Position numbers and translations under genes: made by a program
Part shown: positions 1 through 64,000 of the stretch, piece by piece
Layout of the letters: each line of letters opens with the position of its first letter
Numbering within the stretch: position 1 is the first letter of the stretch
The notes under the pieces: generated by a model
What the model was told of the DNA's origin: nothing
Databases searched by the model: none
The model's input: only the letters and a program-made list of their open reading frames with translations
Assembly (NCBI GenBank): GCA_048937405.1
Contig: JBHLNF010000007.1
Location: forward strand, 121,336 to 185,335
Direction of reading: 5' to 3'
From: Promethearchaeota archaeon
GTDB lineage: Archaea > Asgardarchaeota > Lokiarchaeia > Sigyniarchaeales > SOKP01
DNA: 64,000 nucleotides

Positions 1-88
1 TCAAATCTTTATTTAAAATCAATTAAAAAGATAAAAATTTTAAAGTTTGCATAATTCAAGTTCATATTCTGAGAATAATGTGAAGTAA

Positions 89-817
89 ATGGGAAAACGA
101 ATTTTAGCTCAAAGGAAAGGCAGAGGTGTCCTAGGATTCAGAAGTCCAAGTCATCGACATATAGGACAAGTAAAATATCGTCCATTCAAGAAAAATGAGA
201 AACTTTTTAAATTTAAAGTATTAGATCTCATTCATTCTCCAGGAAGAGGTGCTCCAATAGCCAAAATTCAATATGATGATAATACAAAAGGTCTATGGTT
301 ACCTCCAGAGGGAGTTTTTGTAGGTCAAGAATTTATCCAATCCAAAACGGGATACGGACAACCAATAGAAGTTGGAAATATTTTACCTTTAAAAAAGATG
401 CCTTTAGGAACTCTTGTTTTCAACATTGAATCAACACCTCAAGATGGTGGTAAATTTGCCAGAGCATCTGGAGTAGCTGCAATTGTGAGAAACAGATCAG
501 GAAACAAAGTCGAACTGCTCTTTCGATCAAAAAAAACTAAATGGATACATGGGGAGTGTTTAGCTACTGTTGGTGTAGTAGCTGGAGGCGGAAGAACAGA
601 TAAACCTTTTCTTAAAGCAGGAAATAAGTTCCACTATGTAAAATCTAAGGCTAAAAAATGGCCTGTCGTTCGTGGTGTCGCTATGGTAGCAGCTTCTCAT
701 CCCTATGGTGGAGGGGCCAAACAGAGTCCGCATAAACCCACAACTACCAGTAGAAACGCCCCACCTGGCAGAAAAGTAGGACAAATAGCTGCGAGAAGAA
801 CTGGACACCAAAACTAA
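89..817 (+). CDS. rpl2: 50S ribosomal protein L2 (uL2)
   Basis: MGKRILAQRKGRG start, GGKFARASG, WPVVRGVAM..HPYGGG, PPGRKVGQIAARRTG motifs of archaeal uL2. Confidence 0.98.
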   Translation: MGKRILAQRKGRGVLGFRSPSHRHIGQVKYRPFKKNEKLFKFKVLDLIHSPGRGAPIAKIQYDDNTKGLWLPPEGVFVGQEFIQSKTGYGQPIEVGNILPLKKMPLGTLVFNIESTPQDGGKFARASGVAAIVRNRSGNKVELLFRSKKTKWIHGECLATVGVVAGGGRTDKPFLKAGNKFHYVKSKAKKWPVVRGVAMVAASHPYGGGAKQSPHKPTTTSRNAPPGRKVGQIAARRTGHQN

Positions 818-1043
818 TCAATTTCATATATACTATTAATCTTAACATTTTCTATACAATAATTTTCTTCTTTTTCATTATTTTCGCCTTTATAATGATT
901 ATCAACAGATTTAAATATTCTATTCATTTAATATAATAATATATAATTATATATGATATTAATGCCAAAAATATACAAAGATATAAAAAATTTAAAAATT
1001 AATTGAATTATCTTTAAATTAGAAAATAAAAAGGACATCCAAT

Positions 1044-1814
1044 TTGAATATAAAAATTGTTTGCGGAACTCTAGTTGGTGGAAGCCCTCGACTTAGTGGA
1101 AGATATGACTATAAATTGAATTTAGAATTAGTAGGAATTGGAACTATGGACAAACCCTATTTAATTACATCTAAACTAGCATACCAAGATAAATTAGACC
1201 AGTTATATTTAAAAAAAAAAAAGGATTATAATTATGTTGATTTAAAGAATTATCCTTCTTTTTTAAAACAGCAGTACACTTTGAAAGGATATAAAATTAT
1301 ATATACATCTACACCTCAAAATAATTCTGATTCTTATAATAATGGGCTTTTTTCTATTTTTTTATCTGATTCAAATTCTTTCCTTGAATTTAAATATTTA
1401 TACTTAAAAAGCTTAGATCTGAGTAATTGCCAAAATATTTCAATTTCAGACAGTATACTAGAAGATATAATACTCAAAAATTGTTCTAATATCTCAATTC
1501 AGGAAGCAAATATTGGAAACCAAATGAAACTGTTAAATAGCTATGAAGTAAAATTTTCTAATTCTTATATTTATAAAATAGACGCATTATCATGTGGTAA
1601 TATAATTATTTCAAACTGCTCTATTGAGAAAATCTCAAAAAAATCAAAAAAAAATGTTCAAATAATAACTAAAGATAAAGCACCAATATTAAAAGATAAA
1701 ACTGAATTCCAAAATAACCAATTAAAACAAAAAACAATGTTTTGTCAGTATTGCAAATCAAAAATCAATTTGGATTCATTATTTTGTGATAATTGTGGTG
1801 AGAGAATTAATTAA
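1044..1814 (+). CDS. Hypothetical protein with beta-helix-like repeats and C-terminal zinc ribbon
   Basis: GxGTxDxPYxI motif, repeating LxNCxNIxIxxS units, C-terminal CxxC...CxxC. Confidence 0.6.
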   Translation: MNIKIVCGTLVGGSPRLSGRYDYKLNLELVGIGTMDKPYLITSKLAYQDKLDQLYLKKKKDYNYVDLKNYPSFLKQQYTLKGYKIIYTSTPQNNSDSYNNGLFSIFLSDSNSFLEFKYLYLKSLDLSNCQNISISDSILEDIILKNCSNISIQEANIGNQMKLLNSYEVKFSNSYIYKIDALSCGNIIISNCSIEKISKKSKKNVQIITKDKAPILKDKTEFQNNQLKQKTMFCQYCKSKINLDSLFCDNCGERIN

Positions 1815-1880
1815 TATCTAAAATCTCAAATTAAATAGAATATTAAATAAAAAAATAAATTTTAATACTGATAATCGAAT

Positions 1881-2186
1881 ATGGTTGAAAAAAAAAATAA
1901 AATAATAATTGTACGAATTTCAGCATTTTTAATAATTTTTTTAGCTTTTTTTTCTTCCTTGGCTTATTTTTGGATTTTTTCATTACCAATAATATTCGTT
2001 ATTTTTACCTATAATTATATATTAATAAAGAAAAAATCAGTAAAGATTAATGTCCTATCATTGAAAGAAAACTTGGATAAGTCAAATAATAAAGGGAAAT
2101 CTATTAATTTTTATTGCAAATTTTGTTTTTCAAAAAACAAAAAAGGGTCTCTAATTTGTAAGTTTTGTGGTAGTAAATTCAACTAA
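1881..2186 (+). CDS. Small membrane protein with C-terminal zinc ribbon
   Basis: Hydrophobic N-terminal segment, then CKFC...CKFC. Confidence 0.6.
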   Translation: MVEKKNKIIIVRISAFLIIFLAFFSSLAYFWIFSLPIIFVIFTYNYILIKKKSVKINVLSLKENLDKSNNKGKSINFYCKFCFSKNKKGSLICKFCGSKFN

Positions 2187-2272
2187 TATTAAAATTAATT
2201 ATATAATTAAAAAATTGGCCCCCAACCCTGGATAATTTAAAAAAAATGGAAATGGAAAAAAAAAACTTTTGC

Positions 2273-3169
2273 TTAATTTAGATTAACATTAAAATTAAAT
2301 GTTACATTATGTAAAAATTCTTTATATCGAGAGCGAAGTGTTACTTCAGTGACTCCTATTATTTTAGATATATCTTTCTGACTTACTTTTTGATTTTTTA
2401 GTTTCGCTACCAAATATATTGCACCTGCACATAAACCTTTAGGATCTTTTCCACAGATAGAAGTGTTCTCTATGAAATTCTGTAACACTTTTATAGCTTC
2501 CTTCTCTATATTAATCGATAAACCTAAATCAGCACAGTAGCGTGGAATAAGGGATACAGGATCAATATGAGGTGATTTTAAGTTCAATTCTCTTACTAAG
2601 ATCTTATAGCACTTCTTCACAATATTATCATTTATAGAAGCCTCATCTAAGATTTCTTGAAGAGTAATAGGAACTTTCTCCTGTTTGCATACATAATAAG
2701 CACATGCAGCAATCATACCATTTATAGATCTGCCCCTTAAGAGATTCCTTTTAAATACTTCTTTATATAATCGAACGGCTGATTTTTTTACACGTTCTGG
2801 AAAATTGAGATTACCTCCAATTCTCTTTAATTCAGTTATAGCAATTAACATATTACGTTTTTCCCAAGATAAGTGAGTATTCCATTTCGCGGCTCTTCTT
2901 AAATCGGGATTTTTAATTTTTGTCCGATCAATTATCGTACTCAACCCGATGTCAGGCATTAAAATTGAAATCGGACATCCCGTTCGTTCTTTTTTATCTT
3001 TCTCTTGCTTAGAATAAGCCCTTATACCACTGTGAGATACATCAACGGCTTTTTCAGATACTACTAAACCGCAATGTTGACATACTATCTCCCCTCTCTG
3101 ATGAATATCTATTGTTGATCCACCACATTCAGGACAAAAACCAGTTTGAGGTGAAATTTCTACAACCAT
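2273..3169 (-). CDS. tfb: Transcription initiation factor IIB (TFB) paralog
   Basis: CPECG/CQHCG zinc ribbon, LLRGRS, GKDPKGLCAGAIY, GVTEVTLRSRYKE cyclin-fold motifs. Confidence 0.96.
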   Translation of the reverse strand: MVVEISPQTGFCPECGGSTIDIHQRGEIVCQHCGLVVSEKAVDVSHSGIRAYSKQEKDKKERTGCPISILMPDIGLSTIIDRTKIKNPDLRRAAKWNTHLSWEKRNMLIAITELKRIGGNLNFPERVKKSAVRLYKEVFKRNLLRGRSINGMIAACAYYVCKQEKVPITLQEILDEASINDNIVKKCYKILVRELNLKSPHIDPVSLIPRYCADLGLSINIEKEAIKVLQNFIENTSICGKDPKGLCAGAIYLVAKLKNQKVSQKDISKIIGVTEVTLRSRYKEFLHNVTFNFNVNLN

Positions 3170-3774
3170 TGTTTAAACCCTTATCAAAAAATATTTAATA
3201 TTAGCTTTTTTTACACACACAATAGAAAAGAATTTTTCTTTTGTTGTAAAAAAGAATATTTGTTATTATAAAATATTAATCATTTACTGATATTTAAATG
3301 TTATTGTGATAACAAATAATTATTAATACTCTTTATTTGTATAAAAAGATATCTAGATAAATTTTTTTTTATAATTATTGTTAGTACAAACTATTAATTA
3401 ATTTGTTTAAAATTATTATAATATACACAATATATTTTTATTCGATTTATTTTATAACAAATAAAATAACCTACTCTAATTTTAATGAAATACAAGATAA
3501 GTAGGGCAATAATTCTAATTTTTTCATATACAAATACGAATTAATCAAAATTTTTTTTATCTTTTTGTGTACAAATTAATATTCACAAGAACGATTATCA
3601 AATAAAAAAATGTTAAATAATAGTTTTTTTATTAAATGTTCAAGCAAAAACTAGTTAGGATTAGGTTGTACAAAAATTAACCCCATTAAAAATACTGAGG
3701 AAAATGACAGCAATGATGATGAAGAAGAGTATCATATCAATAATAATGACAATTCTTTTGAAAAAACAGAAGAA

Positions 3775-4608
3775 ATGAAAAAATATGAGAAGGAAACTGG
3801 GCGTTATGCTATTTGGCGGGGTGTAATAACTGAAGGTTTTAGAAGGTGGCAAAAAGGAGAGAAAGTGTATCATAGAGATAAAGAACGTATCTCTTTGTAT
3901 GTATCTGAAGATACAAAATTAAAATGGTTAAATTATACTAAAAATAATGGAGAATTAACCATTTCTAAGTTAATAAGGGAAGCAGTTTCATCATTTATAG
4001 AAAGTAAATCTAATGGATCTCAACATAGTTTATCAAAATTAAATCCTCAAACAATTTCAAATATTTCTCACACCTTAAAAGAACCATTAACTTCAATTAA
4101 GGGGTATTCACAATTATTACTTGAGAATTACAGGGAGAAATTGAATAATCAGGTTCTAGATACTGTAAGAAATATCTTTGAACAGAGCATCCTCCTTGAG
4201 AAGAAAATAATAAATATTTTAGATAATATAAAAGTAGAATCTGAGTATGATGTGTTATTAATAGAAGATGATCTCGCGACTATTAGATTAATATCAAGTT
4301 ATTTTGAGAGTAAGGGATTCAGATGTAGAGGTGTAGTGAGCGGTTCAAAAGGTTTGGAGGAATTAGGAAACACAATTCCAAAATTAATTTTATTGGATAT
4401 AATCTTGCCTGATCTGAGTGGGTATGATATCTGTAAAACGATCAAGTCGGATAAAGAATGGACTAAAATTCCAATTTTCTTTTTAACAGCTATAGCGGGA
4501 AGTGAAGTCGAAAAGAACTTATCTGACACAAAAGCAGATGGCTATATTTTAAAACCTTTTAATTTCTCTGATTTTGAAATAATTTTTGATATATTAAATA
4601 AAAGTTAA
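3775..4608 (+). CDS. RHH + HisKA-like + receiver-domain regulator (paralog 1)
   Basis: RISLYVSEDTK..ISKLIREAV (RHH), ISHTLKEPLTSIKGYSQLL (H-box), LLIEDD..LLDIILPD..KPF (receiver); frame is open upstream to 3655. Confidence 0.85.
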   Translation: MKKYEKETGRYAIWRGVITEGFRRWQKGEKVYHRDKERISLYVSEDTKLKWLNYTKNNGELTISKLIREAVSSFIESKSNGSQHSLSKLNPQTISNISHTLKEPLTSIKGYSQLLLENYREKLNNQVLDTVRNIFEQSILLEKKIINILDNIKVESEYDVLLIEDDLATIRLISSYFESKGFRCRGVVSGSKGLEELGNTIPKLILLDIILPDLSGYDICKTIKSDKEWTKIPIFFLTAIAGSEVEKNLSDTKADGYILKPFNFSDFEIIFDILNKS

Positions 4609-4883
4609 GACGAAAATAGCTCTTTAACAATTATACTATTCTTAAAGATTGATTAAATTAGATCTTAAAAATATAAGTATTGGCTTTTATTGTGATAATA
4701 TTATTAATAGATAATAAAAAAAATATATAAGTGGATAAAAAACTACATTATAGTGAAATTAATTGTAAATATTAATTGAATCCATCTAGATTGTTATTAA
4801 AAAAGAAAAATGGATGGAGTTTGATATAAAAAACGTAAAATGTTTTTGCATATCTTTGCATATCTATTCACCAGTACCTATTA

Positions 4884-5894
4884 GTGTTTACAAAAATTGT
4901 AAGATATGATAAAAAAAGAGAGATGAGAAAAATTTCAAAAGATTCTAAAACCAAAAAAAATACGAGTGAAAAACCTACAAGAGATGCATCCGAAAGAAGA
5001 AGTATGACTGATAAAGAGATTGCTAATCTTGATTTAGAGAGTAAGGAAGCTAAACAACTCATGGAAGAATATCAAGAAGAAACCGATAAATATGCTATTT
5101 GGCGTGGTTCTATTACAGAAGGATTTAAAAAGTGGTTAAAAGGTGAAAAAATATATGACAGAGATAAAGAAAGAATCTCTCTTTACGTATCAGAAGAGAC
5201 TAAGCAGAATTGGCAAGATTTTAAAGAATTAAATAATTATTCAACAATCTCAGCTTTGATTAGAGAGAGTGTTGACTATTATATTGAACAAAAATCAGAT
5301 CTTTTTGGAGAAGGATTGCGTAGGATGGATGATAAGACCATTTCAAACATCTCTCATGCCTTAAAGGAGCCATTAACAACCATTAAGGGGTTCAGTCAGC
5401 TTCTTTTAGAAAATTATAATGATGAATTAAATGAAGAAGTACTGGTTACTATCAAAAATATTTTTGATCAGAGTTTACTCCTTGAAAATAAGATTATTAA
5501 TATTTTAGATAATATTGCTATAGAAGAACCACATCCCCAATATGATATATTATTAATTGAAGATGATTTAGCAACAATTCGATTACTTACGAGTTACTTC
5601 GAAAGCAAAGGATATAAATGTAAAGGAGTGGTGAGCGGAACAAAAGGCTTAGAAGAGTTAAGAGGAGGTATTCCTAGACTTATTTTATTAGATATCATCC
5701 TACCAGATATTTCAGGTTATGAAATCTGCAAAATGATTAAGGATCATAAAAAGTATAAAGATATACCTGTGTATTTATTAACAGCAATCCCGGGATCAGA
5801 AGTAGAGAAGAAAATGGGTGAAACTCATGCTGATGGATATATTTTAAAACCATTTGATTTTTCGGATTTTGAAGTTGTATTTAAATATTTATAA
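4884..5894 (+). CDS. RHH + HisKA-like + receiver-domain regulator (paralog 2)
   Basis: Same architecture and high similarity to 3775..4608; true start may be a downstream ATG. Confidence 0.85.
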   Translation: MFTKIVRYDKKREMRKISKDSKTKKNTSEKPTRDASERRSMTDKEIANLDLESKEAKQLMEEYQEETDKYAIWRGSITEGFKKWLKGEKIYDRDKERISLYVSEETKQNWQDFKELNNYSTISALIRESVDYYIEQKSDLFGEGLRRMDDKTISNISHALKEPLTTIKGFSQLLLENYNDELNEEVLVTIKNIFDQSLLLENKIINILDNIAIEEPHPQYDILLIEDDLATIRLLTSYFESKGYKCKGVVSGTKGLEELRGGIPRLILLDIILPDISGYEICKMIKDHKKYKDIPVYLLTAIPGSEVEKKMGETHADGYILKPFDFSDFEVVFKYL

Positions 5895-5942
5895 TTTTTT
5901 TAGATTAATTCTAAGTTTTATCCTTTTTTCTCAAAAAATTAA

Positions 5943-6046
5943 CGGGCTATGAGGGAATTTCGCGCTCACCATTCTTTAAAGAGCGATTCGAACCCCCGAC
6001 CTGCCGGTTAAGAGCCGGTTGCGCTACCTGCCTGCGCCAATAGCCC
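5943..6046 (-). tRNA. tRNA-Lys(CTT) with a 30-nt T-loop (59/60) intron at 5957-5986
   Basis: Acceptor GGGCTAT/ATAGCCC, anticodon loop CT-CTT-AA, BHB helix UUCG/CGAA with bulges AA|U and AU|U, intron stem CGCUC/GAGCG. Confidence 0.93.
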
Positions 6047-6085
6047 ATATATTATACCATATATTACCGATTGAAAGCTATAATA

Positions 6086-6187
6086 CGCAGATGGAGGGAC
6101 TCGAACCCCCGAGCGCTCACGCGCACCGGCTCACTCGGTTGTGAAAAACACTCAAGGCCGGCGTCTTACCAGCTAGGCTACATCTGC
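6086..6187 (-). tRNA. tRNA-Ser(TGA) with a 19-nt canonical (37/38) intron at 6132-6150
   Basis: Acceptor GCAGATG/CATCTGC, long variable arm, BHB helix CUUG/CGAG with bulges AG|U and UG|A. Confidence 0.93.
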
Positions 6188-6365
6188 AATTATATAACCA
6201 TAAATAAATTGTTCATAAATCGTAATTAATGGCTATTAAATTAGAGTATATTCTATAAAATAAATTTTTTTCATTTTGTACTGCTTTTAAAACTATTTTC
6301 TTGCATTAGATAAAGAAAACTATAAATTTTATGCTACATTGACCTCTAATTGAGTTGGGTAAGAA

Positions 6366-6854
6366 ATGAGCGCGGCAAAGGATTTTCGTTATTTAATACC
6401 TGAAAGTTTATTCAAAGAGATTACTCAAAAGGCAGCGGAAGAGTACCCTATGATAGTTCATGGGTGGTTGTTTGCCGATCGTAAAGAAAATTTTGGAATC
6501 TGCAAAAAGTTCATTATGAACCCTGATTTACGAAAAAACAAAGTCCATGTCAAACCAAGAAGTTGGATGCGCTACAAAAAGTCTAAAATCTATAACATGC
6601 GCAAGTTTAAAGCCGAACTGGGGGTAGACATTGTATGGATGTGGCATAGTCACCCTTCTGGTAATGACAAACTTCATACAATTGATAAAAGAATATTAAA
6701 ATATTTATCTAATGGTGTTATGATTATCGTAGTACCTCCAGTTCCAGATAAAACACCAGAACAAAAAGCTCATTTAGTAGGCTGGTATTACGATAAACGA
6801 TACACAAAAAAACCAATCATCGAAAAAATGGTTTTTGAGATAATTTCTGAATAG
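6366..6854 (+). CDS. JAB/MPN (JAMM-like) domain protein
   Basis: WHSHPSG...ID metal motif; YPxxVHGWL at the position of the PxExxG motif. Confidence 0.75.
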   Translation: MSAAKDFRYLIPESLFKEITQKAAEEYPMIVHGWLFADRKENFGICKKFIMNPDLRKNKVHVKPRSWMRYKKSKIYNMRKFKAELGVDIVWMWHSHPSGNDKLHTIDKRILKYLSNGVMIIVVPPVPDKTPEQKAHLVGWYYDKRYTKKPIIEKMVFEIISE

Positions 6855-6943
6855 AAAGTATTTTTAAATAGTTTAATTTCTTTTTCCTTTATTTTTTTGA
6901 GTTTTATAATAAAATATTAAAGTGTTATATTTGATGTATCAAA

Positions 6944-7056
6944 CGCTCAGGGTGGGATTTTCCAAAATATGCTAAATGCAACATTTTTTCGAACCCACGA
7001 ATCCATTGGACACCGGTTTAGCAGACCGGCGCTCTACCAGGCTAAGCGACCTGAGC
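6944..7056 (-). tRNA. tRNA-Ser(GCT) with a 30-nt T-loop (59/60) intron at 6958-6987
   Basis: Acceptor GCTCAGG/CCTGAGC, loop CT-GCT-AA, long variable arm, relaxed BHB (UUCG/GGAA) with intron stem AAAUGU/AUAUUU. Confidence 0.92.
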
Positions 7057-7150
7057 AGGAACTTAAAAAGAAATGCTGTAATTGAATTAATTTAAATTCA
7101 ATTATTTTATAAATAACAATTAAAAACTTTAATAATTTTTGTTTTGATAC

Positions 7151-7340
7151 TTACTCTTTGCCTTCTTTAATATCCTTTTTAGACCAATATCCTCTCGGTG
7201 GAGTGTTAATATCCCAGATTTTGCACCATTTACATATAGTATGGTCCGAGACTTGATTTTTTTTGGCAATTTCTGTCTTCGACATCTTCCATACAAGTTC
7301 TTTAAGTTATTCCTTGTTTAATTTAAATTTTCTTTTTGAA
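7151..7340 (-). pseudogene. Remnant of an HTH (PPRGYW-type) DNA-binding domain
   Basis: Translates SKRKFKLNKE*LKELVWKMSKTEIAKKNQVSDHTICKWCKIWDINTPPRGYWSKK..., with an in-frame TAA. Confidence 0.65.
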
Positions 7341-7469
7341 TGAATTTATAATGTTTCTTACTATTCTTTAATATGTTTTGGATGATTTCATATTTTAAAA
7401 GAGAAACCAGTGAAGAAAGCGCTATTTCTAGTTAGAATAATATTTAGAAAAAATGGTAAAAATAAAAAA

Positions 7470-8984
7470 TTAGAGTTTATAAAAATCTGCCCAGACCATT
7501 CGCTCTTCCTTAAAAGGATCATCGACTAATTTTACTTCAGGTCCAAAGAACATTGTGGACCTATTTTCAATGTCATAAGGATTCCATTTGGAAATACCCT
7601 CATGGTTAGGATTACCGTTTTGAGCAAATGAAATCCAAGAGCTCATCATCTTTTCACTCAGAATATCGGTTTCTTTACTTCTTTTTGGATAAATCAAACT
7701 TGCTTTATCGCCAAGTGTTCCAAAAACAAACTCAATTTCGAGGGCATGACACGCACCTAAAATTCCTCCCATTTCAGGTGTTTTATAAGTAAAAAGATAA
7801 GAATAGACATTAGGTTGGTGTTTAAATTGAGCTTCTGCTAATCGTATAGCAGACATTCTAAATCTGAAATCTGTTGATATTGCGTCTAAAATATCCTGAG
7901 GGTTTGTTGGTAGTTTTCCCTCCCGTGCTTTTTTATATGTCTCGATAATTTTCCGAGCCACTGCTTCATCTTGATTAAAAAGACGTATCATCCTATGGGT
8001 ACTATTAAATAAGCCCTCTTCGCTAAGTATTTCCCTTGAAGGCATTAAAGCTGTATATAGTTTCGCTTCATCCTGGTTTGTACCAACAATAAGTTCCACA
8101 TCGGAGGCAAATCCTTCACGAAGTGCTTCAAGGGGATGTTTTGGCAATGTTTTTTTATCGATATAAACACCGTATGGAAAATTTCTTCCTGTTGCACGAG
8201 CTTCCAACTCCATTTTCGTTTGGACTTCTACTATTTTTTGTGTTGGGACCTTTTTTAATGCTTCAATGTTGATTTTTTTTATACCTAAAGTTGTCATAAT
8301 ACGTTCAGCGCCTCTGGTTCCATTTTCAGGTTTATACCATAGAGGATGAGCTGCTCCACTTTGAGAAATTACCCGATTAAATAAACCTTTTGCTGGAGGC
8401 ATAGCCAATAAAGTAGAAACTGCTGCTCCACCAGCTGATTCACCAAAAATTGTCACATTGTTTGGATCACCTCCAAAAAGCATGACATTATCTCGAACCC
8501 ATTGAAGTGCGGTGATTTGATCCAATTGTCCTAAATTCGCAATTTCGTCTTGAATGAAAATATACCCGAATATTCCAAGACGATAATTTATTGAAATGAC
8601 TACAACATCACCAAATTTGACCATATTAGTTCCATTCGTAAGTGAACCACTACCAAAAGAAAATCCCCCCCCATGTATCCAAAATAGAACGGGTCGCTTC
8701 ATATCATCTATTCCTGGTGTCCACACATTTAAGGTTAAACATTTTTCTTCATCTTGTGGTGGGCGTGGCTTAGGAGTAAATGGTGAATCTCTCTGAGGTA
8801 CTTCAGGACCGAATTTTGTACAATCGAGAATACCACTCCAAGGCTTTTTTCGGATTGAGGGTTTGAATCTTAGTTCTCCAACAGGTGGTTCTGCATATGG
8901 AATTCCTTTGAAGATATTTATCCCATCTGCTTCATATCCTTTAATTTTGCCCTGTTTGATTTCAATAATTATCTCTTTTTCCAT
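7470..8984 (-). CDS. Carboxylesterase type B (para-nitrobenzyl esterase family)
   Basis: FKGIPYAEPP, WIHGGGF, FGESAGG nucleophile, GACHALE. Confidence 0.95.
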   Translation of the reverse strand: MEKEIIIEIKQGKIKGYEADGINIFKGIPYAEPPVGELRFKPSIRKKPWSGILDCTKFGPEVPQRDSPFTPKPRPPQDEEKCLTLNVWTPGIDDMKRPVLFWIHGGGFSFGSGSLTNGTNMVKFGDVVVISINYRLGIFGYIFIQDEIANLGQLDQITALQWVRDNVMLFGGDPNNVTIFGESAGGAAVSTLLAMPPAKGLFNRVISQSGAAHPLWYKPENGTRGAERIMTTLGIKKINIEALKKVPTQKIVEVQTKMELEARATGRNFPYGVYIDKKTLPKHPLEALREGFASDVELIVGTNQDEAKLYTALMPSREILSEEGLFNSTHRMIRLFNQDEAVARKIIETYKKAREGKLPTNPQDILDAISTDFRFRMSAIRLAEAQFKHQPNVYSYLFTYKTPEMGGILGACHALEIEFVFGTLGDKASLIYPKRSKETDILSEKMMSSWISFAQNGNPNHEGISKWNPYDIENRSTMFFGPEVKLVDDPFKEERMVWADFYKL

Positions 8985-9424
8985 TATTATACCATCAATT
9001 TAAATTATTTCAGTGTTATTTTTAAATATACTTATAAATAAAATTCTCTTATGAACTAAAATCTTTAGGAATTTTATCATCAATTTAATTTTTAGATCAT
9101 TTAATTGCATTTTCGTTAGATTTTCTACTCTCAACAGTTGCTCCCTAAAATTAAAAAAAAAAAATTTGTATTGCAAGTTTAAAACCAATGATAATAGTAT
9201 CCTCATATAATTTGGAAAGTTATATATTTTGGGTTGAGCTCCCTGAATAAGAAAGATATTTTATAGAAAAATCGTTTTAGACTAGTAATTCGGAAAAGAA
9301 GAAAGCAAAATTTTGATGTTCCTTATTTTTACAAAGAATCATTAAAGAGATGTCATAAAAAAGCTTTTTATACAAAAATTTTAATTAAAGTCAAAATTAA
9401 TCCTTATTATAAATTTATTAAATT

Positions 9425-9590
9425 GGGCCAGTGGTCTAGTGGTTATGGTTCAATTTTTTTAAAAACTTGAATAATAGACGTCGCGCTAATTTAATAGTAA
9501 ATATATTAAATCGTGACTACACCGCGAAGGTCGAGAGTTCAATTAGAAAAAAAAATTCTTTTCTTCTTGGAATCCTCTCCTGGCCCACCA
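9425..9590 (+). tRNA. tRNA-Val(TAC) with three 30-nt BHB introns (9448-9477, 9488-9517, 9544-9573) and encoded CCA
   Basis: Removing the three inserts gives a 76-nt cloverleaf GGGCCAG...TCGCG CT-TAC-AC CGCGA...CTGGCCC-A-CCA; each insert has a 4-bp helix and two 3-nt bulges. Confidence 0.93.
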
Positions 9591-9603
9591 TTTTTTTTTC
9601 ATA

Positions 9604-10386
9604 TTAGAGGATTTTTTTTATCTTGCTAGGTCTTATTGCACTTAATTTACAATTAGTAAAATTGTTTCCTACATGAGAAATAATTCCAGGAGCATCAGAT
9701 CCCTCTTTTAGTAATACTATATTTTCTAAAAATCCAAATCTCTTTACAGTTATAATATCTCTGAAATGACCTTTTTTGTTTATTATTTTCTTGAATTGAC
9801 CTTTAGTTTCACCGCTTAAAAACACACCCTCAATGTTTTCTTCAAGTATTTTCTTATAGAATTCCAAAGTTTTTGGTGCAATTTCCCCTAGTAATTTATT
9901 GTTTATTGTATCAATTTCAGTAATTTTAATATTTACAGGAAAATGATCAATAAAATCATAAGCATCAATAATTTGTTTTAAAGATCTCTCCTTTCCTTGA
10001 CATAATTGTTTTCTTAAAGTATGTAAATTTATAAGAACATCTGCATGTGGATTTACAATGGCACAATCAACAAACAGACCGAATCCAACTTTCCCTACAT
10101 CAACTAACGATCCCCTATATTCCTTGCCCACCTTAATATCCTTAAATTCATTAACGCTTCCGATTTCTTTCTTTAATAAATTATAGATAAACCTTTCTTC
10201 TGGACCACTGATTGTAATCTCGAATCTTTTATCAAATTTTCTTAATTTCTTAATCATTATTGAAGTCTGTAAAAACCCCTTTATGTGTTCTTTCAAATAT
10301 TTAAGATATCTAAGGTAAATATCTTCTTTCTTTCCTCGATTCGAGATATTATAGACTTTATCAAATAATACTAACTTTTGTACCAT
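9604..10386 (-). CDS. DUF2110 family protein (S1-like)
   Basis: GSLVDVGKVGFGLFVDC and GSDAPGIISHVG motifs typical of archaeal DUF2110. Confidence 0.75.
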   Translation of the reverse strand: MVQKLVLFDKVYNISNRGKKEDIYLRYLKYLKEHIKGFLQTSIMIKKLRKFDKRFEITISGPEERFIYNLLKKEIGSVNEFKDIKVGKEYRGSLVDVGKVGFGLFVDCAIVNPHADVLINLHTLRKQLCQGKERSLKQIIDAYDFIDHFPVNIKITEIDTINNKLLGEIAPKTLEFYKKILEENIEGVFLSGETKGQFKKIINKKGHFRDIITVKRFGFLENIVLLKEGSDAPGIISHVGNNFTNCKLSAIRPSKIKKIL

Positions 10387-10546
10387 AAGAAAACAATATA
10401 GTGCTGCTATGAATTAGAACTTAAATATACTAATGAGTTTTAAGAAAAATAGTTTTCTCAAAATCTTTTTTTCTGAAAAGATTTATATTACAAAATTTTT
10501 ATCTTTCAATAAATCAAATACAGATTTTTGCGAAAGATGGAATATT

Positions 10547-10918
10547 ATGGAAGAACAAAGATTTAATCAATTGATCAATGCCTTAAACGAATATGAAGGT
10601 GTGGAAGATGTTTTCTTATTAAATAACCAAGGTGATATAATTTTTAAATCTGGAGATTTTCCTTTAACGCCTGAGGAAGCTAAAACAATACTCAATTCAT
10701 GGAAATCTAAAGAACCTTCTCTAACATTTCAGGGATATCGGTTTGCAATTTTAAAAAATGATGATATTCAATTAGCTGCTAAAAATATTGGTGCGGGAAA
10801 AGGAAATATTGTTGGTTCAATTACCAAAGAAGGAGATTACCTAGTAGCTCATACTAGAGATGAAGGAATGATATTATTAGAATGGTCAATTTTCATTAAT
10901 AAAGTTGCATGGTCCTAA
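10547..10918 (+). CDS. Profilin-like protein (Asgard eukaryotic signature protein)
   Basis: About 123 aa from MEEQ; F-P-LTPEE..I...W, LTFQGYRFAIL, GKGNIVGSIT pattern of Asgard profilins; upstream ATG at 10433 is probably not the start. Confidence 0.7.
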   Translation: MEEQRFNQLINALNEYEGVEDVFLLNNQGDIIFKSGDFPLTPEEAKTILNSWKSKEPSLTFQGYRFAILKNDDIQLAAKNIGAGKGNIVGSITKEGDYLVAHTRDEGMILLEWSIFINKVAWS

Positions 10919-11111
10919 TTTGTCCTTAGAATACGATAAACAATACAAATTTTCTCTATATTGTATTTTCTATCATATATTATCCCTTTTTTAAAATATT
11001 TAAACAAAATATTTATTTTAGGATTTATTACTACTTTTTAACTAATGTAAAATAAAAATTAAAAAAATAATATAAATAGATAAATATTAAAAACTTTTAA
11101 GGTGCATCTAA

Positions 11112-11828
11112 GTGTTCCAACAAGCTGGAAGAGGCTATGATATGGCCATAACCCAATTCTCCCCTGAAGGTCGGCTTTTTCAAGTTGAATATGCAATTGA
11201 AGCCGTCCGACGAGGTACAACTGCAATTGTGTGTAGAAATAAGAATTCTGTTGTATTTGCAGTTGAAAAGAAAAGTTCAGAACTTCAAGATGATAGTACA
11301 GGTTCAGAAAAAATATTTAAAATAGATGATCATATTGGGGTGGCTATTGCGGGATTAACCGCAGATGCCCGAGTCTTAATCGATAGAGCCAGGGTTCAAG
11401 CCCAAGTAAATATATTAAATTATGATGAAAGAATCTCTGTTAAAGACAGTACACTAAATATATGTGAATACAAACAGGTCTTCACTCAAAATGCAGGGGT
11501 AAGACCATTTGGTGTATCATTTTTAATAGCAGGTATAGATTCTAATGGGCCTTCCTTATATTTAACAGACCCTTCTGGAGCGATGTGGTCATATTACTCG
11601 TTTGCTATCGGTTCAGGAGCAGCTGAAGCAAGGGCTTACCTTGAAGAGCATTACAATGAGGATATGAGTGATGAAGAATTAAAATTATTACCTTTAAGAA
11701 CGTTAAAAGAGGTAATGGGTGATAATTTAAATAAAAATACATATGATATAGCCTATATATTGAAAGAAGATAAAACGTTTAGGCTATTAAATTTAGATGA
11801 AAAGGAAGAATTGTTAACTAAAGTATAA
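11112..11828 (+). CDS. psmA: Proteasome subunit alpha
   Basis: GYDMAITQFSPEGRLFQVEYA, GVRPFGVS, TDPSGA. Confidence 0.98.
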   Translation: MFQQAGRGYDMAITQFSPEGRLFQVEYAIEAVRRGTTAIVCRNKNSVVFAVEKKSSELQDDSTGSEKIFKIDDHIGVAIAGLTADARVLIDRARVQAQVNILNYDERISVKDSTLNICEYKQVFTQNAGVRPFGVSFLIAGIDSNGPSLYLTDPSGAMWSYYSFAIGSGAAEARAYLEEHYNEDMSDEELKLLPLRTLKEVMGDNLNKNTYDIAYILKEDKTFRLLNLDEKEELLTKV

Positions 11829-11953
11829 TATCCTTAGGTTGTGAATATAAAGATAAAGGGAATCCCTTTCATATTTATCTTGTAACATAAGACAAAAGAA
11901 TTGGAAAACAATAAGTTGAGATAATTCAATCAGTTAATTTGTGACATAATTCT

Positions 11954-12745
11954 ATGATTGATAGGGCAAGGATTGATTTGGGAGGATATATTATTGGCCG
12001 TATTGAGAATTCAGGAAGAGCTTTTGAAATGCTAATGGATCCTGAGAAAGCTTGGGAGGCTAAAAAAATAATTCGTGAAGAAATCAATACTCGACTGAAA
12101 GAAGGAGAAGAAAAATCACGTCTCACCGTAGAAGATCTATTAAATGATAGGAAAATAGATTTAGAACTTATTTTTGAGAGCTTTACTGTATTTGAAGACT
12201 TACGCAGAGGAAAAAAAGCAACAGATGGAGATATGGAAGCAGTATTTAATACTACAGAGGGAATGACAATAGCTGCTCATATTCTATTAGACGGAGAAAT
12301 ACACTGGACAAAAGCTCAACGAGAGGAAGAAATGCAAAAAAAATTAAAACAAATAATAAATATTATAAGTAAAAATGCGATAAATCCTCAGAATAAAAAA
12401 CCTCATCCTTATCAACGAATAGAAAAAGCAATTGAAGAAGCAAATGTTAAAATTGATTTAATGAGAAATGCTGAAGAGCAAGTTGAAGATGTTGTTAAAA
12501 GTATTCGTGCAATTATTCCAATTAGAATAGAGCAAGTGGAGATGGCTATAAAGATTCCATCAGCATTTACAGCAAAAGGTTATAATATTGTAGCTCAATA
12601 TGTTCAAATTAAGAAAGAAGAATGGCAATCTGATGGATCCTGGGTTTCGGTAGTAAGTTTGCCTGCGGGATTGCAAATGGAACTGATTGATAAATTAAAT
12701 AAATTAACCCATGGAAGAGTTCAGACAAAAATCTTAAAGGCTTAG
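11954..12745 (+). CDS. sdo1: Ribosome maturation factor SBDS/Sdo1
   Basis: AINPQ..PHPYQRIEKAIEEA, EEWQSDGSW; conserved position after psmA. Confidence 0.95.
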   Translation: MIDRARIDLGGYIIGRIENSGRAFEMLMDPEKAWEAKKIIREEINTRLKEGEEKSRLTVEDLLNDRKIDLELIFESFTVFEDLRRGKKATDGDMEAVFNTTEGMTIAAHILLDGEIHWTKAQREEEMQKKLKQIINIISKNAINPQNKKPHPYQRIEKAIEEANVKIDLMRNAEEQVEDVVKSIRAIIPIRIEQVEMAIKIPSAFTAKGYNIVAQYVQIKKEEWQSDGSWVSVVSLPAGLQMELIDKLNKLTHGRVQTKILKA

Positions 12746-12823
12746 CCTAAAAATTTTTAATTTATTTTCGTTTGTATTATTTTTTTCATTAGGTTAGGAG
12801 AATAACAAAATTATAGAAAAAAT

Positions 12824-13627
12824 GTGAGTAGTATTATGGAAGAAGATGAAGAATCTATAGAAACTGTCGATGATGATTTTGAAGATTATGAAAATGATGA
12901 AGAAGATGTAAGAGATGTTGTAGTTCCTGGAGAAATTCTGACTGAAGATGTTAATAACTACATACCAGGAAGGGGAACAATATTAAATAAAGAAAAGAAT
13001 AAAATTATCTCTTTAAACATTGGTTTAAAACAAATAAAAAAGAATTATATAAATGTTATTCCTCTTCGGGGATTTTACACACCACGTCCAGGAGATAAGG
13101 TTATAGCTTTAGTAGTTGACAAGAACCCTGTTAAATATAAATGTGATATTAATGCAAAAGATTACGGTCAACTCAAGCCTAAGAATACAATGAAAAAAGG
13201 GAGAGCTAGAGGTTTTAAAGGAGGAGGTTCTTCTCATGAGGAAGTAACTACAGAAAAATTTGATATAGGAGATATATTAGTCGTAAAAATACTTTCTGCT
13301 GATCGTTTAAATAAACCTGAATTAACTACGGTTGGAAAATACTTAGGAAAAAAGGTAGGAGGAATAGTAATATCAATAGATCCACCTAAAATTCCAAGAG
13401 TAATTGGTAGAGACGGATCAATGATTAAAATGTTAAAAAATTTAACTAAATGTAATATATTTGTAACCCAAAACGGGCGTATTTGGCTGAAAGGTGAAAG
13501 TATTGCTCATGAAAGATTGCTTATTGAATCAATCAATAAAATTTCTTTGGAAGCTCACACTGTTGGGTTAACGGATAGAATGCAAGAGTATATTATAAAT
13601 GAAAAAAAGAAAAGAGGTATAGAATAG
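12824..13627 (+). CDS. rrp4: Exosome RNA-binding protein Rrp4
   Basis: VVVPGE, YTPRPGDKVI (S1), KIPRVIGRDGSMI (KH), GLTDR. Confidence 0.95.
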   Translation: MSSIMEEDEESIETVDDDFEDYENDEEDVRDVVVPGEILTEDVNNYIPGRGTILNKEKNKIISLNIGLKQIKKNYINVIPLRGFYTPRPGDKVIALVVDKNPVKYKCDINAKDYGQLKPKNTMKKGRARGFKGGGSSHEEVTTEKFDIGDILVVKILSADRLNKPELTTVGKYLGKKVGGIVISIDPPKIPRVIGRDGSMIKMLKNLTKCNIFVTQNGRIWLKGESIAHERLLIESINKISLEAHTVGLTDRMQEYIINEKKKRGIE

Positions 13628-14413
13628 ATGCCGTTAATAATTAAAGACGAGTATCCAGAGACTTTATTTCGTAAAGATGGAAAGAGACTTGATGGTAGAG
13701 AAGTTGATGAATTAAGACCCATTAAAATGGAAGTTGGAGTAATAAAGAATGCTGATGGATCAGCATATCTTGAATGGGGAAATAATAAGATTTTCGCAGC
13801 GGTTTATGGTCCTCGAGAAGTACATCCTCATCACCTAGCAAAACCAGATAAAGGCGTCTTAAGAGTGTTTTATAGAATGGCCACTTTTTCTGTTTTTGAT
13901 AGAAAAAGACCCGCTCCTGGACGCCGGGAAAAAGAAATTTCTATGATTGTTACTGATTGTATTGAACCTTTACTTTTTCTTGAACTTTATCCTGGAACAA
14001 GTTTTGAAGTTTTTATCGAAGTAATGGACGCTGATGGCGGTACAAGATGTGCAAGTACTACAGTGGCAGCATTAGCATTAGCCGATGCGGGAATACCTAT
14101 GAAAAGTCTAGTGTCAGCACTCGCAGTAGGAAAAATAGATGGAAAGAAAGTATTAGATCTTTCTGGTATTGAAGATAAAGCCGGAGATGCAGATTTACCA
14201 ATTGCAATAACTTGGTATAATGAGGAAATTTCATTATTACAATTTGATGGAGATATGGACTTGGAAGAGATGCATGAATTCTTGGATTTGGCACATAATG
14301 GATTGAAAAAAATTCACCAAATTCAATTAGAAGCTTTAAAAAGTAAATATATAAAATTACAAGAAGAAGTAATCATAACCCAAAAAAATAAAGATACTAA
14401 AGGTGATGACTAA
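13628..14413 (+). CDS. rrp41: Exosome complex exonuclease Rrp41
   Basis: RLDGR..DELRPI, ADGSAYLEWG, VYGPRE, ADGGTRCA. Confidence 0.97.
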   Translation: MPLIIKDEYPETLFRKDGKRLDGREVDELRPIKMEVGVIKNADGSAYLEWGNNKIFAAVYGPREVHPHHLAKPDKGVLRVFYRMATFSVFDRKRPAPGRREKEISMIVTDCIEPLLFLELYPGTSFEVFIEVMDADGGTRCASTTVAALALADAGIPMKSLVSALAVGKIDGKKVLDLSGIEDKAGDADLPIAITWYNEEISLLQFDGDMDLEEMHEFLDLAHNGLKKIHQIQLEALKSKYIKLQEEVIITQKNKDTKGDD

Positions 14414-14415
14414 AA

Positions 14416-15249
14416 GTGATGGATGTCAAGCGAATAATATCAAAAATCGAAAGAGATTATATAGTATCCAATTTGAAAAAAGAAGAAAGAATTGATGATA
14501 GAGGTCTTTGGGAATATCGTGATTTTCAGATTAAAAGCGATACTATAACATCAGCAGAAGGTTCAGCTGATGTATCTTTAGGAGATACAAGAATTATAAC
14601 TGGATTAAAATATGAAGTAGGTGAACCTTTTCCAGATTTGCCTGATGAAGGGGTTTGTACCATTATGGCAGAGTTATTACCAATCGCATCTCCACTCTTT
14701 GAAAGAGGACCTCCTGATGAACAATCAATAGAATTAGCAAGAGTAGTAGATCGTGGAATTCGTCATGCTGATTGTGTTCAAACAAAAAAACTATGTATTA
14801 AAGAAAAAGAAGCTGTTTATATTCTATTTGTTGATATGTATGTAATTAATTACGCCGGAAATTTAATTGATGCTGGTGGTGTTAGTGCATTAACTTCATT
14901 AATTTCAGCTCATATACCTGAAGGTATTTGGAATGAAGAAAAGAAAGAAACAGAATGGACGGGAAAATATCTAACTGGAAAAACTATTGTAAATGAATTA
15001 CCTTTTGTATTAACTTATGGTAAAATTGAAGATATTATCTTCTTAGACCCTAATCTACCAGAAGAATTAGTTTGTGATGGAAAAATTTCTATCTCGGTTA
15101 CAGAAGATAAAATTACTTCAATTCAAAAAAGTGGAGCTGCTACATTTACTATCGATGAAATCAAAATGCTAGGAAGTAAATCCTTAGAAATCGGCAAAAA
15201 TATGAGAAAAGAACTTAATCTTTTACAATATTTAAATGAAATTAAATAA
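14416..15249 (+). CDS. rrp42: Exosome complex component Rrp42
   Basis: AEGSA.V.LGDT, PFPDLPDEG, ELARVVDRGIR, GNLIDA. Confidence 0.97.
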   Translation: MMDVKRIISKIERDYIVSNLKKEERIDDRGLWEYRDFQIKSDTITSAEGSADVSLGDTRIITGLKYEVGEPFPDLPDEGVCTIMAELLPIASPLFERGPPDEQSIELARVVDRGIRHADCVQTKKLCIKEKEAVYILFVDMYVINYAGNLIDAGGVSALTSLISAHIPEGIWNEEKKETEWTGKYLTGKTIVNELPFVLTYGKIEDIIFLDPNLPEELVCDGKISISVTEDKITSIQKSGAATFTIDEIKMLGSKSLEIGKNMRKELNLLQYLNEIK

Positions 15250-15445
15250 TTTCATAAAAAAATTTTTTTCTTTCTTATTTTAACTTTTTAATTTTTGATA
15301 TAGTAACTATTTTTTTAAAGATAATTAAGAACATAATCTAAATTAAAAGATTAGTGTAGTAAAAGATTTTACTAAAATAGTAAAATTTATAGTTTATTCT
15401 ATTTTTTAATGTAATATCAATTATTTAATTCTAATTTTGATTAAA

Positions 15446-15733
15446 ATGGTAAAAACGAAGAAAGTTGGAATCACAGGGAAATATGGAGCTAGATATGGAA
15501 GTACTCTTCGGAAAAGAACACGATTAATTTTAGAAAAAGAAAAAGGAAATATTAAATGCCCTAGATGTATAACTAATGGTGCAGTCCATCGAATATCAAC
15601 TGGTATTTGGTATTGCAAAAAATGTAATGCTAAGTTTACTGGTGGTGCGTACTATATTGAAACACCAAGAGGAGCAGAATCTTTCAGAATTGCAAAACGA
15701 AAACAAAGAGAATTAGAAGTTATAGAAGAATAA
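15446..15733 (+). CDS. rpl37ae: 50S ribosomal protein L37Ae (eL43)
   Basis: TKKVGITGKYGARYGSTLRK, CPRC..GIWYCKKC..FTGGAY. Confidence 0.97.
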   Translation: MVKTKKVGITGKYGARYGSTLRKRTRLILEKEKGNIKCPRCITNGAVHRISTGIWYCKKCNAKFTGGAYYIETPRGAESFRIAKRKQRELEVIEE

Positions 15734-16008
15734 TGAGTGATAATTATACTTCTTTTTCAATAAAATCAATGATAGAATTCATATTTAAAAGTACTAAAAA
15801 ACGAGATATTTCATATAATTCATTTTTACCAGAGTTTAAAAAATTACAAACCAAACGATCTGAGGTTTCTGTGGAAAAAAAAAAAGATAATACGATAGTG
15901 TTTAATCTAATTTGCAATGATATAACAGCTTTTCGTGCTTCTATTAATGAGATTATTAGTTTTGGGAAAGTAATTGATGATACTATAAGAATAGTTGAAA
16001 ATTCATAG
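15733..16008 (+). CDS. pcc1: KEOPS complex subunit Pcc1
   Basis: PE...KRSEV, DITAFRASINE motif; conserved gene order. Confidence 0.85.
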   Translation: MSDNYTSFSIKSMIEFIFKSTKKRDISYNSFLPEFKKLQTKRSEVSVEKKKDNTIVFNLICNDITAFRASINEIISFGKVIDDTIRIVENS

Positions 16009-16077
16009 AAAAAAATATAATATTTTTAATATAAAGTTAAATTAAAAAAAAAATAAATCTAATTTAGTGAAATTTTA

Positions 16078-16431
16078 ATGACGATTAATTTAGACGACCT
16101 AAATGAGGAACAAAAAAAGAAAATTCTAAATTTCAATAATTTAAAACAATCACTTGAATTTATTACTTCTCAAAGAATACAATTTGAAACTACCCTTAGA
16201 GACACAGAACTTGCAATTGAAGAATTGGAAAAAATAAACCAAGAAGACGCAGTATACAAAGCAATAGGCGGGATTTTAGTTAAAAGTGAAAAAAACAAAT
16301 TATTGGATGAGAAAAAAAGTTTAAAAGTCACTTTAGAGATGAGATTAAAGACTTTAAAACAAAAAGAAGAACGAACGAAAAATCAACTTGAAACAATGAG
16401 TAAATCTCTTCAAGCGGACTTTCAAAAATAA
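16078..16431 (+). CDS. pfdB: Prefoldin beta subunit
   Basis: Coiled coil with VYKAIGGILVK hairpin. Confidence 0.92.
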   Translation: MTINLDDLNEEQKKKILNFNNLKQSLEFITSQRIQFETTLRDTELAIEELEKINQEDAVYKAIGGILVKSEKNKLLDEKKSLKVTLEMRLKTLKQKEERTKNQLETMSKSLQADFQK

Positions 16432-16447
16432 TATTTGAAGAAATTTT

Positions 16448-17461
16448 ATGTTAAAATCCAAATTTGATGATCTTTTAGTTTTTTTAGACAAAAAGAAAAT
16501 TCTAATTACCACACACAATTTAGTAGACATTGATGGTTTAGTCTCTTGTTTTACCTTAAAATTTTTTTTGATACAATATTTTAAAACTAATGAGATTTCA
16601 ATATATTTCTCGGATCTTTCAAAATCAACAAAAAATTTCATAAAGAACTATGCAGCAAAATTTCCTGAGTTCAATTTATCATATGAAAACTCTTTTTCTG
16701 CTTTCAAGGCTGAAATATTATTAATAGTAGATACAAATAATTTGGATCAAATAAAAATCAATGCTAATTCACATACAACACACCCAAATATTCCTTATAT
16801 CTTTATAGATCATCATTATTTAGGAGATAGAACAGAAAAAAAAAAATTAAATATCAAATCATTAAATATAATATTTACAAATTATTCTTCCACAGCAGAA
16901 ATAATATTAGATTTATTTGAATCATATAACACTCCATTAAATAATTCATTGAAAACTCTCTTTATTGCAGCTATTCTAATAGATTCAGGTTTCTTTAAAC
17001 ACGGTAATAATAATGCAATTCAAAATGTAGGAAAATTATTAAGTGAAGATATAAAATTTCAAGACATTCGTGCACTTCTTAAAAATGATATTGATATATC
17101 TGAAAAAATAGCTAAAATAAAAAGTTTACAACGGGTAGAATTAATTAGAGAAGGGCAATATTTAATTGGTATTACAAATATTAGCAGTTTTGGGGCAAGT
17201 GCAGCTTCAATGTTAATAAAAATTGGATTTGATGTTTCAATAGCTATATCAAAAGAAGATAATCTTTCTAGAATTAATGTTCGTGCTAGAAAAAAGGTTT
17301 GTGAAGAAACAGGATTAAATTTAGCAAAAATCTTGGAGGAAATTTCCGAACGATATGAAGGAAGCGGTGGTGGCCATGATGGAGCTGCCTCTTTAACTAT
17401 CAATAATAAATCTGATTATAATATTGCAGAACTCATTGAAAATATTAAAAAATATTTATAA
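16448..17461 (+). CDS. DHH/DHHA1 family phosphoesterase
   Basis: THNLVDIDG, IVDT, IDHH, GGGHDGAA. Confidence 0.92.
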   Translation: MLKSKFDDLLVFLDKKKILITTHNLVDIDGLVSCFTLKFFLIQYFKTNEISIYFSDLSKSTKNFIKNYAAKFPEFNLSYENSFSAFKAEILLIVDTNNLDQIKINANSHTTHPNIPYIFIDHHYLGDRTEKKKLNIKSLNIIFTNYSSTAEIILDLFESYNTPLNNSLKTLFIAAILIDSGFFKHGNNNAIQNVGKLLSEDIKFQDIRALLKNDIDISEKIAKIKSLQRVELIREGQYLIGITNISSFGASAASMLIKIGFDVSIAISKEDNLSRINVRARKKVCEETGLNLAKILEEISERYEGSGGGHDGAASLTINNKSDYNIAELIENIKKYL

Positions 17462-17523
17462 TCCAAGTTTTAAATAATTAAGAACTAATGAAGAACAACA
17501 CTTTCAGTTGATTAAATCCTATC

Positions 17524-18363
17524 ATGAAATATATCAAATTTGATAATTTCTACTACCGATATAAAGGAAATGAAGAATATGCTTTAAATAATATTAATTT
17601 AGATATTGAAGATAACGAGAATAAATTTATCCTGTTGAGTGGAGAAACGGGTTCTGGAAAAACAAGCCTAATTAGGTGTATGAATGGTTTGATCCCTCAG
17701 TTTTATACTGGTTTTTATAAGGGGAAAGTTATTATAAATGGTAATGATACAACCAAAACTCCAATAGCAGATTTAAGTACTAATGTAGGAATAGTTTTTC
17801 AGAATCCAGAAAATCAGCTAATAACTTTGAATGTTGAGCATGAAATTGCTTTTGGGTTAGAAAATTTAGGCTTTTCACCAAAAGAAATTTCAAGTCGAAT
17901 TGAAGAAAGTACATCATTAACGGAAATTGAACATTTACTAGATAAAGCTCCTTTTGAATTGAGTGGTGGTGAACAACAACGGGTTGCTATTGCATCTATT
18001 CTGGTATTAGAACCAAAAATATTAGTATTAGATGAACCTACTGCGTTATTGGATCCATATATGGCAAAAAAAATAATTAATTTACTGCAAGAGATAAAGG
18101 AGGAAAAAAAGATAACAATTCTGATAAGTGAACATCGTCTTGATTTAATTTTACCATTTACTGATCAGTTGATTTTAATGAAGAATGGTAAGGTGCTTGA
18201 ATATGGGTCATGTGAGAAAGTCATAAACGGTGAAACATTTCAACATTTAAAACTGAACAAACCTGTTCTTTACTTAATCTTTAATAAGCTTAAAAAAGAG
18301 AATCTATTTAATAAAAATATCCCTATTTCAATTCCAGAGGCAATAAAATCTTTAAAAATATAA
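17524..18363 (+). CDS. ecfA1: ECF transporter ATPase A
   Basis: GETGSGKT, FQNPENQ, LSGGEQQR, LDEPT. Confidence 0.93.
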   Translation: MKYIKFDNFYYRYKGNEEYALNNINLDIEDNENKFILLSGETGSGKTSLIRCMNGLIPQFYTGFYKGKVIINGNDTTKTPIADLSTNVGIVFQNPENQLITLNVEHEIAFGLENLGFSPKEISSRIEESTSLTEIEHLLDKAPFELSGGEQQRVAIASILVLEPKILVLDEPTALLDPYMAKKIINLLQEIKEEKKITILISEHRLDLILPFTDQLILMKNGKVLEYGSCEKVINGETFQHLKLNKPVLYLIFNKLKKENLFNKNIPISIPEAIKSLKI

Positions 18364-18378
18364 AAAAGAAACAAGAAA

Positions 18379-19242
18379 ATGATGCAAAAGGTTAAAGAAA
18401 TACCTATAGTAATCTTGAAAGAAATCGGATATTCTTATCCAAACGGAACAAAGGCTTTAACTAATATAAATTTGAATATTTTTAAAGGGGAATTAGTAGG
18501 AATAATGGGTAAAAATGGAGCGGGAAAGACTACTCTTATCAGAACCTTAAATGGATTAATACGACCAACAAATGGTACAATTTATATGGATAATGAAAAT
18601 ACTAGTTCTAAAAGCGTTGCAACCTTATCGAAAAAAGTTGGAATAATTTTTCAAAATCCTTTCCATCAATTATTTGCAAACTCTGTAGAGGAGGAAATTA
18701 AATTTTCACTAAAAAGCTATAATCTTCCTAAAGAAGAAATTCAAATTAAAGTAGATCAAATATTATCTGAATTTAATCTCGAAAAATATAGAAATCGCTC
18801 ACCACTTAATTTATCTGGAGGGGAGTCAAAAAAGCTAGCTATAGCTTCTATAATTTGTAGGGATCCTGAAATCTTGATTTTTGATGAGCCAACATTAGGT
18901 CAAGATGCTAAAGAGATTGAATTTTTTATAGATTTAATCGAGAAGGAAAGAAAAAATGGAAAAACAATAATAATAATTACTCATAATATAGAATTTGCTT
19001 ATGAGTTTATACCTCGATCGATATTAATGGCGGATGGACAGATAATTTGTGATGGACCAACCCAAAAATTATTGAATAATGAATTTCTCATAAAAAAATC
19101 ATCATTAATTTTACCGCAAATTCGTCAATTTGCTTTAGAATTACAAAAAAAGGGATTTCATGAAGTAGAAAATGTCCTTTCTAAAATTGAGATGATTAAT
19201 TACCTAAGAAATCTAATACAAAATAAATCTTCATATAATTAG
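18379..19242 (+). CDS. ecfA2: ECF transporter ATPase A'
   Basis: GKNGAGKT, FQNP, LSGGE, FDEPTLGQD. Confidence 0.93.
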   Translation: MMQKVKEIPIVILKEIGYSYPNGTKALTNINLNIFKGELVGIMGKNGAGKTTLIRTLNGLIRPTNGTIYMDNENTSSKSVATLSKKVGIIFQNPFHQLFANSVEEEIKFSLKSYNLPKEEIQIKVDQILSEFNLEKYRNRSPLNLSGGESKKLAIASIICRDPEILIFDEPTLGQDAKEIEFFIDLIEKERKNGKTIIIITHNIEFAYEFIPRSILMADGQIICDGPTQKLLNNEFLIKKSSLILPQIRQFALELQKKGFHEVENVLSKIEMINYLRNLIQNKSSYN

Positions 19243-19257
19243 GGAGGATACATTAAA

Positions 19258-20025
19258 ATGTCTTTAGAATTCCTTAATGCTTTTAAATTTATGAAAAAAA
19301 AATCAATTCTCCACAGAATGGATCCTAGAGTCAAATTGGTATTTTCGATTATATATACCATTATTGCTTTACTTTTTAACAAAATTATCCCTTTATTCTT
19401 CATTTTTTTAAGTATAATTCCTATAATTGTTTTAGGAAAATTGTTTAAACAGTGGATTAAAAGTATTCGAGGACTTTCCTTCTTAATTATATTCATTATT
19501 ATTTTAAATACCTTATTTGATTCCTTGTCTTTTGCTATTGCTATGGTTTTTAGAATTCTAATTATGGTATCTGCATATTCAATTTTCTTTTTAACAGTTG
19601 ATCCAAATGATTTAGCACTCTCTCTTATTTCTATGAAAATACCATATGAATTTGCATTTTCATTTTCATTAGCATTTAGGTTTGTCCCAACGATTGCGAC
19701 TGAAGCTCAAAATATATTAGATGCTCAACAAAGCAGAGGGTATGAAATGCAAGAAAAAGGACTTATAAGCCAAATTAAAAATCTTTTTCCCCTCTTAGTT
19801 CCATTAATAATATGTTCTATTAGGAGAGCTTTTAATGTTGCTGAAGCACTTGAATCAAGAGGATTTGGGAGTAGTAAAGAGCGTTCTTATTATTACACCA
19901 TTAAATATAGCTTAAAAGATTGGATTTTTACTTTTTATTTGTTATTTTTCTTAATATTTTCAATTTATATTAGAATACAAATTAATATTATGCCAGAATT
20001 CTTAACATGGAGTTTACCAGTGTGA
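19258..20025 (+). CDS. ecfT: ECF transporter transmembrane component T
   Basis: DPRVKL, AFRFVP, AQQSRG, ALESRGF. Confidence 0.93.
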   Translation: MSLEFLNAFKFMKKKSILHRMDPRVKLVFSIIYTIIALLFNKIIPLFFIFLSIIPIIVLGKLFKQWIKSIRGLSFLIIFIIILNTLFDSLSFAIAMVFRILIMVSAYSIFFLTVDPNDLALSLISMKIPYEFAFSFSLAFRFVPTIATEAQNILDAQQSRGYEMQEKGLISQIKNLFPLLVPLIICSIRRAFNVAEALESRGFGSSKERSYYYTIKYSLKDWIFTFYLLFFLIFSIYIRIQINIMPEFLTWSLPV

Positions 20026-20687
20026 TTATTAAAGATTTTGATATTACAGAGCTAAATTTGAAATACTTTGTGGGAATTAGTCAAATTAAAATGAATTTAG
20101 ATAAGTTTATGAATTTTTACAATATAATGGGTAAAAATGAAGCTTTAAATCAATTTTTAAATATAATGGATGAAGTTCAAAATGAATATGAAAATACAGT
20201 TGTCCAATTTATTATGGACAAGTATATATTAAATCAAGATCACATATTTATAGCATGTTACCACTTTCTTAAAGCATTTCAACTTAATTTTAATATTTCA
20301 AATAAAAAAAATATCGAATTCTTACTGTATATGGCCACTAATCGGCAAATTAATAAAAGTATAGAAGCTTTTGGTGTTAATTTTTCCCAATTAAATCATA
20401 ATAATCTTATTCTCTGTATAGTTTCTCCTATAAACAATTTAAAAATTATTTCAGAAAAATTACTATCGACTCTAAATGCTGAAAAAATGGAATTATCAAT
20501 TAATAAACAATCACATTCTAAGTTTAATATGATTAAGGAATTTTTCGAGATAAATAATAACCAAATTAATTCTGTTTTAAGATCTTATGGAATCGACATA
20601 AAAAAATCAGTAACTAATTTACCCAACTTATTTTCAGCCCTTTTTGATTTAATTTGTGAAAAAATGTCTATATTATTCCTACAATAA
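20007..20687 (+). CDS. cgi121: KEOPS complex subunit Cgi121 (start possibly GTG at 20022)
   Basis: EFLLYMATNRQINKSIEAFG motif, C-terminal ICEKMS. Confidence 0.85.
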   Translation: MEFTSVIIKDFDITELNLKYFVGISQIKMNLDKFMNFYNIMGKNEALNQFLNIMDEVQNEYENTVVQFIMDKYILNQDHIFIACYHFLKAFQLNFNISNKKNIEFLLYMATNRQINKSIEAFGVNFSQLNHNNLILCIVSPINNLKIISEKLLSTLNAEKMELSINKQSHSKFNMIKEFFEINNNQINSVLRSYGIDIKKSVTNLPNLFSALFDLICEKMSILFLQ

Positions 20688-20708
20688 ATCCTCTAAATAA
20701 TATAAAAA

Positions 20709-20924
20709 TTATCTAATAACATTGAAAGATATATAGATTATTATAAATATAATTAATGTTAATATCATGATACAATACAAATTTCGAGTTTTTTTAATGT
20801 CCTTCATTTTTTGAGAGTTTATCTCTGTTCCACACTTAGGACAATATTTCAAATCCGCTACTTCCCACCAACGACCATTAAATAAAAACTTTCCACAATT
20901 ATCACATCTACAATTCATATTCAT
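20709..20924 (-). CDS. Small zinc-ribbon protein with C-terminal TM helix
   Basis: CDNCG...CPKCG followed by a hydrophobic tail. Confidence 0.6.
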   Translation of the reverse strand: MNMNCRCDNCGKFLFNGRWWEVADLKYCPKCGTEINSQKMKDIKKTRNLYCIMILTLIIFIIIYISFNVIR

Positions 20925-20980
20925 GCACTTCTTTATTTCTTGATTTTCCGCGTATTTAATTTAAAATTAAAGAGTCTCTT

Positions 20981-21517
20981 CTAAATTTTTCGTATATATT
21001 TTAATTTAATAATATCACTTTCCTCTAAAAAAGAAATTCCACATATATTATCTAAAATTTCAATTCTAATAACTTTATCTGGATTTTCAAGATTTACTTT
21101 ATTATCAATATCTTTAGTAATTGTATCAATAAAATTTGTCCTTTCTATTTTTTCATGTTTTCGACGCTTCAATGTTATTCTGAACGTTTCATCTTCATTA
21201 ATGAAATCTTTATAATTCTCTTGTATCAAGTAATTTATAGTCTTTATATCAGTTTCACATATAAAATCAATAGGTACAATTTTTAAAATAAATTGAAAGA
21301 AATCAGGATTTTTTTTTATTATCCCCCTTATCTCTGATATTACTTTTTTTTTATCTAAATCAGTTAGAGCAGTAATTAATCCTTGAAACGGAATTCCTGA
21401 AATAATGGGATAGGTATCACCACACATTAATAAAGTAAACCATAATTCTGCTTTTGCTTCTGTTTCATTATATCTTGGAGTTGAAACTAAAAGATTAAAA
21501 TTCTTCAATTGTATCAC
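20981..21517 (-). CDS. THUMP domain RNA-binding protein
   Basis: TFRITLKRR...KVNLENPDKVIRIEI. Confidence 0.88.
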   Translation of the reverse strand: MIQLKNFNLLVSTPRYNETEAKAELWFTLLMCGDTYPIISGIPFQGLITALTDLDKKKVISEIRGIIKKNPDFFQFILKIVPIDFICETDIKTINYLIQENYKDFINEDETFRITLKRRKHEKIERTNFIDTITKDIDNKVNLENPDKVIRIEILDNICGISFLEESDIIKLKYIRKI

Positions 21518-21522
21518 TTCAT

Positions 21523-22182
21523 TTATTTTGATAAAAATTCCAATATTTCTTCTTCAGAAATCTTTCCTTTTCGTAAAAATCTTACACTTTCACCTGTACA
21601 ATCTACTATAGTAGTTGGAATTCGTGATTTTGACTTACCACCATCAATTATCAGATCTATAGGGCTTAAAATTTTCTTAGATACTTCTTCCCCGCTAATA
21701 GAGGGAGATTCTCCAGAATAATTCGCCGAAGTTCCTATTATTCCACCGAAATATCCTTCTGATTTCAAAAGTTTTAATATATTTAATATTATTTCATTTT
21801 CAGGAACTCGTAAACCTATAGTGTCTTGATAGGCAGTTACTTCGGGAGGTATAATGCTTGGTTCCTTTTTTTTTAAAATTAAAGTTAATTGACCTGGCCA
21901 ATAGTGTTTTGCTAATCTTTCAGCGTAATTATTGAATTCAGCAATTTTAATGGCCTCTTCAAAGTCAGAAATTAGTAATAATAATCCTTTTGATCTATCA
22001 CGAAATTTAATATCATAAATCTTGTTTATAACTTCAAGATTTTGAGGATCTCCTCCTATTCCATATACGGAATTAGTAGGGAATGCAAAAATCTTTCCTT
22101 CAATAATGTTCTCAACAGCAATCTTTAAATAGAAATTAATATCCTTTAGTTCTTTTCCGGCTAATCTAATTAAAAATCCCAT
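21523..22182 (-). CDS. sua5: Threonylcarbamoyl-AMP synthase (Sua5/TsaC domain only)
   Basis: FPTNSVYGIG, IKFR, WPGQLT, GLRVP, TSANYSG. Confidence 0.93.
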   Translation of the reverse strand: MGFLIRLAGKELKDINFYLKIAVENIIEGKIFAFPTNSVYGIGGDPQNLEVINKIYDIKFRDRSKGLLLLISDFEEAIKIAEFNNYAERLAKHYWPGQLTLILKKKEPSIIPPEVTAYQDTIGLRVPENEIILNILKLLKSEGYFGGIIGTSANYSGESPSISGEEVSKKILSPIDLIIDGGKSKSRIPTTIVDCTGESVRFLRKGKISEEEILEFLSK

Positions 22183-22243
22183 TTAAAATCTAGCTGTATT
22201 TTAATACAATATTGAAAAAATAATATAATAAAAAATATAAAGA

Positions 22244-23185
22244 TTATTTTGGATATTGTTCCTGGCAGCTTAGGTCCGCTTCTAAACGTTTCCAAGTATG
22301 ATCCAAGTATTCTTGGAGTCCAATGATTTCTTTTTCTGAAATATTTGCAAATCTTTTCTGTTTAGACAGGTAATCCATCATTGGAGCTCTTTTGGAAGGA
22401 TCCAGTAATGATTTACTTGCTTTTGATAATGTCATGATTCCATTTTCTACTTCGTATAAAATCCATGAACCTGTTTTTACAGCTAATCTTGCTACTTCTA
22501 TTGATTCTGAACTATCCATACCCCAACCAGGTGGACAAGGAGCTAGAATATGAATATATCTGCAACCTTTAATCGACTTTGCTTTCTTAAACTTATCATA
22601 TAAATCAAGTGGTTCACTAATCGAACAAGTAGCTACATAAGGTATATCATGAGCAGCCATAATTGCTGGAAGATTCTTTTTGAAACGTTCCTTTCCTTTT
22701 GTAGTTGTCGTGGTCCATGCTCCATGTGGTGTACTTGAAGATCGTTGAATGCCTGTATTCATATATGCCTCATTATCATAACATACATAAATTTGATCAG
22801 AATTTCTTTCTGCTGCTCCACTTAAACCTTGAATTCCAATATCCGCTGTTCCACCATCTCCTGCAAATGTAATTGCTGTCATATCATCCCAGCCCTTACC
22901 AGGAAATCTATATGCTTTAGCCTTAAAAGCGGCAGATAAACCTGTTGCAGCTGCGGCTCCCGCAGCAAAAGCCATATTTGTAAATGGAAAATTTGGAGCT
23001 GTTTTAGGCCATAATCCGACAACAACATTAAGACAGGAAGCGGGAGTAACAAGGGCTGTATTGGGGCCCAATGCTTTCATTGCCCATCTTAGAGCGATTT
23101 CTAAACCACATCCTGCACAGCATGAATTTCCTGGAAGAAAATATTCTTCTTGGCAAGATTCTAATGCTTCTTTTAATTTTGTCAT
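22244..23185 (-). CDS. porB: Pyruvate/2-oxoacid:ferredoxin oxidoreductase beta subunit
   Basis: CAGCG, GDGGTADIG TPP motif, YDNEAYMNTGIQRS, CPPGW. Confidence 0.95.
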   Translation of the reverse strand: MTKLKEALESCQEEYFLPGNSCCAGCGLEIALRWAMKALGPNTALVTPASCLNVVVGLWPKTAPNFPFTNMAFAAGAAAATGLSAAFKAKAYRFPGKGWDDMTAITFAGDGGTADIGIQGLSGAAERNSDQIYVCYDNEAYMNTGIQRSSSTPHGAWTTTTTKGKERFKKNLPAIMAAHDIPYVATCSISEPLDLYDKFKKAKSIKGCRYIHILAPCPPGWGMDSSESIEVARLAVKTGSWILYEVENGIMTLSKASKSLLDPSKRAPMMDYLSKQKRFANISEKEIIGLQEYLDHTWKRLEADLSCQEQYPK

Positions 23186-23189
23186 TATA

Positions 23190-24446
23190 TCATTCCACCT
23201 CTAATAATCCGTCCCAGAGAGTTCCATGAATTATATCTTTTGGAAGTTCTCCGGTTTCATTATATTTAACTAATTTTTTTAATTGCTCTTTTTGCTGCTC
23301 AAGAGAAACTTCTCTTCCCCCTAAACCATTAATTATTGGTAATATTGTGGCAGTTCCTTTGGTTTCATGAAGTACACCTTTAACTTCACAACTCACTGGT
23401 CCTCCTGTTTGAGAACCAAAAGCTGTAGCTCTATCTATAACTCCAAGAACTTTCACCTTTTTAGCAACATCAAGAATATCTTCTGTAGGAAAGGGTCTAA
23501 AATGTCGAAGCTTTACCATACCAACTTTATAACCTTCATCTCTTAATTGATCTACAGCTTCTTCCATTTGTAATGCTAAATCTCCATATATAATTACCGC
23601 CACGTCTGCATTATCCATTTTGTATTCTTGAATTAGACCATTACCATAATCTCTACCAAATACCTTCTTAAATTCTGCTGCTGCTTGCTTAATTTTCTCT
23701 TTAGCTTTCATAAATGCATCATGAATCTTTAATCGAAATTCATAATAAAAACCAGAAGGCATGATAAGATTGCCAAACATCATTGGTCTTTTTGGGTCCA
23801 TCCAAATATGTGGCCAACCTTCCTCACTCGGTAATGGCGGTATGTATTTATCTACAAGATCTTGATCTTCAATAATAACAGGTTTAGAAGTATGTGAGAG
23901 AATAAATCCTCCATATGCAACAAATTTAGGCAAAAGAATATCCTGATCTTCGCAAACCTTATACGACATTAATATTTCATCATAAATTTCTTGATGGGCA
24001 GCACAGAAAGAACTCATCCATCCTGTATCACGCTGACTTATTACGTCAGTAAAATCCGCCCAAATATTCCAGGGTGGTGCGGGTGCTCGAGATGCTATAG
24101 CGACTACAATAGGAAGTCTAGCACCACCAGCCCAATGAATCATTTCATGAGCATAAAATATACCCTGACCAGATGTTGCAGTGAAAGTTCTAGTACCTGC
24201 TTTACTGGCACCCACCACTGCTCCGAAAACACTATGTTCTGATTCCACTTTAATATATTCAGTTCCAGGCATTTCCCCATTGTCAACGAATTCTGATAAT
24301 TTTTCGACAACAGTGGTTTGTGGAGTGATAGGATAAGCACTAATCACCTGCACTCGTGCGGATTTTGCTGCATAAGCTGCTGCTACATTTCCTTTTATAA
24401 TAATAGTTTCTCTTTCTTGAATAAAATCTTTCTGAGCTTCAGTCAT
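23190..24446 (-). CDS. porA: Pyruvate/2-oxoacid:ferredoxin oxidoreductase alpha subunit
   Basis: AYPITPQT, VESEHS, TATSGQG, FRPFP. Confidence 0.95.
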   Translation of the reverse strand: MTEAQKDFIQERETIIIKGNVAAAYAAKSARVQVISAYPITPQTTVVEKLSEFVDNGEMPGTEYIKVESEHSVFGAVVGASKAGTRTFTATSGQGIFYAHEMIHWAGGARLPIVVAIASRAPAPPWNIWADFTDVISQRDTGWMSSFCAAHQEIYDEILMSYKVCEDQDILLPKFVAYGGFILSHTSKPVIIEDQDLVDKYIPPLPSEEGWPHIWMDPKRPMMFGNLIMPSGFYYEFRLKIHDAFMKAKEKIKQAAAEFKKVFGRDYGNGLIQEYKMDNADVAVIIYGDLALQMEEAVDQLRDEGYKVGMVKLRHFRPFPTEDILDVAKKVKVLGVIDRATAFGSQTGGPVSCEVKGVLHETKGTATILPIINGLGGREVSLEQQKEQLKKLVKYNETGELPKDIIHGTLWDGLLEVE

Positions 24447-24786
24447 TTTTTATATCACTCTCCCTTATCATATCTATGTTATTTGTTGGGCATTCTTTTG
24501 CACATATACCACATCCTTTACAGTATAACAAATCAATTTCGAATGTGCCATCTTCTTTTCTTTTAATTACACCCTCTGGACAATACATCCAGCATATTCC
24601 ACACTTATTACATCCTTCTTTAATTATAGGTCTAAAAGTTCTCCAATCGCCAGTTGTACCAATATTTCCTTCAATGGGTAATGATATTGGAATTGGAGGT
24701 AATTCTTTCCAATTTTTATATTCTTGAACCTTAGGACGCTCTTTTATTGATTTATTAATTTTCTTCCATTTTTTTGATTCTGACAT
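24439..24786 (-). CDS. porD: 2-oxoacid:ferredoxin oxidoreductase delta subunit (2x[4Fe-4S])
   Basis: TGDWRTFRP, CxxCxxCxxxCP twice. Confidence 0.95.
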   Translation of the reverse strand: MSESKKWKKINKSIKERPKVQEYKNWKELPPIPISLPIEGNIGTTGDWRTFRPIIKEGCNKCGICWMYCPEGVIKRKEDGTFEIDLLYCKGCGICAKECPTNNIDMIRESDIKND

Positions 24787-24788
24787 GA

Positions 24789-25364
24789 TTAAACCTCTTT
24801 AACTGATTCATATGCATCTTTAGCAACGCTCATATTTTTCTCTAATCTGTTTTCTCCAAATTCCTTCGTAATAACTTTCTCCATAGTTTCTAAATTATAG
24901 TATCCTGTAACCTTCCCGAAAGCTCCTAACATAGGTATATTTAAAATTGGTCCACTTGCATGCATAAAATTCCTTTTAATACATATCCCTGTGGCATCTA
25001 CAAGAAAGATCTTAATGTTATTTGGGAGATCACTTTTATCTATTTTATTAGCACTATTAATTATGAGATTAACTCCTTCTTTTATTGTACTTCTAATCGT
25101 GGGAATCTCTAATAATGAAGTATCAAAAATAAGCATATAATCAGGATTTTTTACACTATCATACGTTTTAATTGATTTATTTTTCGAAACTTTTGTAAAT
25201 GCTTGAATTGGAGCACCTCTTCGTTCAGCTCCAATTATCGGAATTGCAATTGTATCCTTGAAATCTTCCTCGTATGCCATTTCTGCTAACAATTGACTCG
25301 CAGTAATACATGTCTGACCACCTCTACAATGCATCGATATTTCTACTATCTTTTCATTCGACAT
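24789..25364 (-). CDS. porG: 2-oxoacid:ferredoxin oxidoreductase gamma subunit
   Basis: HCRGGQ, GAERRGAP, NIPMLGA. Confidence 0.93.
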   Translation of the reverse strand: MSNEKIVEISMHCRGGQTCITASQLLAEMAYEEDFKDTIAIPIIGAERRGAPIQAFTKVSKNKSIKTYDSVKNPDYMLIFDTSLLEIPTIRSTIKEGVNLIINSANKIDKSDLPNNIKIFLVDATGICIKRNFMHASGPILNIPMLGAFGKVTGYYNLETMEKVITKEFGENRLEKNMSVAKDAYESVKEV

Positions 25365-25766
25365 TTTTTTCCACTTTTTTCTTTTTTAATTTTTATATGC
25401 AATTTTCTCAGAACAACCAACAAAAACGCCGAGATATAACTTTTCTGGGTTGTCTGTTAGTTAAATTCTTATACTAATACAAGAATAAGAATTAATGATA
25501 ATAATACTAATAAGTTTCGGATAATAATACTATGATTTTTGCCTATAATCATCATTATTTCCTCGACGTTATAATATTATTCAAAAATTTATAATACTTT
25601 TATTTAATATCTTAAAAAACAGTGATCAATAAAAAATTTTCGAAATAGATTTATAATTTTGGGAATAATAAACAAAAAAGTAATTAGCTTAATTAGATAA
25701 ATATCAAAACAGAAAAAAAGTAGTGTTTATTATTTTAAATTAAATAAACCGTTTTATATTGAAGTT

Positions 25767-26330
25767 ATGTCAGAAAAGGCAGCAAATTCAGAAGAAGTTT
25801 TTTCCTTCAAGTGCCCAACTTGTAAAAATGGTATAATTGCCATTAAAAAAGCGATATATGACTTGCCAGATGGGGATAAAATGCTGATATTAAAATTTGA
25901 ATGCAATTCCTGTAATTTCCATAAAAACGATATAATCCCCTTAACTACAAATATGGAATCGGGAATTATGACCTTAAGAATTACCGAAGAGAATGACCTA
26001 AAATCTAAGATTTACCGATCACCTACAGGTAAATTAGAGATTCCTGAACTAGATATAATAGTAGAACCGGGTCCCAGAGCTGATTTCTATTATACTAACG
26101 TACAAGGTATATTATTTCGATTTGAACAGGCAGTCTCAATATATAGAAATAGCCTTGAAAAGAATGATCCAGCTAAAAGTGAAATGGATGAACTTTTATC
26201 TACTTTAAAACATGCTATAGAAGGTAAATTTAAGTTTACTTTAAAATTGACAGATTTCCAGGGAGGTAGTTATATCATTCCTGAAGATAAATCAAAATAC
26301 ACTTTCAAGAAAATTCAGAAAGAGGAATGA
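25767..26330 (+). CDS. zpr1: ZPR1-type zinc finger protein
   Basis: CPTC...CNSC, IPEL.I.VEPG, TNVQG, LTDFQGGSYI. Confidence 0.9.
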   Translation: MSEKAANSEEVFSFKCPTCKNGIIAIKKAIYDLPDGDKMLILKFECNSCNFHKNDIIPLTTNMESGIMTLRITEENDLKSKIYRSPTGKLEIPELDIIVEPGPRADFYYTNVQGILFRFEQAVSIYRNSLEKNDPAKSEMDELLSTLKHAIEGKFKFTLKLTDFQGGSYIIPEDKSKYTFKKIQKEE

Positions 26331-26465
26331 TTTAGGATTTTTTTCTAATTTTATAATCTTTTTATGAAAATTAAAAAATCAGAAAGTTAAGAAAGCTAAG
26401 AGATTTAAGAAGGAAGTTAATCAATTTATTGTAACAAGAAATTCTTAGCTAGAAAGAGACAAATA

Positions 26466-27542
26466 ATGCAGCGAGAGATAAAACACTACAATAGGTGGTT
26501 AACTAATAATATTCAAGGTTATCTAAAAGGACTTAAGGGTGAAATCAGGGTCCTATTTGAACCATATATAGAATTCAAAAAAATGGGTACACTTTTTGGG
26601 CTTTACAAAAATTACATTCCAACTAATAGGATGCATAAATATTGTAGAAAAATTATAGCTAAAAATACTTTAGATAAAATGCGTGCTAAATTCAAAAAAT
26701 TTATTGAAATTTGGATAGAAAAATACCCACATTTGGTTCAGTCATTATTATTAGTACAATCTTATATTATGAAGTATATTGATGAATATGAGGTAATTCT
26801 TCAACCAAAACCTTCCCCAGATTATCAAATGTACAAATTCCATCCTGCTTTTAAAAGAAACTATTTTGAAATAATCGATACATATGAAAAAGCATATTGG
26901 CTTGGATTTCTATTTGCTGATGGATGGATTGCAATAGAACATAAGAAATCTGGAGATTATTATCGAATGGGGCTCCAATTATCATATAGCGATAAAAGAG
27001 TTGTTAAGGAACTTTGTAAATGTATAGGATTAAATCCCAGTTTTATTAAAATTCGTCTAGTAAAAAGTGATTTTAGTACGAAAATATATCCTATAAGTGA
27101 AATTAGATGGGGAGATCAGAAAATGGCTCAAGATCTATTAAAAATAGGGATGAGATATGAAAATAATGAAGAAAAAGGAAGACGAGTTAAAACACCAAAA
27201 CTTCCAAACTTAAAAAACCGAAATTTGATGCTAGCATTTTTATTAGGTTTCTATGATGGTGATGGCACCCTTGGATATGATAAAAAGACTGGTAAAATTC
27301 GTCCTAGAATTGCTTCCTCAGATATTGAATTTTTACGACAAATAAAAAATTTTTTTGGAATTAAATACAAAATTTCTTCCACTGCGATGTTATATTTCAA
27401 TATTAGAAAAAAGAAAATGATTAAAACAAGAGGGAGTAGACTTGATATTGAAAAAGAGATTTTTAAAAAAATGTTAAGTGTATATAAAAAAAGTCTTGAA
27501 AGGAAAAGAGTTTCATTAGATTATTTTAATGGTACTCATTAA
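26466..27542 (+). CDS. Free-standing double-motif LAGLIDADG homing endonuclease-like protein
   Basis: AYWLGFLFADGWI and AFLLGFYDGDGTL motifs. Confidence 0.88.
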   Translation: MQREIKHYNRWLTNNIQGYLKGLKGEIRVLFEPYIEFKKMGTLFGLYKNYIPTNRMHKYCRKIIAKNTLDKMRAKFKKFIEIWIEKYPHLVQSLLLVQSYIMKYIDEYEVILQPKPSPDYQMYKFHPAFKRNYFEIIDTYEKAYWLGFLFADGWIAIEHKKSGDYYRMGLQLSYSDKRVVKELCKCIGLNPSFIKIRLVKSDFSTKIYPISEIRWGDQKMAQDLLKIGMRYENNEEKGRRVKTPKLPNLKNRNLMLAFLLGFYDGDGTLGYDKKTGKIRPRIASSDIEFLRQIKNFFGIKYKISSTAMLYFNIRKKKMIKTRGSRLDIEKEIFKKMLSVYKKSLERKRVSLDYFNGTH

Positions 27543-27640
27543 AATTGAATAAAATAGTTATTGATATAAGATATTTTTTTTATAATTTGCATTCTTTCTA
27601 ATAGATATAATATCAAAAAACGTTTTAGAAGAAGGTTTAT

Positions 27641-28820
27641 ATGACAATAAAACGAGTAGGAATTTTAACAGGCGGCGGAGTCATGTCTAAGATTTAACTT
27701 AACTGCCGTTTACTGTCCTGGGTTAAATTCTGTTCTCTATGGAATCATGCTTAAAGGTTATGATGCAGGAATTGAATGTGTTGGGATCCTGAAAGGATGG
27801 AAAGGATTTGTGGAAAATCAAACAATTCCACTTGATATTGCAGAACATGATGATTTACATACTGTTGGTGGAACAATTTTATATACAAGTAGAACAAATC
27901 CCTTTAAAAATGTGAGTTCAAAAGAGCAAAAAGCAAAAAATTTAACCAAAAAATTTGAAGAATTAGGAATTGATGCTCTAATTGCTATCGGTGGAGATGA
28001 TACTCTTGGAGTAGCTGATACTATATATAAGTTTGGAGATGCTAAGGTAGTTGGAGTGCCCAAAACCATTGATAATGATTTAGCAGGGACTCATTATACA
28101 TTTGGATTTTGGAGTGCTGTACAATTAGCTTCAAATACTCTCGATAATCTTACTACTACTGCTCATTCACATCAGAGAGTATTTGTTGTAGAAATTATGG
28201 GAAGGGATGCTGGTTTTTTAACAATGTATAGCGGAATTTCTGCAGGAGCAGATATAATCTTAATTCCAGAAACTCCATTTGATTTAGAAAAAGATATAAT
28301 AAATGTTTTGAAAAATCGAGTTGATGCAGGATATAAATATCACATTATTGCTACATCAGAAGGAGCATATCCTAAATTAGAATCGCTAAATAGAGATTTT
28401 AAAACTATTTCAAAAGAAACAATTGATAAACTACCGAAGGATACATATGGAAATCCTTTATTGGCTAAATTAGGTATGTCTAAAATAATTGTCGATGAAC
28501 TTGATTTAAGAGATGATTTAAAAGAAAAATTTCAAGAAAATGGAGTAGAATTTGAGTGTAGAAGTGTAGTACTTGGTCATACTATGCGAGCAGGAACTCC
28601 AAATTCATTTGATAGAATATTAGGGTTAAGATTTGGATTAGCAGCAATGAAACTTGTTTTAAACGGTGAATTTGGGAATATGGTCTCTCTTCAAGGAAAT
28701 AAAATTCAAACAGTTCCCTTATCAGAAGGAGTTAAAAAGAAATATATCACCACCGAGAATGATAAAATGGAATTAAGAGATCTTTTAGTAAAAATCCGCT
28801 ATTTATCCAAACAAAAATAA
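27641..28820 (+). CDS. pfp: PPi-type 6-phosphofructokinase, join(27641..27680,27712..28820), 382 aa after removal of a 31-nt intron
   Basis: Exon 1 MTIKRVGILTGGG + spliced GAC + CPGLNSVLYGI is in frame with ORF 27747..28820; GGDDT and PKTIDND indicate PPi specificity; MGRDAG, LGHTMR. Confidence 0.92.
27681..27711 (+). other. 31-nt bulge-helix-bulge (tRNA-type) intron in the pfk mRNA
   Basis: Helix GCGG(27675-78)/CCGU(27706-09), bulges AG|U and UU|A, internal and exon stems; removal restores the GAC (Asp) codon. Confidence 0.88.
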
Positions 28821-28876
28821 AACATAGTTAATCTAAATAGAATGTTAAATTAAAATATAATCTCATTCTCTAATTT

Positions 28877-29137
28877 ATGAATGAAATAAAAGGAATTCTT
28901 TTTGTAAGAATAGAAAGAAAGGGAACACGATCAGAAGGACCTGAATATTTCATTAAGCCAATAGATGATTACAAAAAAAGATGGTCTGAAGTTATTGTAA
29001 GGAAAAGAACTCACTTATGGGAGAATGATCCTAAATTACATAAATTTCTAAATAAAAATGTGATGATAAGTGGAGATATCATCGAAACGAAAAATACCAT
29101 TACTATTGATTACTTAAAAGTGGAACTTTTGGTTTAA
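28877..29137 (+). CDS. Small conserved hypothetical protein (OB-like)
   Basis: Intact 86-aa ORF with GTRSEGPEY motif. Confidence 0.6.
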   Translation: MNEIKGILFVRIERKGTRSEGPEYFIKPIDDYKKRWSEVIVRKRTHLWENDPKLHKFLNKNVMISGDIIETKNTITIDYLKVELLV

Positions 29138-29239
29138 TTCTTGAGCATTATTTTTAATTAATAAGAAGAAAAAGTGGGGAATTTAAATCTCTCAGTAAAG
29201 ATATATCACTACAAACCATTTTAATTAGGTATAAGAATA

Positions 29240-30466
29240 ATGCAATTAAAAAGTAAATCAGTTGTATTACTACTTGTTTTGGGTGTAAGTTTTTTTTCAG
29301 GGTTTATAACAATTGCTAATGCATGTAGACCTGATTACACTGAACGTAATTATGCAGAATGGAGAACTAATAACAATCAACCCTATTTATATGTGAAAGC
29401 TGATGATTACTATACCCTTGGATTTTTAGAAGGTCAAAATTTAGCTTTTCAAATAGCTTGGATGAAACTGATGATTATGCTTCAAGCTCAAGAATTAGGA
29501 CTTTCCTATGAAATGGCACTTTCCTATACTTTAGAATATCTTGATTTTATTCCAGAAGACTATTTAACTGAAATGCAAGGAATGGCGGATGCTATTGATG
29601 TTGTATCTATTCCATTTATGGGGAATACCTATGAAATATCAATTGATTTTATGGATATCTTAGCTCAAAACTGTTTTTGGGATATTTATTATGGGAAAAT
29701 CATTCCAATGCTAACTGGATATCCACAATCTCCATTAATAGCGGGAGGATGCACTGCAATAGGATCCTACACTAATAGAAAAACGGTTTTCGGACAAACA
29801 ATTGATCTTTCTCAATTAATGATGCCAACAGTGTCATGGGTCTATACCAGAATAAATAACAAAAGACTATTCTCATTTAGAATAGGTAGTATGTTGGCTA
29901 TGGGTGGAATAAATAAATGGGGCCTTTCAATATCTGTTAACCTAATTGAAGTATTTAATTACGGATGTTCAGGTATTCCGCTATCTATTATTTATAGGAG
30001 TATATTAGAAAACACCAGATCTGTTAAGCAAGCAACAAATAAAATTATTTCTAACGACTTTACATTAGGATGGAACTACATAATAAGAACTAAAAGAATT
30101 ATGGTAGCTATCGAAACTATTCCTAATTCTTACTCATTAGAGAGAGTTGCAAGAGGAAGCTATACTTTTGATGCTAACATTTATGAAAATGCCTTATTCA
30201 AGATGCTTATGATTTACCCCACTAAATACTTAGAACGATATAATAGAGTTTCTGAATTATGTCAAGATAATAACCAAGATGGGAACTTAGATATCAACGA
30301 ATTAGTCAATATTTGCTCAGATACTCAAATTTCAAGAATATTCACTTCCGCAGATCCTATGGAAATAGGCACAGTCGGTTCTTTTTTCGTTGATCACAAA
30401 AATAGAGTTTACTTTTGCTTAGGAAATCCATTAGACTCAAACTTAGGATTAATAACATTTATTTAA
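29240..30466 (+). CDS. Secreted C45-family Ntn hydrolase (acyl-CoA:6-APA acyltransferase-like)
   Basis: Signal peptide, EMQGMADA, GG|CTAI autoprocessing Cys, GQTID, GINKWGL. Confidence 0.8.
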   Translation: MQLKSKSVVLLLVLGVSFFSGFITIANACRPDYTERNYAEWRTNNNQPYLYVKADDYYTLGFLEGQNLAFQIAWMKLMIMLQAQELGLSYEMALSYTLEYLDFIPEDYLTEMQGMADAIDVVSIPFMGNTYEISIDFMDILAQNCFWDIYYGKIIPMLTGYPQSPLIAGGCTAIGSYTNRKTVFGQTIDLSQLMMPTVSWVYTRINNKRLFSFRIGSMLAMGGINKWGLSISVNLIEVFNYGCSGIPLSIIYRSILENTRSVKQATNKIISNDFTLGWNYIIRTKRIMVAIETIPNSYSLERVARGSYTFDANIYENALFKMLMIYPTKYLERYNRVSELCQDNNQDGNLDINELVNICSDTQISRIFTSADPMEIGTVGSFFVDHKNRVYFCLGNPLDSNLGLITFI

Positions 30467-30571
30467 ATAAATTAAATAAGTACTAAAGTCAATTTTAAAT
30501 CTTTTTTTTTTTAATTTTTGTTTTTCAAATCTTTATTATCAAAATCCTCATTTTATCATCTACTTCAATAT

Positions 30572-31117
30572 CTAAAGTACATTGATAATTTTAGTAAAAT
30601 TATATGTTTTATCTATTCTTTCAGCAAGTCTAAATAGACCTGATTTTAAAATTTCTGTTTCAATGTCCTTCATATGATGACAATCTAATGAGAAAATAGA
30701 ATCTGGTTTTAGAACACGGTGAAATTCCTTTAAAACTCTCTTTGGATCATTTAACATATGGAACATATCAAAACATAAAATAACATCAATAGAATTATTC
30801 TCTAAGCCTGTTGAGCAATCTGTTGTTATAGTATAAATATTGGTTAAACCTTCTTTTAAAGCTTTTTTCTGAACTTTTTCAGCAGATAATGGGTGTATAT
30901 CTGCAGCATATACTTTTCCAGAATCACCGACAACTTTTGCCGCACAAATAGAATAACTTCCAGGACCACATCCGTAATCAAGCACAATATCACCATCTTT
31001 TACCTTCGCTTTAATAATCTTTTTTAACGGATCAGAGAATTTATCACGTATAACAAATAAGGCGGACATCACATTGAACGACATTCTTTTCATGGGTTTA
31101 TCAATTTTACCTTCCAT
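30572..31117 (-). CDS. Class I SAM-dependent methyltransferase
   Basis: VLDYGCGPG, VYAADI, EFHRVLKP. Confidence 0.92.
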   Translation of the reverse strand: MEGKIDKPMKRMSFNVMSALFVIRDKFSDPLKKIIKAKVKDGDIVLDYGCGPGSYSICAAKVVGDSGKVYAADIHPLSAEKVQKKALKEGLTNIYTITTDCSTGLENNSIDVILCFDMFHMLNDPKRVLKEFHRVLKPDSIFSLDCHHMKDIETEILKSGLFRLAERIDKTYNFTKIINVL

Positions 31118-31236
31118 AGAATTTACTTCCTATTATCTTATATTGGTTAAAATATTAGCGGTTGAGAAATAATACACGCCAATTTTATCTAAAAGATTGT
31201 AAGAATTTTCTTTATTTATCATTCTTTTTTTAAATC

Positions 31237-31268
31237 ATAAGTAATTACTTATATAAGTATTCACTTAT
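31237..31268. promoter_or_regulatory. Tandem ArsR-type operator upstream of the methyltransferase
   Basis: Perfect palindrome ATAAGTAATTACTTAT (31237-31252) directly followed by variant ATAAGTATTCACTTAT (31253-31268). Confidence 0.75.
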
Positions 31269-31345
31269 ATTTAAAATTTTGTATCTTTAAATCAATTTAA
31301 ACTTGTTCAGTTAAAATATGGGAAAATCAAAATTTTTAGATATTT

Positions 31346-31705
31346 TTAGTTTAAATTATTATGGACAGGATTTAGAGGACATTCACTACATTTTCCTTTA
31401 AATGTACATTTCATTGAGGATACTTCGAGTACAGTATTAAGGACTCTTTTATAAGATTTAAATTTACCCCTGTTCACATAGTAATAGTTTCGATTCTGTT
31501 CTTTATTTGATTTAATTAGTCCCAATTCTTTTAATATATTAATATGCTGAGTAATAGCAGGTTGAGATATACCTACCTTGTCTGCTATATCAATTACTTT
31601 TAGTTTATTTTCATCATTGAACATCAATAGACGAAGTAATTTAAGTCTGGTTGGATCAGCTAGAGCCTTAAAGAATTGAGATAAATCTTCTACAACATCT
31701 GTCAT
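31346..31705 (-). CDS. ArsR/SmtB family transcriptional regulator with a Cys-rich tail
   Basis: FKALADPTRLKLL, ISQPAITQHINILKELGLI, C-terminal CxxxxxCxxC. Confidence 0.93.
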   Translation of the reverse strand: MTDVVEDLSQFFKALADPTRLKLLRLLMFNDENKLKVIDIADKVGISQPAITQHINILKELGLIKSNKEQNRNYYYVNRGKFKSYKRVLNTVLEVSSMKCTFKGKCSECPLNPVHNNLN

Positions 31706-31733
31706 GGTATTAGTAAAATAATTCTCTACATAA

Positions 31734-31751
31734 TATAAGTAATTACTTATA
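31734..31751. promoter_or_regulatory. ArsR autoregulatory operator
   Basis: TATAAGTAATTACTTATA palindrome about 30 bp upstream of the arsR start; same core as 31237-31252. Confidence 0.78.
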
Positions 31752-31802
31752 TAACAATCTATTGGTTCAAAAAGGGAGATTTATTAATTAAGAGACATAT
31801 TT

Positions 31803-31934
31803 TTAACCAAAATATTTTTCTTCTTTAACACCAGCATCAATAACATCATTTTGAATATTTTGACCATGCCATTTCTTGCTTAAAATTTAGAGATAATATT
31901 CATATTGAATTATTAAATTCATTATTTTTGTTGT
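31803..31934 (-). pseudogene. Displaced duplicate of the acyl-CoA dehydrogenase 3' end
   Basis: TTKIMNLIIQYEYYL*ILSKKWHGQNIQNDVIDAGVKEEKYFG* aligns without gaps to TTEIMNLIIQHEYYKDILSEKWQGRDIEKDAIDSDAEEEKHFG* (32664-32795). Confidence 0.85.
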
Positions 31935-32190
31935 TGTAGGCTATATTTTTATGGCTGGAAACTTGAGGATATTTCTGAGGATCTCATTTGCCATAAATTT
32001 GGTATATGTCAGAATGGTATATTCTACCATAATTAATTTCTATACCATTATCTCCCTAAGTTATTCGTTCAAATGACCAAGACCTTAATATAACTGAAAA
32101 ATCTCTTCCAATGTAACCTTTTGATTAAAATTTCTTTTCTATTTTAATTTTCTTCCGTTTTCTAGTTTTAAAAAAAATTCACATACTTTT

Positions 32191-32610
32191 TTACTCATTG
32201 ATATCATTGTATTCTTCATTTGTAACAGGTTCTAACCATTCAACAGGTCCCTTTTGGGAATTAGGCATTATCGCAATATGCACAAGCCAGCTATCTGACG
32301 AAGCTCCATGCCAATGATTTACACCAGAGGGAATCTTTACCACATCGCCTTTACGAATCACTTGAGCTTTTTTACCTTTTTCTTGAAAATATCCCTTTCC
32401 AGCTGTAACAAGCAGAATTTGACCTCCTTGATGTATATGCCAATTAGTTCTTGCGCCAGGTTCAAAAGAAACATTACCGATCGGACAATTAAAAGTACTA
32501 TCGTCTGGAACTAACCTACTAAACCAGGCTGTTCCTGTGAAATGATCACTCGTAAATTTTTCACCTTTAGGAAAGATAATACTTTCGCTTAAATTATTTA
32601 ATTTATCCAT
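32191..32610 (-). CDS. Cupin domain protein
   Basis: FEPGARTNWHIHQGGQIL, HWHGA, VEWLEPV. Confidence 0.92.
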   Translation of the reverse strand: MDKLNNLSESIIFPKGEKFTSDHFTGTAWFSRLVPDDSTFNCPIGNVSFEPGARTNWHIHQGGQILLVTAGKGYFQEKGKKAQVIRKGDVVKIPSGVNHWHGASSDSWLVHIAIMPNSQKGPVEWLEPVTNEEYNDINE

Positions 32611-32663
32611 TTTTCATTCTTCACCTTTTTTTATTTATTTTTTTTTGTTTGAAATAATATTTT

Positions 32664-33908
32664 TTATCCAAAGTGTTTTTCTTCTTCAGCATCACTATCA
32701 ATGGCATCTTTTTCGATGTCTCGACCTTGCCATTTCTCACTTAGAATATCCTTATAATATTCATGTTGGATAATGAGGTTCATAATTTCAGTAGTCCCGG
32801 TCCATAATTCGCCGATTCTTGCATCCCGTAATAACCTTTCAATTGGATAAACTGTTGTATAACCAATCCCTCCCATAACTTGCATGGAATTATTTATTAC
32901 TTTCCAACATGATTTCGTTGAAAATTTCTTTGCTTCAGAAACCAATCTTCTTTGAAGAGCAGGTGGAGCTCCAGCATCAATACTTCTAGCAGTATTATAA
33001 ACAAGGGATCGTGTTGCGTCTAATAACGTAATGCTATCAGCAATCAGAAAATTCACAGCTTGAAAGTTCCTTATCGTTTGCCCGAACGCTTTTCTTTTTG
33101 TACTATATTTTGTAGCAATTCTTAAACATGCCCTTGCAAGACCGATAAAACCCGACGCTGTAGTTAAACGTTCAGGAACCATCATTTGATAAAAAATCTT
33201 TCCGCCAGCACCTTCTTCAAGAATAATATTTTCTTCTGGGACGATAACATTATTAAATTTAATTCTGCCTGCGCCACCACCTCTAGTCCCTAATATACCA
33301 TAAATATATTCAACAGAAACATTTTCGGTTCTATCTACTATAAATAAACTTAAAGCATTATGAGGATCCGCATTTGGATCTAAATTGGTTTTAGCATACA
33401 CCAGAAAGAAATCTGCTCCCTCTGCTCCTACTACAAACCGTTTTTCTCCATTTAAGATATAATGATTCCCTTCTTTTTCAGCTGTGGATGTAGCTCCAAA
33501 GAAATCAGATCCTCCTCTTGGTTCAGTTAAAGCTTCAGCTGTGAATTTCTTCCCTTCACACATTGGTTTAAGATATTTCTGTTTTTGATCCTCAGTCCCA
33601 AACATATTCAGAGCTTCTCCACAAATACTAGGTAAAGAAAATAAACATGCAAGTGAACTCCCTAATACTCCAATTTCTTCCTGAGCTATAATTTCACTCT
33701 CCCAATTCAATCCCCTTCCCCCATATTCCTTTGGAAATCTTATTCCTATTAAATTTTGTTTAGCTAATGCATTTAACCATTCAGTAGGGTATTGAATCTC
33801 ATCTTTATCCATTTTTTTTAAGAGTGAGGGTGGAACTGTACTTTTTACAAATTTTCGTACTTCTTCTCTAAACTTTTTGTTTTCGTTACTAAGTAGATAA
33901 TCATACAT
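32664..33908 (-). CDS. Acyl-CoA dehydrogenase
   Basis: ALTEPRGGSD, NGEKRF, RKAFG, QVMGGIGY, RDAR. Confidence 0.95.
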   Translation of the reverse strand: MYDYLLSNENKKFREEVRKFVKSTVPPSLLKKMDKDEIQYPTEWLNALAKQNLIGIRFPKEYGGRGLNWESEIIAQEEIGVLGSSLACLFSLPSICGEALNMFGTEDQKQKYLKPMCEGKKFTAEALTEPRGGSDFFGATSTAEKEGNHYILNGEKRFVVGAEGADFFLVYAKTNLDPNADPHNALSLFIVDRTENVSVEYIYGILGTRGGGAGRIKFNNVIVPEENIILEEGAGGKIFYQMMVPERLTTASGFIGLARACLRIATKYSTKRKAFGQTIRNFQAVNFLIADSITLLDATRSLVYNTARSIDAGAPPALQRRLVSEAKKFSTKSCWKVINNSMQVMGGIGYTTVYPIERLLRDARIGELWTGTTEIMNLIIQHEYYKDILSEKWQGRDIEKDAIDSDAEEEKHFG

Positions 33909-34174
33909 TTTTGATACTCTCTAAATGATATATTCTATTACGAAAAAATAATGATGGGTTTAATAAAAATAATAATTTGAATAAAATTCATTTTTTTTTA
34001 TTATTAACCTCTAATTCGAAGTTCCATTGTAGTTCATTAGTTAAAACTATAAATATTCAAAATTACTTATCTTGCACACTATATAGTAAATTTATCGCTT
34101 TTTTTCTATATATTATTCGAAAAATCATAAAACTATACTGTATAATCTTGAAAAATTAAAAATACAATTCACCA

Positions 34175-35443
34175 ATGTTCGCTAAAATTAAAAAAATCTA
34201 TAAGGAATATCCCAAGGCATTTAAAGTACTGACTTTCGCCACTTTCATTGACCAAATAGGGTCTTTCTTATTATATCCTTTTTTTGCTTGGTATGTAACA
34301 GAACGTTTTGGTGTAGGAATGATAGAAGTAGGAATCCTATTTTCAATCTTTTCTATAGGAAACATATTTGGTAGTACAATCGGAGGTGCCTTAGCTGATA
34401 AATATGGACGTCGTGTAATTGTTTTAATTGGTTTAATTGTAAGTGGGATAGGAAGTATCTTAATGGGATTAGCTAATAATTTAAACACTTTTTATTTAAT
34501 CGCTGCGTTTCTAGGTTTAATAGGCAATTTTGGAGGTCCTGCACGTCAAGCAATGGTGCCAGATTTACTTCCAAAAGAAAAACAAGCTGAAGGATTTGGA
34601 ATCCTACGAGTTGCTTTTAATCTCTCAGCTGTGATTGGGCCTATATTAGGTGGATTTATGGCAACCAGATCCTTTATGTTATTATTTATTTCTGATGCAA
34701 TAAGCAGTATTATTACTGCTATTATAGTCTTTGTTGTCATCCCAGAAACTAAACCTCAAACTCAGGATGTAACTTCAAAAGAATCAGTCATGAAAACACT
34801 AATAGGATATAAAGATGTTGTAAAGGACTGGAAATTTATGATTTTCATTGCGGTATCAGCCATAACAGTTTTAGTATATATGCAGATGAATGGTCCACTA
34901 TCAGTTTATTTAAGAGATATTCATGGTTTTCCCATTGAAAATTTTGCTTGGTTAGTGAGTATGAATGCATTAATAGTCGTTGTTTTTCAATTCTGGATAA
35001 CTAAAATGATTTCGAAATATGCTCCTATGAAAATGATGGCTTTTGGAACGATATTTCTAATGATTGGTTTTGGGATGTATGGTTTTGTGTCTGAACCATA
35101 TCTGTTTTTTGTTGCTATGGCTATTATCACTGTGGGTGAATGTATTGTATTCCCTCTTGGACAAAGTACTGCAGCTGCATTTGCTCCAGAAGATAAGCGC
35201 GGAAGGTATATGGCTATGTATGCTTTTCAATGGATGATTCCAAATCTGTTTGGTATTTTAGTTGCTGGATTAGTTATGGAATATATTGGACCAAACTGGT
35301 TATGGTATTTCGCTGCGCTTTTATCTCTTCTTTCAATAATTGGATTTTTATTACTTGAAAAGATTACTACAGTACGTATTCTTAAAGAAAAAGAGCCAAT
35401 AGAGGATGAATTTACTGAAATGGCGATTCCATCAATTGAATGA
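34175..35443 (+). CDS. MFS transporter
   Basis: GALADKYGRR motif A, about 12 TM segments. Confidence 0.93.
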   Translation: MFAKIKKIYKEYPKAFKVLTFATFIDQIGSFLLYPFFAWYVTERFGVGMIEVGILFSIFSIGNIFGSTIGGALADKYGRRVIVLIGLIVSGIGSILMGLANNLNTFYLIAAFLGLIGNFGGPARQAMVPDLLPKEKQAEGFGILRVAFNLSAVIGPILGGFMATRSFMLLFISDAISSIITAIIVFVVIPETKPQTQDVTSKESVMKTLIGYKDVVKDWKFMIFIAVSAITVLVYMQMNGPLSVYLRDIHGFPIENFAWLVSMNALIVVVFQFWITKMISKYAPMKMMAFGTIFLMIGFGMYGFVSEPYLFFVAMAIITVGECIVFPLGQSTAAAFAPEDKRGRYMAMYAFQWMIPNLFGILVAGLVMEYIGPNWLWYFAALLSLLSIIGFLLLEKITTVRILKEKEPIEDEFTEMAIPSIE

Positions 35444-35516
35444 AAGATCTCTGACTTTTTATTATTAATTACTGCCCATCGATTAGCATTTTAACATTAA
35501 AAATTCATCATTTAAG

Positions 35517-35540
35517 ATCGTGAAACGCATCTTTCACGAT
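35517..35540. terminator. Hairpin between convergent genes
   Basis: ATCGTGAAA-cgcatc-TTTCACGAT perfect 9-bp stem. Confidence 0.4.
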
Positions 35541-35552
35541 GAATTGAATCAA

Positions 35553-36704
35553 TCATTTTTCAATCTCAAAAATAATCTTGAGATAATCATACTTAGAATT
35601 GAGTAATATTAAAATTTCGTTAATAAAGATCCTTAAATTTTTCGCTTGAATTTTCTTTTCATCTTTCTGTTCAAGTAAAAATTCATGTAGCATCTTTCTT
35701 GTCTCGTCAGGACCATTTTCCTTAAAAAATTTCATCCAATGAATTGAAATATTACATATTTTTTTTATACTCTCATTTGGATATTCATTTATATCAAGTA
35801 TTTTCTCATGATATTTATTTATGGCATTACTTACCCTTTCTAAATAATCGGCAGTACCCAATGAATATCTACATAAACTGATTAGATTTGAGGTGATTCT
35901 AGAGTTCCTAGTATTAGTTGCAGCTTCAAAAGATTCCCATATTTCATTCATTTTGTCATTATTTCTACTTGCTAAATCGGAATTATGTAAGGCTACATTC
36001 ATAATATCACTAAGATCAACATCATGTCCTCTTTTAAGCTTTTTATTAAAAATTTCTTTCAATCCTGTACCTTCAAGATAGCTTCCCGCTCCAAAATCAA
36101 GTAACTGATTTAAATTGTTTGCTGCACACAGCGCCTCATATCTTACTTCACCAGTATCAGGATTAGTCCATTGAACTTGTTTCTCAAACTCACCAGTTTC
36201 TTTATTCTTAACCCATCCACACTCTTTTAATGCATGATCTAAAACTCCTACCTCAAAACACCAAAAATCTATATCATCAGTAAAGCGTTTTCTCCTCCAA
36301 TCTCTTGAAGTATATTTACCCAAGTATAATTTTAAAGTACCTCTTACTAAAGATTTTTTCCCATCTTTTAATGCTTTTCTAGCATTAACACAGTAAGGAT
36401 TATTTGAATCTTCTGAACAAGTCATAATATGATTTAAAACTGTCCTAGCTTCACCCGCCACGATATCACAAGGAATCTTCCCATCAGAAGGATACATTCT
36501 TGATCCACCATCTAAATATTTTTGAAATAATTCTATTTCATTTTCAGGAATTTTATACCAAGGATTATTAAACATTCTCTTGGAAAATACATAGTGAGTG
36601 AAACCGTTTTTATCGATTCTTGTTTTATCTGGTAAAGGTGAGACATCTCTAAGATTATCTCCTTTTTGTTGCGCATCAGCTTTAATATCCCAAATTGAGG
36701 TCAT
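35553..36704 (-). CDS. Hypothetical protein with nucleotidyltransferase-like motifs
   Basis: LVRGTL...RFTDDIDF and KLKRGHDVDLSD resemble the hhGG..R.T.DlD and K..R...D..D motifs of AbiEii/DUF6036-type NTases. Confidence 0.55.
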   Translation of the reverse strand: MTSIWDIKADAQQKGDNLRDVSPLPDKTRIDKNGFTHYVFSKRMFNNPWYKIPENEIELFQKYLDGGSRMYPSDGKIPCDIVAGEARTVLNHIMTCSEDSNNPYCVNARKALKDGKKSLVRGTLKLYLGKYTSRDWRRKRFTDDIDFWCFEVGVLDHALKECGWVKNKETGEFEKQVQWTNPDTGEVRYEALCAANNLNQLLDFGAGSYLEGTGLKEIFNKKLKRGHDVDLSDIMNVALHNSDLASRNNDKMNEIWESFEAATNTRNSRITSNLISLCRYSLGTADYLERVSNAINKYHEKILDINEYPNESIKKICNISIHWMKFFKENGPDETRKMLHEFLLEQKDEKKIQAKNLRIFINEILILLNSKYDYLKIIFEIEK

Positions 36705-36790
36705 ACGAGTTATTATATTGAATGTTGCTTTTAAAAATTATTAATTTAAAATATAAAATTTATTATAAACATAGACTCTATTGATAATAT

Positions 36791-37474
36791 ATGAGTAATT
36801 TTTTTCGTATCTTTACTCTCACTCCCTGGGATTCACTTAATTTAAAAAATTTAACCGAAGTGAAATTATATTCATTGAAAAATATTTTTAAATCCTTTCC
36901 TGTAATTGAACCGGAATTTTTCGATGATCTACTTTCAAATTTGTATAAATTTAATCATTATTCCTTGACTGAAAGCATCAAGCGGATCGTTGGTCCTGAA
37001 AATGAAGATTATGATATAAATCCATGGAATTTAGTGTGGGGAATGGATATTGAAAGAAGAATTTTTCAGTTTTTATTTCAAAAAGTTAAGAATGAATTAA
37101 AAGGATCTCAAGCGACATTAGTTGCCCTAGCTCCTCCGGAACTAGGTAAATTATTTAATCAATATAAAAAAGAAGCAATATTAAGAACTCTATCTCTTTT
37201 AAATAATCCAAAAAAAATGAAATTTCTTATGGTATTAGCCCCTAAAGGAAAATCAGTTGCGGAAGAACAACAATTACTTCGAATAACTAAGAAAGATTAT
37301 GAAAAATTGAAATTCAAAGAGATGCTTCAACAAATGCCAAATATTAAAGGGGAGTGGATGTTAACCCATACTCCGCGATGCTCCAACTGTGGAAAGGAGT
37401 TTCCAGAGATAAAGGCTTTGAATGTATGGTCTTTTAAATTTAAATGTCCATATTGTGGGCATCAGAATGAATAA
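36791..37474 (+). CDS. Hypothetical protein with C-terminal zinc ribbon
   Basis: Intact ORF with CSNC...CPYC. Confidence 0.6.
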   Translation: MSNFFRIFTLTPWDSLNLKNLTEVKLYSLKNIFKSFPVIEPEFFDDLLSNLYKFNHYSLTESIKRIVGPENEDYDINPWNLVWGMDIERRIFQFLFQKVKNELKGSQATLVALAPPELGKLFNQYKKEAILRTLSLLNNPKKMKFLMVLAPKGKSVAEEQQLLRITKKDYEKLKFKEMLQQMPNIKGEWMLTHTPRCSNCGKEFPEIKALNVWSFKFKCPYCGHQNE

Positions 37475-37571
37475 TGAACCTCACTCTTCAGGTCATATTT
37501 TAATATTAATTTTTATTGAATCGTACGATATATAACTTATTAAAAAAAAAATAATCGGAGCTAATTTTGAA

Positions 37572-39113
37572 ATGTTTATAGCCGCTTTAGATTTAGGAAC
37601 AACTGGATGTAGAACTTTCATTTTTGATTTAGCAGGTACGATTATTGCTAGTGATTATCAAGAATGGCAGAGTTTTTATCCATCTCCCTCATTTGTTGAA
37701 CAAGATGCCAATACGTGGTGGGATTCCATTAAAATAACAATTGAAAAAGCAATAAAAAAAAGTGGAATTGATAAAACTGAGATTGTTAGTCTTTCAGTAA
37801 CCAATCAGAGAGAAACTATTGTTCCTGTAGATAAAGATGGTAATCCACTTCATAATGCTTTAGTATGGCAGGACAGGAGGACAATAAAGCAGGTTGAATA
37901 TATTAAAGAAAAAATTGGTATTGATAAGATTTATGAGACAACAGGATTAACAATTGATCCATACTTTTCAGCTACAAAAATACTTTGGTTTAAAGATGAA
38001 AAACCACAAATTTATCAGAAGACTCACAAATTTTTATTGGTATCTGATTACATAATTTATAAGCTAACAGGGAAATATGTCAGTGATTTTAGTAATTTAA
38101 GTAGAACAATGCTATTTGATATTAGGAGATTAAAATACTCCGACGATATTGCTTCTGAATTAGAAATAGACATAGATAAAATGCCAGAAGCCTTGGAAAG
38201 TGGAGTTGATATCGGAGAAATTGTAACTGAAGAAACGTTATTTGATAAAAAAACCTTGGTTGTATCTGGTGCTGGAGATCAACAATCTGCTGCTTTAGGT
38301 GTAGGTGTGGTATCCCCAGGTGAAATTAAATGCACAACTGGAACTGGTAGTTTCATTTTGGCTTATTTATCGCAACCCAAATTCGATCCAGAGAAACGTG
38401 TTCTATGTAGTTGTCATGCAGTTCCAGGAGCATGGGTACAAGAAGCTAGTATTTTTACAACTGGAGCAGTACTTAGATGGTTTCGAGATGAATTAGGACT
38501 TGCAGAATGTCAAGCTGCTCAAGAAGGCCAAGACCCTTATGATCTAATTTCTAGTGAAGCAGAAAAATCATCAATTGGGGCAAATGGAATACTTCTCATT
38601 CCCCATTTCGTTGGAGCTGGAGCACCTCATTGGAATCCATTTGCAAAAGGTATCTTATTCGGTTTATCTTTAGGACATAAACGAAAAGATATCTATAGGG
38701 CTGTATTTGAGGGTGTAGCCTACGAACTTAGAAAAAACATCGAAGTATTTAAAAAAATAGGAATAGAACCAAAGGAATTAATGTTAACTGGAGGAGGATC
38801 TCGTTCTGATTTTTGGAATCAGATTTATGCTGATGTGTTAGGAATTACATGTGTTCGAAATGTCATAGAAGAAGCAACTTCTTTAGGTGCCGCGATTTTG
38901 GCTGCATCGGGAGCAGCACTTTTTCCTGATATTGCTAAAGCCGCAGAAAATTTATGTAAAGTTGATAAAAAATGGCTTCCTAATGAAAATCGACACAAAA
39001 AATATGAGGAATTCTATAATATGTCTTATAATATCTATAATATCTTGAATAGTAAAAATATATATAAACAGTTCAATGATATAATTATACCAAAAAACTC
39101 TGAAAAAAAATAG
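37572..39113 (+). CDS. FGGY-family carbohydrate kinase (xylulokinase/glycerol kinase-like)
   Basis: LDLGTTG, TNQRET, WQDRR, GDQQSA, TGGGSRS. Confidence 0.93.
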   Translation: MFIAALDLGTTGCRTFIFDLAGTIIASDYQEWQSFYPSPSFVEQDANTWWDSIKITIEKAIKKSGIDKTEIVSLSVTNQRETIVPVDKDGNPLHNALVWQDRRTIKQVEYIKEKIGIDKIYETTGLTIDPYFSATKILWFKDEKPQIYQKTHKFLLVSDYIIYKLTGKYVSDFSNLSRTMLFDIRRLKYSDDIASELEIDIDKMPEALESGVDIGEIVTEETLFDKKTLVVSGAGDQQSAALGVGVVSPGEIKCTTGTGSFILAYLSQPKFDPEKRVLCSCHAVPGAWVQEASIFTTGAVLRWFRDELGLAECQAAQEGQDPYDLISSEAEKSSIGANGILLIPHFVGAGAPHWNPFAKGILFGLSLGHKRKDIYRAVFEGVAYELRKNIEVFKKIGIEPKELMLTGGGSRSDFWNQIYADVLGITCVRNVIEEATSLGAAILAASGAALFPDIAKAAENLCKVDKKWLPNENRHKKYEEFYNMSYNIYNILNSKNIYKQFNDIIIPKNSEKK

Positions 39114-39285
39114 AATTTTATCATAATGCTCAATTTTATATATTTTAAATGTTATTTTTTCTATAATCAAAATTATTCGGTATTATATAGAGGAAAACTC
39201 TGTTATAATGCTGAAACCAGTTTAGTAGAAATAGATATAGCACAAATGGATATTACTTTAAAAAAAAAATGAAATGTGAAAAAAA

Positions 39286-39903
39286 ATGGAAATTGATACT
39301 ACAAGTAGAGTACAAGAATATAGTAAAATTCAAAAAATAATAGCATCAATCTTTTACCTTTTGATTGTAATAGCTAGTATAGTAAGTATTGGAGGAATAG
39401 TATGGACATTTGCAGATTTTTTTATTGGAAGTACTGGTAAATTTGAGCAATTTTTGGATCTTAGTTTAGGATATCAAATAGCCATTATTGCAGGACTTTT
39501 AGCAGGTCTGTTTTTTTTATTGATCTTCTTTTTTGGGTTGTTTAAGAAATCCACACGATCCTTAATCAAGTTTATCTATAGAAAGCGAGAACTTGAGGAA
39601 AAATATAAAAATCGTACTGATGTAAAAATTGCAGCTGGAGGTTTACTTGTCAGTTTAATTGCTATTATAATAGGAGTTATTATTGCTATTGTACAAGATG
39701 TTGCGACGGTTTCTTCAGGAGGATCATCATCTTTGTCAGATATCTTTGGAAGTACAGGACCTTGGGTATTATTTATCGGCATTGCACTTTTCATTGTGGT
39801 CTTTACATCACTGTTCTTTATCTATTTTTGGAAAAATGGATATTATTTGCTTTTAAGGTTAATAGGAGCGATCGAGAAAATTGATAGAAAAGAGGAGAAA
39901 TAA
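39286..39903 (+). CDS. Membrane protein, 4 TM (internal two-fold repeat)
   Basis: Four hydrophobic helices in two similar pairs. Confidence 0.7.
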   Translation: MEIDTTSRVQEYSKIQKIIASIFYLLIVIASIVSIGGIVWTFADFFIGSTGKFEQFLDLSLGYQIAIIAGLLAGLFFLLIFFFGLFKKSTRSLIKFIYRKRELEEKYKNRTDVKIAAGGLLVSLIAIIIGVIIAIVQDVATVSSGGSSSLSDIFGSTGPWVLFIGIALFIVVFTSLFFIYFWKNGYYLLLRLIGAIEKIDRKEEK

Positions 39904-40056
39904 ACTCTATTGTTATAATACTTTTATAAAAAAAAAAAGCTTCTTATTTTTTGATTAAATTAGAAATTTTTTTCTCTTATACTTTTTTTATTTAAAACCA
40001 CAATTTATTAATTCAAAGTGGATATTTAATTAATTTCATTATGCCGATTTGATTTT

Positions 40057-41580
40057 ATGGCAATTAAAGTTGGAACAGTATTTAATTACTTACAATTACC
40101 AAATGTATCTAAATTTGCATTAGTTATAAATAAAAGACAAGATGGTACGCTTATACAAAAAGGATTATTTGTCTACACAAACTCGAGTGAAGGATTTTTA
40201 ATAGGAGTTATTGAAGAGATTGTTTTATTAAACGAGTATTTTGCCGATGCTCTTACAATTAAAGCATTTAATAATAACAATAATCCTAATATCCTTAAAG
40301 GTCTTTTTCCAAGTGATGATTTTGAATTTGCTATTGCTATAGTAAAATGCCTAGGACTGATATTATTTAAGGATAAAGAAAGGAAAAATATTGAAAGAGT
40401 TCAACGAATGAGTTATCCTGCAAGTCCAGGAAAAGAAGTATATATGGTAGAGGAAGATATTCTTAATAAATTCTTAGGATTCGACATTAAAACTGGTTTA
40501 AATTTAGGACGAGTCAAGGTAACAAATTCTGAAGCACTAATTAATATGAATAGATTGCTAAATAAACATTTTGCTATTCTATCAATCTCAGGAGGAGGGA
40601 AGAGTTACCTTACATCAGTACTTATTGAAGAGTTATTGATGAGAAATAATGATTTTGGAACACCCTCTATAATTTTATTTGATGTACACGGAGAGTATTT
40701 GTATTTAAAAGATATTCCTGAGCTTAAAGATAGAGTGAAAGTTCAAGATATCTCATACTTTCAAATAGGAGTACCCAAATTATCCGCTTATTCATTTAAA
40801 AAATATCAAGAACAAATTTCATCGGTTCAATTAAGAGAACTTTCTAAATACATAAAAAAGTTGAGGAAAGATAAACTAAAAAAAAATCAATATAACTTAA
40901 AAGATATTATTGAGATAATCGAAGATGAGGCTGATGGAAATAAGAGTACAAAACAAGCTTTAATAGGTTGGCTCTCAGAATTGGAACGATTGACTCTTTT
41001 TGGTTCTCAGGAGAACCCTACATTAGATAGAATAGTGAATAGTCAAGAAATTACTATTTTCAACTTTCAGAAAGAAGTTAGTATTAGAAAAAAACAAATT
41101 ATTGTTGATTATATTTGTAATCGACTCTTTGATCTTCGAAGAAAAGATTCTATACCCCCATTTCTACTTGTTGTTGAAGAGGCCCATCAATTTTCCCCAG
41201 AAGCTGCCCATTCTAAAGCTATCTCGAAATCCATTATCGAAATGCTTGCTCGAGAGGGAAGGAAATTTATGGCATGTTTATGTTTAATTAGTCAACGACC
41301 AAAAAAATTAAGCACTACTGCATTATCTCAATGCAATTCTAAACTAATTTTAAGCATCAAAAATCCATATGATTTAAAGCATCTGATGGATAGTTCAGAA
41401 GCAATAACTAAGGAATATGCAAGTATGATCTCTAGTTTAGGAGTTGGAGAAATGTTGTTGATGGGAAATGCTGTCAATTACCCTGTATTCATTGATGTAA
41501 GAAAAAGAAAATATAAATCTAAGACAGAAGAAATATCTTTATCTCAAATCTGTTTAAACTGGCAAAAAAAAGAATTATAA
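40057..41580 (+). CDS. herA: HerA-family helicase/ATPase
   Basis: N-terminal HAS barrel, HFAILSISGGGKS, DVHGEY, EEAHQF, REGRKF, SQRP. Confidence 0.9.
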   Translation: MAIKVGTVFNYLQLPNVSKFALVINKRQDGTLIQKGLFVYTNSSEGFLIGVIEEIVLLNEYFADALTIKAFNNNNNPNILKGLFPSDDFEFAIAIVKCLGLILFKDKERKNIERVQRMSYPASPGKEVYMVEEDILNKFLGFDIKTGLNLGRVKVTNSEALINMNRLLNKHFAILSISGGGKSYLTSVLIEELLMRNNDFGTPSIILFDVHGEYLYLKDIPELKDRVKVQDISYFQIGVPKLSAYSFKKYQEQISSVQLRELSKYIKKLRKDKLKKNQYNLKDIIEIIEDEADGNKSTKQALIGWLSELERLTLFGSQENPTLDRIVNSQEITIFNFQKEVSIRKKQIIVDYICNRLFDLRRKDSIPPFLLVVEEAHQFSPEAAHSKAISKSIIEMLAREGRKFMACLCLISQRPKKLSTTALSQCNSKLILSIKNPYDLKHLMDSSEAITKEYASMISSLGVGEMLLMGNAVNYPVFIDVRKRKYKSKTEEISLSQICLNWQKKEL

Positions 41581-41856
41581 TAGATCTGTTGCTAAGCCTT
41601 CTCTTAGTGCATGATTATTTTTATTGAGAACAATCATGTTCTTATTTTTTGAAACACGAAATACATTAATTATTGACATACTCTCTAGTTTCATAAACAA
41701 TTCTTCTAATATTAATGAATTTATGAAAGGAAATTCTTTTTTAAGAAGTTCTTCTAACCTTTTATCCAAAATTTCTCCTTTATTTTTTATCAAAAGATCA
41801 ATAATAGAATTTAAAACTGGTTTTTGATTCCAACGATTAGATTCGATTTTGTTCAC
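41575..41856 (-). CDS. Small winged-helix protein downstream of cdc48
   Basis: 93-aa ORF, LFMKLESMSIINV wHTH-like pattern. Confidence 0.6.
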   Translation of the reverse strand: MNKIESNRWNQKPVLNSIIDLLIKNKGEILDKRLEELLKKEFPFINSLILEELFMKLESMSIINVFRVSKNKNMIVLNKNNHALREGLATDLL

Positions 41857-41924
41857 CTAATAAGAAACTTAAAAAATAGAATATAAGATGATTTATGTTT
41901 GTTATCTAATTAATTTTTGCTATT

Positions 41925-44177
41925 TTACACAAATAATCTATCTTCTTTTGATTCCTCTATTCTTCGACTTTTAAGTTTTTCACCAAATTCTTCATACCAT
42001 TTAATTACTTCTTTAGTCAAAGTTGGATTCATTTCTTTTCTTGCCTCTCTAAAATGTTCTAAAGATACAACTCTAGCCCTTATATTTTCTCTTAAAGCAA
42101 TCATAGCAGCCTCACGACACCATGTTTCAATATCTGCACCAGAAAAACCTTCTATTGTACTATTTAAATCTTCTAAGGTAATATTGCTTGCTAAAGGCAT
42201 TTCTTTTGTAAATATTTTTAAAATTTCAAGTCTTCCTTTTTCTTCGGGTGCCGGAACTAATAATATCCGATCAATTCTTCCGGGTCTTATCAGTGCGGGA
42301 TCTAAGATATCAGGACGGTTTGTAGCCGCTATTACTACAATATCTTTCATTACTTCTAAACCATCTAATTCTGTTAAAAATTGAGATAAAACTTTTTCTG
42401 TTACACCAGAATCAGATGTATGTCGACCTCTGCTTGGTGCAATTGAGTCAAACTCATCAAAAAAGATAATACAAGGAGATGCCATTTTAGCCTTGCGGAA
42501 TACTTCTCTTATTGCTTTTTCTGATTCTCCTACCCATTTTGATAAGAGTTCTGGACCTTTTATTGAGATAAAATTTGCTTTACTTTCAGTTGCAACAGCT
42601 CTGGCTAATAGAGTTTTTCCACATCCAGGAGGTCCATATAGGAGTATTCCTTTTGGAGGTGTAATTCCCATCCGGTTAAAAATATTTGGATGAGATAATG
42701 GCCACTCAACTGCTTCAATTAACTTTTGTTTTAATTCATCAAGACCCCCAACTTGGTCCCACGTAACATTCGGAACTTCCACAAATACTTCTCTTATTCC
42801 AGAAGGTAATACTTCTTTTAAGGCTTCTTCAAAATCATCTTTAGTTACTTCAATTTGTTCTAATAATTCTGGGTCAATGATTTCCGATTCTAAGTCAATT
42901 TTTGGCAAATATCGTCGTAGAGCGGACATTGCAGCTTCACGACAAACGGCAGAAATATCTGCTCCTACAAATCCGTGAGTTATTTGGGAAAATTCTTTTA
43001 ATGAAATTTTCTTATCAAGTGGCATATTTCGAGTATGAATCTGAAATATCTCTCTTCTGCCTTTTTCATTTGGTACTTTTATTTCAATTTCACGGTCAAA
43101 TCTTCCAGGGCGTCTTAGAGCAGAATCTAGACTATTTGGTCTATTAGTTGCACCAATCACTATTACTTTACCTCTACCATGTAATCCATCCATTAAGGCT
43201 AATAACTGAGCGACTACTCTACGTTCTACTTCTCCAGTTACAGTTTCTCTTTTTGGAGCAATCGCATCAATTTCATCAATAAAAATAATTGCAGGACTTT
43301 TTTCTTCTGCTTCAATGAAAATTTTTCTTAATTTTTTTTCTGATTCTCCGTAAAACTTACTCATGATTTCTGGACCGTTTATTGAGATGAAATGTGCTTC
43401 ACTTTCATTAGCTACAGCTTTGGCCAATAATGTTTTTCCACATCCAGGTGGACCTCTTAACAGAACTCCTTTTGGAGGATCGATTCCCAAACGTTTAAAT
43501 AGAGATGGATGTCTTAGAGGTAATTCTACCATTTCCCTTACTCTTTGAATCTCTTTATCTAAACCACCAACATCTTCATATGAAATGTATTTTATCCCTG
43601 TATCTGCTTCTTCGGTAATTCTATCACTAATATTAAGTATTGTTTCTTGTTTTATGATACAAATCCCACTGGGTCTCATATTTATTACTTTAAATGTTAT
43701 TTCTCGGCTAATACCAATTGATATGAAGATATAATCATCGAGAGTTATTGGATAATTATTTAATTTCCTTTTTACAAAACTTTCAAACCTAGGATTATTT
43801 TTAATAGGAAAATTAGATGGTGCAAGTACAACATTCTGGGCGACCTCAGTATTTACTTTTTTAATTTCAATAGTATCATCGATTCTAGTTCCCGTATTTT
43901 TTTGTAATCTAGAATCTACACGAACAATCCCCAAACCATTATCTTGGGGATAACTGGGCCATGCAATCCCTGCACTTTCTTTTTTGCCATTAACAGCAAT
44001 TACATCACCTGTCTGAATTTTAAGTTTTTCCATAGTACTAGGATCTATTCTAATAATATTACGTCCAATATCTCTTTTTTTTGCTTTTTGAACTCGAAGA
44101 GTAACACTAGGATTATCAGCATCCCCTTCTTTCTCATTATTACCTTTCGATGACATGATAAATTGACATCCATTCAA
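41925..44177 (-). CDS. cdc48: CDC48/VCP-family AAA+ ATPase
   Basis: N domain plus two AAA modules (GPPGCGKT twice, RPGRFDREI, RPGRIDR). Confidence 0.97.
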   Translation of the reverse strand: MNGCQFIMSSKGNNEKEGDADNPSVTLRVQKAKKRDIGRNIIRIDPSTMEKLKIQTGDVIAVNGKKESAGIAWPSYPQDNGLGIVRVDSRLQKNTGTRIDDTIEIKKVNTEVAQNVVLAPSNFPIKNNPRFESFVKRKLNNYPITLDDYIFISIGISREITFKVINMRPSGICIIKQETILNISDRITEEADTGIKYISYEDVGGLDKEIQRVREMVELPLRHPSLFKRLGIDPPKGVLLRGPPGCGKTLLAKAVANESEAHFISINGPEIMSKFYGESEKKLRKIFIEAEEKSPAIIFIDEIDAIAPKRETVTGEVERRVVAQLLALMDGLHGRGKVIVIGATNRPNSLDSALRRPGRFDREIEIKVPNEKGRREIFQIHTRNMPLDKKISLKEFSQITHGFVGADISAVCREAAMSALRRYLPKIDLESEIIDPELLEQIEVTKDDFEEALKEVLPSGIREVFVEVPNVTWDQVGGLDELKQKLIEAVEWPLSHPNIFNRMGITPPKGILLYGPPGCGKTLLARAVATESKANFISIKGPELLSKWVGESEKAIREVFRKAKMASPCIIFFDEFDSIAPSRGRHTSDSGVTEKVLSQFLTELDGLEVMKDIVVIAATNRPDILDPALIRPGRIDRILLVPAPEEKGRLEILKIFTKEMPLASNITLEDLNSTIEGFSGADIETWCREAAMIALRENIRARVVSLEHFREARKEMNPTLTKEVIKWYEEFGEKLKSRRIEESKEDRLFV

Positions 44178-44244
44178 ATTTAATATTTTAATATAAAGAA
44201 ATCTTAATTTTGTAAAAATTTTTGCTTTTTTTTTATAAATATAA

Positions 44245-45294
44245 TTATCTCATAAAATCATCTAAGGAAACTTGAACTTTCACATTATTTATTTTTTTAA
44301 GTCTTTCTAAAGCATTATTGACTCTTTGTTTTGAAAAATTATGTTCTTCAATTAATAATTCTTCTAATTTTTCAAAATCGGTTTTCTTTGATTTTGGAAT
44401 CTTGTAATCTTTTTTTACATTTGGATCAATAAATATATTTCTAATTTGAGTTATGGTTTCTGAATTTATAGAAATCTCCTTTCCCCCAACTTTTATATTA
44501 CTTTCTAAAACTTTTTCTATGGAACCGTATTTTTTAATCAAATCTAATGCTGTCTTTTGACCAATACCTTTGACACCTGGAAAAAAATCAGTACCAATTA
44601 GTATTCCCATATCAATTAGTTGCTCCCGAGAAATTTTAAAATTATCCAAAAATTTGGATAAAGAAACATATTCTATATCTAAAGTAACTGTGGTGTCCCT
44701 TACCTTCTTACTTCGACTCACAGCAAAATTTCGAATTAGCCTTTCTCCTCCAAATAACAATGTATCATAATCCTGAGAAGCACATGCCCATGCATCACCA
44801 ACTTCTACTAAGTATGCTGATTGAGCTTCACCTTCAGAACTCGCTTGAATGATTGGAATACCCATATACTCAAGTAATTTTTTGCTTTCCTCTATCATCC
44901 CAGAATCAAGTTTAGAAGTTAATTGAGCGTATTTTTTTGCTTCCTTGAAATCTTCAGCGTCTTGAGCCCTAATCATTTTCTGTCTAGCTTCTTCTTTAAT
45001 TTTTTTCCTCTCTTTTATAGTTTCTAATTTGAATTCAGAGGAAATTCCATCAAAAACATAAATAGGTCTAATGCTACTCTCTAAAAAATTGATTGTTCTG
45101 TAAAAAAGTCCAGAAAGATGTGATGTTACATTTCCCTGATAATCCTTTAAAGGTGTTCCATCTCTTTGCCTTATTATTGCTAAAAATTGATAAATGGTAT
45201 TGAATGCATCGATTGCGATGTTTTTTTGAAAAAGATTTTCAAAAGTAATAGTTCTTTTAACTTCTTTTACCAATTCATTTATCTTTACGCCCAT
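44245..45294 (-). CDS. fen: Flap endonuclease 1
   Basis: MGV start, AIDAFNTIYQFL, TSHLSGLFYR, EGEAQ, SQDYD, GTDF, C-terminal PIP box QVSLDDF. Confidence 0.97.
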   Translation of the reverse strand: MGVKINELVKEVKRTITFENLFQKNIAIDAFNTIYQFLAIIRQRDGTPLKDYQGNVTSHLSGLFYRTINFLESSIRPIYVFDGISSEFKLETIKERKKIKEEARQKMIRAQDAEDFKEAKKYAQLTSKLDSGMIEESKKLLEYMGIPIIQASSEGEAQSAYLVEVGDAWACASQDYDTLLFGGERLIRNFAVSRSKKVRDTTVTLDIEYVSLSKFLDNFKISREQLIDMGILIGTDFFPGVKGIGQKTALDLIKKYGSIEKVLESNIKVGGKEISINSETITQIRNIFIDPNVKKDYKIPKSKKTDFEKLEELLIEEHNFSKQRVNNALERLKKINNVKVQVSLDDFMR

Positions 45295-45372
45295 ATCTGT
45301 TATTTTCCCATTTTCCGTTTCTTCGATAATTATTTCTTATACAACTTATAAAATTTCCACTAATATATTTTT

Positions 45373-45909
45373 CTATTTTTTTGGTCTTCTTCTTAATATT
45401 GATCCACATATTTCACATAATCGATTTAAATCTTCAGCATCATGAATAGTCTGACATTGAGGACAATAAACTTGCCAGCTTATCTTATAATCAATCCCTT
45501 CTTTATATAATGGTAAAAAAGGAATCATTAACTCAGAACATACATTTTCAATAGAATAGTCATTAGAGAACATTATAACTTGTGTATTTATTTTTTCAGT
45601 TAATTCTAATGTCAATGCAATCAAATCTTTATCAGCATTTGATAAAGCATTGAAATCTCCCGTCTTCTTTGATACGGTTTTTATTATTTCAATATATTTG
45701 ATTTCAGGAAGCTTAACTTTTAGTTTTTTAGTATCAATCGCAACTTTAATTTTATTTACTATATTTCTATTTTTTTCTTTGTATCTACGATTTTCTACTT
45801 CCTCAATTATTGAAGGTGTGGTATAAATAATTCCTTTAATTAAATTAAAATCTATTCCAGTTAGAAAAATATTTGCATCAAAAATATAAATTGCATCTTT
45901 TTCTTTCAT
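45373..45909 (-). CDS. nob1: Nob1-like PIN endonuclease with zinc ribbon
   Basis: FDANIF, TGD...LSNAD, NDYSIEN, CPQC...CEIC. Confidence 0.9.
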   Translation of the reverse strand: MKEKDAIYIFDANIFLTGIDFNLIKGIIYTTPSIIEEVENRRYKEKNRNIVNKIKVAIDTKKLKVKLPEIKYIEIIKTVSKKTGDFNALSNADKDLIALTLELTEKINTQVIMFSNDYSIENVCSELMIPFLPLYKEGIDYKISWQVYCPQCQTIHDAEDLNRLCEICGSILRRRPKK

Positions 45910-45967
45910 ATCTCTATTATTCAGGATGTAATATTTGAAATAATTTTAAAAAATATCTTTTATCATA

Positions 45968-46867
45968 TTACATTTCAGGAGAATCATCAATAGGAACTCT
46001 TCTTATGGTTCCTATAATTTTCTTTCGTAATCGAGTGTAATAGCTTCCTTCAAAGCGAATAAATTTGACTTGAGAATTTGCTTTACGAATTCTAATTTTT
46101 GTATAAGGAGCAATTCCCTTAATAATTTGTTGTCCATCTATCACAATTTTTGCATCTAATCTTGGTCTTAATAGTCGAATCTCGATTTCAGAGTTAAAAG
46201 GTACTATTATTGGTTTTAACCCTGAACCAGCAAAACTATTTAGAGGAGTAATTTGTATAGATTCCATACTAGGATTTATAATCGCTCCACCAGCACTTAA
46301 ATTATATGCGGTAGATCCTGTAGGAGTTGAAATAATTATTCCGTCTAAATAACTGCGATTCAGAAAGACTCCATCGATTCTAATAGATATTTGTAGAACT
46401 TTCGAGCTTTTAGAGGATACTATTAACACTTCGTTCAAAGCATTACTTAATTTAATCTCACCGGAGTTTTTCACAATATAAGGAGTTATTTTAGAACATA
46501 TTTCCATTGAATATTCACCTTTTAATATCTTGGATAAATCTTTAAAAATCATTCCACCACTAGATTCATCCAAAAAACCAATAGAACCAACATTTACACC
46601 TAGAATCGGTGGAGGATCCTCTTGAGATAATCCACCTGCCACTCTTAAAATTGAACCATCTCCTCCAACAATTATTATGAACTTTATGCTCTCTGAGGTC
46701 ATTTCCCCTAAATCCATCCCATTATGAGGTAAAATCTTTGGGGCAAGTCTGGTTTCAAGATATACTACTTCTCCTTTTTGAACTAGGAATTCAAAAATCC
46801 TCCTTGTTAATTTAACAGCTCTTTCTGAATCTAACCTGCAAGCTAAGGCAATCGGTTTTTTCTCCAT
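45968..46867 (-). CDS. nadK: NAD kinase
   Basis: GGDGS, NE motif, DGIIISTPTGSTAYNLSAGG. Confidence 0.95.
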   Translation of the reverse strand: MEKKPIALACRLDSERAVKLTRRIFEFLVQKGEVVYLETRLAPKILPHNGMDLGEMTSESIKFIIIVGGDGSILRVAGGLSQEDPPPILGVNVGSIGFLDESSGGMIFKDLSKILKGEYSMEICSKITPYIVKNSGEIKLSNALNEVLIVSSKSSKVLQISIRIDGVFLNRSYLDGIIISTPTGSTAYNLSAGGAIINPSMESIQITPLNSFAGSGLKPIIVPFNSEIEIRLLRPRLDAKIVIDGQQIIKGIAPYTKIRIRKANSQVKFIRFEGSYYTRLRKKIIGTIRRVPIDDSPEM

Positions 46868-46943
46868 AACCCTCTAATTTTCTATTTAAATGTTTTAAAA
46901 AAATATTGGATAATTTATTTAATACTCAATTTAAAAAAATAAT

Positions 46944-47372
46944 TTAATTACTGAAAACTCTATTTATAAGGGTTTTTCCAGCTAGTTGCCAATATTCTAC
47001 TTGAGTAGTTGAGATTTTATTTGGATCTGCTTGAAGGTCCTTTAATTTATTCTTTAAATCATCATCTTGAGGCCAATCAACATCAAATGATTCATATGTC
47101 TCTAAATCCATAATATTTATTGATGCATCCTCAATGAAATTAATTTGCCCCGTACTTTTGATGATTTCAGGAATATCAACAACATGACCAGAGGGAATAG
47201 TTAGACTCCTCTTGTTATTATCAAACATTCCAACACATACAACTCTTACTTTAGCATGACCATGTTTCCCACTCTTTGAGCGTTCAGTACTCTTTATAAT
47301 GCATGGTTCTTCATCAACCATAATATATTGCCCTGATTTTAATTTTTGTATCTCTGTTCTTCTAATAGACAA
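46944..47372 (-). CDS. eif5a: Translation factor aIF5A (TTG start)
   Basis: SKSGKHGHAK hypusine motif. Confidence 0.96.
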   Translation of the reverse strand: MSIRRTEIQKLKSGQYIMVDEEPCIIKSTERSKSGKHGHAKVRVVCVGMFDNNKRSLTIPSGHVVDIPEIIKSTGQINFIEDASINIMDLETYESFDVDWPQDDDLKNKLKDLQADPNKISTTQVEYWQLAGKTLINRVFSN

Positions 47373-47523
47373 GTTCTAATACACCTTAATTTGTATTTTT
47401 TCATCCAAAATTTTTTAATTTTGACACTTCTTTTAATTTATATTATATTATATTTATTCAAAAAAAAATATTATTTTTTAAATATTCATTCAAATACGTT
47501 AAAAAAATATAAACTGGGAAGTA

Positions 47524-48897
47524 ATGGTTTTAGAGAAATTAGGTAGATCATTAGATACAGCGATAAGAAAGATAAGACGGCTTCCTTCAGTAGATAAATC
47601 TGCAATTGATGGACTTATTCAAGAATTACAACGTGCACTTTTATCTAGCGATGTACGCGTTGAACTTGTTTTTGAGATGACTGAAAATATCAGAAAGGAA
47701 GCTATGAATACCAAACTCCAGAAGGCAAGACGCAGAGATTTTGTCATCAAATTAGTTCATGATGAGCTTATTAAACTAATAGGTGGTAAACCTGCTCCTA
47801 TAAGAATAAAACCAGGAAAAAAAAATATAATTTTACTTGTTGGTATTCAAGGTTCTGGAAAAACAACTACAATAGCCAAGTTAGCAAGATATTATAAAAG
47901 CAAAGGATATAAAGTGGGGGCATTAACCACTGATACCTGGCGACCTGGAGCCTATGAACAATTACAGCAATTATCAGAGCAAGTAGGAATAAAATGTTAT
48001 GGTAATCCTAATGAGAAAAATGCGATTAAAATTGCAATTCAAGAAACTAAAAAGGCTATAAATGATGGAAATGATATCATCATTACTGACACTGCTGGTA
48101 GACACAAAGAAGAAAAGGAATTAATGAAAGAAATGGCTATTCTTGAGCAAAAATTAAAACCGAATGAAATCATTTTAGTGATTGACGGTACACTAGGGCA
48201 ACAGGCATATAACCAAGCAGATGCGTTTGCTAAAACTACTAATTTGGGATCTATTATTGTTACCAAGTTAGATGGAACTGCTAAAGGAGGTGGAGCATTG
48301 TCAGCATGCTCTGCTGCGAATGTTGGTATACGATTTATTGGTATTGGGGAAAAAATAGATGATTTTGAAGAGTTTGAAGCTTCAAAATTCGTAGGAACTT
48401 TGCTTGGAATTCCGGATATTGAATCATTGGTTCAAAAAGTACAAGAAGCTGAGGTTGACGTTGAACCGGAGATGGTTAAAAGGATGATGCATGGTAAATT
48501 TACTTTAGACGATCTCTATCTTCAACTGAAGAGTATAAAAAAAGTAGGAAAATTTAAACAAATATTGGCTATGATGGGTGGTGGAAACATTCCAGACGCT
48601 CTAAAAGAGGATGCAGAAGCAAACCTAGCTAAATGGGAAGTAGTATTAAGTTCTATGACTCAAGAAGAGAAGAATGAACCAAAAATTATAAAAAAAACCA
48701 GAAAAAGAAGAATAGCAATTGGTTCGGGTGTAGAATATTCAGTTATAAATAAAATGCTCGACCAATATTCACAAATGAAGCGGTTTATGAAAAGATTTCT
48801 TCAAATGCAAAAAAAGGGAAAAGGTATGCCTGGAATGCCTGGATTTCCAGGTGGAAAAGCTGCAGCAGATTTTATGAAAAAATTAGGTAAATTTTAG
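47524..48897 (+). CDS. srp54: Signal recognition particle 54 kDa protein
   Basis: GIQGSGKTT, DTAGRH, TKLDGTAKGGG, Met-rich M domain. Confidence 0.98.
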   Translation: MVLEKLGRSLDTAIRKIRRLPSVDKSAIDGLIQELQRALLSSDVRVELVFEMTENIRKEAMNTKLQKARRRDFVIKLVHDELIKLIGGKPAPIRIKPGKKNIILLVGIQGSGKTTTIAKLARYYKSKGYKVGALTTDTWRPGAYEQLQQLSEQVGIKCYGNPNEKNAIKIAIQETKKAINDGNDIIITDTAGRHKEEKELMKEMAILEQKLKPNEIILVIDGTLGQQAYNQADAFAKTTNLGSIIVTKLDGTAKGGGALSACSAANVGIRFIGIGEKIDDFEEFEASKFVGTLLGIPDIESLVQKVQEAEVDVEPEMVKRMMHGKFTLDDLYLQLKSIKKVGKFKQILAMMGGGNIPDALKEDAEANLAKWEVVLSSMTQEEKNEPKIIKKTRKRRIAIGSGVEYSVINKMLDQYSQMKRFMKRFLQMQKKGKGMPGMPGFPGGKAAADFMKKLGKF

Positions 48898-48921
48898 ATT
48901 AATATCAATTTAATAGTTTAT

Positions 48922-49623
48922 TTGATTATTTTGGTTAACTTCGTATTATTACAAGAAGATATTCCTAGTTACAATAAGCAAATCATAGATAAAGGAATTA
49001 CACCTCAAAATGTTTATAAAATATGCTCTTGTATTAGAGAGACTTTCTGTTTGTCTTATGCTATAAGAAAGAACAATGCATTTTATCTATATTTTCAAAG
49101 AGAATATGCTTTAGTAAAATTTGAAGGAGCTAGATTACGATTTTTAGGTCCTGATGAAAGATCTATAGCATTACTCTTAGAAAAGGCTTTAATTAAAGCA
49201 AAAAAAGATTACAATATTAAAAATCATAAGTGGTCGAAATCAACACCAGGAATTTTTATCAGAAAATTTGTTGACAATTTTTCATTTATAAATTTCTTTG
49301 AGTCGATAGCTCTGGGAAAGAGTTATTTAATAATAAAAAATACTCAAATTAAAGAGGATCTTGAAGATGATTTAAGTTTAAATAAAGAGATCATTGATTT
49401 TAAAGATAGCAATTTTTTTATCATTCCAACTTTTACCATAACGAAAGGAATTTCTGAATTAATTGAATTATTCAAAAAAACAAAAAATACAAAACTTTTA
49501 TCTTTTTCAAAAATTAAAGATGTGGAAGATGTAATTTTATACATTAATTTTAAAAAAGATCAACATAACAACTCTAAAAATAAAAGTAAGAATGATCCTA
49601 AAGAACATAAAAATTTATTCTGA
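48922..49623 (+). CDS. trmY: Divergent TrmY-like (tRNA pseudouridine-54 methyltransferase family) protein
   Basis: LRFLGPDERSIALLLEKAL and STPGI motifs, position after srp54; SPOUT C-terminus looks degenerate. Confidence 0.6.
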   Translation: MIILVNFVLLQEDIPSYNKQIIDKGITPQNVYKICSCIRETFCLSYAIRKNNAFYLYFQREYALVKFEGARLRFLGPDERSIALLLEKALIKAKKDYNIKNHKWSKSTPGIFIRKFVDNFSFINFFESIALGKSYLIIKNTQIKEDLEDDLSLNKEIIDFKDSNFFIIPTFTITKGISELIELFKKTKNTKLLSFSKIKDVEDVILYINFKKDQHNNSKNKSKNDPKEHKNLF

Positions 49624-50983
49624 TGGCTTTCTAAAAAAAGGAGTCTTGCTTCTTAATGATGGGATTATAAGTAAAATTAAGTATAATGCTCAGGAAAATG
49701 ATTTAAAAGAATTATATAAAATAAATCAAGATAAAAAAGAAGTAGACTGTCAAAATAAATTAATATTACCAGGAATAATTGATATTCATTCTCACTTGCG
49801 AGATATGGAACAGAGTGATAAAGAAACTTTTAAAACAGGAACTCAAGCTGCGGCCTTCTCAGGAATTACAACTGTTTTTAACATGCCAAATACAAATCCT
49901 CCAGCAATATCCGCTAAACAAGTAAGCGAGTGGATGAAAAAAGCTGAGAAAAATATTTATGTTAATGTAGCTTTTATATCGGGGATCCCAAAAGAATTTG
50001 ATTATGATGAAATTCTAAAAATTATTAAGTTAGGAGTAATAGGATTTAAAATATATCCTCTAAATTCTTTGAATGGGATAGACTGGACTGATTCATTAAA
50101 TATTCAAAAACTTCTAAATATTTCTTATAAATTTCAAATTCCAATATTCATCCATCCTGATTGGCCACTCTCTGAAGAAATTAAAAAAGATATTTATCAA
50201 GAATTCATGGACAATAGATACTCTTATTTAAAATACCATAATAAAATATTTCCAGTTCATATGGAAGCTAAATATGTAAATTTTATTTTAGAGAATTACT
50301 ATAAAATAATTGCTGACAATAATCTTTATCCTGAAAATTATCCAATTATTCATTTTTGCCATATAAGTTGTAAAGAAAGTTATTCTCTAATAAAAAAAGC
50401 TTTACAAATGAATTCTGAATTGAAAATTTCGTTTGAAATAACACCACACCACTTGCTATTATCAAATGAACTTAAATTAAATAATCCAAATATCGGTAAA
50501 GTCCTTCCTCCTCTACGAAATAAAGAAAGTTCTTCCTATTTATTTAATGAATTAAAGAAGGGGCAAGTGGATATCATAGCAACAGACCATGCTCCCCATA
50601 CTGAACGAGACAAAAAAAAAGAAATAGATGCACCCTCTGGATTTCCTGGGTTTGAAACATATCCGTTGGTCCTTCTTGATAAAATATTTAAGTACCAGCT
50701 CTCGTTTGAGAATTTCGTTAAAGCAGCAGCGGAAAATCCAGCCTCAATTTTTAAACTAAAAAATAAAGGATTTATTAAAGAAGGTTATGATGCTGATTTG
50801 TTTATCGTTGATAAAGTTCAAGATTACAAGATAAAACCTCAAATTTTTAAAACTAAAGCTAAATTTTCTCCTTTTGAAGAATTTTTAACATCGGTTAAAA
50901 TTTGGAAAGTATTTTCAAGAGGAATAGAAATTAACAATGATAATTCTGTTCCAAATGGAAAAATTATCAAAAGAATTCTGTAA
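49592..50983 (+). CDS. pyrC: Dihydroorotase
   Basis: PGIIDIHSHLR, MPNTNPP, EITPHHL, PPLR, ATDHAPH. Confidence 0.9.
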   Translation: MILKNIKIYSDGFLKKGVLLLNDGIISKIKYNAQENDLKELYKINQDKKEVDCQNKLILPGIIDIHSHLRDMEQSDKETFKTGTQAAAFSGITTVFNMPNTNPPAISAKQVSEWMKKAEKNIYVNVAFISGIPKEFDYDEILKIIKLGVIGFKIYPLNSLNGIDWTDSLNIQKLLNISYKFQIPIFIHPDWPLSEEIKKDIYQEFMDNRYSYLKYHNKIFPVHMEAKYVNFILENYYKIIADNNLYPENYPIIHFCHISCKESYSLIKKALQMNSELKISFEITPHHLLLSNELKLNNPNIGKVLPPLRNKESSSYLFNELKKGQVDIIATDHAPHTERDKKKEIDAPSGFPGFETYPLVLLDKIFKYQLSFENFVKAAAENPASIFKLKNKGFIKEGYDADLFIVDKVQDYKIKPQIFKTKAKFSPFEEFLTSVKIWKVFSRGIEINNDNSVPNGKIIKRIL

Positions 50984-51039
50984 AATATAAATGGTTGAAG
51001 GATATAATTATACATAAATTGTGATTTTGGGATTTTAAA

Positions 51040-51672
51040 ATGTCTGATGAGAATAAATTTACCTTAGAAGAAGGTACAATGTTAGTTAGATTTGCAAGGG
51101 AGAATATAGAGTTTTTTTTAAAAAATAATCGAAGGATTCCTGTTCCAGATCATATTAAAGAAAAATTTGCTGATAAATACGGTGCCTTTATAACATTAAA
51201 TGAATACAATATTAGTGGGAATCCACTTAGAGGGTGTATTGGTTATATTGAACCTATTTATTCATTATATGATGTTATTCACAGAGTATCAATAAGTTCT
51301 GCAACTGAAGATCCACGATTTTCTTCTTTATCTTTAGAAGAAATGGATAATATAGTAATTGAATTATCAATTTTAACGCCACCCAAACTTATAGAAGCTG
51401 ATGATCCGAAAGATTACCTAAATAAAATAGTTATTGGAAGAGATGGACTAATTGCAGAGCGAGGAGTGCGTCGTGGATTACTTTTACCCCAAGTACCTAT
51501 TGATCATGGTAGAAATTGGGATGTTGAAACCTTTCTTTCTCATACATGTTCAAAAGCATGGTTAGATAGCAATGCTTGGAGAGATAAGGACACCAAAATA
51601 TATTCTTTTCAAGCTATTCTTTTCGAAGAAGAAAAACCACGGGGAGAAGTGATTCGGAAATATCTCATATAA
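51040..51672 (+). CDS. AMMECR1/AmmeMemoRadiSAM protein A family protein
   Basis: LRGCIG, DPRF, IELSILT, GLLLPQV. Confidence 0.93.
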   Translation: MSDENKFTLEEGTMLVRFARENIEFFLKNNRRIPVPDHIKEKFADKYGAFITLNEYNISGNPLRGCIGYIEPIYSLYDVIHRVSISSATEDPRFSSLSLEEMDNIVIELSILTPPKLIEADDPKDYLNKIVIGRDGLIAERGVRRGLLLPQVPIDHGRNWDVETFLSHTCSKAWLDSNAWRDKDTKIYSFQAILFEEEKPRGEVIRKYLI

Positions 51673-51785
51673 TTATTCGTTCTTATCCAGTTAAAATGAA
51701 TTGGTAAATAATTAGATTATTGGATAAACAAATCTAAAAAAAATATGATTGTTTATTTCTTGTTTTAAGAGTCTACTTGTATTAA

Positions 51786-52550
51786 TTATTTAATTCTATT
51801 ATTTAACACTTCTAATGCGATTCTAGTTGATTCTTTTGCTTGTTGCGTTGTTACTATACCAATTGTAACAGCACAAATATTGTGATTAGAAATGTATTGA
51901 AATGCATGTTTTGGGTCAATCCTTCCTGCTGCTAGAGTTTTCATTCCTATAAAATAGAAGTTTTTTGTCTTGTCAACAATTTCCTCCAATTTTTTCATAT
52001 TCCCCATTAACATTCCATTAGCATTAAATGGTATTAGAAATGCCTTCACATTTATAGATTCTTCAATACAGTATTGTATCGTTGTAATTGGATCGTGTGT
52101 AGCAACCCCTGGAATTATTCCATTACTAGAGATCTGATCTAAAAGATTCAATAATTCCCTTCCTCTTGTATCAGAAATCATCCCATGAACAAATATTATT
52201 TTAGCTCCAACTTCTATTAAAACATCAATACCAGAATTCTTCCCAGGATATGTAGATCCTGTTATAACATAATCATTATATGTTTCACTCATAATTTGAG
52301 CAGTTTCAATGATTCTCCCAGCAGGTATTACCTCGATTCCTCTTGCCCCTTCACCATAGCTGACTTCTAAAATCTCTAGCATTGCTTTTGGATTATTTAA
52401 AAATTTTCTTTGCCATTCAAATGCTTTTTCTCCAAATTGACCAGCGCCTATAAATGGAGAAGTACCTGTGAAAACCAGAGGTATATCAATTTCATCTATT
52501 CTGCAGAAAATATTAAACCATTCCTTAAATATTACGTAAAATTTATTCAA
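51786..52550 (-). CDS. Conserved archaeal TIM-barrel (aldo/keto reductase-like) protein
   Basis: GTSPFIGAGQFG, PGVATH, GMKTLAAGRI. Confidence 0.65.
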   Translation of the reverse strand: MNKFYVIFKEWFNIFCRIDEIDIPLVFTGTSPFIGAGQFGEKAFEWQRKFLNNPKAMLEILEVSYGEGARGIEVIPAGRIIETAQIMSETYNDYVITGSTYPGKNSGIDVLIEVGAKIIFVHGMISDTRGRELLNLLDQISSNGIIPGVATHDPITTIQYCIEESINVKAFLIPFNANGMLMGNMKKLEEIVDKTKNFYFIGMKTLAAGRIDPKHAFQYISNHNICAVTIGIVTTQQAKESTRIALEVLNNRIK

Positions 52551-52699
52551 ATTTGTTATATATTATAAATATAGGAATTATTGAATTTTAAGTCAGTTCA
52601 CATAAAATATAATCTTTAAAAATTATATTAAATCATAAAGATTATAAATCTGAAAAAAAATTTGAAATTCACTTTTGATTTCTATTTAGTGAAGAGGAG

Positions 52700-54784
52700 A
52701 TTGGAATACCACTTATCAATGGAGTTATCTGCAATACCTTAGCATTTTATAATAAAAATTTAGAAATAATTAAAAGATTAAATTCTCTTCTTTTTCGTCA
52801 TATCATTACGAATGAAGTAAATTCTCTTCTTATATTTGGGGATCAAAATGAAAGTAATTTAATTTCGATTACTGAAAAGATAAAGCTTATTAATTTGATA
52901 TTAGAGGTTACTCAGAATAAAATTCCTATTCTTACTGGGATCTTTAGCAACCTTGTAGACGATGCAATAGAACAAGTAGATCTGTTAGGAAAAAAATTTG
53001 AAAATATAAATTTCATGTTATCTCCTCCAGTTTCTGAAAAAAAAGATAATGATATAATAAAATCCTTTTTCGAAAATATTTTCGATTCAGTAAATCATAA
53101 TAATCAAATATATTTAATTAATAATCCATCCCAATTTGCTGGTAATGAAATCAAACCAGAATTACTAAAAGATTTAATGGTCTATGAGAATTTCAAGGGT
53201 TTAAATGATTCATTTTATAATATTAAAATCTGTAAATCATATATTCAATATTTAGATAATAATTTTTCAGTTTTTTGTGGAATGGAAGAAAATTCTCAAA
53301 CTTTCCTCCAACTTATTCCATTACATCTGAGAAAATTTTCTGGAATTGTTACTCATATCAGTAATTTAGTCAATCTATCCTCAAAATTATATAAATCTGC
53401 GTTAGAAGATAACATCTTAGATTTATTGCAAATCCAAGAACGAATTAATGATGTTCGAAAAATGATTTATCAAATTAATTCCAATAATGGCAATGAATTA
53501 ATTGGATTAAAATATGCATTTCTCTATTTGTATCGAGATATTATATCAAAATCTGATAATAATATAAATTTGCTCTCTGAAGACCTGCATAATCAAATTA
53601 CTCCAATAGGAATTGAAAAAATCGAAGCTATTGTAAATTCCTTATTACAGAACAAACAAATTTATCGATTATATTCAATTGGTAGAGGAGAAATGTATCA
53701 ATTTAACGAAGTTATTAAAACCTTCTCTAATATTGATGTTTTAGTCAATCAAGGAAAAGTAAAAACGATCAAGGAACCCTATATTACTGATATTAATACA
53801 ATAAGTAGAGTAATTTTTGAAAAAAATCAATTGGTCTTTAGATTTCGCACAGGACAAAGTCTACAAATTGAAAATTTAATCAAAGAGAAGTTATTATATC
53901 CTTTTTTGGATAAGAGCTTAAATCCCCAGGATCTTAACTTAAGGGAGAATGTAAAAGAAATAATTAATACACAGACTGGTTCATATTTATTTCATAAAGA
54001 ACAACCCCCTATTATTCCTGTATGTAATTTATTTTACTATGACGAAACTAAAGAAATCATTCCTTATCTTTTCTCAGTGACAGAGTATATTAGAGGCAAA
54101 CCTCTAAACCACCTTATCAATCAATATAATAGCGAAGGAAAGAGCTTGAATACTAATAAATTTCTCAATCTCTTTAGTGAATTGGGTAATCATTATGGAA
54201 AATTACATACAATAAACTTTCCCGCATTTTATAATAATCTTTTCAATATTGGACAAGAATCAAAAATTTCATATAATAAATTTTTAGAATATGAATTTGA
54301 ACAAAAAATTCGTAAAGCTAAGAAGAATCAAATTGATTTTTGTGATGAAATTAGGAATTTCTATAGAGATAACAATACTTTAATTGAAGAAGAAACCGAG
54401 TATGTATTATTACATAATAACTTTCAAAGTCAAAGTATTGTTGTAAAGGAAGAGTCAGGACTTATAAATATCAAAGGGATTGTTGATTTTGATTACTGGG
54501 GTATTGGGTGTAGAGCACAAGAATTTAGTAAGTTCGATTATTGGATCTCAAAATCCATGAATAATCCTTTGTTGTCTAAAGCTTTTTATGATGCATATTC
54601 TAAATTTTATAAAGTTAATAATGATTTTAAGAAAAAAATAGAATTATTCAAGTTAATCTGGTTATTAGATAAATATAATTTAGAATATGATTTAATAAAA
54701 AAGTCAGATCAGAAAGAACTTATCAAAACACTAAAATTATCATTAGAAAACAGTATAGATGAAATGAAAGTTATAATTCGATAA
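52700..54784 (+). CDS. DapA-like TIM barrel fused to an APH/choline kinase-like domain (both appear degenerate)
   Basis: Frame open from 52679 with a DapA-like N-terminus upstream of the TTG at 52895; NNPS, FKGLNDS; C-terminal TEYIRG, LLHNNF, IVDFD. Confidence 0.7.
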   Translation: MGIPLINGVICNTLAFYNKNLEIIKRLNSLLFRHIITNEVNSLLIFGDQNESNLISITEKIKLINLILEVTQNKIPILTGIFSNLVDDAIEQVDLLGKKFENINFMLSPPVSEKKDNDIIKSFFENIFDSVNHNNQIYLINNPSQFAGNEIKPELLKDLMVYENFKGLNDSFYNIKICKSYIQYLDNNFSVFCGMEENSQTFLQLIPLHLRKFSGIVTHISNLVNLSSKLYKSALEDNILDLLQIQERINDVRKMIYQINSNNGNELIGLKYAFLYLYRDIISKSDNNINLLSEDLHNQITPIGIEKIEAIVNSLLQNKQIYRLYSIGRGEMYQFNEVIKTFSNIDVLVNQGKVKTIKEPYITDINTISRVIFEKNQLVFRFRTGQSLQIENLIKEKLLYPFLDKSLNPQDLNLRENVKEIINTQTGSYLFHKEQPPIIPVCNLFYYDETKEIIPYLFSVTEYIRGKPLNHLINQYNSEGKSLNTNKFLNLFSELGNHYGKLHTINFPAFYNNLFNIGQESKISYNKFLEYEFEQKIRKAKKNQIDFCDEIRNFYRDNNTLIEEETEYVLLHNNFQSQSIVVKEESGLINIKGIVDFDYWGIGCRAQEFSKFDYWISKSMNNPLLSKAFYDAYSKFYKVNNDFKKKIELFKLIWLLDKYNLEYDLIKKSDQKELIKTLKLSLENSIDEMKVIIR

Positions 54785-54848
54785 TGTAATAAATTCTTTT
54801 AAATAACTAATATATAAATTTTTAAATGTTGAGTTATATCATTTTGGT

Positions 54849-55616
54849 ATGAGTTATTCACCATTCGAATTACGTGTATTTCCCATCTTTATTTATTATA
54901 TTTCTCTATCAATATTTGGAATTATAGTATCTATTAAAATGTATAACAAATGGAGAGAACGAAAGGTACCACCTCCACTTTTTCTAACTCTGGTTTTTTC
55001 TTTCCTTACATCAGCTTTAATTATACTCTCAATAGGATTAGCTGAGGCGGTTATTTCTGGTTTTTATAAAGAAATCTATAGGATATCCCTCCCATTAGCA
55101 TATAGTATGGTTGTTTTTGCAGATATTTTTTTATTCATTTTTGCTAGTTATATGATAAATAAGGGAAAAAGAGCATTTCCGATAATAATAATTTTTGGGA
55201 TAATATTAATTATTATTCTCTTTCTTCCTTGGAATTGGTGGGGTGTTCCTCGAGAGGATTATGAAGGGAAACTTAATATAAGATTGTATTCTACTGGAGC
55301 GCTAGTAATTTTTTCATTTTTAATATATGGATATATTGCTTTAATATCCCAAAAAGTCAAACATAATGTCGATGATAAAATCATGGTTACAGGATTGAGA
55401 TTATTGTTTTATTCAATGATAAGTTTAATACTTTTGTTTTTAATGTTAATTATGGATACATTGATGATTATATTTTTTAACCATCCTGGATATTCTGAAT
55501 TCACTTATATTGCTTGGATTTTTGGATTAATTTTTATTGTACTTTCTTATTTATCTTTAATTATGCCTGATTGGTTAGTTAAAAGAATTAAAAAAAAATA
55601 TGGTTATAGTTATTGA
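54849..55616 (+). CDS. Multi-pass (about 7 TM) membrane protein
   Basis: Seven hydrophobic segments, C-terminal MPDWL. Confidence 0.75.
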   Translation: MSYSPFELRVFPIFIYYISLSIFGIIVSIKMYNKWRERKVPPPLFLTLVFSFLTSALIILSIGLAEAVISGFYKEIYRISLPLAYSMVVFADIFLFIFASYMINKGKRAFPIIIIFGIILIIILFLPWNWWGVPREDYEGKLNIRLYSTGALVIFSFLIYGYIALISQKVKHNVDDKIMVTGLRLLFYSMISLILLFLMLIMDTLMIIFFNHPGYSEFTYIAWIFGLIFIVLSYLSLIMPDWLVKRIKKKYGYSY

Positions 55617-55800
55617 ATTACCACTCCCTAAAGGGTGTGGATTCGTACTCCCTAATACATAATTAGACAATACTGGATGGTTCTCCACCCTATGTTATTA
55701 TAAATAATAATGATATATATACTACAAGAGAGTGCTAGTTTAGAAAAAAATATGCGATTCCTCCAAGCCCTAAAGGAAGTGGCCTTCTCGAATGAAAATG
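55614..55800. mobile_element. Non-autonomous IS200/IS605-family miniature element (MITE/PATE-like)
   Basis: Left hairpin CCACTCCCTAAAGGGTGTGG (55621-55640) after GAATTA; degenerate right end ATTCCTCCAAGCCCTAAAGGAAGTGGCCTTCTCG; no transposase; follows TTAT. Confidence 0.7.
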
Positions 55801-55989
55801 GGTAAAAATACTTTTTTTTTATAATATAGAGAAAAAAATGAAGGAAAATACAAAATTCAGTGGTTTTAAGATAATTAATAGGATATTATGTACTTCCCAT
55901 AAATTTATAGCATATTTTCTTCAGTAAATTTAAAAATTAATTTGAAAATAAACAACGACCTCACTTCAAAAATTACTTTTCTCTTCCAA

Positions 55990-56376
55990 TTAAGGAAGTA
56001 ATGCAATAACTTCTATTTCAATATCAATATCCTTAATGGGGGATAGTGCTTGAATAGTTACTCTTGCAGGTTCTTGACCTTCTAAAAAGTACTTTCGATA
56101 GATTTGATTCATTTGATCAAATTCATTTATATCCCTCATATATACAACAACTTTTAGGATATCATTCATTGTTGCTCCAGAAGATTCTAGTAAGAATTTG
56201 ATATTCTCCAAGGATTGCCTTGTCTGTTCAACAATATTACCACTAAGAATCTTATCTGTCTTTAGATCTACCGAAAGTTGACTTGTAAGAAATAATAAAT
56301 TACCTGCCTTTACAACATGGTTAAATGGAGATTGAGGTTTTCTAATTCCATTGATTTTTACAATTTCTTTTTTCAT
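55990..56376 (-). CDS. ridA: RidA/YjgF family enamine deaminase
   Basis: PFNHVVKAG, EQTRQSLENI, PARVTI, IEIEVIA. Confidence 0.93.
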   Translation of the reverse strand: MKKEIVKINGIRKPQSPFNHVVKAGNLLFLTSQLSVDLKTDKILSGNIVEQTRQSLENIKFLLESSGATMNDILKVVVYMRDINEFDQMNQIYRKYFLEGQEPARVTIQALSPIKDIDIEIEVIALLP

Positions 56377-56515
56377 ATTTGAATCACAATAATTTATTCT
56401 AATTTCTTTATTAATATAGATAGGGACTTCAAATTTCTTTTGAAGATAATATTACTCATTAATAATCATTACTATCCAAAAATTTTTAAGTTTAAATTCA
56501 GATTCAAAATCAGTC

Positions 56516-57439
56516 ATGTCGCATTATAATAGAGAACTAGAATTCGCAATTGATATAGTTGAAAAAGCATCAAGAATAACAGAATGGTTTAGAAGAAAAG
56601 GATTCAAATCTTTTTTCAAATCTGACCAGTCTCCAGTAACTTTGGCCGATCTAGCTTCTCAAATTTATGTTATTTCGCAATTAAAAGAATATTTCCCTGA
56701 AGATGAGATAATAGCAGAAGAGGAAAATATTGAATTTATAAATAATAAAGCTGAGACTCTGATTAATAAATGTTTCAATGAATTAAATTTAAAAAAATTA
56801 ATAAATCTAAAAATTCTTGTAAGACTTCGAGGTAAACCTTCTGAACGTCAATGGACAATAGATCCCATTGATGGTACAATTGGATACCAAAATGGATTGT
56901 CTTATGCTATAGGTCTTGGTTTTATGATAAAATCAATCCCAAAAATATGTGCTATTGCTGTACCAAATTATAACAATTACCCATTAGCTATATTCGCTGC
57001 TGAAAAAGGTCAAGGTGCTCAGGTTTCGTATAATAACAAGAATTATAATCCGATCAGAGTAAATCAAAATGAAAATATTAACGATATTCGATTATGTCAT
57101 TCATTACATTATGATCAACCTTGGGTTCTCAATTTTGCTAAAAAAATTGGTATAAAGCACTACATTCAAATAGACAGTATGGCAAAATTTTGCATGGTAG
57201 CTGATGGTACCGCCGATTTATATATTAAACCTCTAGATCCAAAAAAATCATTTAGTTGGGATTTTATGCCTGGAGATTTACTGGTGAGGGAAGCAGGTGG
57301 TAGTGTAACAGACTTGAATGGTGAACGATTAAAATTTAGCGAAAGAAAATGTTTATGGATGAAACCAGGAATTATTGCTTCGAATGGAATGCTTCAAAAG
57401 AAGATGCTAAAATTAATTAAAAAAAATCTGTCTGATTGA
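56516..57439 (+). CDS. Inositol monophosphatase family / 3'(2'),5'-bisphosphate nucleotidase
   Basis: KSDQSPVTLAD, IAEE, IDPIDGT, WD..PG...REAGG. Confidence 0.9.
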   Translation: MSHYNRELEFAIDIVEKASRITEWFRRKGFKSFFKSDQSPVTLADLASQIYVISQLKEYFPEDEIIAEEENIEFINNKAETLINKCFNELNLKKLINLKILVRLRGKPSERQWTIDPIDGTIGYQNGLSYAIGLGFMIKSIPKICAIAVPNYNNYPLAIFAAEKGQGAQVSYNNKNYNPIRVNQNENINDIRLCHSLHYDQPWVLNFAKKIGIKHYIQIDSMAKFCMVADGTADLYIKPLDPKKSFSWDFMPGDLLVREAGGSVTDLNGERLKFSERKCLWMKPGIIASNGMLQKKMLKLIKKNLSD

Positions 57440-57619
57440 CTGTAATAATTCACGTGAATGAAAAAGGTATTAAATTTATTTGCCTAACTTTTTGATTTTT
57501 TTCTAAATTTGATAATTTTATACCTACTAATCTTACTTTTTTTTTCTCATTCGAAAATTCTTTGAATAACTCCAATATAATCTTTAAAACATATTTTTCA
57601 TTTTGAATATGAAAAGGTA
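57411..57619 (-). repeat. About 200-bp direct repeat (copy 1): displaced dinB 3' end plus downstream DNA; copy 2 at about 61070-61278
   Basis: 57450-57620 encodes LPFHIQNEKYVLKIILELFKEFSNEKKKVRLVGIKLSNLEKNQKVRQINLIPFSFT*, gap-free against the DinB C-terminus (offset 3659). Confidence 0.9.
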
Positions 57620-57663
57620 AATACAGATTCTGAGTTCAATGAAAATTCCTGAGAAATGACTAA
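57614..57663. repeat. About 50-bp repeat (copy 1), second copy at about 58389-58438
   Basis: AAGGTAAATwCAGnnTCTGAGTTCAATGAAAATTCCTnnGAAAwGAC, with an identical 22-bp core at 57629-57650 and 58404-58425. Confidence 0.8.
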
Positions 57664-57810
57664 TTTTTATAGAGAATCCTAATGAGAAGAGGTTATTTAT
57701 TAAAAATTTCTCGATTTCATATTAAAACCAAATAATTTAAATAAAATATACAGTTTTCGCCTAATATATTATTACCATTTAAAATAAAACTAAAGTGGAT
57801 GTAGAAAAAC

Positions 57811-58293
57811 ATGGAGACAGGTAAAATTTTAATCCTTATTGGAGCTCTTTTAACTCTTGTATCGACATTTTTCTTCTCATTTTTTATTAATGGTTCAGAT
57901 TATGGATGGGGAATAGGTTTTGTTTTTAATATCAGTGATATAATGGCAAATCCTGGAAATTATGTTGCTGGAGAAAGTATGACGGTTTATATAGTAGCAA
58001 TTGTTATAATTGTCTTTCTGATCTCTGGAGTCTTACAACTGGTTGGATTAATAAGTCGTGTTGTCGCAATAATAGGATCTATAATTGTGATTGGAATGGG
58101 AGTAGCCATTCTAATCGCAGTTCTTGACCTAGTTCCAGATATGACTCCTTATGCTAGTCTATTTGTAAGGGATGCTATTGTAGATGGAGTTTGGCCATTA
58201 AATATACCTATTGGTGATATATCATTAGGTACTATTACTCTACTAGCTGGTGGGGCTTTAGGGTTAGCTGGAGGAATTATCGGTACAGATTAA
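57811..58293 (+). CDS. Membrane protein, 4 TM
   Basis: Four hydrophobic helices, Gly-rich C-terminal helix. Confidence 0.75.
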   Translation: METGKILILIGALLTLVSTFFFSFFINGSDYGWGIGFVFNISDIMANPGNYVAGESMTVYIVAIVIIVFLISGVLQLVGLISRVVAIIGSIIVIGMGVAILIAVLDLVPDMTPYASLFVRDAIVDGVWPLNIPIGDISLGTITLLAGGALGLAGGIIGTD

Positions 58294-58561
58294 ATTATAT
58301 GTTTAATTTTTTTTAATCTTCTATTCATTTCATATTTTACTAAATAACCTTTAAAGCTTTGACTTCAACTAGCTTGAAATTAGAGCAGAAGGTAAATTCA
58401 GCGTCTGAGTTCAATGAAAATTCCTTTGAAAAGACAAAAAGATTTAAATCAAAATTATCTTAAAGCAAAGCTATTCATAAAGTACTTCCTCTAATATTAA
58501 TAAAAATATATAACTACAATGAAATATTTTAATAAAATCAAATTCAAACAAGTAATTAAGA

Positions 58562-59683
58562 ATGGAATTAGAAAATTTATTCAGTCCTGGAAAAATTGGT
58601 AATGTTGAACTTAAAAACCGAATAATTAGATCAGCAACATGGACAGGAACAGCAACAGAAAATGGATATATTACCGATAAACTTATCAATATTTATAATA
58701 AAGTAGCAGAAGGAGGGATAGGGTTAATAATATCAGGTTATATCAGTATTGAAACAGCTGGTGCAGCGACGCCATACATGGCTTGTTGGTTTGATGATTC
58801 ATATACTCCGGGTCAAAAAAAATTAGTAAAATCTGTTCACGAATATTCAGATGTGAAGATTGCTGCCCAAATTGCTCATACTGGCAGTAACCTTATGAAA
58901 CCTAATTATGAACCTATCGGACCTTCCCCAATATGGAATAAGTTGCTTAAAAAAAACTGCCGAGAATTAACTATTGACGAAATTGAGCGGATAATTAAAA
59001 GGTTTGTGGATGTAGGATGTAAAGCATATGAAAGTGAGTATGATCTGCTCCAGATTCATGGAGCTCATGCTTATCTGCTTAGTGATTTTGTGTCTCCCTT
59101 TGCAAATAAACGAACAGATGAATATGGGGGAACCATCGAGAAGAGAACTAAGATACTAGTTGATATATATAATCAATTGAGAGATCGAGTAGGGAAAGAA
59201 TTTCCGGTATTTATTAAACTTAATTCACAAGATTTATGCGAAGGAGGATTAACTCTAAAAGAAGCCCAAAGAATTGCTAAAATCCTTATTAATACGGGTT
59301 ACGATGCAATAGAACCAAGTGTAGGTCGTGTTGACCTTGAATTCAGTAAAAGAAAAAAAATTTCCTCTGTTAATATTAAAACAGAAGAGCAGAGGAATTA
59401 TTTTCTCCCTAACGTAAAAGCATTAAAACCGGTGATGAATGAACGCCCGATTATTCTCATGGGAGGAGTACGTGATCCTATAACATCTGAAAGCATCATA
59501 AAAGAAAACATTGCTGATTTTATAGCAATGAGTAGACCTTTAATTCGAGAACCTGATCTTCCAAAACGATGGAAAAGTGGGGATTTGAGACCTGCTAAAT
59601 GTATTAGTTGCGATGGTTGTGGGAAAACTGCCTGGAAAGGAGATCTCCATTGTGTTCAAAAAGAAAAATTAGAAAAAGACTAA
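58562..59683 (+). CDS. NADH:flavin oxidoreductase (Old Yellow Enzyme family)
   Basis: LKNRIIRSAT, QIAHTG, QIHGAHAYLL, NKRTDEYGG, CISCDGC. Confidence 0.93.
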   Translation: MELENLFSPGKIGNVELKNRIIRSATWTGTATENGYITDKLINIYNKVAEGGIGLIISGYISIETAGAATPYMACWFDDSYTPGQKKLVKSVHEYSDVKIAAQIAHTGSNLMKPNYEPIGPSPIWNKLLKKNCRELTIDEIERIIKRFVDVGCKAYESEYDLLQIHGAHAYLLSDFVSPFANKRTDEYGGTIEKRTKILVDIYNQLRDRVGKEFPVFIKLNSQDLCEGGLTLKEAQRIAKILINTGYDAIEPSVGRVDLEFSKRKKISSVNIKTEEQRNYFLPNVKALKPVMNERPIILMGGVRDPITSESIIKENIADFIAMSRPLIREPDLPKRWKSGDLRPAKCISCDGCGKTAWKGDLHCVQKEKLEKD

Positions 59684-59863
59684 TCTTCCTTAAATATTCT
59701 TTTTCTGATAATAAATTTTAAAGTTTAAACTTTTTATTCATCCTTTAATTTTTTATACATTTCATTAATTAGTTCTTTAAATTATATATAACTTCGTAAG
59801 AGTAATATAATAAATATCAAAAAAATTAAAATTTAAAATAAAAAAAAATATAGGCGAAAATTA

Positions 59864-60961
59864 ATGGAAAAGGTAAAAATGGATTCATTGGGGCCTTTAC
59901 CTGTAGCTCCAGTAGTGTTAGTTGGAGCTAATGTAAATGGGAAACCAAATTATATGACAATAGGATTGGTAGGTGAAGTAGAGCATAGACCCAAGATAAT
60001 CATGATAAGCGTGGCACCAGGTCGTCATACAATAAAAGGTATTCTTGAGAATGGAACTTTCAGCATAAATATTCCTTCTTCTGATCAGGTTATCGAAACT
60101 GATTATTGTGGTTTGGTTTCAGGAAGAACTATTGATAAATCGGAGATATTTACAACATTCTATGGGGAATTGGAAACAGCACCAATGATAAAGGAATGTC
60201 CTATTACGTGTGAATGTAAATATTTAGAAAAAGTAGAATTATCAATGAGTAGACATATTATATATTTAGGTAAAGTTCACCAAATGTATGCCAAAGAAGA
60301 TCTTATCGTGAATAAAAAAATTGATATGACAAAAGTTAATCCAATATTTCAATCAGCTCTTGAATATAAGACCGTAGGTGAAAGTTTAGGACGAGAGTTT
60401 AAAGTAGGTTGGACTTATAAAGGCGCTAATATACATAGAGGTCCGAAATTATTTGTAAGAGGACCAAAATTATTCATAAGAGGACCACAATACATAAAGA
60501 AAGAAGAATTCCAAGTTATAGGTATCGAAGATATTGGAAAAGCAGAAAACCGCGATTATCCACAAATAGCGGCAAAATATGAAGAAATTATTACAAGAGT
60601 TCCTTTTACGGAATTTGAATCTGCATTTATTATACATATGAATACAAAGGAGCTGTCTGAAAAGGGAGAAGACCGTTGTATTTTTGGTAGTAAAATATAT
60701 AATGTTAGAGATATACCAGAAGGAGCCGTCCTTGTGACAATTCCCGCTCAGAAATATGCTGTTTTTACCCATGTTGGACATGAAGCTAATCTTTTGGAAA
60801 GTATTCAATATATATATGAAGAGTGGTTTCCTAATAATAAGAAGTATGAACCAGTTCCCTTAGCTCCTGAATTTTGGTATTATGATGGAAGATACGAATA
60901 TAATTCTGATGATTCAGAATTAGACTTTTACATCCCTATTCAAGAAAAATCAACAACTTAA
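59864..60961 (+). CDS. Flavin reductase (flavoredoxin-like) fused to a GyrI-like effector-binding domain
   Basis: GKPNYM, FSINIP, DYCGLVSG, APMIKECP; C-terminal IPAQKYAVFTHVG..YIYEEWFP..FYIPI. Confidence 0.85.
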   Translation: MEKVKMDSLGPLPVAPVVLVGANVNGKPNYMTIGLVGEVEHRPKIIMISVAPGRHTIKGILENGTFSINIPSSDQVIETDYCGLVSGRTIDKSEIFTTFYGELETAPMIKECPITCECKYLEKVELSMSRHIIYLGKVHQMYAKEDLIVNKKIDMTKVNPIFQSALEYKTVGESLGREFKVGWTYKGANIHRGPKLFVRGPKLFIRGPQYIKKEEFQVIGIEDIGKAENRDYPQIAAKYEEIITRVPFTEFESAFIIHMNTKELSEKGEDRCIFGSKIYNVRDIPEGAVLVTIPAQKYAVFTHVGHEANLLESIQYIYEEWFPNNKKYEPVPLAPEFWYYDGRYEYNSDDSELDFYIPIQEKSTT

Positions 60962-61108
60962 ATAATTACAATTACATACTGTTCTATCTTTAACGATTAT
61001 CTCCCTCCCCCGTAGTGCTCCCTCATGGAAAAGTGGGAGAAAAAGATACATCCTAAATTTGAATTCAAAATTAATTAATTAAAAATCTCTCTGATTGACC
61101 GTAATGAT

Positions 61109-62197
61109 TCATGTATAAGCAAAATGTATTAAACTTATTTGCCTAACTTTTTGTTTTTTTTCTAAATTTGATAATTTTATGCCTACTAATCGTACTTTTT
61201 TTTTTTCATTTGAAAATTCTTTAAATAATTCTAATATAATCTTTAAAACATATGTTTCATCTTGAATGTGGTAAGGTAGTGTTCTAGAACGAGTATACGT
61301 TATAAAACCTTCAAATCTAATTTTTAAGGTAATAGTTTTATATGTAACATGGTGTTTCAGAATTGATTTATGAATTCTTGTATTAATATCTTCAAACTTA
61401 GATAAAATTTCATTAAAGTCATTAGTATCTAAGAAAAATGTTCTTTCTGCACTGATAGATTTCCTTTCTTCATGAATTTCTTTAACTTTGCGATTGTCCA
61501 AACCATTTGCGACATTCCAGATCCATTCTCCATGTTTACCAAATAATTTTATCATCGTAGGTAAAGGTGTATTTATAATATCCCCGATTTTTCTTATTCC
61601 TTTTTTATAATAATAAACTTTAGTTTTTTTACCAATACCAGGAATGCGAGTAATATCCTTTTCTTTTAAAAACTCAAATACTTCCTCGGGTTTTACAATT
61701 GTAATCCCATTTGGTTTTTTTTCATCAGAAGCAATTTTAGCTAAAGATTTCGTTGGAGCAATGCCAATTGAAATTGTAATGCCAATTTTATTAAAAACTT
61801 CTTTTTGTATGTTATTTGCAATTTCATAAGCCTTTTCAAAATTATGAGTAATCTCTGTCAATTCTAAATATGCTTCATCTGCTCCAACTTTTTGAAAATT
61901 AACACTATATTTCTCTAATAGTTCCATTACTTCATTAGATACTTTGTGATATTTATTACCATTGGGTTTTAAGTATATGCCATGAGGACATTTTCTGTAT
62001 GCTAAGGATATAGGCATAGCAGAATGTAAACCAAACTTTCTAGCTTCATAATTACAGGTTGCAATAACACCTCTTCCTTTACCTTCTTTTGGATCTGCTC
62101 CTATTATAACAGGTTTCTCTTTCAACTGTGGATTATCTCTCATTTCCACTGCTGCAAAAAAGCAATCAAGATCGCAGTGTAAAATAATACGACTCAT
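61109..62197 (-). CDS. dinB: DNA polymerase IV (Y family)
   Basis: ILHCDLDCFFAAVE, CNYEARKFG, DEAYL, LAKIAS..KPNG, IPGIG. Confidence 0.96.
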   Translation of the reverse strand: MSRIILHCDLDCFFAAVEMRDNPQLKEKPVIIGADPKEGKGRGVIATCNYEARKFGLHSAMPISLAYRKCPHGIYLKPNGNKYHKVSNEVMELLEKYSVNFQKVGADEAYLELTEITHNFEKAYEIANNIQKEVFNKIGITISIGIAPTKSLAKIASDEKKPNGITIVKPEEVFEFLKEKDITRIPGIGKKTKVYYYKKGIRKIGDIINTPLPTMIKLFGKHGEWIWNVANGLDNRKVKEIHEERKSISAERTFFLDTNDFNEILSKFEDINTRIHKSILKHHVTYKTITLKIRFEGFITYTRSRTLPYHIQDETYVLKIILELFKEFSNEKKKVRLVGIKLSNLEKKQKVRQISLIHFAYT

Positions 62198-62434
62198 AAT
62201 TTAAGGACATGAAGATAAAAGAAATAATATTCAAAATCAAATATATTATTTCAATGAAGATTATGTAGTAAAAGAGTTATACTATATTAAAAAATGAAAG
62301 AGAATGTGGAATTATTGAATTTTTTTTCTCTTAGCTTTTAAGTATTTAACGCAAATTTTCTTAAATAGAAATATTTATTATTTATTTTTATAATTAAACT
62401 AATAAGAATTAAATTTAATCTTAAATGATAGAGT

Positions 62435-64000
62435 ATGTCTGATCTCGAACTTTTAGAGGAATATAAAGGTGCATTTACAGATTTAATAAAATCTGGAAAA
62501 AAATATACTTATTTAGTGGGGGCAGGTATTTCAATGGATCCCCCCTCAAGTATCCCATCTGCAAGAGAAATAGTGAGAGCTATGTTAGAATTATGTGCTC
62601 CTATGGAAGAAATTGATAATCTTTTATCATTGAGAACACTTCGTTATGAAATGATGATTGAAAAGATAAAAAATAACGTAGATAAAAATCTACATTTTTT
62701 AGATTATTTGGAACTAATTGACCGACCTAATTACATTCATTATTATTTAGCGAATGCTGTAGCAAAGAGGCAAGACTATGTTGTTACAACTAATTTTGAT
62801 TTTATGATTGAAAGAGCTCTTCAAAATATTATCACTCCTGAAAAACAGAAAGACATCCTTCCAGTTATCACTAGGGACGATTTTGATACTAAATATAGAC
62901 CACATGACCTTTATACAGAAGGAAAATTCCCAATCTACAAAATCCATGGTTCAAAGCGAGATATTATTACGGCAAAAGATACTAAGGATTCTTTAATCAC
63001 AACTATGGCCGCATTAGGTAAAGATAGAGAAGTGCAAGAGACCTTTGCTCTGGAAACTTATAAGAAACAGGCTGTTTATAATTTAATGAAAGATCAAACA
63101 CTTATCGTGATGGGATATTCGGGATCTGACGATTTTGATATTGGTCCGACGTTAAAAACTATAACTTATCTTGATGAATTAATTTGGATAGAACATAGTC
63201 AAGATGAAAAAATATTAAAAATTAATAAAAATCTCTCAGGAAAATCATTAGATTCATTCTCTCATTCAGAACAATTACTAATTGAGATTGCTACGAAAGC
63301 TGATTTCGATGTTTTTCTAATAAGAATTAATACAAGTAAGTTTGTAAAGGAAATTCTCTGGCAGAATTTATTAAGTGAAATTTCAATTCCATATTTCGAT
63401 AGTTTTAAAATAAAAGAAATTCCAGATTTTAAAGACTGGGTTCAGAAAGAGTTTAAAGACGTTAGCCTCTCAGAAGTAAAAAAATATATGATTTCTTGTA
63501 GTATCTATAATGAGTTAAGTCTAAGCAATGAATGCTATTCAAATGCAGAAAAAGGGTTAAATTTAGCTAAATTAGCAAAGGATAATGATTCACAGACCTT
63601 TTTCCTAAATTATCTTGGCTCTCGTAATCTTAAAAAGGGAAATCTTGAAAAAGCTGAGAACTACTTTAAAGAATCATTAAAGCTATCGGAAAAATTAGAG
63701 AATCCATTGAAAAAAGCTATTGCATTGTCTAATCTTGGACACTTAATAATGAAAAAAAATGAATTAAGACTAAATTTCAATTCTAAAGAAGCTCGTGAGA
63801 TAACCCTTGAAGCATTACAACTTTTTGATAAAGAAAAAGATAGTATAGGAAAACTGGCATGTCTTAATAACCTTGCTGAGATATATCTATGGGAAGGATC
63901 TTTTATAGAAGCTATGCAAGATCTAATGAATGCTCTTACATTGGTAATGGATATAGGAAACTTAGAGATTAAAGCAACAATTTCGAATAATGTTGGTTGG
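62435..64000 (+). CDS. SIR2-like (SIR2_2) domain + TPR protein, running off the window end
   Basis: Not in the ORF track; MSDLELL...LVGAGISM, VTTNFD, KIHGS, MGYSGSDDFDI, then TPR helices (LSNLG, LNNLA, SNNVG). Confidence 0.85.
   Translation, partial: MSDLELLEEYKGAFTDLIKSGKKYTYLVGAGISMDPPSSIPSAREIVRAMLELCAPMEEIDNLLSLRTLRYEMMIEKIKNNVDKNLHFLDYLELIDRPNYIHYYLANAVAKRQDYVVTTNFDFMIERALQNIITPEKQKDILPVITRDDFDTKYRPHDLYTEGKFPIYKIHGSKRDIITAKDTKDSLITTMAALGKDREVQETFALETYKKQAVYNLMKDQTLIVMGYSGSDDFDIGPTLKTITYLDELIWIEHSQDEKILKINKNLSGKSLDSFSHSEQLLIEIATKADFDVFLIRINTSKFVKEILWQNLLSEISIPYFDSFKIKEIPDFKDWVQKEFKDVSLSEVKKYMISCSIYNELSLSNECYSNAEKGLNLAKLAKDNDSQTFFLNYLGSRNLKKGNLEKAENYFKESLKLSEKLENPLKKAIALSNLGHLIMKKNELRLNFNSKEAREITLEALQLFDKEKDSIGKLACLNNLAEIYLWEGSFIEAMQDLMNALTLVMDIGNLEIKATISNNVGW

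Follow-up and report, generated by a model that had tools for sequence, protein, structure and literature searches.

The window that we analyzed is a 64,000-nucleotide stretch of contig JBHLNF010000007.1 (positions 121,336 to 185,335) from a Loki-type (Promethearchaeia) Asgard archaeon, which we compared with the assemblies of 24 sister species. Within it lie intron-containing tRNA genes, on the minus strand except for tRNA-Val on the plus strand, and a phosphofructokinase gene (pfk) with an insert near its start. A free-standing gene resembling LAGLIDADG homing endonucleases lies directly upstream of pfk (Table 1). A sequence-only reading had placed these introns, and every one of its coordinates held on re-inspection. 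The lengths that it gave were also right: 30 nt for each of the five noncanonical tRNA introns, 19 nt for the canonical intron of Ser(TGA), and 31 nt for the pfk insert.

Table 1. Genes and introns of the window
Feature	Position	Strand	Details
tRNA-Lys(CTT) gene	5943..6046	(-)	104-nt pre-tRNA; found by acceptor plus T-arm finder; ARAGORN level 118 once intron removed
Lys(CTT) T-loop intron, 30 nt	5957..5986	(-)	T + 23-nt hairpin + CGAA + AT
tRNA-Ser(TGA) gene	6086..6187	(-)	Rfam RF00005, 44.3 bits
Ser(TGA) canonical 37/38 intron, 19 nt	6132..6150	(-)	No inner hairpin
tRNA-Ser(GCT) gene	6944..7056	(-)	113-nt pre-tRNA
Ser(GCT) T-loop intron, 30 nt, relaxed BHB	6958..6987	(-)	ARAGORN level 118 with 30 nt taken out
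tRNA-Val(TAC) gene, three introns	9425..9587	(+)	163-nt pre-tRNA
Val(TAC) D-loop intron, 30 nt	9448..9477	(+)	Central helix 4/4; 23-nt hairpin almost wholly paired
Val(TAC) anticodon-loop intron, 30 nt, between positions 33 and 34 as read here	9488..9517	(+)	Central helix CGCG/CGTG, 4/4
Val(TAC) T-loop intron, 30 nt	9544..9573	(+)	Central helix 4/4; outer helix 5 bp
LAGLIDADG homing-endonuclease-like gene, free-standing	26466..27542	(+)	Pfam LAGLIDADG_3, E = 8e-9
pfk exon 1	27641..27680	(+)	ATG at 27641; MTIKRVGILTGGG + first base of Asp codon
pfk mRNA BHB intron 1, 31 nt	27681..27711	(+)	T + 24-nt hairpin + CCGT + TT
pfk exon 2 (phosphofructokinase body)	27712..28820	(+)	357-aa ORF 27747-28820 shares frame with 27712

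We found that the five noncanonical tRNA introns and the pfk insert share one modular plan: 1 nt, a 23-nt hairpin (archetypally 9 bp with a 5-nt loop), 4 nt, and 2 nt. In pfk the hairpin is 24 nt, which gives the total of 31 nt. The 4-nt strand near the 3′ end of the intron pairs with exon bases 3 nt upstream of the 5′ cut. The suggested 4-nt complementarity between the end of each intron and its upstream exon was correct for five of the six, which form 4/4 pairs, a match expected at about 2% of random sites when G-U is allowed. It was not fully correct for Ser(GCT), which forms 3/4 pairs in the 30-nt register and 4/4 in a 29-nt register.

These inserts have the bulge-helix-bulge (BHB) architecture of two 3-nt bulges, a 4-bp helix, and flanking helices. 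The Lys(CTT) intron forms a perfect hBHBh′ motif (GGGGG-TTCG-AAT-[5 bp/13 nt/5 bp]-CGAA-ATT-CCCTC), with a central helix of 4/4 pairs and outer and inner helices of 5 bp each. The Val(TAC) 33/34 intron has an outer helix of 2 bp and an inner helix of 8 bp with a 7-nt loop. With the introns removed, the tRNA sequences are top-scoring ARAGORN tRNAs (Val(TAC) minus all three introns is the best-scoring tRNA, at 76 nt), and pfk regains an in-frame GGGDCPGLN motif. Taking this description as a whole, we consider it very likely that all six are genuine BHB (tRNA-type) introns on one modular plan. Self-splicing group I or II introns and retro-homing elements do not fit the 30- to 31-nt size, the Rfam result (a single tRNA was the only match in the window), or the absence of a profile match to the RVT_1 reverse transcriptase from the genome, which is estimated to be 100% complete.

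At the gene level, the genome encodes both a splicing endonuclease probably able to cut noncanonical sites and RtcB (564 bits). We found two EndA paralogues of about 200 amino acids each, 30% identical, each with N-terminal and catalytic domains. By our reading of the alignment, one of them lacks the catalytic His, which points to an (alpha-beta)2-like enzyme. Such a two-subunit splicing endonuclease would cut in both 3-nt bulges, and RtcB would then join the exons.

Introns in the pfk mRNA

Removal of pfk intron 1 joins GGC GGC GGA G to AC TGT CCT and keeps the frame of the 357-aa ORF. In intronless relatives, GGAGGAGGAGATTGTCC is uninterrupted. Exon 2 shows 65 to 93% identity to 80 related loci. 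We found intron 1 in 21 of 78 related loci; in 20 of these it measures 31 nt and in the remaining one 30 nt. The loci that carry it extend to relatives with 69% protein identity and include many Promethearchaeia. In the intron alignment, 95.3% of cells are paired, versus 32 to 49% when the partners are slid. Five pairs have changes on both sides, and the central helix is 100% paired across the 21 sequences. A frameshifting 31-nt insert that is present or absent among 78 loci and shows five two-sided pair changes belongs with mRNA BHB introns of the cbf5 type.

Ten relatives have a second pfk intron, at the GGDD motif, and it is 30 nt in all of them. The sequence-only reading had imagined a stop-free, frame-neutral 30-nt mRNA intron. 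Intron 2 does not fit that picture, as it holds in-frame stops.

Intron length in the genome and its sister species

The 30-nt size is not confined to the window. We obtained 28 well-supported noncanonical tRNA introns from this genome, of which 13 measure exactly 30 nt, 20 fall within 29 to 31 nt, and 24 within 28 to 32 nt; the outliers are 16, 33, 35, and 37 nt. Lengths from the BHB-plus-ARAGORN pipeline and from motif-free removal agreed within about 1 to 3 nt (most 28 to 32, mode 30), D-loop and variable-region boundaries being uncertain by 1 to 3 nt because mature loop lengths vary, and about one-third of the tRNA loci being parsed by eye alone. Pre-tRNA lengths are quantized near 73, 103, 133, and 163 nt, with acceptor-to-acceptor clusters at 71 to 75, 101 to 105, 128 to 140, and 163 to 168 nt. 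By ARAGORN, only seven tRNAs are intronless. The exceptions to about 30 nt are noncanonical introns of 14 to 16, 26, 33, 35, and 37 nt as well as inserts near 53 nt. Canonical-site introns spread over 17 to 53 nt. Short introns of 14 to 22 nt without a hairpin, namely, the 17- to 22-nt canonical ones and a 14- to 16-nt insert in the D loop of Val(GAC), occur in the same genome.

Across the 24 sister species, which are related genomes and not independent samples, tRNA introns appear and disappear in 30-nt units. Val(TAC) orthologues are 73, 103, 132 to 135, or 163 nt long, and the T-loop intron is 30 nt in each sister species that carries one. At least 10 sister species have no intron in Lys(CTT); in others this tRNA has a T-loop intron of 29 to 31 nt with a different sequence. 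We collected 29 distinct T-loop introns across the genus and found that 22 are exactly 30 nt despite widely differing sequence and stability (hairpin folding energy, -0.6 to -11.1 kcal/mol; loop, 3 to 13 nt). In these species the canonical intron of Ser(TGA) measures 19, 22, 25, 27, or 28 nt.

Intron lengths fall in a narrow range both here and in the sister assemblies, not in the broad genome-wide spread that the sequence-only reading had named as its own refutation, and a local coincidence is therefore not upheld. The idea of a size-locked class survives in part: the class is genuine and narrowly centered on 30 nt, but it is not locked, as 30 is its mode, 29 to 31 nt are common, and lengths from 16 to 37 nt occur. 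The genome and genus lengths also bear out a size class common to noncanonical tRNA introns and mRNA introns and distinct from canonical 37/38 introns. "Exactly 30" is thus the mode of a real, narrow class, and the size characterizes the class as a whole, in genome and genus and in the pfk mRNA of many Promethearchaeia. With about 46% of the genome's noncanonical introns at exactly 30 nt, five of five in the window is itself a draw of about 2%; the peak is real, but by luck the window shows it more sharply than the genome as a whole does. Motif-only genome scans gave no excess at 30 nt, because of a background of about 16 to 35 chance hits per length and not because the signal is absent.

How the size may arise

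Our preferred explanation, which we hold to be probable, is that these are BHB introns on one plan whose size is set at gain and then held structurally. Between sister species, the length at a given site changes in steps of 30 nt, and in some cases the sequences are unrelated, which suggests that an intron would already be about 30 nt at the moment of gain. Unrelated-looking introns at one site could instead reflect fast divergence. After gain, length would change little because almost every base sits in a helix or bulge. Canonical 37/38 introns form a separate, older, length-variable class. Setting of size at gain together with structural constraint, judged as a pairing of its own, is tentative and falls just short of an even chance. 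The 30-nt class bears on the question of how archaea gain introns.

It is possible, but rather unlikely, that the splicing machinery imposes the size. An (alpha-beta)2 endonuclease or a partner would accept noncanonical sites only with an inner hairpin of about nine stacked pairs and a small loop, and selection would trim or pad introns to about 30 nt whatever their origin. Length does hold steady as sequence, GC content, and stability vary, and pfk intron 1 stays 31 nt over deep divergence. Many hairpins are a perfect 9 bp with a 5-nt loop, weaker ones retain the 23-nt frame, and canonical-site introns, seated on the intact anticodon stem, escape the rule and differ in length. However, the 14- to 22-nt introns without a hairpin weaken a hard size limit in the splicing machinery, one of the options of the sequence-only reading, and predicted loops of 3 to 13 nt mean that physical hairpin length is not obviously constant. 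Archaeal EndA, which recognizes both bulges together with the 4-bp helix between them, is not known to contain a length-measuring element.

We also entertain, as a speculative and somewhat unlikely possibility, a dedicated process independent of reverse transcriptase that would write ready-made 30-nt hairpin modules with a target-matched 4-nt strand into RNA genes and coding sequences of Promethearchaeia, or a size-dependent function of the excised 30-nt RNAs that would hold their length. If true, either version would mean that the closest prokaryotic relatives of eukaryotes acquire introns by a route that is new, and that the tRNA machinery routinely splices mRNA in these archaea.

Spread of intron-bearing alleles at the DNA level by homing is an unlikely explanation. 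Free-standing LAGLIDADG endonucleases could cut intronless alleles, so that repair copies in the neighboring intron (collaborative homing, or gene conversion). The LAGLIDADG gene in the window lies 99 nt upstream of the pfk start codon and 139 nt upstream of the intron, which it may help to mobilize. Among relatives with the intron, 3 of 21 have a homologue upstream of pfk, versus 0 of 57 among those without it; these are small counts from related genomes. The genome has five further copies, some broken. Yet most intron-bearing pfk loci have no LAGLIDADG gene, nor does any lie beside the tRNA genes within the window. Homing would explain presence and absence between species, not the first origin of the module.

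Copying of existing introns is improbable. Excised 30-nt introns, linear or circular, would be ligated into other RNAs at sites matching their 4-nt strand and copied into DNA, with length inherited. This would explain why the introns are equally long, carry a matching 4-nt strand, and have spread to tRNAs and mRNAs alike, and copying does happen locally: adjacent Ser(TGA) and Lys T-loop introns in one sister genome have identical last 11 nt, and the Leu(CAG) and Leu(TAG) D-arm introns are alike. However, RVT_1 is missing, the 16 introns tested have no near-copies elsewhere in the genome beyond a reversed-sequence control, and introns of different tRNAs are no more similar than shuffled ones (identity, 0.31 versus 0.28). 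Cross-isotype families make up 1.5% in Asgard archaea versus 28% of introns in Thermoproteales, where they were interpreted as transposition (10.64898/2026.10.13.758758). These results weaken the proposed reverse ligation of excised introns with copying back into DNA, and the origin of the module does not look like retro-copying of existing introns.

Local coincidence or artefact, meaning equal lengths by chance in a broad distribution or assembly errors or pseudogenes, is extremely improbable: the long-odds five of five and the silent motif-only scans could be read that way, but the scans are swamped by background, the distribution is narrow, independent assemblies carry the same inserts at matching positions, their removal restores canonical tRNAs and the catalytic PFK motif, and pfk intron 1 covaries.

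Comparison with known systems

Thermoproteales have noncanonical and multiple BHB tRNA introns (Sugahara 2008; Fujishima 2010, as cited in 10.64898/2026.10.13.758758; review PMC4090602). There, too, protein-spliced BHB introns interrupt tRNAs at many positions, one gene can carry several, and the splicing endonuclease of the lineages concerned is broad in its specificity. Unlike theirs, the introns of different tRNAs here share no sequence, and apart from local exceptions we did not find the similar introns in different tRNA types that mark transposing Thermoproteales introns. The Thermoproteales literature searched reports neither a single 30-nt hairpin design nor spread into many mRNAs.

Papers that focus on the Atabeya, Freya, Freyr, and Jordi lineages likewise describe most tRNA genes as interrupted, mostly at noncanonical sites, with repeated gains and two EndA paralogues, and likewise identify no arrival route. 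The median intron length there is 22 to 23 nt. A 30-nt mode, the 1+23+4+2 plan, and introns in protein-coding genes go unmentioned in these papers, and "mRNA" occurs 0 times in the preprint.

The pfk intron resembles the cbf5 pre-mRNA BHB intron of Crenarchaeota (Yokobori 2009, PMC2738675), a tRNA-type intron within a coding sequence that comes and goes among relatives and is presumably a substrate of the tRNA-splicing endonuclease. It differs in its host gene, where it lies inside the GGGDCPGLN motif, and in its phylum. It also follows the fixed size and plan seen in the tRNA introns of its genome, and a second intron occurs in pfk of relatives.

Collaborative homing of an intron and a free-standing homing endonuclease is known from phage psbA and T4-like cases, which involve self-splicing group I introns. 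As there, the endonuclease gene is a neighbor of the intron-bearing gene and not part of it, and it occurs solely next to alleles with the intron. Unlike there, the intron is 31 nt and of the protein-spliced type, and the weak association comprises 3 of 21 relatives and the window's own locus. What is new relative to the literature searched is the near-uniform 30-base hairpin plan of tRNA-type introns, present in both tRNA genes and a phosphofructokinase mRNA.

tRNA introns of the window and their plan

We found that the four tRNA genes proposed for the window by the sequence-only reading, and all six proposed inserts at the coordinates given, were borne out when the sequence was read. ARAGORN called 0 of the 4 tRNA genes in the window, and an Rfam search recognized one of the 4, Ser(TGA). 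ARAGORN scores were highest for tRNAs from which the proposed segments had been taken out. In Lys(CTT), the outer helix of the predicted bulge-helix-bulge (BHB) is the T-stem, and the structure also has two 3-nt bulges and an inner hairpin. The 4-bp central helix is formed by exon TTCG paired with intron CGAA. If each bulge is cut between its second and third bases, exactly the listed interval would come out and a normal T-loop would remain.

A geometry scan found the Lys(CTT) intron and the three Val(TAC) introns. The earlier claim that each intron ends in 4 nt complementary to its upstream exon held in full (4/4 central-helix pairs) for these four introns and in part for Ser(GCT), which has 3/4 pairs in the 30-nt register. 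All of the non-canonical introns parse as 1 nt, a 23-nt hairpin, a 4-nt exon complement, and 2 nt; the hairpin of the intron in the phosphofructokinase gene (pfk) is 24 nt. The canonical (37/38) intron of Ser(TGA) is 19 nt, and the inner hairpin is absent from two canonical short introns.

Coordinates of the introns and related features. C numbers are contigs of the genome holding the window (G000), and L numbers are loci from relatives.
Feature	Location	Strand	Length	Detail
Lys(CTT) intron	window 5957-5986	minus	30 nt	GGGGG-TTCG-AAT-CGCTC...GAGCG-CGAA-ATT-CCCTC
LAGLIDADG homing-endonuclease-like ORF	window 26466-27542	+	358 aa	free-standing
pfk intron 1	window 27681-27711	+	31 nt	
Site equivalent to pfk intron 2	window about 27990-28004			intron absent
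pfk intron 2	within L057:2270-2330		30 nt	same place in L052, L061-L064, L075, L082, L088, L091
tRNA-Val(GAC) with short insert	C20:40632-40721	-		outside window
tRNA-Leu(TAA) with D-arm insert	C16:73710-73886	+		outside window
tRNA with CTTATAA anticodon loop	C7:233103-233283	-		outside window
Possible tRNA-Sec (TCA)	C7:230441-230552	+		outside window
Adjoining Ser(TGA) and Lys(CTT), sister genome G003	L022 ~1507-1780	-		

Intron lengths in the genome and its relatives

The genome holding the window is 4.47 Mb (28.9% G+C, 29 contigs). Without introns allowed, ARAGORN called 7 tRNA genes in the whole genome; about 20 reached the Rfam cutoff, and full-length Rfam matches were mostly 101 to 105 nt. 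Using a finder whose sole requirements are a T-arm and an acceptor stem with complementary strands, we found that pre-tRNA lengths are quantized, at 71 to 75 nt (5 genes), 101 to 105 nt (about 12), 128 to 140 nt (about 10), and 163 to 168 nt (3), with class II lengths displaced by about 12 nt.

We measured intron lengths by validating BHB candidates with ARAGORN, by registration of the T-loop class, and by a motif-free procedure in which one or two segments were taken out and ARAGORN provided the only score. The three methods agreed to 1 to 3 nt, a slack that arises because D-loop and variable-region lengths vary; boundaries of D-loop introns are uncertain by 1 to 3 nt. Automatic recursive BHB removal with ARAGORN was unreliable for multi-intron tRNAs, so by-eye reading and motif-free removal were used instead, and about a third of tRNA loci were parsed by eye. 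Motif-only BHB scans gave about 16 to 35 chance matches per length even under strict rules. Because this background is so high, the roughly 60 real introns are invisible to such scans, which are uninformative, either way, on a 30-nt excess.

Among 28 well-supported non-canonical introns of this genome, 30 nt was the mode (n = 13), and the others measured 16 nt (1 intron), 28 nt (2), 29 nt (5), 31 nt (2), 32 nt (2), and 33, 35, and 37 nt (1 each). The sequence-only reading had proposed a size-locked class and named a broad genome-wide distribution as the finding that would speak against it. We found a narrow distribution with a 30-nt peak; "exactly 30" is only its mode, and five of five introns at exactly 30 nt is about a 2% draw from it. 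A near-identical T-loop site is interrupted in 15 different tRNAs, by introns of 30 nt in 8, 29 nt in 3, and 28, 31, 33, and 35 nt in 1 each. Canonical-site introns were wider in length (17, 19, 22, 22, 25, 29, 31, about 49, and 53 nt).

Four further tRNA loci outside the window were recorded. The insert of Val(GAC), an exception to the size class, is only 14 to 16 nt and G+C rich, and it occupies the D-loop site at which Val(TAC) carries its 30-nt intron 1. The D-arm insert of Leu(TAA), about 61 nt, resembles two adjoining 30-nt hairpins, both containing TTTACAC...AAAA, and may represent tandem or nested introns. The tRNA with the CTTATAA anticodon loop (anticodon written TAT) contains two inserts, each of about 53 nt, well beyond the 30-nt class. 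At the last locus, ARAGORN reported a possible tRNA-Sec once inserts of 34 and 27 to 31 nt were removed.

To compare species, we retrieved Val(TAC) and the locus holding Ser(TGA) and Lys(CTT) from 24 congeneric genomes, which are not independent samples. Across them, introns come and go in 30-nt units. The Val(TAC) pre-tRNA is intronless in seven species (73 nt, or 74 nt in one). In other species it measures 103 nt where the T-loop intron is the only one, 132, 133, or 135 nt where there are two introns, and 163 nt where all three are present. Lys(CTT) has no intron in at least 10 species; in others its T-loop holds one, mostly of 30 nt and otherwise of 29 or 31 nt. In two species, Ser(TGA) has an additional T-loop intron, also of 30 nt. 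The canonical intron of Ser(TGA) is missing in one sister species and otherwise measures 19, 22, 25, 27, or 28 nt, mostly in 3-nt steps (L002-L025). Length change is thus possible on this time scale in the same genomes, and the 30-nt class shows none. In a genus-wide Rfam tRNA search for insert lengths, the best 150 matches listed were mostly intronless.

Counting this genome and its relatives, 22 of 29 distinct T-loop introns are exactly 30 nt, and 27 of 29 are 29 to 31 nt. Their hairpin folding energies run from -0.6 to -11.1 kcal/mol, their predicted loops from 3 to 13 nt, and their compositions from almost pure A+T through G+C rich. About eight have a perfect 9-bp stem and a 5-nt loop, the apparent archetype. 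Certain same-site introns are clearly homologous across species; others, for example the Val T-loop intron in one species, which is G+C rich, and the D-loop intron in another, have little in common save their ends. In sister genome G003, the 30-nt T-loop introns of adjoining Ser(TGA) and Lys(CTT) share their final 11 nt (CTGACGGGATT), a hint of gene conversion, or of copying on a local scale, between T-arms that are nearly identical.

Introns in the phosphofructokinase gene

Removal of the 31 nt of pfk intron 1 joins GGC GGC GGA G to AC TGT CCT and restores GGGDCPGLN in frame with a long ORF, as expected of the mRNA intron proposed earlier. We collected 80 pfk loci from Promethearchaeia-type assemblies (65 to 93% protein identity), 78 of which span the insertion site. 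The site is uninterrupted (GGxGGxGGxGAyTGyCC) in 57 of the 78, and the intronless context is GGAGGAGGAGATTGTCCTGG. The other 21 carry an insert at the identical point, 31 nt in 20 and 30 nt in one. In the alignment of these introns, pairing in the 4-bp central helix is complete (100% of cells) and includes a C-G to U-A exchange. Over the structure as a whole, 95.3% of cells are paired, compared with 32 to 49% when partners are slid by 1 to 3 columns. Five pairs changed on both sides, and no shuffle matched the observed covariation score. Such a pattern is the mark of an RNA structure maintained by selection and would not be seen in a pseudogene undergoing decay.

In ten relatives, the catalytic GGDD motif is interrupted, between GGA G and AC GAT, by a second insert that measures exactly 30 nt. 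This insert contains an 8+7+8 hairpin (23 nt), and two or three stop codons fall in frame within it. A scan that joined ORFs to look for mRNA introns was swamped by neighbor genes in other frames and missed the pfk intron itself.

The LAGLIDADG ORF ends 99 nt ahead of the pfk start codon and 139 nt ahead of the intron. Upstream of pfk, homologues are present in 3 of the 21 relatives with the intron (intact in L067, fragments in L088 and L064) versus 0 of the 57 without it. This genome has five additional copies, three with internal stops, and the background in a search for BHB inserts around them was very noisy. The LAGLIDADG gene may help intron-bearing pfk alleles spread, yet it leaves the 30-nt design unexplained.

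What sets the size, and comparison with known introns

We found that intron length depends neither on hairpin stability nor on how the hairpin is divided between stem and loop. Differences between species come in whole 30-nt units, and the sequences at a given site are sometimes unrelated, which favors introns that would be about 30 nt when gained. Our best reading is that size would be fixed at gain by a DNA-level process and then held structurally, since helices and bulges would take up nearly every base.

In a serious rival reading, the splicing machinery would contain a ruler that acts on non-canonical sites only. The genome encodes RtcB and two splicing-endonuclease paralogues (197 and 200 aa, 30% identical), each with N-terminal and catalytic domains; in a pairwise alignment, the catalytic-triad His is kept in one and missing in the other. 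As to the type of enzyme, about which the sequence-only reading had asked, the paralogues fit a two-subunit (alpha-beta)2 endonuclease, with subunits putatively assigned from the alignment, and this type is reported to cut non-canonical introns (PMC5829648). The same genome carries 14- to 22-nt introns without a hairpin. The endonuclease therefore has no absolute need for 23 nt, which weakens the case for a hard size constraint in the machinery.

Copying of introns, including the spread by reverse ligation of excised introns proposed earlier, left no sign. Identity between introns of different tRNAs was 0.31, versus 0.28 for shuffled sequences; no extra genomic copies of 16 tested introns rose above the reversed-sequence control, and no RVT_1 reverse transcriptase was found in the genome. 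Negative copying tests in other Asgard lineages agree with this result (10.64898/2026.10.13.758758). Shrinkage of introns until just stable is rejected because hairpins of one length, 23 nt, have energies that span -0.3 to -11.1 kcal/mol. By eye, the loops of 16 introns of this genome had no consistent signature, several ending in TTC (AATTC, TTCTC, ATTTC), and border repeats resembling target-site duplications were inconsistent (sliding ambiguity, 0 to 2 nt).

Coding genes of these Asgard archaea are routinely interrupted by predicted tRNA-type introns; pfk alone has two sites, both in catalytic motifs. Gene callers and tRNA finders consequently misannotate such genes, and annotations of this lineage will undercall tRNAs and split intron-bearing genes. 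These predicted introns would broaden the part that the tRNA-splicing machinery is known to play in maturing mRNA, and would do so in the closest lineage to eukaryotes. A 2026 preprint on Asgard tRNA introns concludes that "how they arrive remains open" (10.64898/2026.10.13.758758). A single fixed design that recurs at unrelated tRNA and mRNA sites is a concrete handle on archaeal intron gain, and any maker or filter of these introns has to account for the number 30.

BHB introns at non-canonical tRNA sites are of an already published kind. Heavy intron loads in some Asgard archaea have been described (PMC11291895; 10.64898/2026.10.13.758758), as has one archaeal mRNA BHB intron, in cbf5 (PMC2738675). 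In the searchable literature, we found no common 30-nt 1+23+4+2 design, cross-species constancy, or occurrence in pfk. The 30-nt mode found here differs from the medians of 22 to 23 nt in the focal Asgard lineages of the 2026 preprint, which never mentions mRNA (10.64898/2026.10.13.758758).

Follow-up and report, generated by a model that had tools for sequence, protein, structure and literature searches.

A free-standing LAGLIDADG endonuclease gene beside an ORF-less BHB-type mini-intron in the pfk gene of Lokiarchaeia: a candidate for collaborative homing in archaea

The window, that is, the whole 64,000-nt stretch of Promethearchaeota DNA analysed here, contains on its plus strand a ZPR1-like zinc-finger gene (25767-26330, Pfam jr-ZPR1), which is the conserved upstream neighbour of the locus, followed by a 358-aa LAGLIDADG ORF (26466-27542), a spacer (27543-27640) and pfk. 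The pfk gene starts with a short exon 1 (MTIKRVGILTGGG + G, 27641-27680), is interrupted by a 31-nt insert (27681-27711) and continues with exon 2 (27712-28820). The LAGLIDADG ORF has no internal stop and ends 98 bp before the pfk ATG (27641) and 138 bp before the insert (27681), matching the original prediction of an intact two-motif ORF about 100 bp before pfk and about 140 bp before its intron. Because it has its own start and stop between the ZPR1-like gene and pfk, the ORF is in no intron or intein, as had also been predicted.

In intron-less relatives, the ZPR1-like gene stands directly before pfk, and this arrangement represents the empty site. There, ZPR1 ends no more than 270 bp before the CPG codon in 81 of the 83 alleles measured, leaving no room for a nuclease gene. 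The nuclease gene is optional and patchy at a fixed site, since empty-site alleles exist along with decayed copies (G122, G005, G070, G138 and G097).

The encoded protein has an all-helical N-terminal domain (residues ~1-125) followed by the LAGLIDADG core, and matches Pfam LAGLIDADG_3 over the cut-off (E 8e-9). Motif 1 (YWLGFLFADG, 26895-26924) and motif 2 (FLLGFYDGDG, 27237-27266) are both acidic at position 8, placing the putative catalytic residues at D152 and D266, and both motifs are kept in the pfk-adjacent orthologues listed. The predicted model has a pLDDT of 94.6, and its best Foldseek matches are the monomeric two-motif LAGLIDADG enzymes bI3, I-AniI, I-DmoI and I-SceI (E 4e-8 to 1e-5, 11-20% identity). 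With a dN/dS of 0.17-0.32 against orthologues, the gene is under purifying selection. By motifs, fold and selection, it is predicted to encode a free-standing two-motif LAGLIDADG homing endonuclease capable of DNA cleavage.

Without removal of the insert, the pfk frame ends at TAA 27695. When 27681-27711 is removed, GGA G is joined to AC TGT, and a 382-aa PFK with TGGGDCPG results. Two other junctions were tried and rejected, as removal of 34 nt loses one Gly and a shift by one base gives Tyr. The insert has bulge-helix-bulge (BHB) geometry and carries no ORF; its central helix pairs GCGG (27675-27678) with CCGU (27706-27709), and its bulges are AG/U and UU/A, the slash marking the splice point here and below. 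The genome encodes EndA and RtcB (PF01974 matches twice and PF01139 once, each time over the cut-off). We take the insert to be an intron that would be spliced by EndA and RtcB at the BHB motif.

An insert at exactly this position (site 1) is found in 30 of 122 family alleles. It is 30-32 nt long and belongs to one of two sequence types, 1a (as in this genome) and 1b. In both types, two 3-nt bulges enclose a 4-bp helix, and each splice point follows the second base of its bulge. The central helix has 3.95 of 4 pairs in type 1a and 4.0 of 4 in type 1b, and flanking pairs form only in the true register; type 1a can also pair its central helix in the -3 register, but without the flanking helices. 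A C-G to U-A compensation spans the exon-intron border in type 1b. In type 1a, 97% of cells pair vs 30-56% in slid controls, a comparison that is favoured by the structure having been derived from the same type 1a sequences.

Could the insert be left unspliced? Then pfk would be a pseudogene, or be translated from ATG 27747 into an N-terminally truncated protein, or be read by frameshifting. Single-sequence folding of this genome's intron gives nothing better than shuffles (z -0.5 to -1.3), the lowest-energy fold being in another register than the BHB, and annotation pipelines report a 357-aa product, as the unspliced reading would have it. On the other hand, this pfk is the only copy in the genome, and its dN/dS is 0.05-0.13 in 8 of 9 pairs. 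All 34 intron-bearing alleles conserve the exon-1 residues, the downstream frame is kept, BHB pairing is maintained with compensation, and the occurrence of 30-, 31- and 32-nt inserts at one site excludes a fixed frameshift. We give an unspliced insert next to no credence. If splicing proceeds as proposed, annotation wrongly gives many Lokiarchaeia pfk genes a truncated N-terminus.

Two features of the PFK coding sequences were noted in passing. The intron-bearing pfk genes of G002, G027, G142 and G118 (L038, L039, L140 and L139) have no ATG at the expected start; what follows a GGTGA motif there is an ATA or ATT-like codon, which suggests non-canonical initiation. In the window, the PFK has GGDD and PKTIDND (27985-28085), residues usually linked to pyrophosphate-dependent enzymes.

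A second intron site lies further downstream in pfk. Intron 2, a 30-nt BHB-like intron with a G-A mismatch in its central helix, sits at IAIGG-G/DD in L104 (G009), L038, L042, L105 and about 20 other relatives. The site is empty in this genome (IAIGG-G/D, near window 27997), and the exon flank around it is of the carrier type, which is found in 17 of 22 carriers vs 3 of 104 non-carriers. Such a flank at an empty site hints at a precise loss of intron 2. Intron 2 is as patchily spread as intron 1; a link of the nuclease to it was considered and found unsupported, as intron 2 is missing here and elsewhere often has no nuclease next to it. Displaced pfk fragments were also seen, one including intron 2 on another contig (L046:4931-5221, G002:C5) and one repeating the 3' end of pfk and lying downstream of it (L111:6333-6434).

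Adjacency of nuclease and intron in this one genome is by itself weak evidence of a connection, because the genome has six paralogues of the nuclease family. Co-occurrence was scored in a census of 122 Promethearchaeota family alleles of pfk, 30 intron-bearing and 92 intron-less, as an intact, frameshifted or remnant nuclease within ~200 bp of pfk. Order-level outgroups were excluded from the counts, and G006 was left out for an N gap over site 1. A nuclease, intact or remnant, stands beside 8 of the 30 intron-bearing and 1 of the 92 intron-less genes (Fisher p 4.5e-5, kin not being independent), so the pairing is more than chance. The eight comprise four intact genes (G000, G020, G073 and G146), a frameshifted one (G122) and three remnants (G005, G070 and G138). 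Six further contigs that were found via the nuclease (L108, L109, L114, L115, L217 and L223) all have the intron, and every intact or frameshifted pfk-adjacent nuclease (11/11) is beside an intron-bearing allele. Among independent pairs on the host tree, eight differ in the nuclease; the intron difference runs parallel in 6.5 and in the reverse direction in 0.1 (sign test, median p 0.03).

The lone intron-less case, G097, has a deleted nuclease remnant whose closest resemblance is to the long form found next to pfk. The pfk of G097 reads TSGGDCPG, which is unique among the 92. In this one case, the allele has the look of a target changed by point mutation.

The reverse pairing is loose, as 22 of the 30 intron-bearing genomes lack an adjacent nuclease and in many of them no close copy was found anywhere. 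These counts bear on whether the protein could be a domesticated RNA maturase or a WhiA-like DNA-binding regulator that aids pfk splicing or expression. The maturases bI3 and I-AniI are among its top structural matches, one database labels a relative 'WhiA', and some orthologues have a C-terminal HTH-like tail. However, a helper would be missing beside pfk in most of the genomes that have the intron, and the gene is optional rather than fixed, with frameshifts and deletions recurring in it in the manner of selfish genes. Moreover, both catalytic aspartates are kept, and WhiA is absent from the top 50 fold matches. A helper role is very improbable.

At the nuclease position before one intron-bearing pfk (L038:2937-3365, G002), there is a PD-(D/E)xK/Vsr-like remnant, recognized by eye with no Pfam match. 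It possibly reflects nuclease turnover, and together with the nuclease-free carriers it may mean that other nucleases have driven the intron too.

A different reading is that nuclease and intron occupy a hotspot independently: mini-introns would spread otherwise, by an RNA-level route, other nucleases or gene conversion, and the ZPR1-pfk gap would simply collect genes. That most intron-bearing alleles are without a nuclease, that intron 2 spreads with no consistent neighbour, that the genome holds six nuclease paralogues, and that unrelated genes (radical SAM, Rce1-like protease, nitroreductase-like) are found in the gap as well are all in its favour. Yet the gap is empty in nearly all of the intron-less alleles measured (81/83), and the same pairing recurs at argG and porG, as described below. 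Independence also predicts that most nuclease copies be beside intron-less alleles, which are 75% of alleles, whereas 1 of the 9 family cases is. The census thus already disfavours this reading, which we hold to be improbable, and the spacers described next also speak against it.

The spacer in the window (27543-27640) is a nuclease-associated replacement of the pfk leader, 'type A'. Nuclease-type spacers (A and B) are found on 18 of 34 intron-bearing alleles and never on the 92 intron-less ones, and 8 of these 18 alleles no longer show the nuclease gene. Five other alleles (G012, G120, G125, G143 and G144) have the intron with a native spacer and no nuclease; their spacers are mostly near-identical to that of an intron-less relative, with the differences lying mainly around the intron. 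An intact nuclease without the intron was found in none of the family alleles and further nuclease contigs. Introns with or without a nuclease, and intact nucleases always with an intron, are what is expected if the break is made at the intron site and repair sometimes reaches the nuclease.

Other comparisons also point to movement of the intron. On the distal-pfk tree, intron 1 takes 23 changes for its 30 carriers vs 26.9 (22-30) for shuffled labels. A strongly supported trio consists of this genome (type 1a and intact nuclease), G036 (neither) and G070 (type 1b, intron 2 and a nuclease remnant), and two genera that match each other at 81-82% in their pfk DNA share 31-nt introns without a single difference. 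Against the closest intron-less sister, identity is lower at -37 to +38 nt (0.75-0.85 vs 0.86-0.91 in controls) and recovers further out, so that exon 1 and the first 25-40 nt of exon 2 look co-converted. A serine codon of the AGY kind, 17 nt downstream, is present in 7 of 20 intron-bearing vs 0 of 65 intron-less alleles, in two genera, and is better read as a shared donor tract. Close to the junction, some of the exon similarity among intron-bearing alleles may come from selection on the exon-exon RNA helix instead of co-conversion. Overall, the intron behaves like mobile DNA whose tract is centred on the GGG/D codons.

Both intron types, 1a and 1b, occur with both nuclease sub-clades, so partners have been exchanged. 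The original prediction was that gene and intron are correlated among relatives and that both spread together. The correlation is borne out by the census. Joint spread stands in part: the pairing is non-random, but the intron often moves alone, as nuclease-free carriers and native spacers indicate, and partners have been swapped.

The break need not be at the intron. A real homing nuclease could cut nearby, in the ZPR1-like 3' end, the spacer or exon 1, with immunity arising from the insertion or from variant bases, and the intron would then merely ride in the repair tract. Free-standing nucleases often cut far from their own gene (PMC2988022). Intron-bearing alleles have unusual wobble bases (GGC GGC GGA GAC), which could confer immunity without the intron, and some nuclease alleles show an identity dip in the ZPR1 3' region (0.81 vs 0.87), too noisy to be used for placing the cut. 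Relatives of the nuclease are also found beside genes with no visible intron (aspS, B12 mutase subunit and mtnA/DUF1848). However, the pairing is kept across two intron types and two nuclease sub-clades, and no intact nuclease was found beside an intron-less TGGGD allele. Intron-only alleles with short two-sided tracts and native spacers place the break near the intron, and the TSGGD exception in G097 points to the same codons. We find a passenger intron unlikely.

We think it probable that the locus is an archaeal case of collaborative homing in which the partner is an mRNA intron of BHB type that has no ORF, the cleavage step being deduced from the alleles. The nuclease target would be at or very near the Gly-Gly-Gly/Asp-Cys-Pro-Gly codons at the pfk start, as the polarity of the tract suggests. 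When DNA of two lineages meets, the nuclease would cut the intron-less allele, and repair from the donor would always copy the 30-32-nt intron, while the donor itself would be protected by the intron interrupting its target. Repair that extends far enough upstream would also copy exon 1, the spacer and the nuclease gene, and short repair would leave intron-only alleles, a pattern that is seen. The host could tolerate the intron if it is spliced out of the mRNA by EndA and RtcB. With the site filled, decay or replacement would await the nuclease gene, and the intron would persist.

Collaborative homing has a phage precedent in cyanophage S-PM2, where the free-standing nuclease F-CphI adjoins the psbA group I intron (PMC6083498; reviewed in PMC2988022 and PMC10448857). 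In both systems, a conserved gene is interrupted by an intron without an ORF, and the nuclease gene lies next to that intron but not within it; the psbA intron is thought to interrupt the target of the nuclease that mobilises it, as we propose for pfk. The differences are in host, enzyme and intron. The pfk locus is on a cellular archaeal chromosome rather than in a phage; its LAGLIDADG enzyme, with cleavage predicted, takes the place of an Endo VII/DHHRN-type one; and its 30-32-nt BHB intron would need host EndA and RtcB, whereas the psbA intron is a self-splicing group I ribozyme.

BHB introns in protein genes also have a precedent, the intron in cbf5 pre-mRNA of Crenarchaeota (PMC2738675), which as of 2020 was called the only BHB intron reported in archaeal mRNA (PMC7714728). 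The cbf5 and pfk introns are alike in being short BHB introns in protein-coding sequence with gains and losses among relatives. pfk differs in its Asgard lineage, in being a central metabolic gene and in having two intron sites, with two sequence types at site 1. The pfk intron is also linked to a neighbouring nuclease, and no such link was seen reported for cbf5.

The LAGLIDADG enzymes of archaeal rRNA introns (I-DmoI type) home to the intron-less allele. The pfk nuclease has in common with them the superfamily, the fold and the intron class. Their ORFs are inside the intron, in contrast to the pfk nuclease ORF, which is upstream of its intron and has a protein gene as host. BHB introns of Thermoproteales 16S rRNA are reported to encode such enzymes (PMC4496867). 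T4 seg/mob intronless homing (PMC2988022) resembles the pfk case in its optional, patchy, decaying gene between conserved genes and in flank co-conversion. Immunity comes from target sequence variants for seg/mob (PMC2988022) and apparently from the intron at pfk, although the G097 TSGGD allele looks like the classical seg/mob-type route.

A literature search on Lokiarchaeia with LAGLIDADG and on archaeal mRNA mini-introns, incomplete in coverage, returned nothing on this pairing; in what was searched, collaborative homing is described in phages with group I introns, and archaeal collaborative homing with an mRNA intron of the BHB type was not found. A 30-base intron encodes nothing and cannot self-splice, and its route of spread was open. 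That intact nucleases were found only beside introns suggests a route by which introns this small get into archaeal protein genes, and bears on how introns came to enter such genes for the first time in the lineage closest to eukaryotes. The mechanism is concrete and can be tested at the bench with one enzyme and one predicted target of 20-30 bp. Nature offers the sensitive alleles, intron-less TGGGD, and candidate-resistant ones, the two intron types and TSGGD. The nuclease family is also a source of new meganuclease scaffolds, the targets of which can be inferred.

The nuclease family has up to eight matches per genome, and its pfk-adjacent members group together in the tree, with weak basal support (87/53). 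A sister branch is found directly before argG, a gene that a strict 30-nt BHB intron interrupts at SGGL/D (L106:2845-2874); the LAGLIDADG gene there is 53% identical to the window's nuclease, and this argG case was the single locus returned by a metagenome pattern scan. Another branch is before porG, the 2-oxoacid:ferredoxin oxidoreductase gamma-subunit gene, split at GGQ/G. Here two different 29-30-nt BHB introns occur in two hosts (L102:3228-3256 and L218 near 5000), each downstream of a related LAGLIDADG gene. A further paralogue, in this genome (G000:C7:997250-998597), faces rpo10, which has a 31-nt insert before its HVDL motif. No intron was seen beside other branches (mtnA/DUF1848, yjbQ, the DUF2229 operon, aspS and the B12 mutase subunit), so the nuclease-intron pairing is common, not obligatory.

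We lean slightly towards a more general proposal, namely that Loki-type Asgard archaea harbour a family of free-standing LAGLIDADG nucleases, whose branches have each come to target a Gly-rich active-site motif in the early part of a different core gene (pfk, argG or porG). With ORF-less tRNA-type mRNA introns they would form two-part selfish elements, an engine for planting protein-spliced introns in protein genes. If true, such an engine is at work in the closest prokaryotic relatives of eukaryotes.

Some family members have unusual architectures or surroundings. Giant LAGLIDADG ORFs of 1239-1308 aa that have acidic repeats at their N-termini are found at L100:710-7443 (G073) and in L103 (G033), preceded by P-loop ATPase-like and M50B-peptidase-like genes in a three-gene cassette. 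In the window itself, a frameshifted HTH-like tail on the minus strand (6945-7306) is related to the C-terminus of the nuclease family (HMM E 6e-9). It lies just upstream of a tRNA-Ser(GCT)-like sequence, recognized by eye and not called by ARAGORN, with an insert in its T arm.

What the first reader, a model, noticed from the sequence alone, without database searches (positions are those of the whole stretch)
27641..27750. tRNA-type (bulge-helix-bulge) intron inside the phosphofructokinase mRNA
Seen: the ORF track starts PFK at 27747 and misses its N-terminal motif. ATG 27641 gives MTIKRVGILTGGG-G, then a 31-nt insert (27681-27711), then AC-TGT-CCT-GGG-TTA-AAT. Joining G|AC restores GGGDCPGLN in frame; shifting the 31-nt deletion by one base gives Val or Tyr instead of Asp. 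Unspliced, the frame stops at TAA 27695. The junctions form a canonical BHB: helix GCGG/CCGU and 3-nt bulges AG|U and UU|A, with cuts after the second bulge base falling exactly at the needed sites. There is an intron hairpin (CA-GU-UAAG/CUUA-AC-UG) and a long exon-exon stem (GAAUUUUAAC.AGG / CCU..GUUAAAUUC). Known: archaeal EndA and RtcB process BHB motifs; the best-known archaeal mRNA intron is in crenarchaeal cbf5. Inference: an Asgard archaeon splices a central carbon metabolism mRNA with its tRNA splicing machinery, which could make glycolytic flux depend on splicing. Standard annotation would give a truncated PFK.
Basis: partly seen in the sequence, partly recalled or inferred. Interest (0 to 1): 0.95.

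Follow-up and report, generated by a model that had tools for sequence, protein, structure and literature searches.

The report
tRNA-type mini-intron in Asgard phosphofructokinase
The only phosphofructokinase gene of this Loki-type Asgard archaeon is split inside its active-site motif by a 31-base insert shaped like a tRNA intron; comparison with about 75 related genes indicates it must be cut out of the mRNA, and it appears to travel with a selfish DNA-cutting-enzyme gene lying just upstream.

Summary
ATG 27641 opens a 13-codon exon. A 31-nt insert (27681-27711) splits an Asp codon as G|AC, and removing it restores GGGDCPGLN of a single-copy PFK (Pfam E 2e-82).

The insert and its flanks form a bulge-helix-bulge motif, and the two canonical cuts fall exactly at the required junctions. 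About 3 in 10,000 arbitrary position/length pairs in this genome pass the same rule.

Of 77 orthologues with a resolved N-terminus, 21 carry an insert at this site (30, 31 or 32 nt; two sequence types) and 56 lack it precisely. The central helix keeps pairing through a double change that involves a synonymous Gly-codon position. The flanking Thr-Gly-Gly-Gly codons are nearly fixed with the insert and vary freely without it. Exon 2 has dN/dS of 0.05-0.10.

The genome encodes two EndA paralogues and RtcB. No RNA data exist, so splicing is inferred.

New here: the insert is the right end of a 1.38-kb cassette (26332-27711) holding an intact free-standing LAGLIDADG gene, a replacement promoter region and exon 1. 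That gene or its remnants occur only beside insert-bearing alleles (8 of 21 against 0 of 56). This suggests collaborative homing.

The scan has already flagged such mini-introns in other genes of this genome, and similar cassettes in other Asgard genomes.

The parts
26332..27711 (+). Cassette: LAGLIDADG gene, replacement upstream region, PFK exon 1 and the intron. In the nearest intron-less relative, 130 nt occupy this place.
   Evidence: In L065 (90% nt identity), homology runs over window 24961-26331 and resumes at 27714. L126, L138 and L092 share the same left boundary.
26466..27542 (+). Intact free-standing LAGLIDADG homing-endonuclease-like gene (358 aa)
   Evidence: Pfam LAGLIDADG_3 E 8e-9 and LAGLIDADG_1. 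Homologues or remnants lie upstream of pfk only in intron-bearing alleles.
27641..27680 (+). PFK exon 1: MTIKRVGILTGGG plus the first base (G) of the Asp codon
   Evidence: The peptide VGILTGGG is conserved in all alleles.
27681..27711 (+). 31-nt BHB-type intron (type A)
   Evidence: It is present in DNA contigs from two studies.
27712..28820 (+). PFK exon 2 (AC of the Asp codon, then CPGLN... to the stop codon)
   Evidence: Pfam PF00365 E 1.9e-82 and NCBIfam PFK_mixed. dN/dS is 0.05-0.10.
27675..27678 (+). Central BHB helix H, 5' strand (GCGG, exon 1). It pairs with 27706-27709.
   Evidence: 97.5% of cells are paired in 10 alleles, with a C:G to U:A double change.
27706..27709 (+). Central BHB helix H, 3' strand (CCGU, intron)
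27679..27681 (+). 5' bulge A G|U, cut after the second base
   Evidence: The cut rule is taken from PMC2738675.
27710..27712 (+). 3' bulge U U|A, cut after the second base
27682..27705 (+). Intron hairpin h' (27682-27691 with 27698-27705, two single-base bulges, 6-nt loop)
   Evidence: Four pairs show changes on both sides across types A and B.
27671..27674 (+). Outer exon helix h, 5' strand. It pairs with 27713-27717 (U27714 bulged).
   Evidence: 98% of cells are paired. Variation is limited to G-C/G-U and C-G/U-G.
27713..27717 (+). Outer exon helix h, 3' strand (exon 2)

Best explanation
The 31 nt at 27681-27711 are an archaeal bulge-helix-bulge (tRNA-type) intron in the pre-mRNA of the genome's only phosphofructokinase. 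Exon and intron bases fold into h-B-H-B-h'. The (alpha-beta)2-type splicing endonuclease EndA cuts after the second base of each 3-nt bulge. RtcB joins G27680 to A27712, which recreates the Asp codon of GGGDCPGLN and releases a small, probably circular, intron. These steps are inferred from sequence and comparison; no RNA was observed. At the DNA level the intron is the right-hand end of a 1.38-kb mobile cassette that carries a free-standing LAGLIDADG endonuclease gene, its own upstream region and a replacement exon 1. I think it most likely (about 45-50%) that the endonuclease cuts intron-less pfk at the conserved GGGDCPGLN-coding site. Repair from a cassette-bearing allele would then copy the endonuclease gene, exon 1 and the intron together, and the intron would protect the carrier by disrupting the target site (collaborative homing). 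Afterwards the endonuclease gene decays, and the intron persists or is lost precisely.
For: Shown by sequence:
- The exact junctions restore the motif, and the unspliced frame stops at 27695.
- In the exon-2 frame there is no ATG, GTG or TTG between the stop at 27666 and CPGLN, so these conserved codons can only be read after joining to exon 1.
- The site passes a strict BHB rule with a genome-wide frequency of 3e-4.
- The cut position matches the rule stated for cbf5 introns (PMC2738675).

Comparative evidence:
- 21 alleles carry an insert at the identical site and 56 lack it to the base.
- Inserts of 30, 31 and 32 nt all restore G|AY under the same cut rule.
- In the 10-allele alignment 94.8% of cells are paired, against 53% or less when partners are slid. 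Five pairs changed on both sides, including H pair C:G to U:A, whose exon partner is a synonymous Gly third position.
- The Thr-Gly-Gly-Gly codons are ACGGGCGGCGGA in 14 of 18 intron-bearing alleles, but show 41 variants among 56 intron-less alleles.
- A second intron in relatives shows the same freezing of flanking codons.
- The type-A intron is 82% identical on average, against 37% at 74 fourfold-degenerate sites of the same genes.
- dN/dS is 0.05-0.10, and none of 18 alleles has a stop or frameshift in exon 2.
- PFK is single-copy.
- Two EndA paralogues and RtcB are encoded.
- The insert is in DNA contigs from two studies, and a co-occurring intron-less relative joins exactly at 27712.

Cassette evidence:
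- Searches give the boundaries.
- The endonuclease gene or remnants occur in 8 of 21 intron-bearing alleles and 0 of 56 intron-less ones.
- The intron needs 13 changes on the pfk tree. The window's two nearest alleles are one intron-less allele and one with the other intron type plus a decayed endonuclease gene.
- Exon 1 is mosaic relative to the gene body.
Against: - There is no RNA evidence at all: no RNA run holds the locus.
- Energy-based folding prefers a shifted register, and the z-score is not significant.
- Within type A alone there is almost no covariation. Its high conservation could therefore reflect recent horizontal spread rather than selection on structure.
- Helix h in the window's own allele is weak: A27670/C27718 is a mismatch and U27714 is bulged.
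- 5 of 18 intron-bearing alleles have ATA or ATT where the start codon is expected, against 2 of 56 intron-less alleles with ACG.
- For the homing part, only 4-5 phylogenetically independent contrasts exist (4 concordant, 0 discordant, sign test p 0.125).
- 13 intron-bearing alleles show no trace of the endonuclease gene.
- Another paralogue of the endonuclease in this genome sits upstream of aIF5B with no intron visible.
- Endonuclease gene relatedness does not follow intron type.
- No cleavage data exist.
Confidence: 0.8

Rival explanations
1. The intron is real and spliced, but its link to the LAGLIDADG gene is incidental. On this view the intron is old, inherited vertically and by ordinary recombination, and lost many times by precise deletion or cDNA-mediated conversion. 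The endonuclease cassette merely landed upstream of some intron-bearing alleles, or it targets a different site.
For: 13 of 21 intron-bearing alleles show no trace of the endonuclease gene. The pair L084/L087 shares its upstream region at 96% identity and differs only in the intron and a few flanking bases. L107 looks like a precise loss that keeps the frozen exon codons. The sign test is not significant. The aIF5B paralogue has no intron.
Against: No intron-less allele (0 of 56) has the endonuclease gene. The cassette's right boundary coincides with the intron's 3' end. Three states occur within one tight clade: no cassette, type A with an intact endonuclease gene, and type B with a decayed one. 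C-terminal endonuclease remnants abut exon 1 in L073, L092 and L126.
Confidence: 0.3
2. The insert is an inactivating insertion, so pfk is a pseudogene or makes only a truncated product from ATG 27747.
For: Unspliced, the frame stops at 27695. Standard ORF calling gives a 357-aa product lacking GGGDCPGLN.
Against: dN/dS is 0.05-0.10 with dS up to 2. No stop or frameshift occurs in 18 alleles. The codons for CPGLNSVLYGI upstream of ATG 27747 are conserved with synonymous variation. Exon 1 is conserved. The gene is single-copy.
Confidence: 0.03
3. Translational recoding reads across the insert, either by ribosomal bypassing (as in T4 gene 60 or mitochondrial byp elements) or by a programmed frameshift.
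For: The insert is short with a hairpin, follows a GGA codon and has a stop soon after. This is superficially like gene 60.
Against: The Asp codon is split G|AC, and a codon-wise hop cannot rebuild it. There is no matching landing codon before 27712. Inserts of 30, 31 and 32 nt at the same site would need three different recoding events. The conserved pairing is between exon and intron bases in BHB geometry, not a take-off hairpin.
Confidence: 0.03
4. The insert is an assembly or binning artefact of a MAG.
For: The genome is a metagenome-assembled genome with 5.7% contamination.
Against: Contigs from two independent studies carry the sequence without differences. 21 assemblies from different projects carry covarying versions.
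Confidence: 0.01

Closest known systems
BHB intron of the cbf5 (pseudouridine synthase) pre-mRNA in Crenarchaeota (Watanabe 2002; Yoshinari 2006; Yokobori 2009, PMC2738675)
   Same: It is a short ORF-less intron inside a coding sequence, with BHB-like exon-intron structure. It is cut between the second and third bulge bases by a hetero-oligomeric EndA and shows a patchy gain/loss pattern. It must be removed to give a functional protein.
   Different: The phylum differs (Asgard/Promethearchaeota), as does the gene (a central-metabolism kinase). Relatives carry two independent introns in the same gene. The intron is linked to a free-standing homing-endonuclease cassette. Spliced cbf5 cDNA has been sequenced; here no RNA has been seen. 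Per PMC7714728, cbf5 was the only coding-sequence example known in 2020.
Non-canonical BHB introns of archaeal tRNA genes (Marck and Grosjean 2003; Asgard tRNA census, bioRxiv 10.64898/2026.10.13.758758)
   Same: The motif, size class (about 30 nt) and presumed enzymes are the same. Asgard genomes are rich in such introns and carry (alpha-beta)2 EndA (PMC5829648).
   Different: [quoted passage not shown]
Collaborative homing in phages: free-standing F-CphI beside the psbA group I intron (PMC6083498) and T4 MobE with the I-TevIII intron (PMC2790892)
   Same: A free-standing endonuclease gene lies next to an ORF-less intron. The intron sits in a highly conserved coding site, and intron and endonuclease gene are inherited together.
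   Different: The intron here is a protein-spliced BHB mini-intron rather than a ribozyme. The endonuclease is a LAGLIDADG protein, the host is an archaeon, and the cassette also supplies a replacement first exon. Target cleavage is untested.
LAGLIDADG-encoding BHB introns of archaeal rRNA genes (e.g. I-DmoI; reviewed in PMC2738675)
   Same: An archaeal BHB intron is associated with a LAGLIDADG homing endonuclease.
   Different: In those cases the endonuclease gene lies inside a long intron. Here it is outside, about 140 nt upstream of a 31-nt intron.

Membership tests
Archaeal BHB (EndA-type) intron | [quoted passage not shown] | tested here: met
   H is 27675-78 with 27706-09 (three Watson-Crick pairs and one G-U). 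The bulges are 27679-81 and 27710-12. The site passes a strict rule with a background frequency of 3e-4.
Archaeal BHB (EndA-type) intron | Cuts between the second and third bulge bases give the functional exon junction | tested here: met
   G27680|A27712 restores GAC (Asp) and GGGDCPGLN, and ±1 shifts do not. The rule is stated in PMC2738675. It also holds for the 30-, 31- and 32-nt variants.
Archaeal BHB (EndA-type) intron | Flanking helices h (exon-exon) and h' (intron) | tested here: met
   h' has 8 pairs with 2 bulges. h has 4-5 pairs with one bulged U and is weakest in the window's allele, so the form is slightly relaxed.
Archaeal BHB (EndA-type) intron | Structure conserved with compensatory change among homologues | tested here: met
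   94.8% paired against 53% or less when slid; 5 pairs with double changes. Within type A alone the result is inconclusive.
Archaeal BHB (EndA-type) intron | Host encodes splicing endonuclease and RtcB ligase | tested here: met
   Two PF01974 paralogues of 197 and 200 aa, one of which appears to keep the Tyr/His/Lys residues, plus one RtcB. The subunit roles are read from motifs, which is inference.
Archaeal BHB (EndA-type) intron | Spliced RNA or excised (circular) intron observed | not testable with these tools
   No RNA run holds the locus.
Phosphofructokinase (PF00365, PFK_mixed) | Full-length domain including the N-terminal GGGDCPGLN loop | tested here: met
   Exon 2 matches profile positions 11-276 of 277. 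Exon 1 supplies the missing start only after the join. GGDD and PKTIDND suggest a PPi-type enzyme, which rests on my own knowledge and is untested.
Collaborative homing unit (free-standing endonuclease gene plus ORF-less intron) | Endonuclease gene adjacent to, and co-distributed with, the intron-bearing allele | tested here: met
   8 of 21 against 0 of 56. Only 4-5 independent contrasts exist, p 0.125.
Collaborative homing unit (free-standing endonuclease gene plus ORF-less intron) | Endonuclease cleaves the intron-less allele at or near the intron insertion site, while the intron-bearing allele is immune | not testable with these tools
   Indirect only: the cassette's right boundary is the intron's 3' end.
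Programmed translational bypass (T4 gene 60 / byp) | Matching take-off and landing codons flanking the gap | tested here: not met
   The split codon is G|AC, and there is no GGA or GGN landing codon before 27712.

The most novel reading that the evidence does not exclude
Free-standing LAGLIDADG cassettes actively seed tRNA-type mini-introns into conserved protein-coding genes of Asgard archaea. The endonuclease cuts the intron-less conserved motif. Repair copies the endonuclease gene, a replacement exon and a BHB mini-intron that both restores the reading frame after splicing and immunises the carrier. [quoted passage not shown]
Probability: 0.45. Interest if true: 0.92.

Novelty: new variant of a known kind. 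Interest (0 to 1): 0.86.

Why it matters
Protein-spliced introns inside archaeal coding sequences were known experimentally from one gene, cbf5, in Crenarchaeota. No paper in the searched library reports them in Asgard archaea. Here a core glycolytic/gluconeogenic enzyme of a Loki-type archaeon cannot be made without mRNA splicing by the tRNA machinery, and relatives carry a second such intron in the same gene.

Three consequences follow.
- Standard annotation mis-calls such genes as truncated or broken, which biases metabolic reconstructions of Asgard MAGs.
- Exon codons are visibly constrained by RNA structure.
- The linkage to a homing-endonuclease cassette offers a concrete, testable route by which ORF-less introns spread into protein genes in the lineage nearest to eukaryotes.

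Tried and rejected
- RNA evidence: no RNA holder is listed for the locus. Only DNA contigs could be laid.
- Metagenome scan for the spliced junction (GGCGGCGGAGACTGYCCNGG): all 120 hits are intron-less PFK genes of other organisms. The five AT-rich hits have different flanks, so the scan gives no information.
- Energy-only folding: it does not recover the BHB and prefers a shifted GGC-repeat register. I kept the BHB register because type-B alleles break two pairs of the shifted register but none of H.
- Genome-wide strict BHB scan with an ORF-joining filter: 563 candidates with no length peak at 30-31. It is dominated by gene-boundary false positives and misses pfk itself, because exon 1 is only 13 codons. 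It cannot be used as a census. It did re-find an acyl-CoA mutase candidate.
- BHB candidates near the other five LAGLIDADG paralogues were noise. The aIF5B gene downstream of one paralogue has no visible intron.
- An old exon-1 scar upstream of the endonuclease gene in the window: none found.
- Co-divergence of endonuclease gene and intron type: not seen.
- The regulation-of-glycolysis idea: nothing bears on it.

Full report
**Observation.**
ATG 27641 opens MTIKRVGILTGGG and ends with G27680.
- The next 31 nt (27681-27711) contain an in-frame TAA at 27695. From 27712 the sequence reads AC TGT CCT GGG TTA AAT.
- Joining G27680 to A27712 gives GAC (Asp) and the PFK signature GGGDCPGLN. Shifting the deletion by one base gives Tyr or Val.
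- Exon 2 is a PFK domain (PF00365, E 1.9e-82, profile positions 11-276; NCBIfam PFK_mixed). It is the only PFK in the 4.47-Mb, 100%-complete genome.
- In the exon-2 frame there is no ATG, GTG or TTG between the stop at 27666 and CPGLN. The conserved codons upstream of the mechanically called ATG 27747 can therefore only be translated after joining to exon 1.

**Structure.**
- GCGG 27675-78 pairs with CCGU 27706-09, forming the 4-bp helix H.
- A79 G80|U81 and U10 U11|A12 are the two 3-nt bulges. The intron hairpin starts immediately after the 5' bulge.
- G27674 pairs with C27713 and begins the exon-exon helix.
- The cuts required by the protein fall between the second and third base of each bulge. 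This is the rule stated for cbf5 introns (PMC2738675).
- A strict version of this rule is met by 3.0e-4 of all position/length pairs in the genome, and this site is one of them.
- Energy minimisation alone does not favour the BHB. The MFE and RNAalifold slide the GGC repeat by three bases, and the BHB-constrained fold lies 1.5-6 kcal/mol higher. This is usual for bulged, protein-bound motifs, but it means the case rests on comparison rather than on folding energy.

**Comparison.**
- Close relatives are Promethearchaeota/Promethearchaeia (Loki-type Asgard) MAGs.
- Across genome search and genome-contig loci, 21 alleles carry an insert at exactly this site and 56 lack it to the base, reading GGN GGN GGN GAY TGY.
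- There are 18 type-A inserts (31 nt) and 3 type-B inserts (30 or 32 nt) with a different sequence. All restore G|AY under the same cut rule, which a frameshift or ribosomal hop could not do.
- In a 10-allele alignment, 94.8% of cells are paired under the BHB, against 53% or less when partners are slid. Five pairs changed on both sides. One of them is the H pair C:G to U:A, whose exon partner is the synonymous third position of a Gly codon.
- Within type A alone covariation is negligible.
- The four codons before the junction are ACG GGC GGC GGA in 14 of 18 intron-bearing alleles, but show 41 variants among 56 intron-less alleles.
- The type-A intron is 82% identical on average, while fourfold-degenerate sites of the same genes are 37% identical.
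- Exon 2 shows dN/dS of 0.05-0.10, with dS up to 2, and no stop or frameshift in 18 alleles. The gene is therefore functional and the insert is not neutral.

**Machinery and DNA reality.**
- The genome has two EndA paralogues of 197 and 200 aa, and one appears to keep the catalytic Tyr/His/Lys. This fits the (alpha-beta)2 enzyme reported for Asgard archaea (PMC5829648). It also has one RtcB.
- DNA contigs from two studies carry the insert without differences. Contigs of a co-occurring relative match from 27712 onward and continue upstream directly into an intron-less exon 1.
- No RNA run holds the locus.

**The cassette.**
- The nearest intron-less allele (L065, 90% nt identity) aligns with window 24961-26331 and again from 27714. 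Its 130 nt in between are replaced in the window by 1380 nt.
- Those 1380 nt hold an intact free-standing LAGLIDADG gene (26466-27542), a new upstream region, a different exon 1 (MTIKR... instead of MGIQIKK...) and the intron. The intron's 3' end is the cassette's right boundary.
- Homologues or decayed remnants of this gene lie upstream of pfk in 8 of 21 intron-bearing alleles and in none of 56 intron-less ones.
- On a pfk tree built without the junction columns, the intron needs 13 changes. The window's two closest alleles are one with no cassette and one with a type-B intron and only a remnant of the endonuclease gene.
- Exon 1 is most similar to other intron-bearing alleles even though the gene body is not.
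- The pair L084/L087 shows a short exchanged tract. L107 looks like a precise loss that kept the frozen exon codons.
- This pattern fits collaborative homing as described for phage free-standing endonucleases (PMC6083498, PMC2790892). However, only 4-5 independent contrasts exist (4 to 0, p 0.125), 13 intron-bearing alleles show no trace of the endonuclease gene, and cleavage is untested.
- Five paralogues of the endonuclease lie beside other conserved genes in this genome. One carries an old N-terminal gene scar, and another sits upstream of aIF5B without an intron.

**Literature and earlier notes.**
- In the searched library, coding-sequence BHB introns are reported only for crenarchaeal cbf5, plus a 5'-UTR case in Haloferax (PMC7714728). 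A 2026 preprint treats Asgard tRNA introns only.
- Earlier notes of this scan flag similar mini-introns in other genes of this genome, and endonuclease-plus-mini-intron cassettes in other Asgard genomes. I reached the pfk cassette reading before seeing those notes, and I count them as leads, not evidence.

**Verdict.** This is very probably a real tRNA-type intron in an Asgard metabolic mRNA, and probably one that arrived with a homing-endonuclease cassette. Splicing and homing both await RNA and enzyme experiments.

Noticed in passing
window 27997/27998 (GG|DD motif); relatives L075, L084, L092-L095, L097, L103, L104, L107, L113, L120, L122, L126: 14 of 74 orthologues carry a second, unrelated 30-nt insert with in-frame stops that splits the Asp codon of IGG|DDT as G|AC. 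It has BHB geometry (h UAUCG/CGAUA, an imperfect H, and bulges AG|U and AN|A). Its flanking codons are frozen (GCTATCGGTGGAG|ACGATAC) in carriers and free in non-carriers. The window lacks it but keeps the frozen left flank, which may be a footprint of loss.
   Followed up: partly
G000 contigs C20:3028-4101, C28:467808-468614, C10:42117-42701, C7:997782-998684, C7:929944-930903: Five paralogues of the LAGLIDADG gene are present, three of them broken by stops or frameshifts. They lie beside conserved genes: a DUF1848-like gene with a stranded old N-terminal fragment upstream, an aldolase-like gene, a Nudix gene, the rpl24e/rpl7ae cluster and aIF5B.
   Followed up: partly
G000 C15:3033-3063 (+) and C7:314151-314179 (-): The strict BHB and ORF-joining scan re-found a 31-nt candidate intron in an acyl-CoA mutase large subunit (...RLFSGHG|TPEETNKR...). 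It also found a 29-nt candidate in a PurM/HypE-like gene (...FLCGFHV|TRAALRDLYVKG...).
   Followed up: no
whole genome G000: ARAGORN finds only 21 tRNA genes in a 100%-complete genome, and 15 of them are called with introns. This is consistent with heavily interrupted tRNA genes that standard finders miss.
   Followed up: no
relatives L075, L093, L094, L097, L130 (exon 1); L128, L129: Five intron-bearing alleles have ATA or ATT, and two intron-less alleles have ACG, where the pfk start codon is expected. The cause is either non-canonical initiation or a start I did not find.
   Followed up: partly
window about 27915 (relatives L127-L137): Divergent orthologues carry a 30-nt in-frame coding insertion (10 Lys/Glu-rich residues, no stops). 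It is an ordinary indel, not an intron.
   Followed up: yes
Its distal pairs break wherever Ser is AGY, so it is probably a by-product of coding rather than part of the motif.
   Followed up: yes
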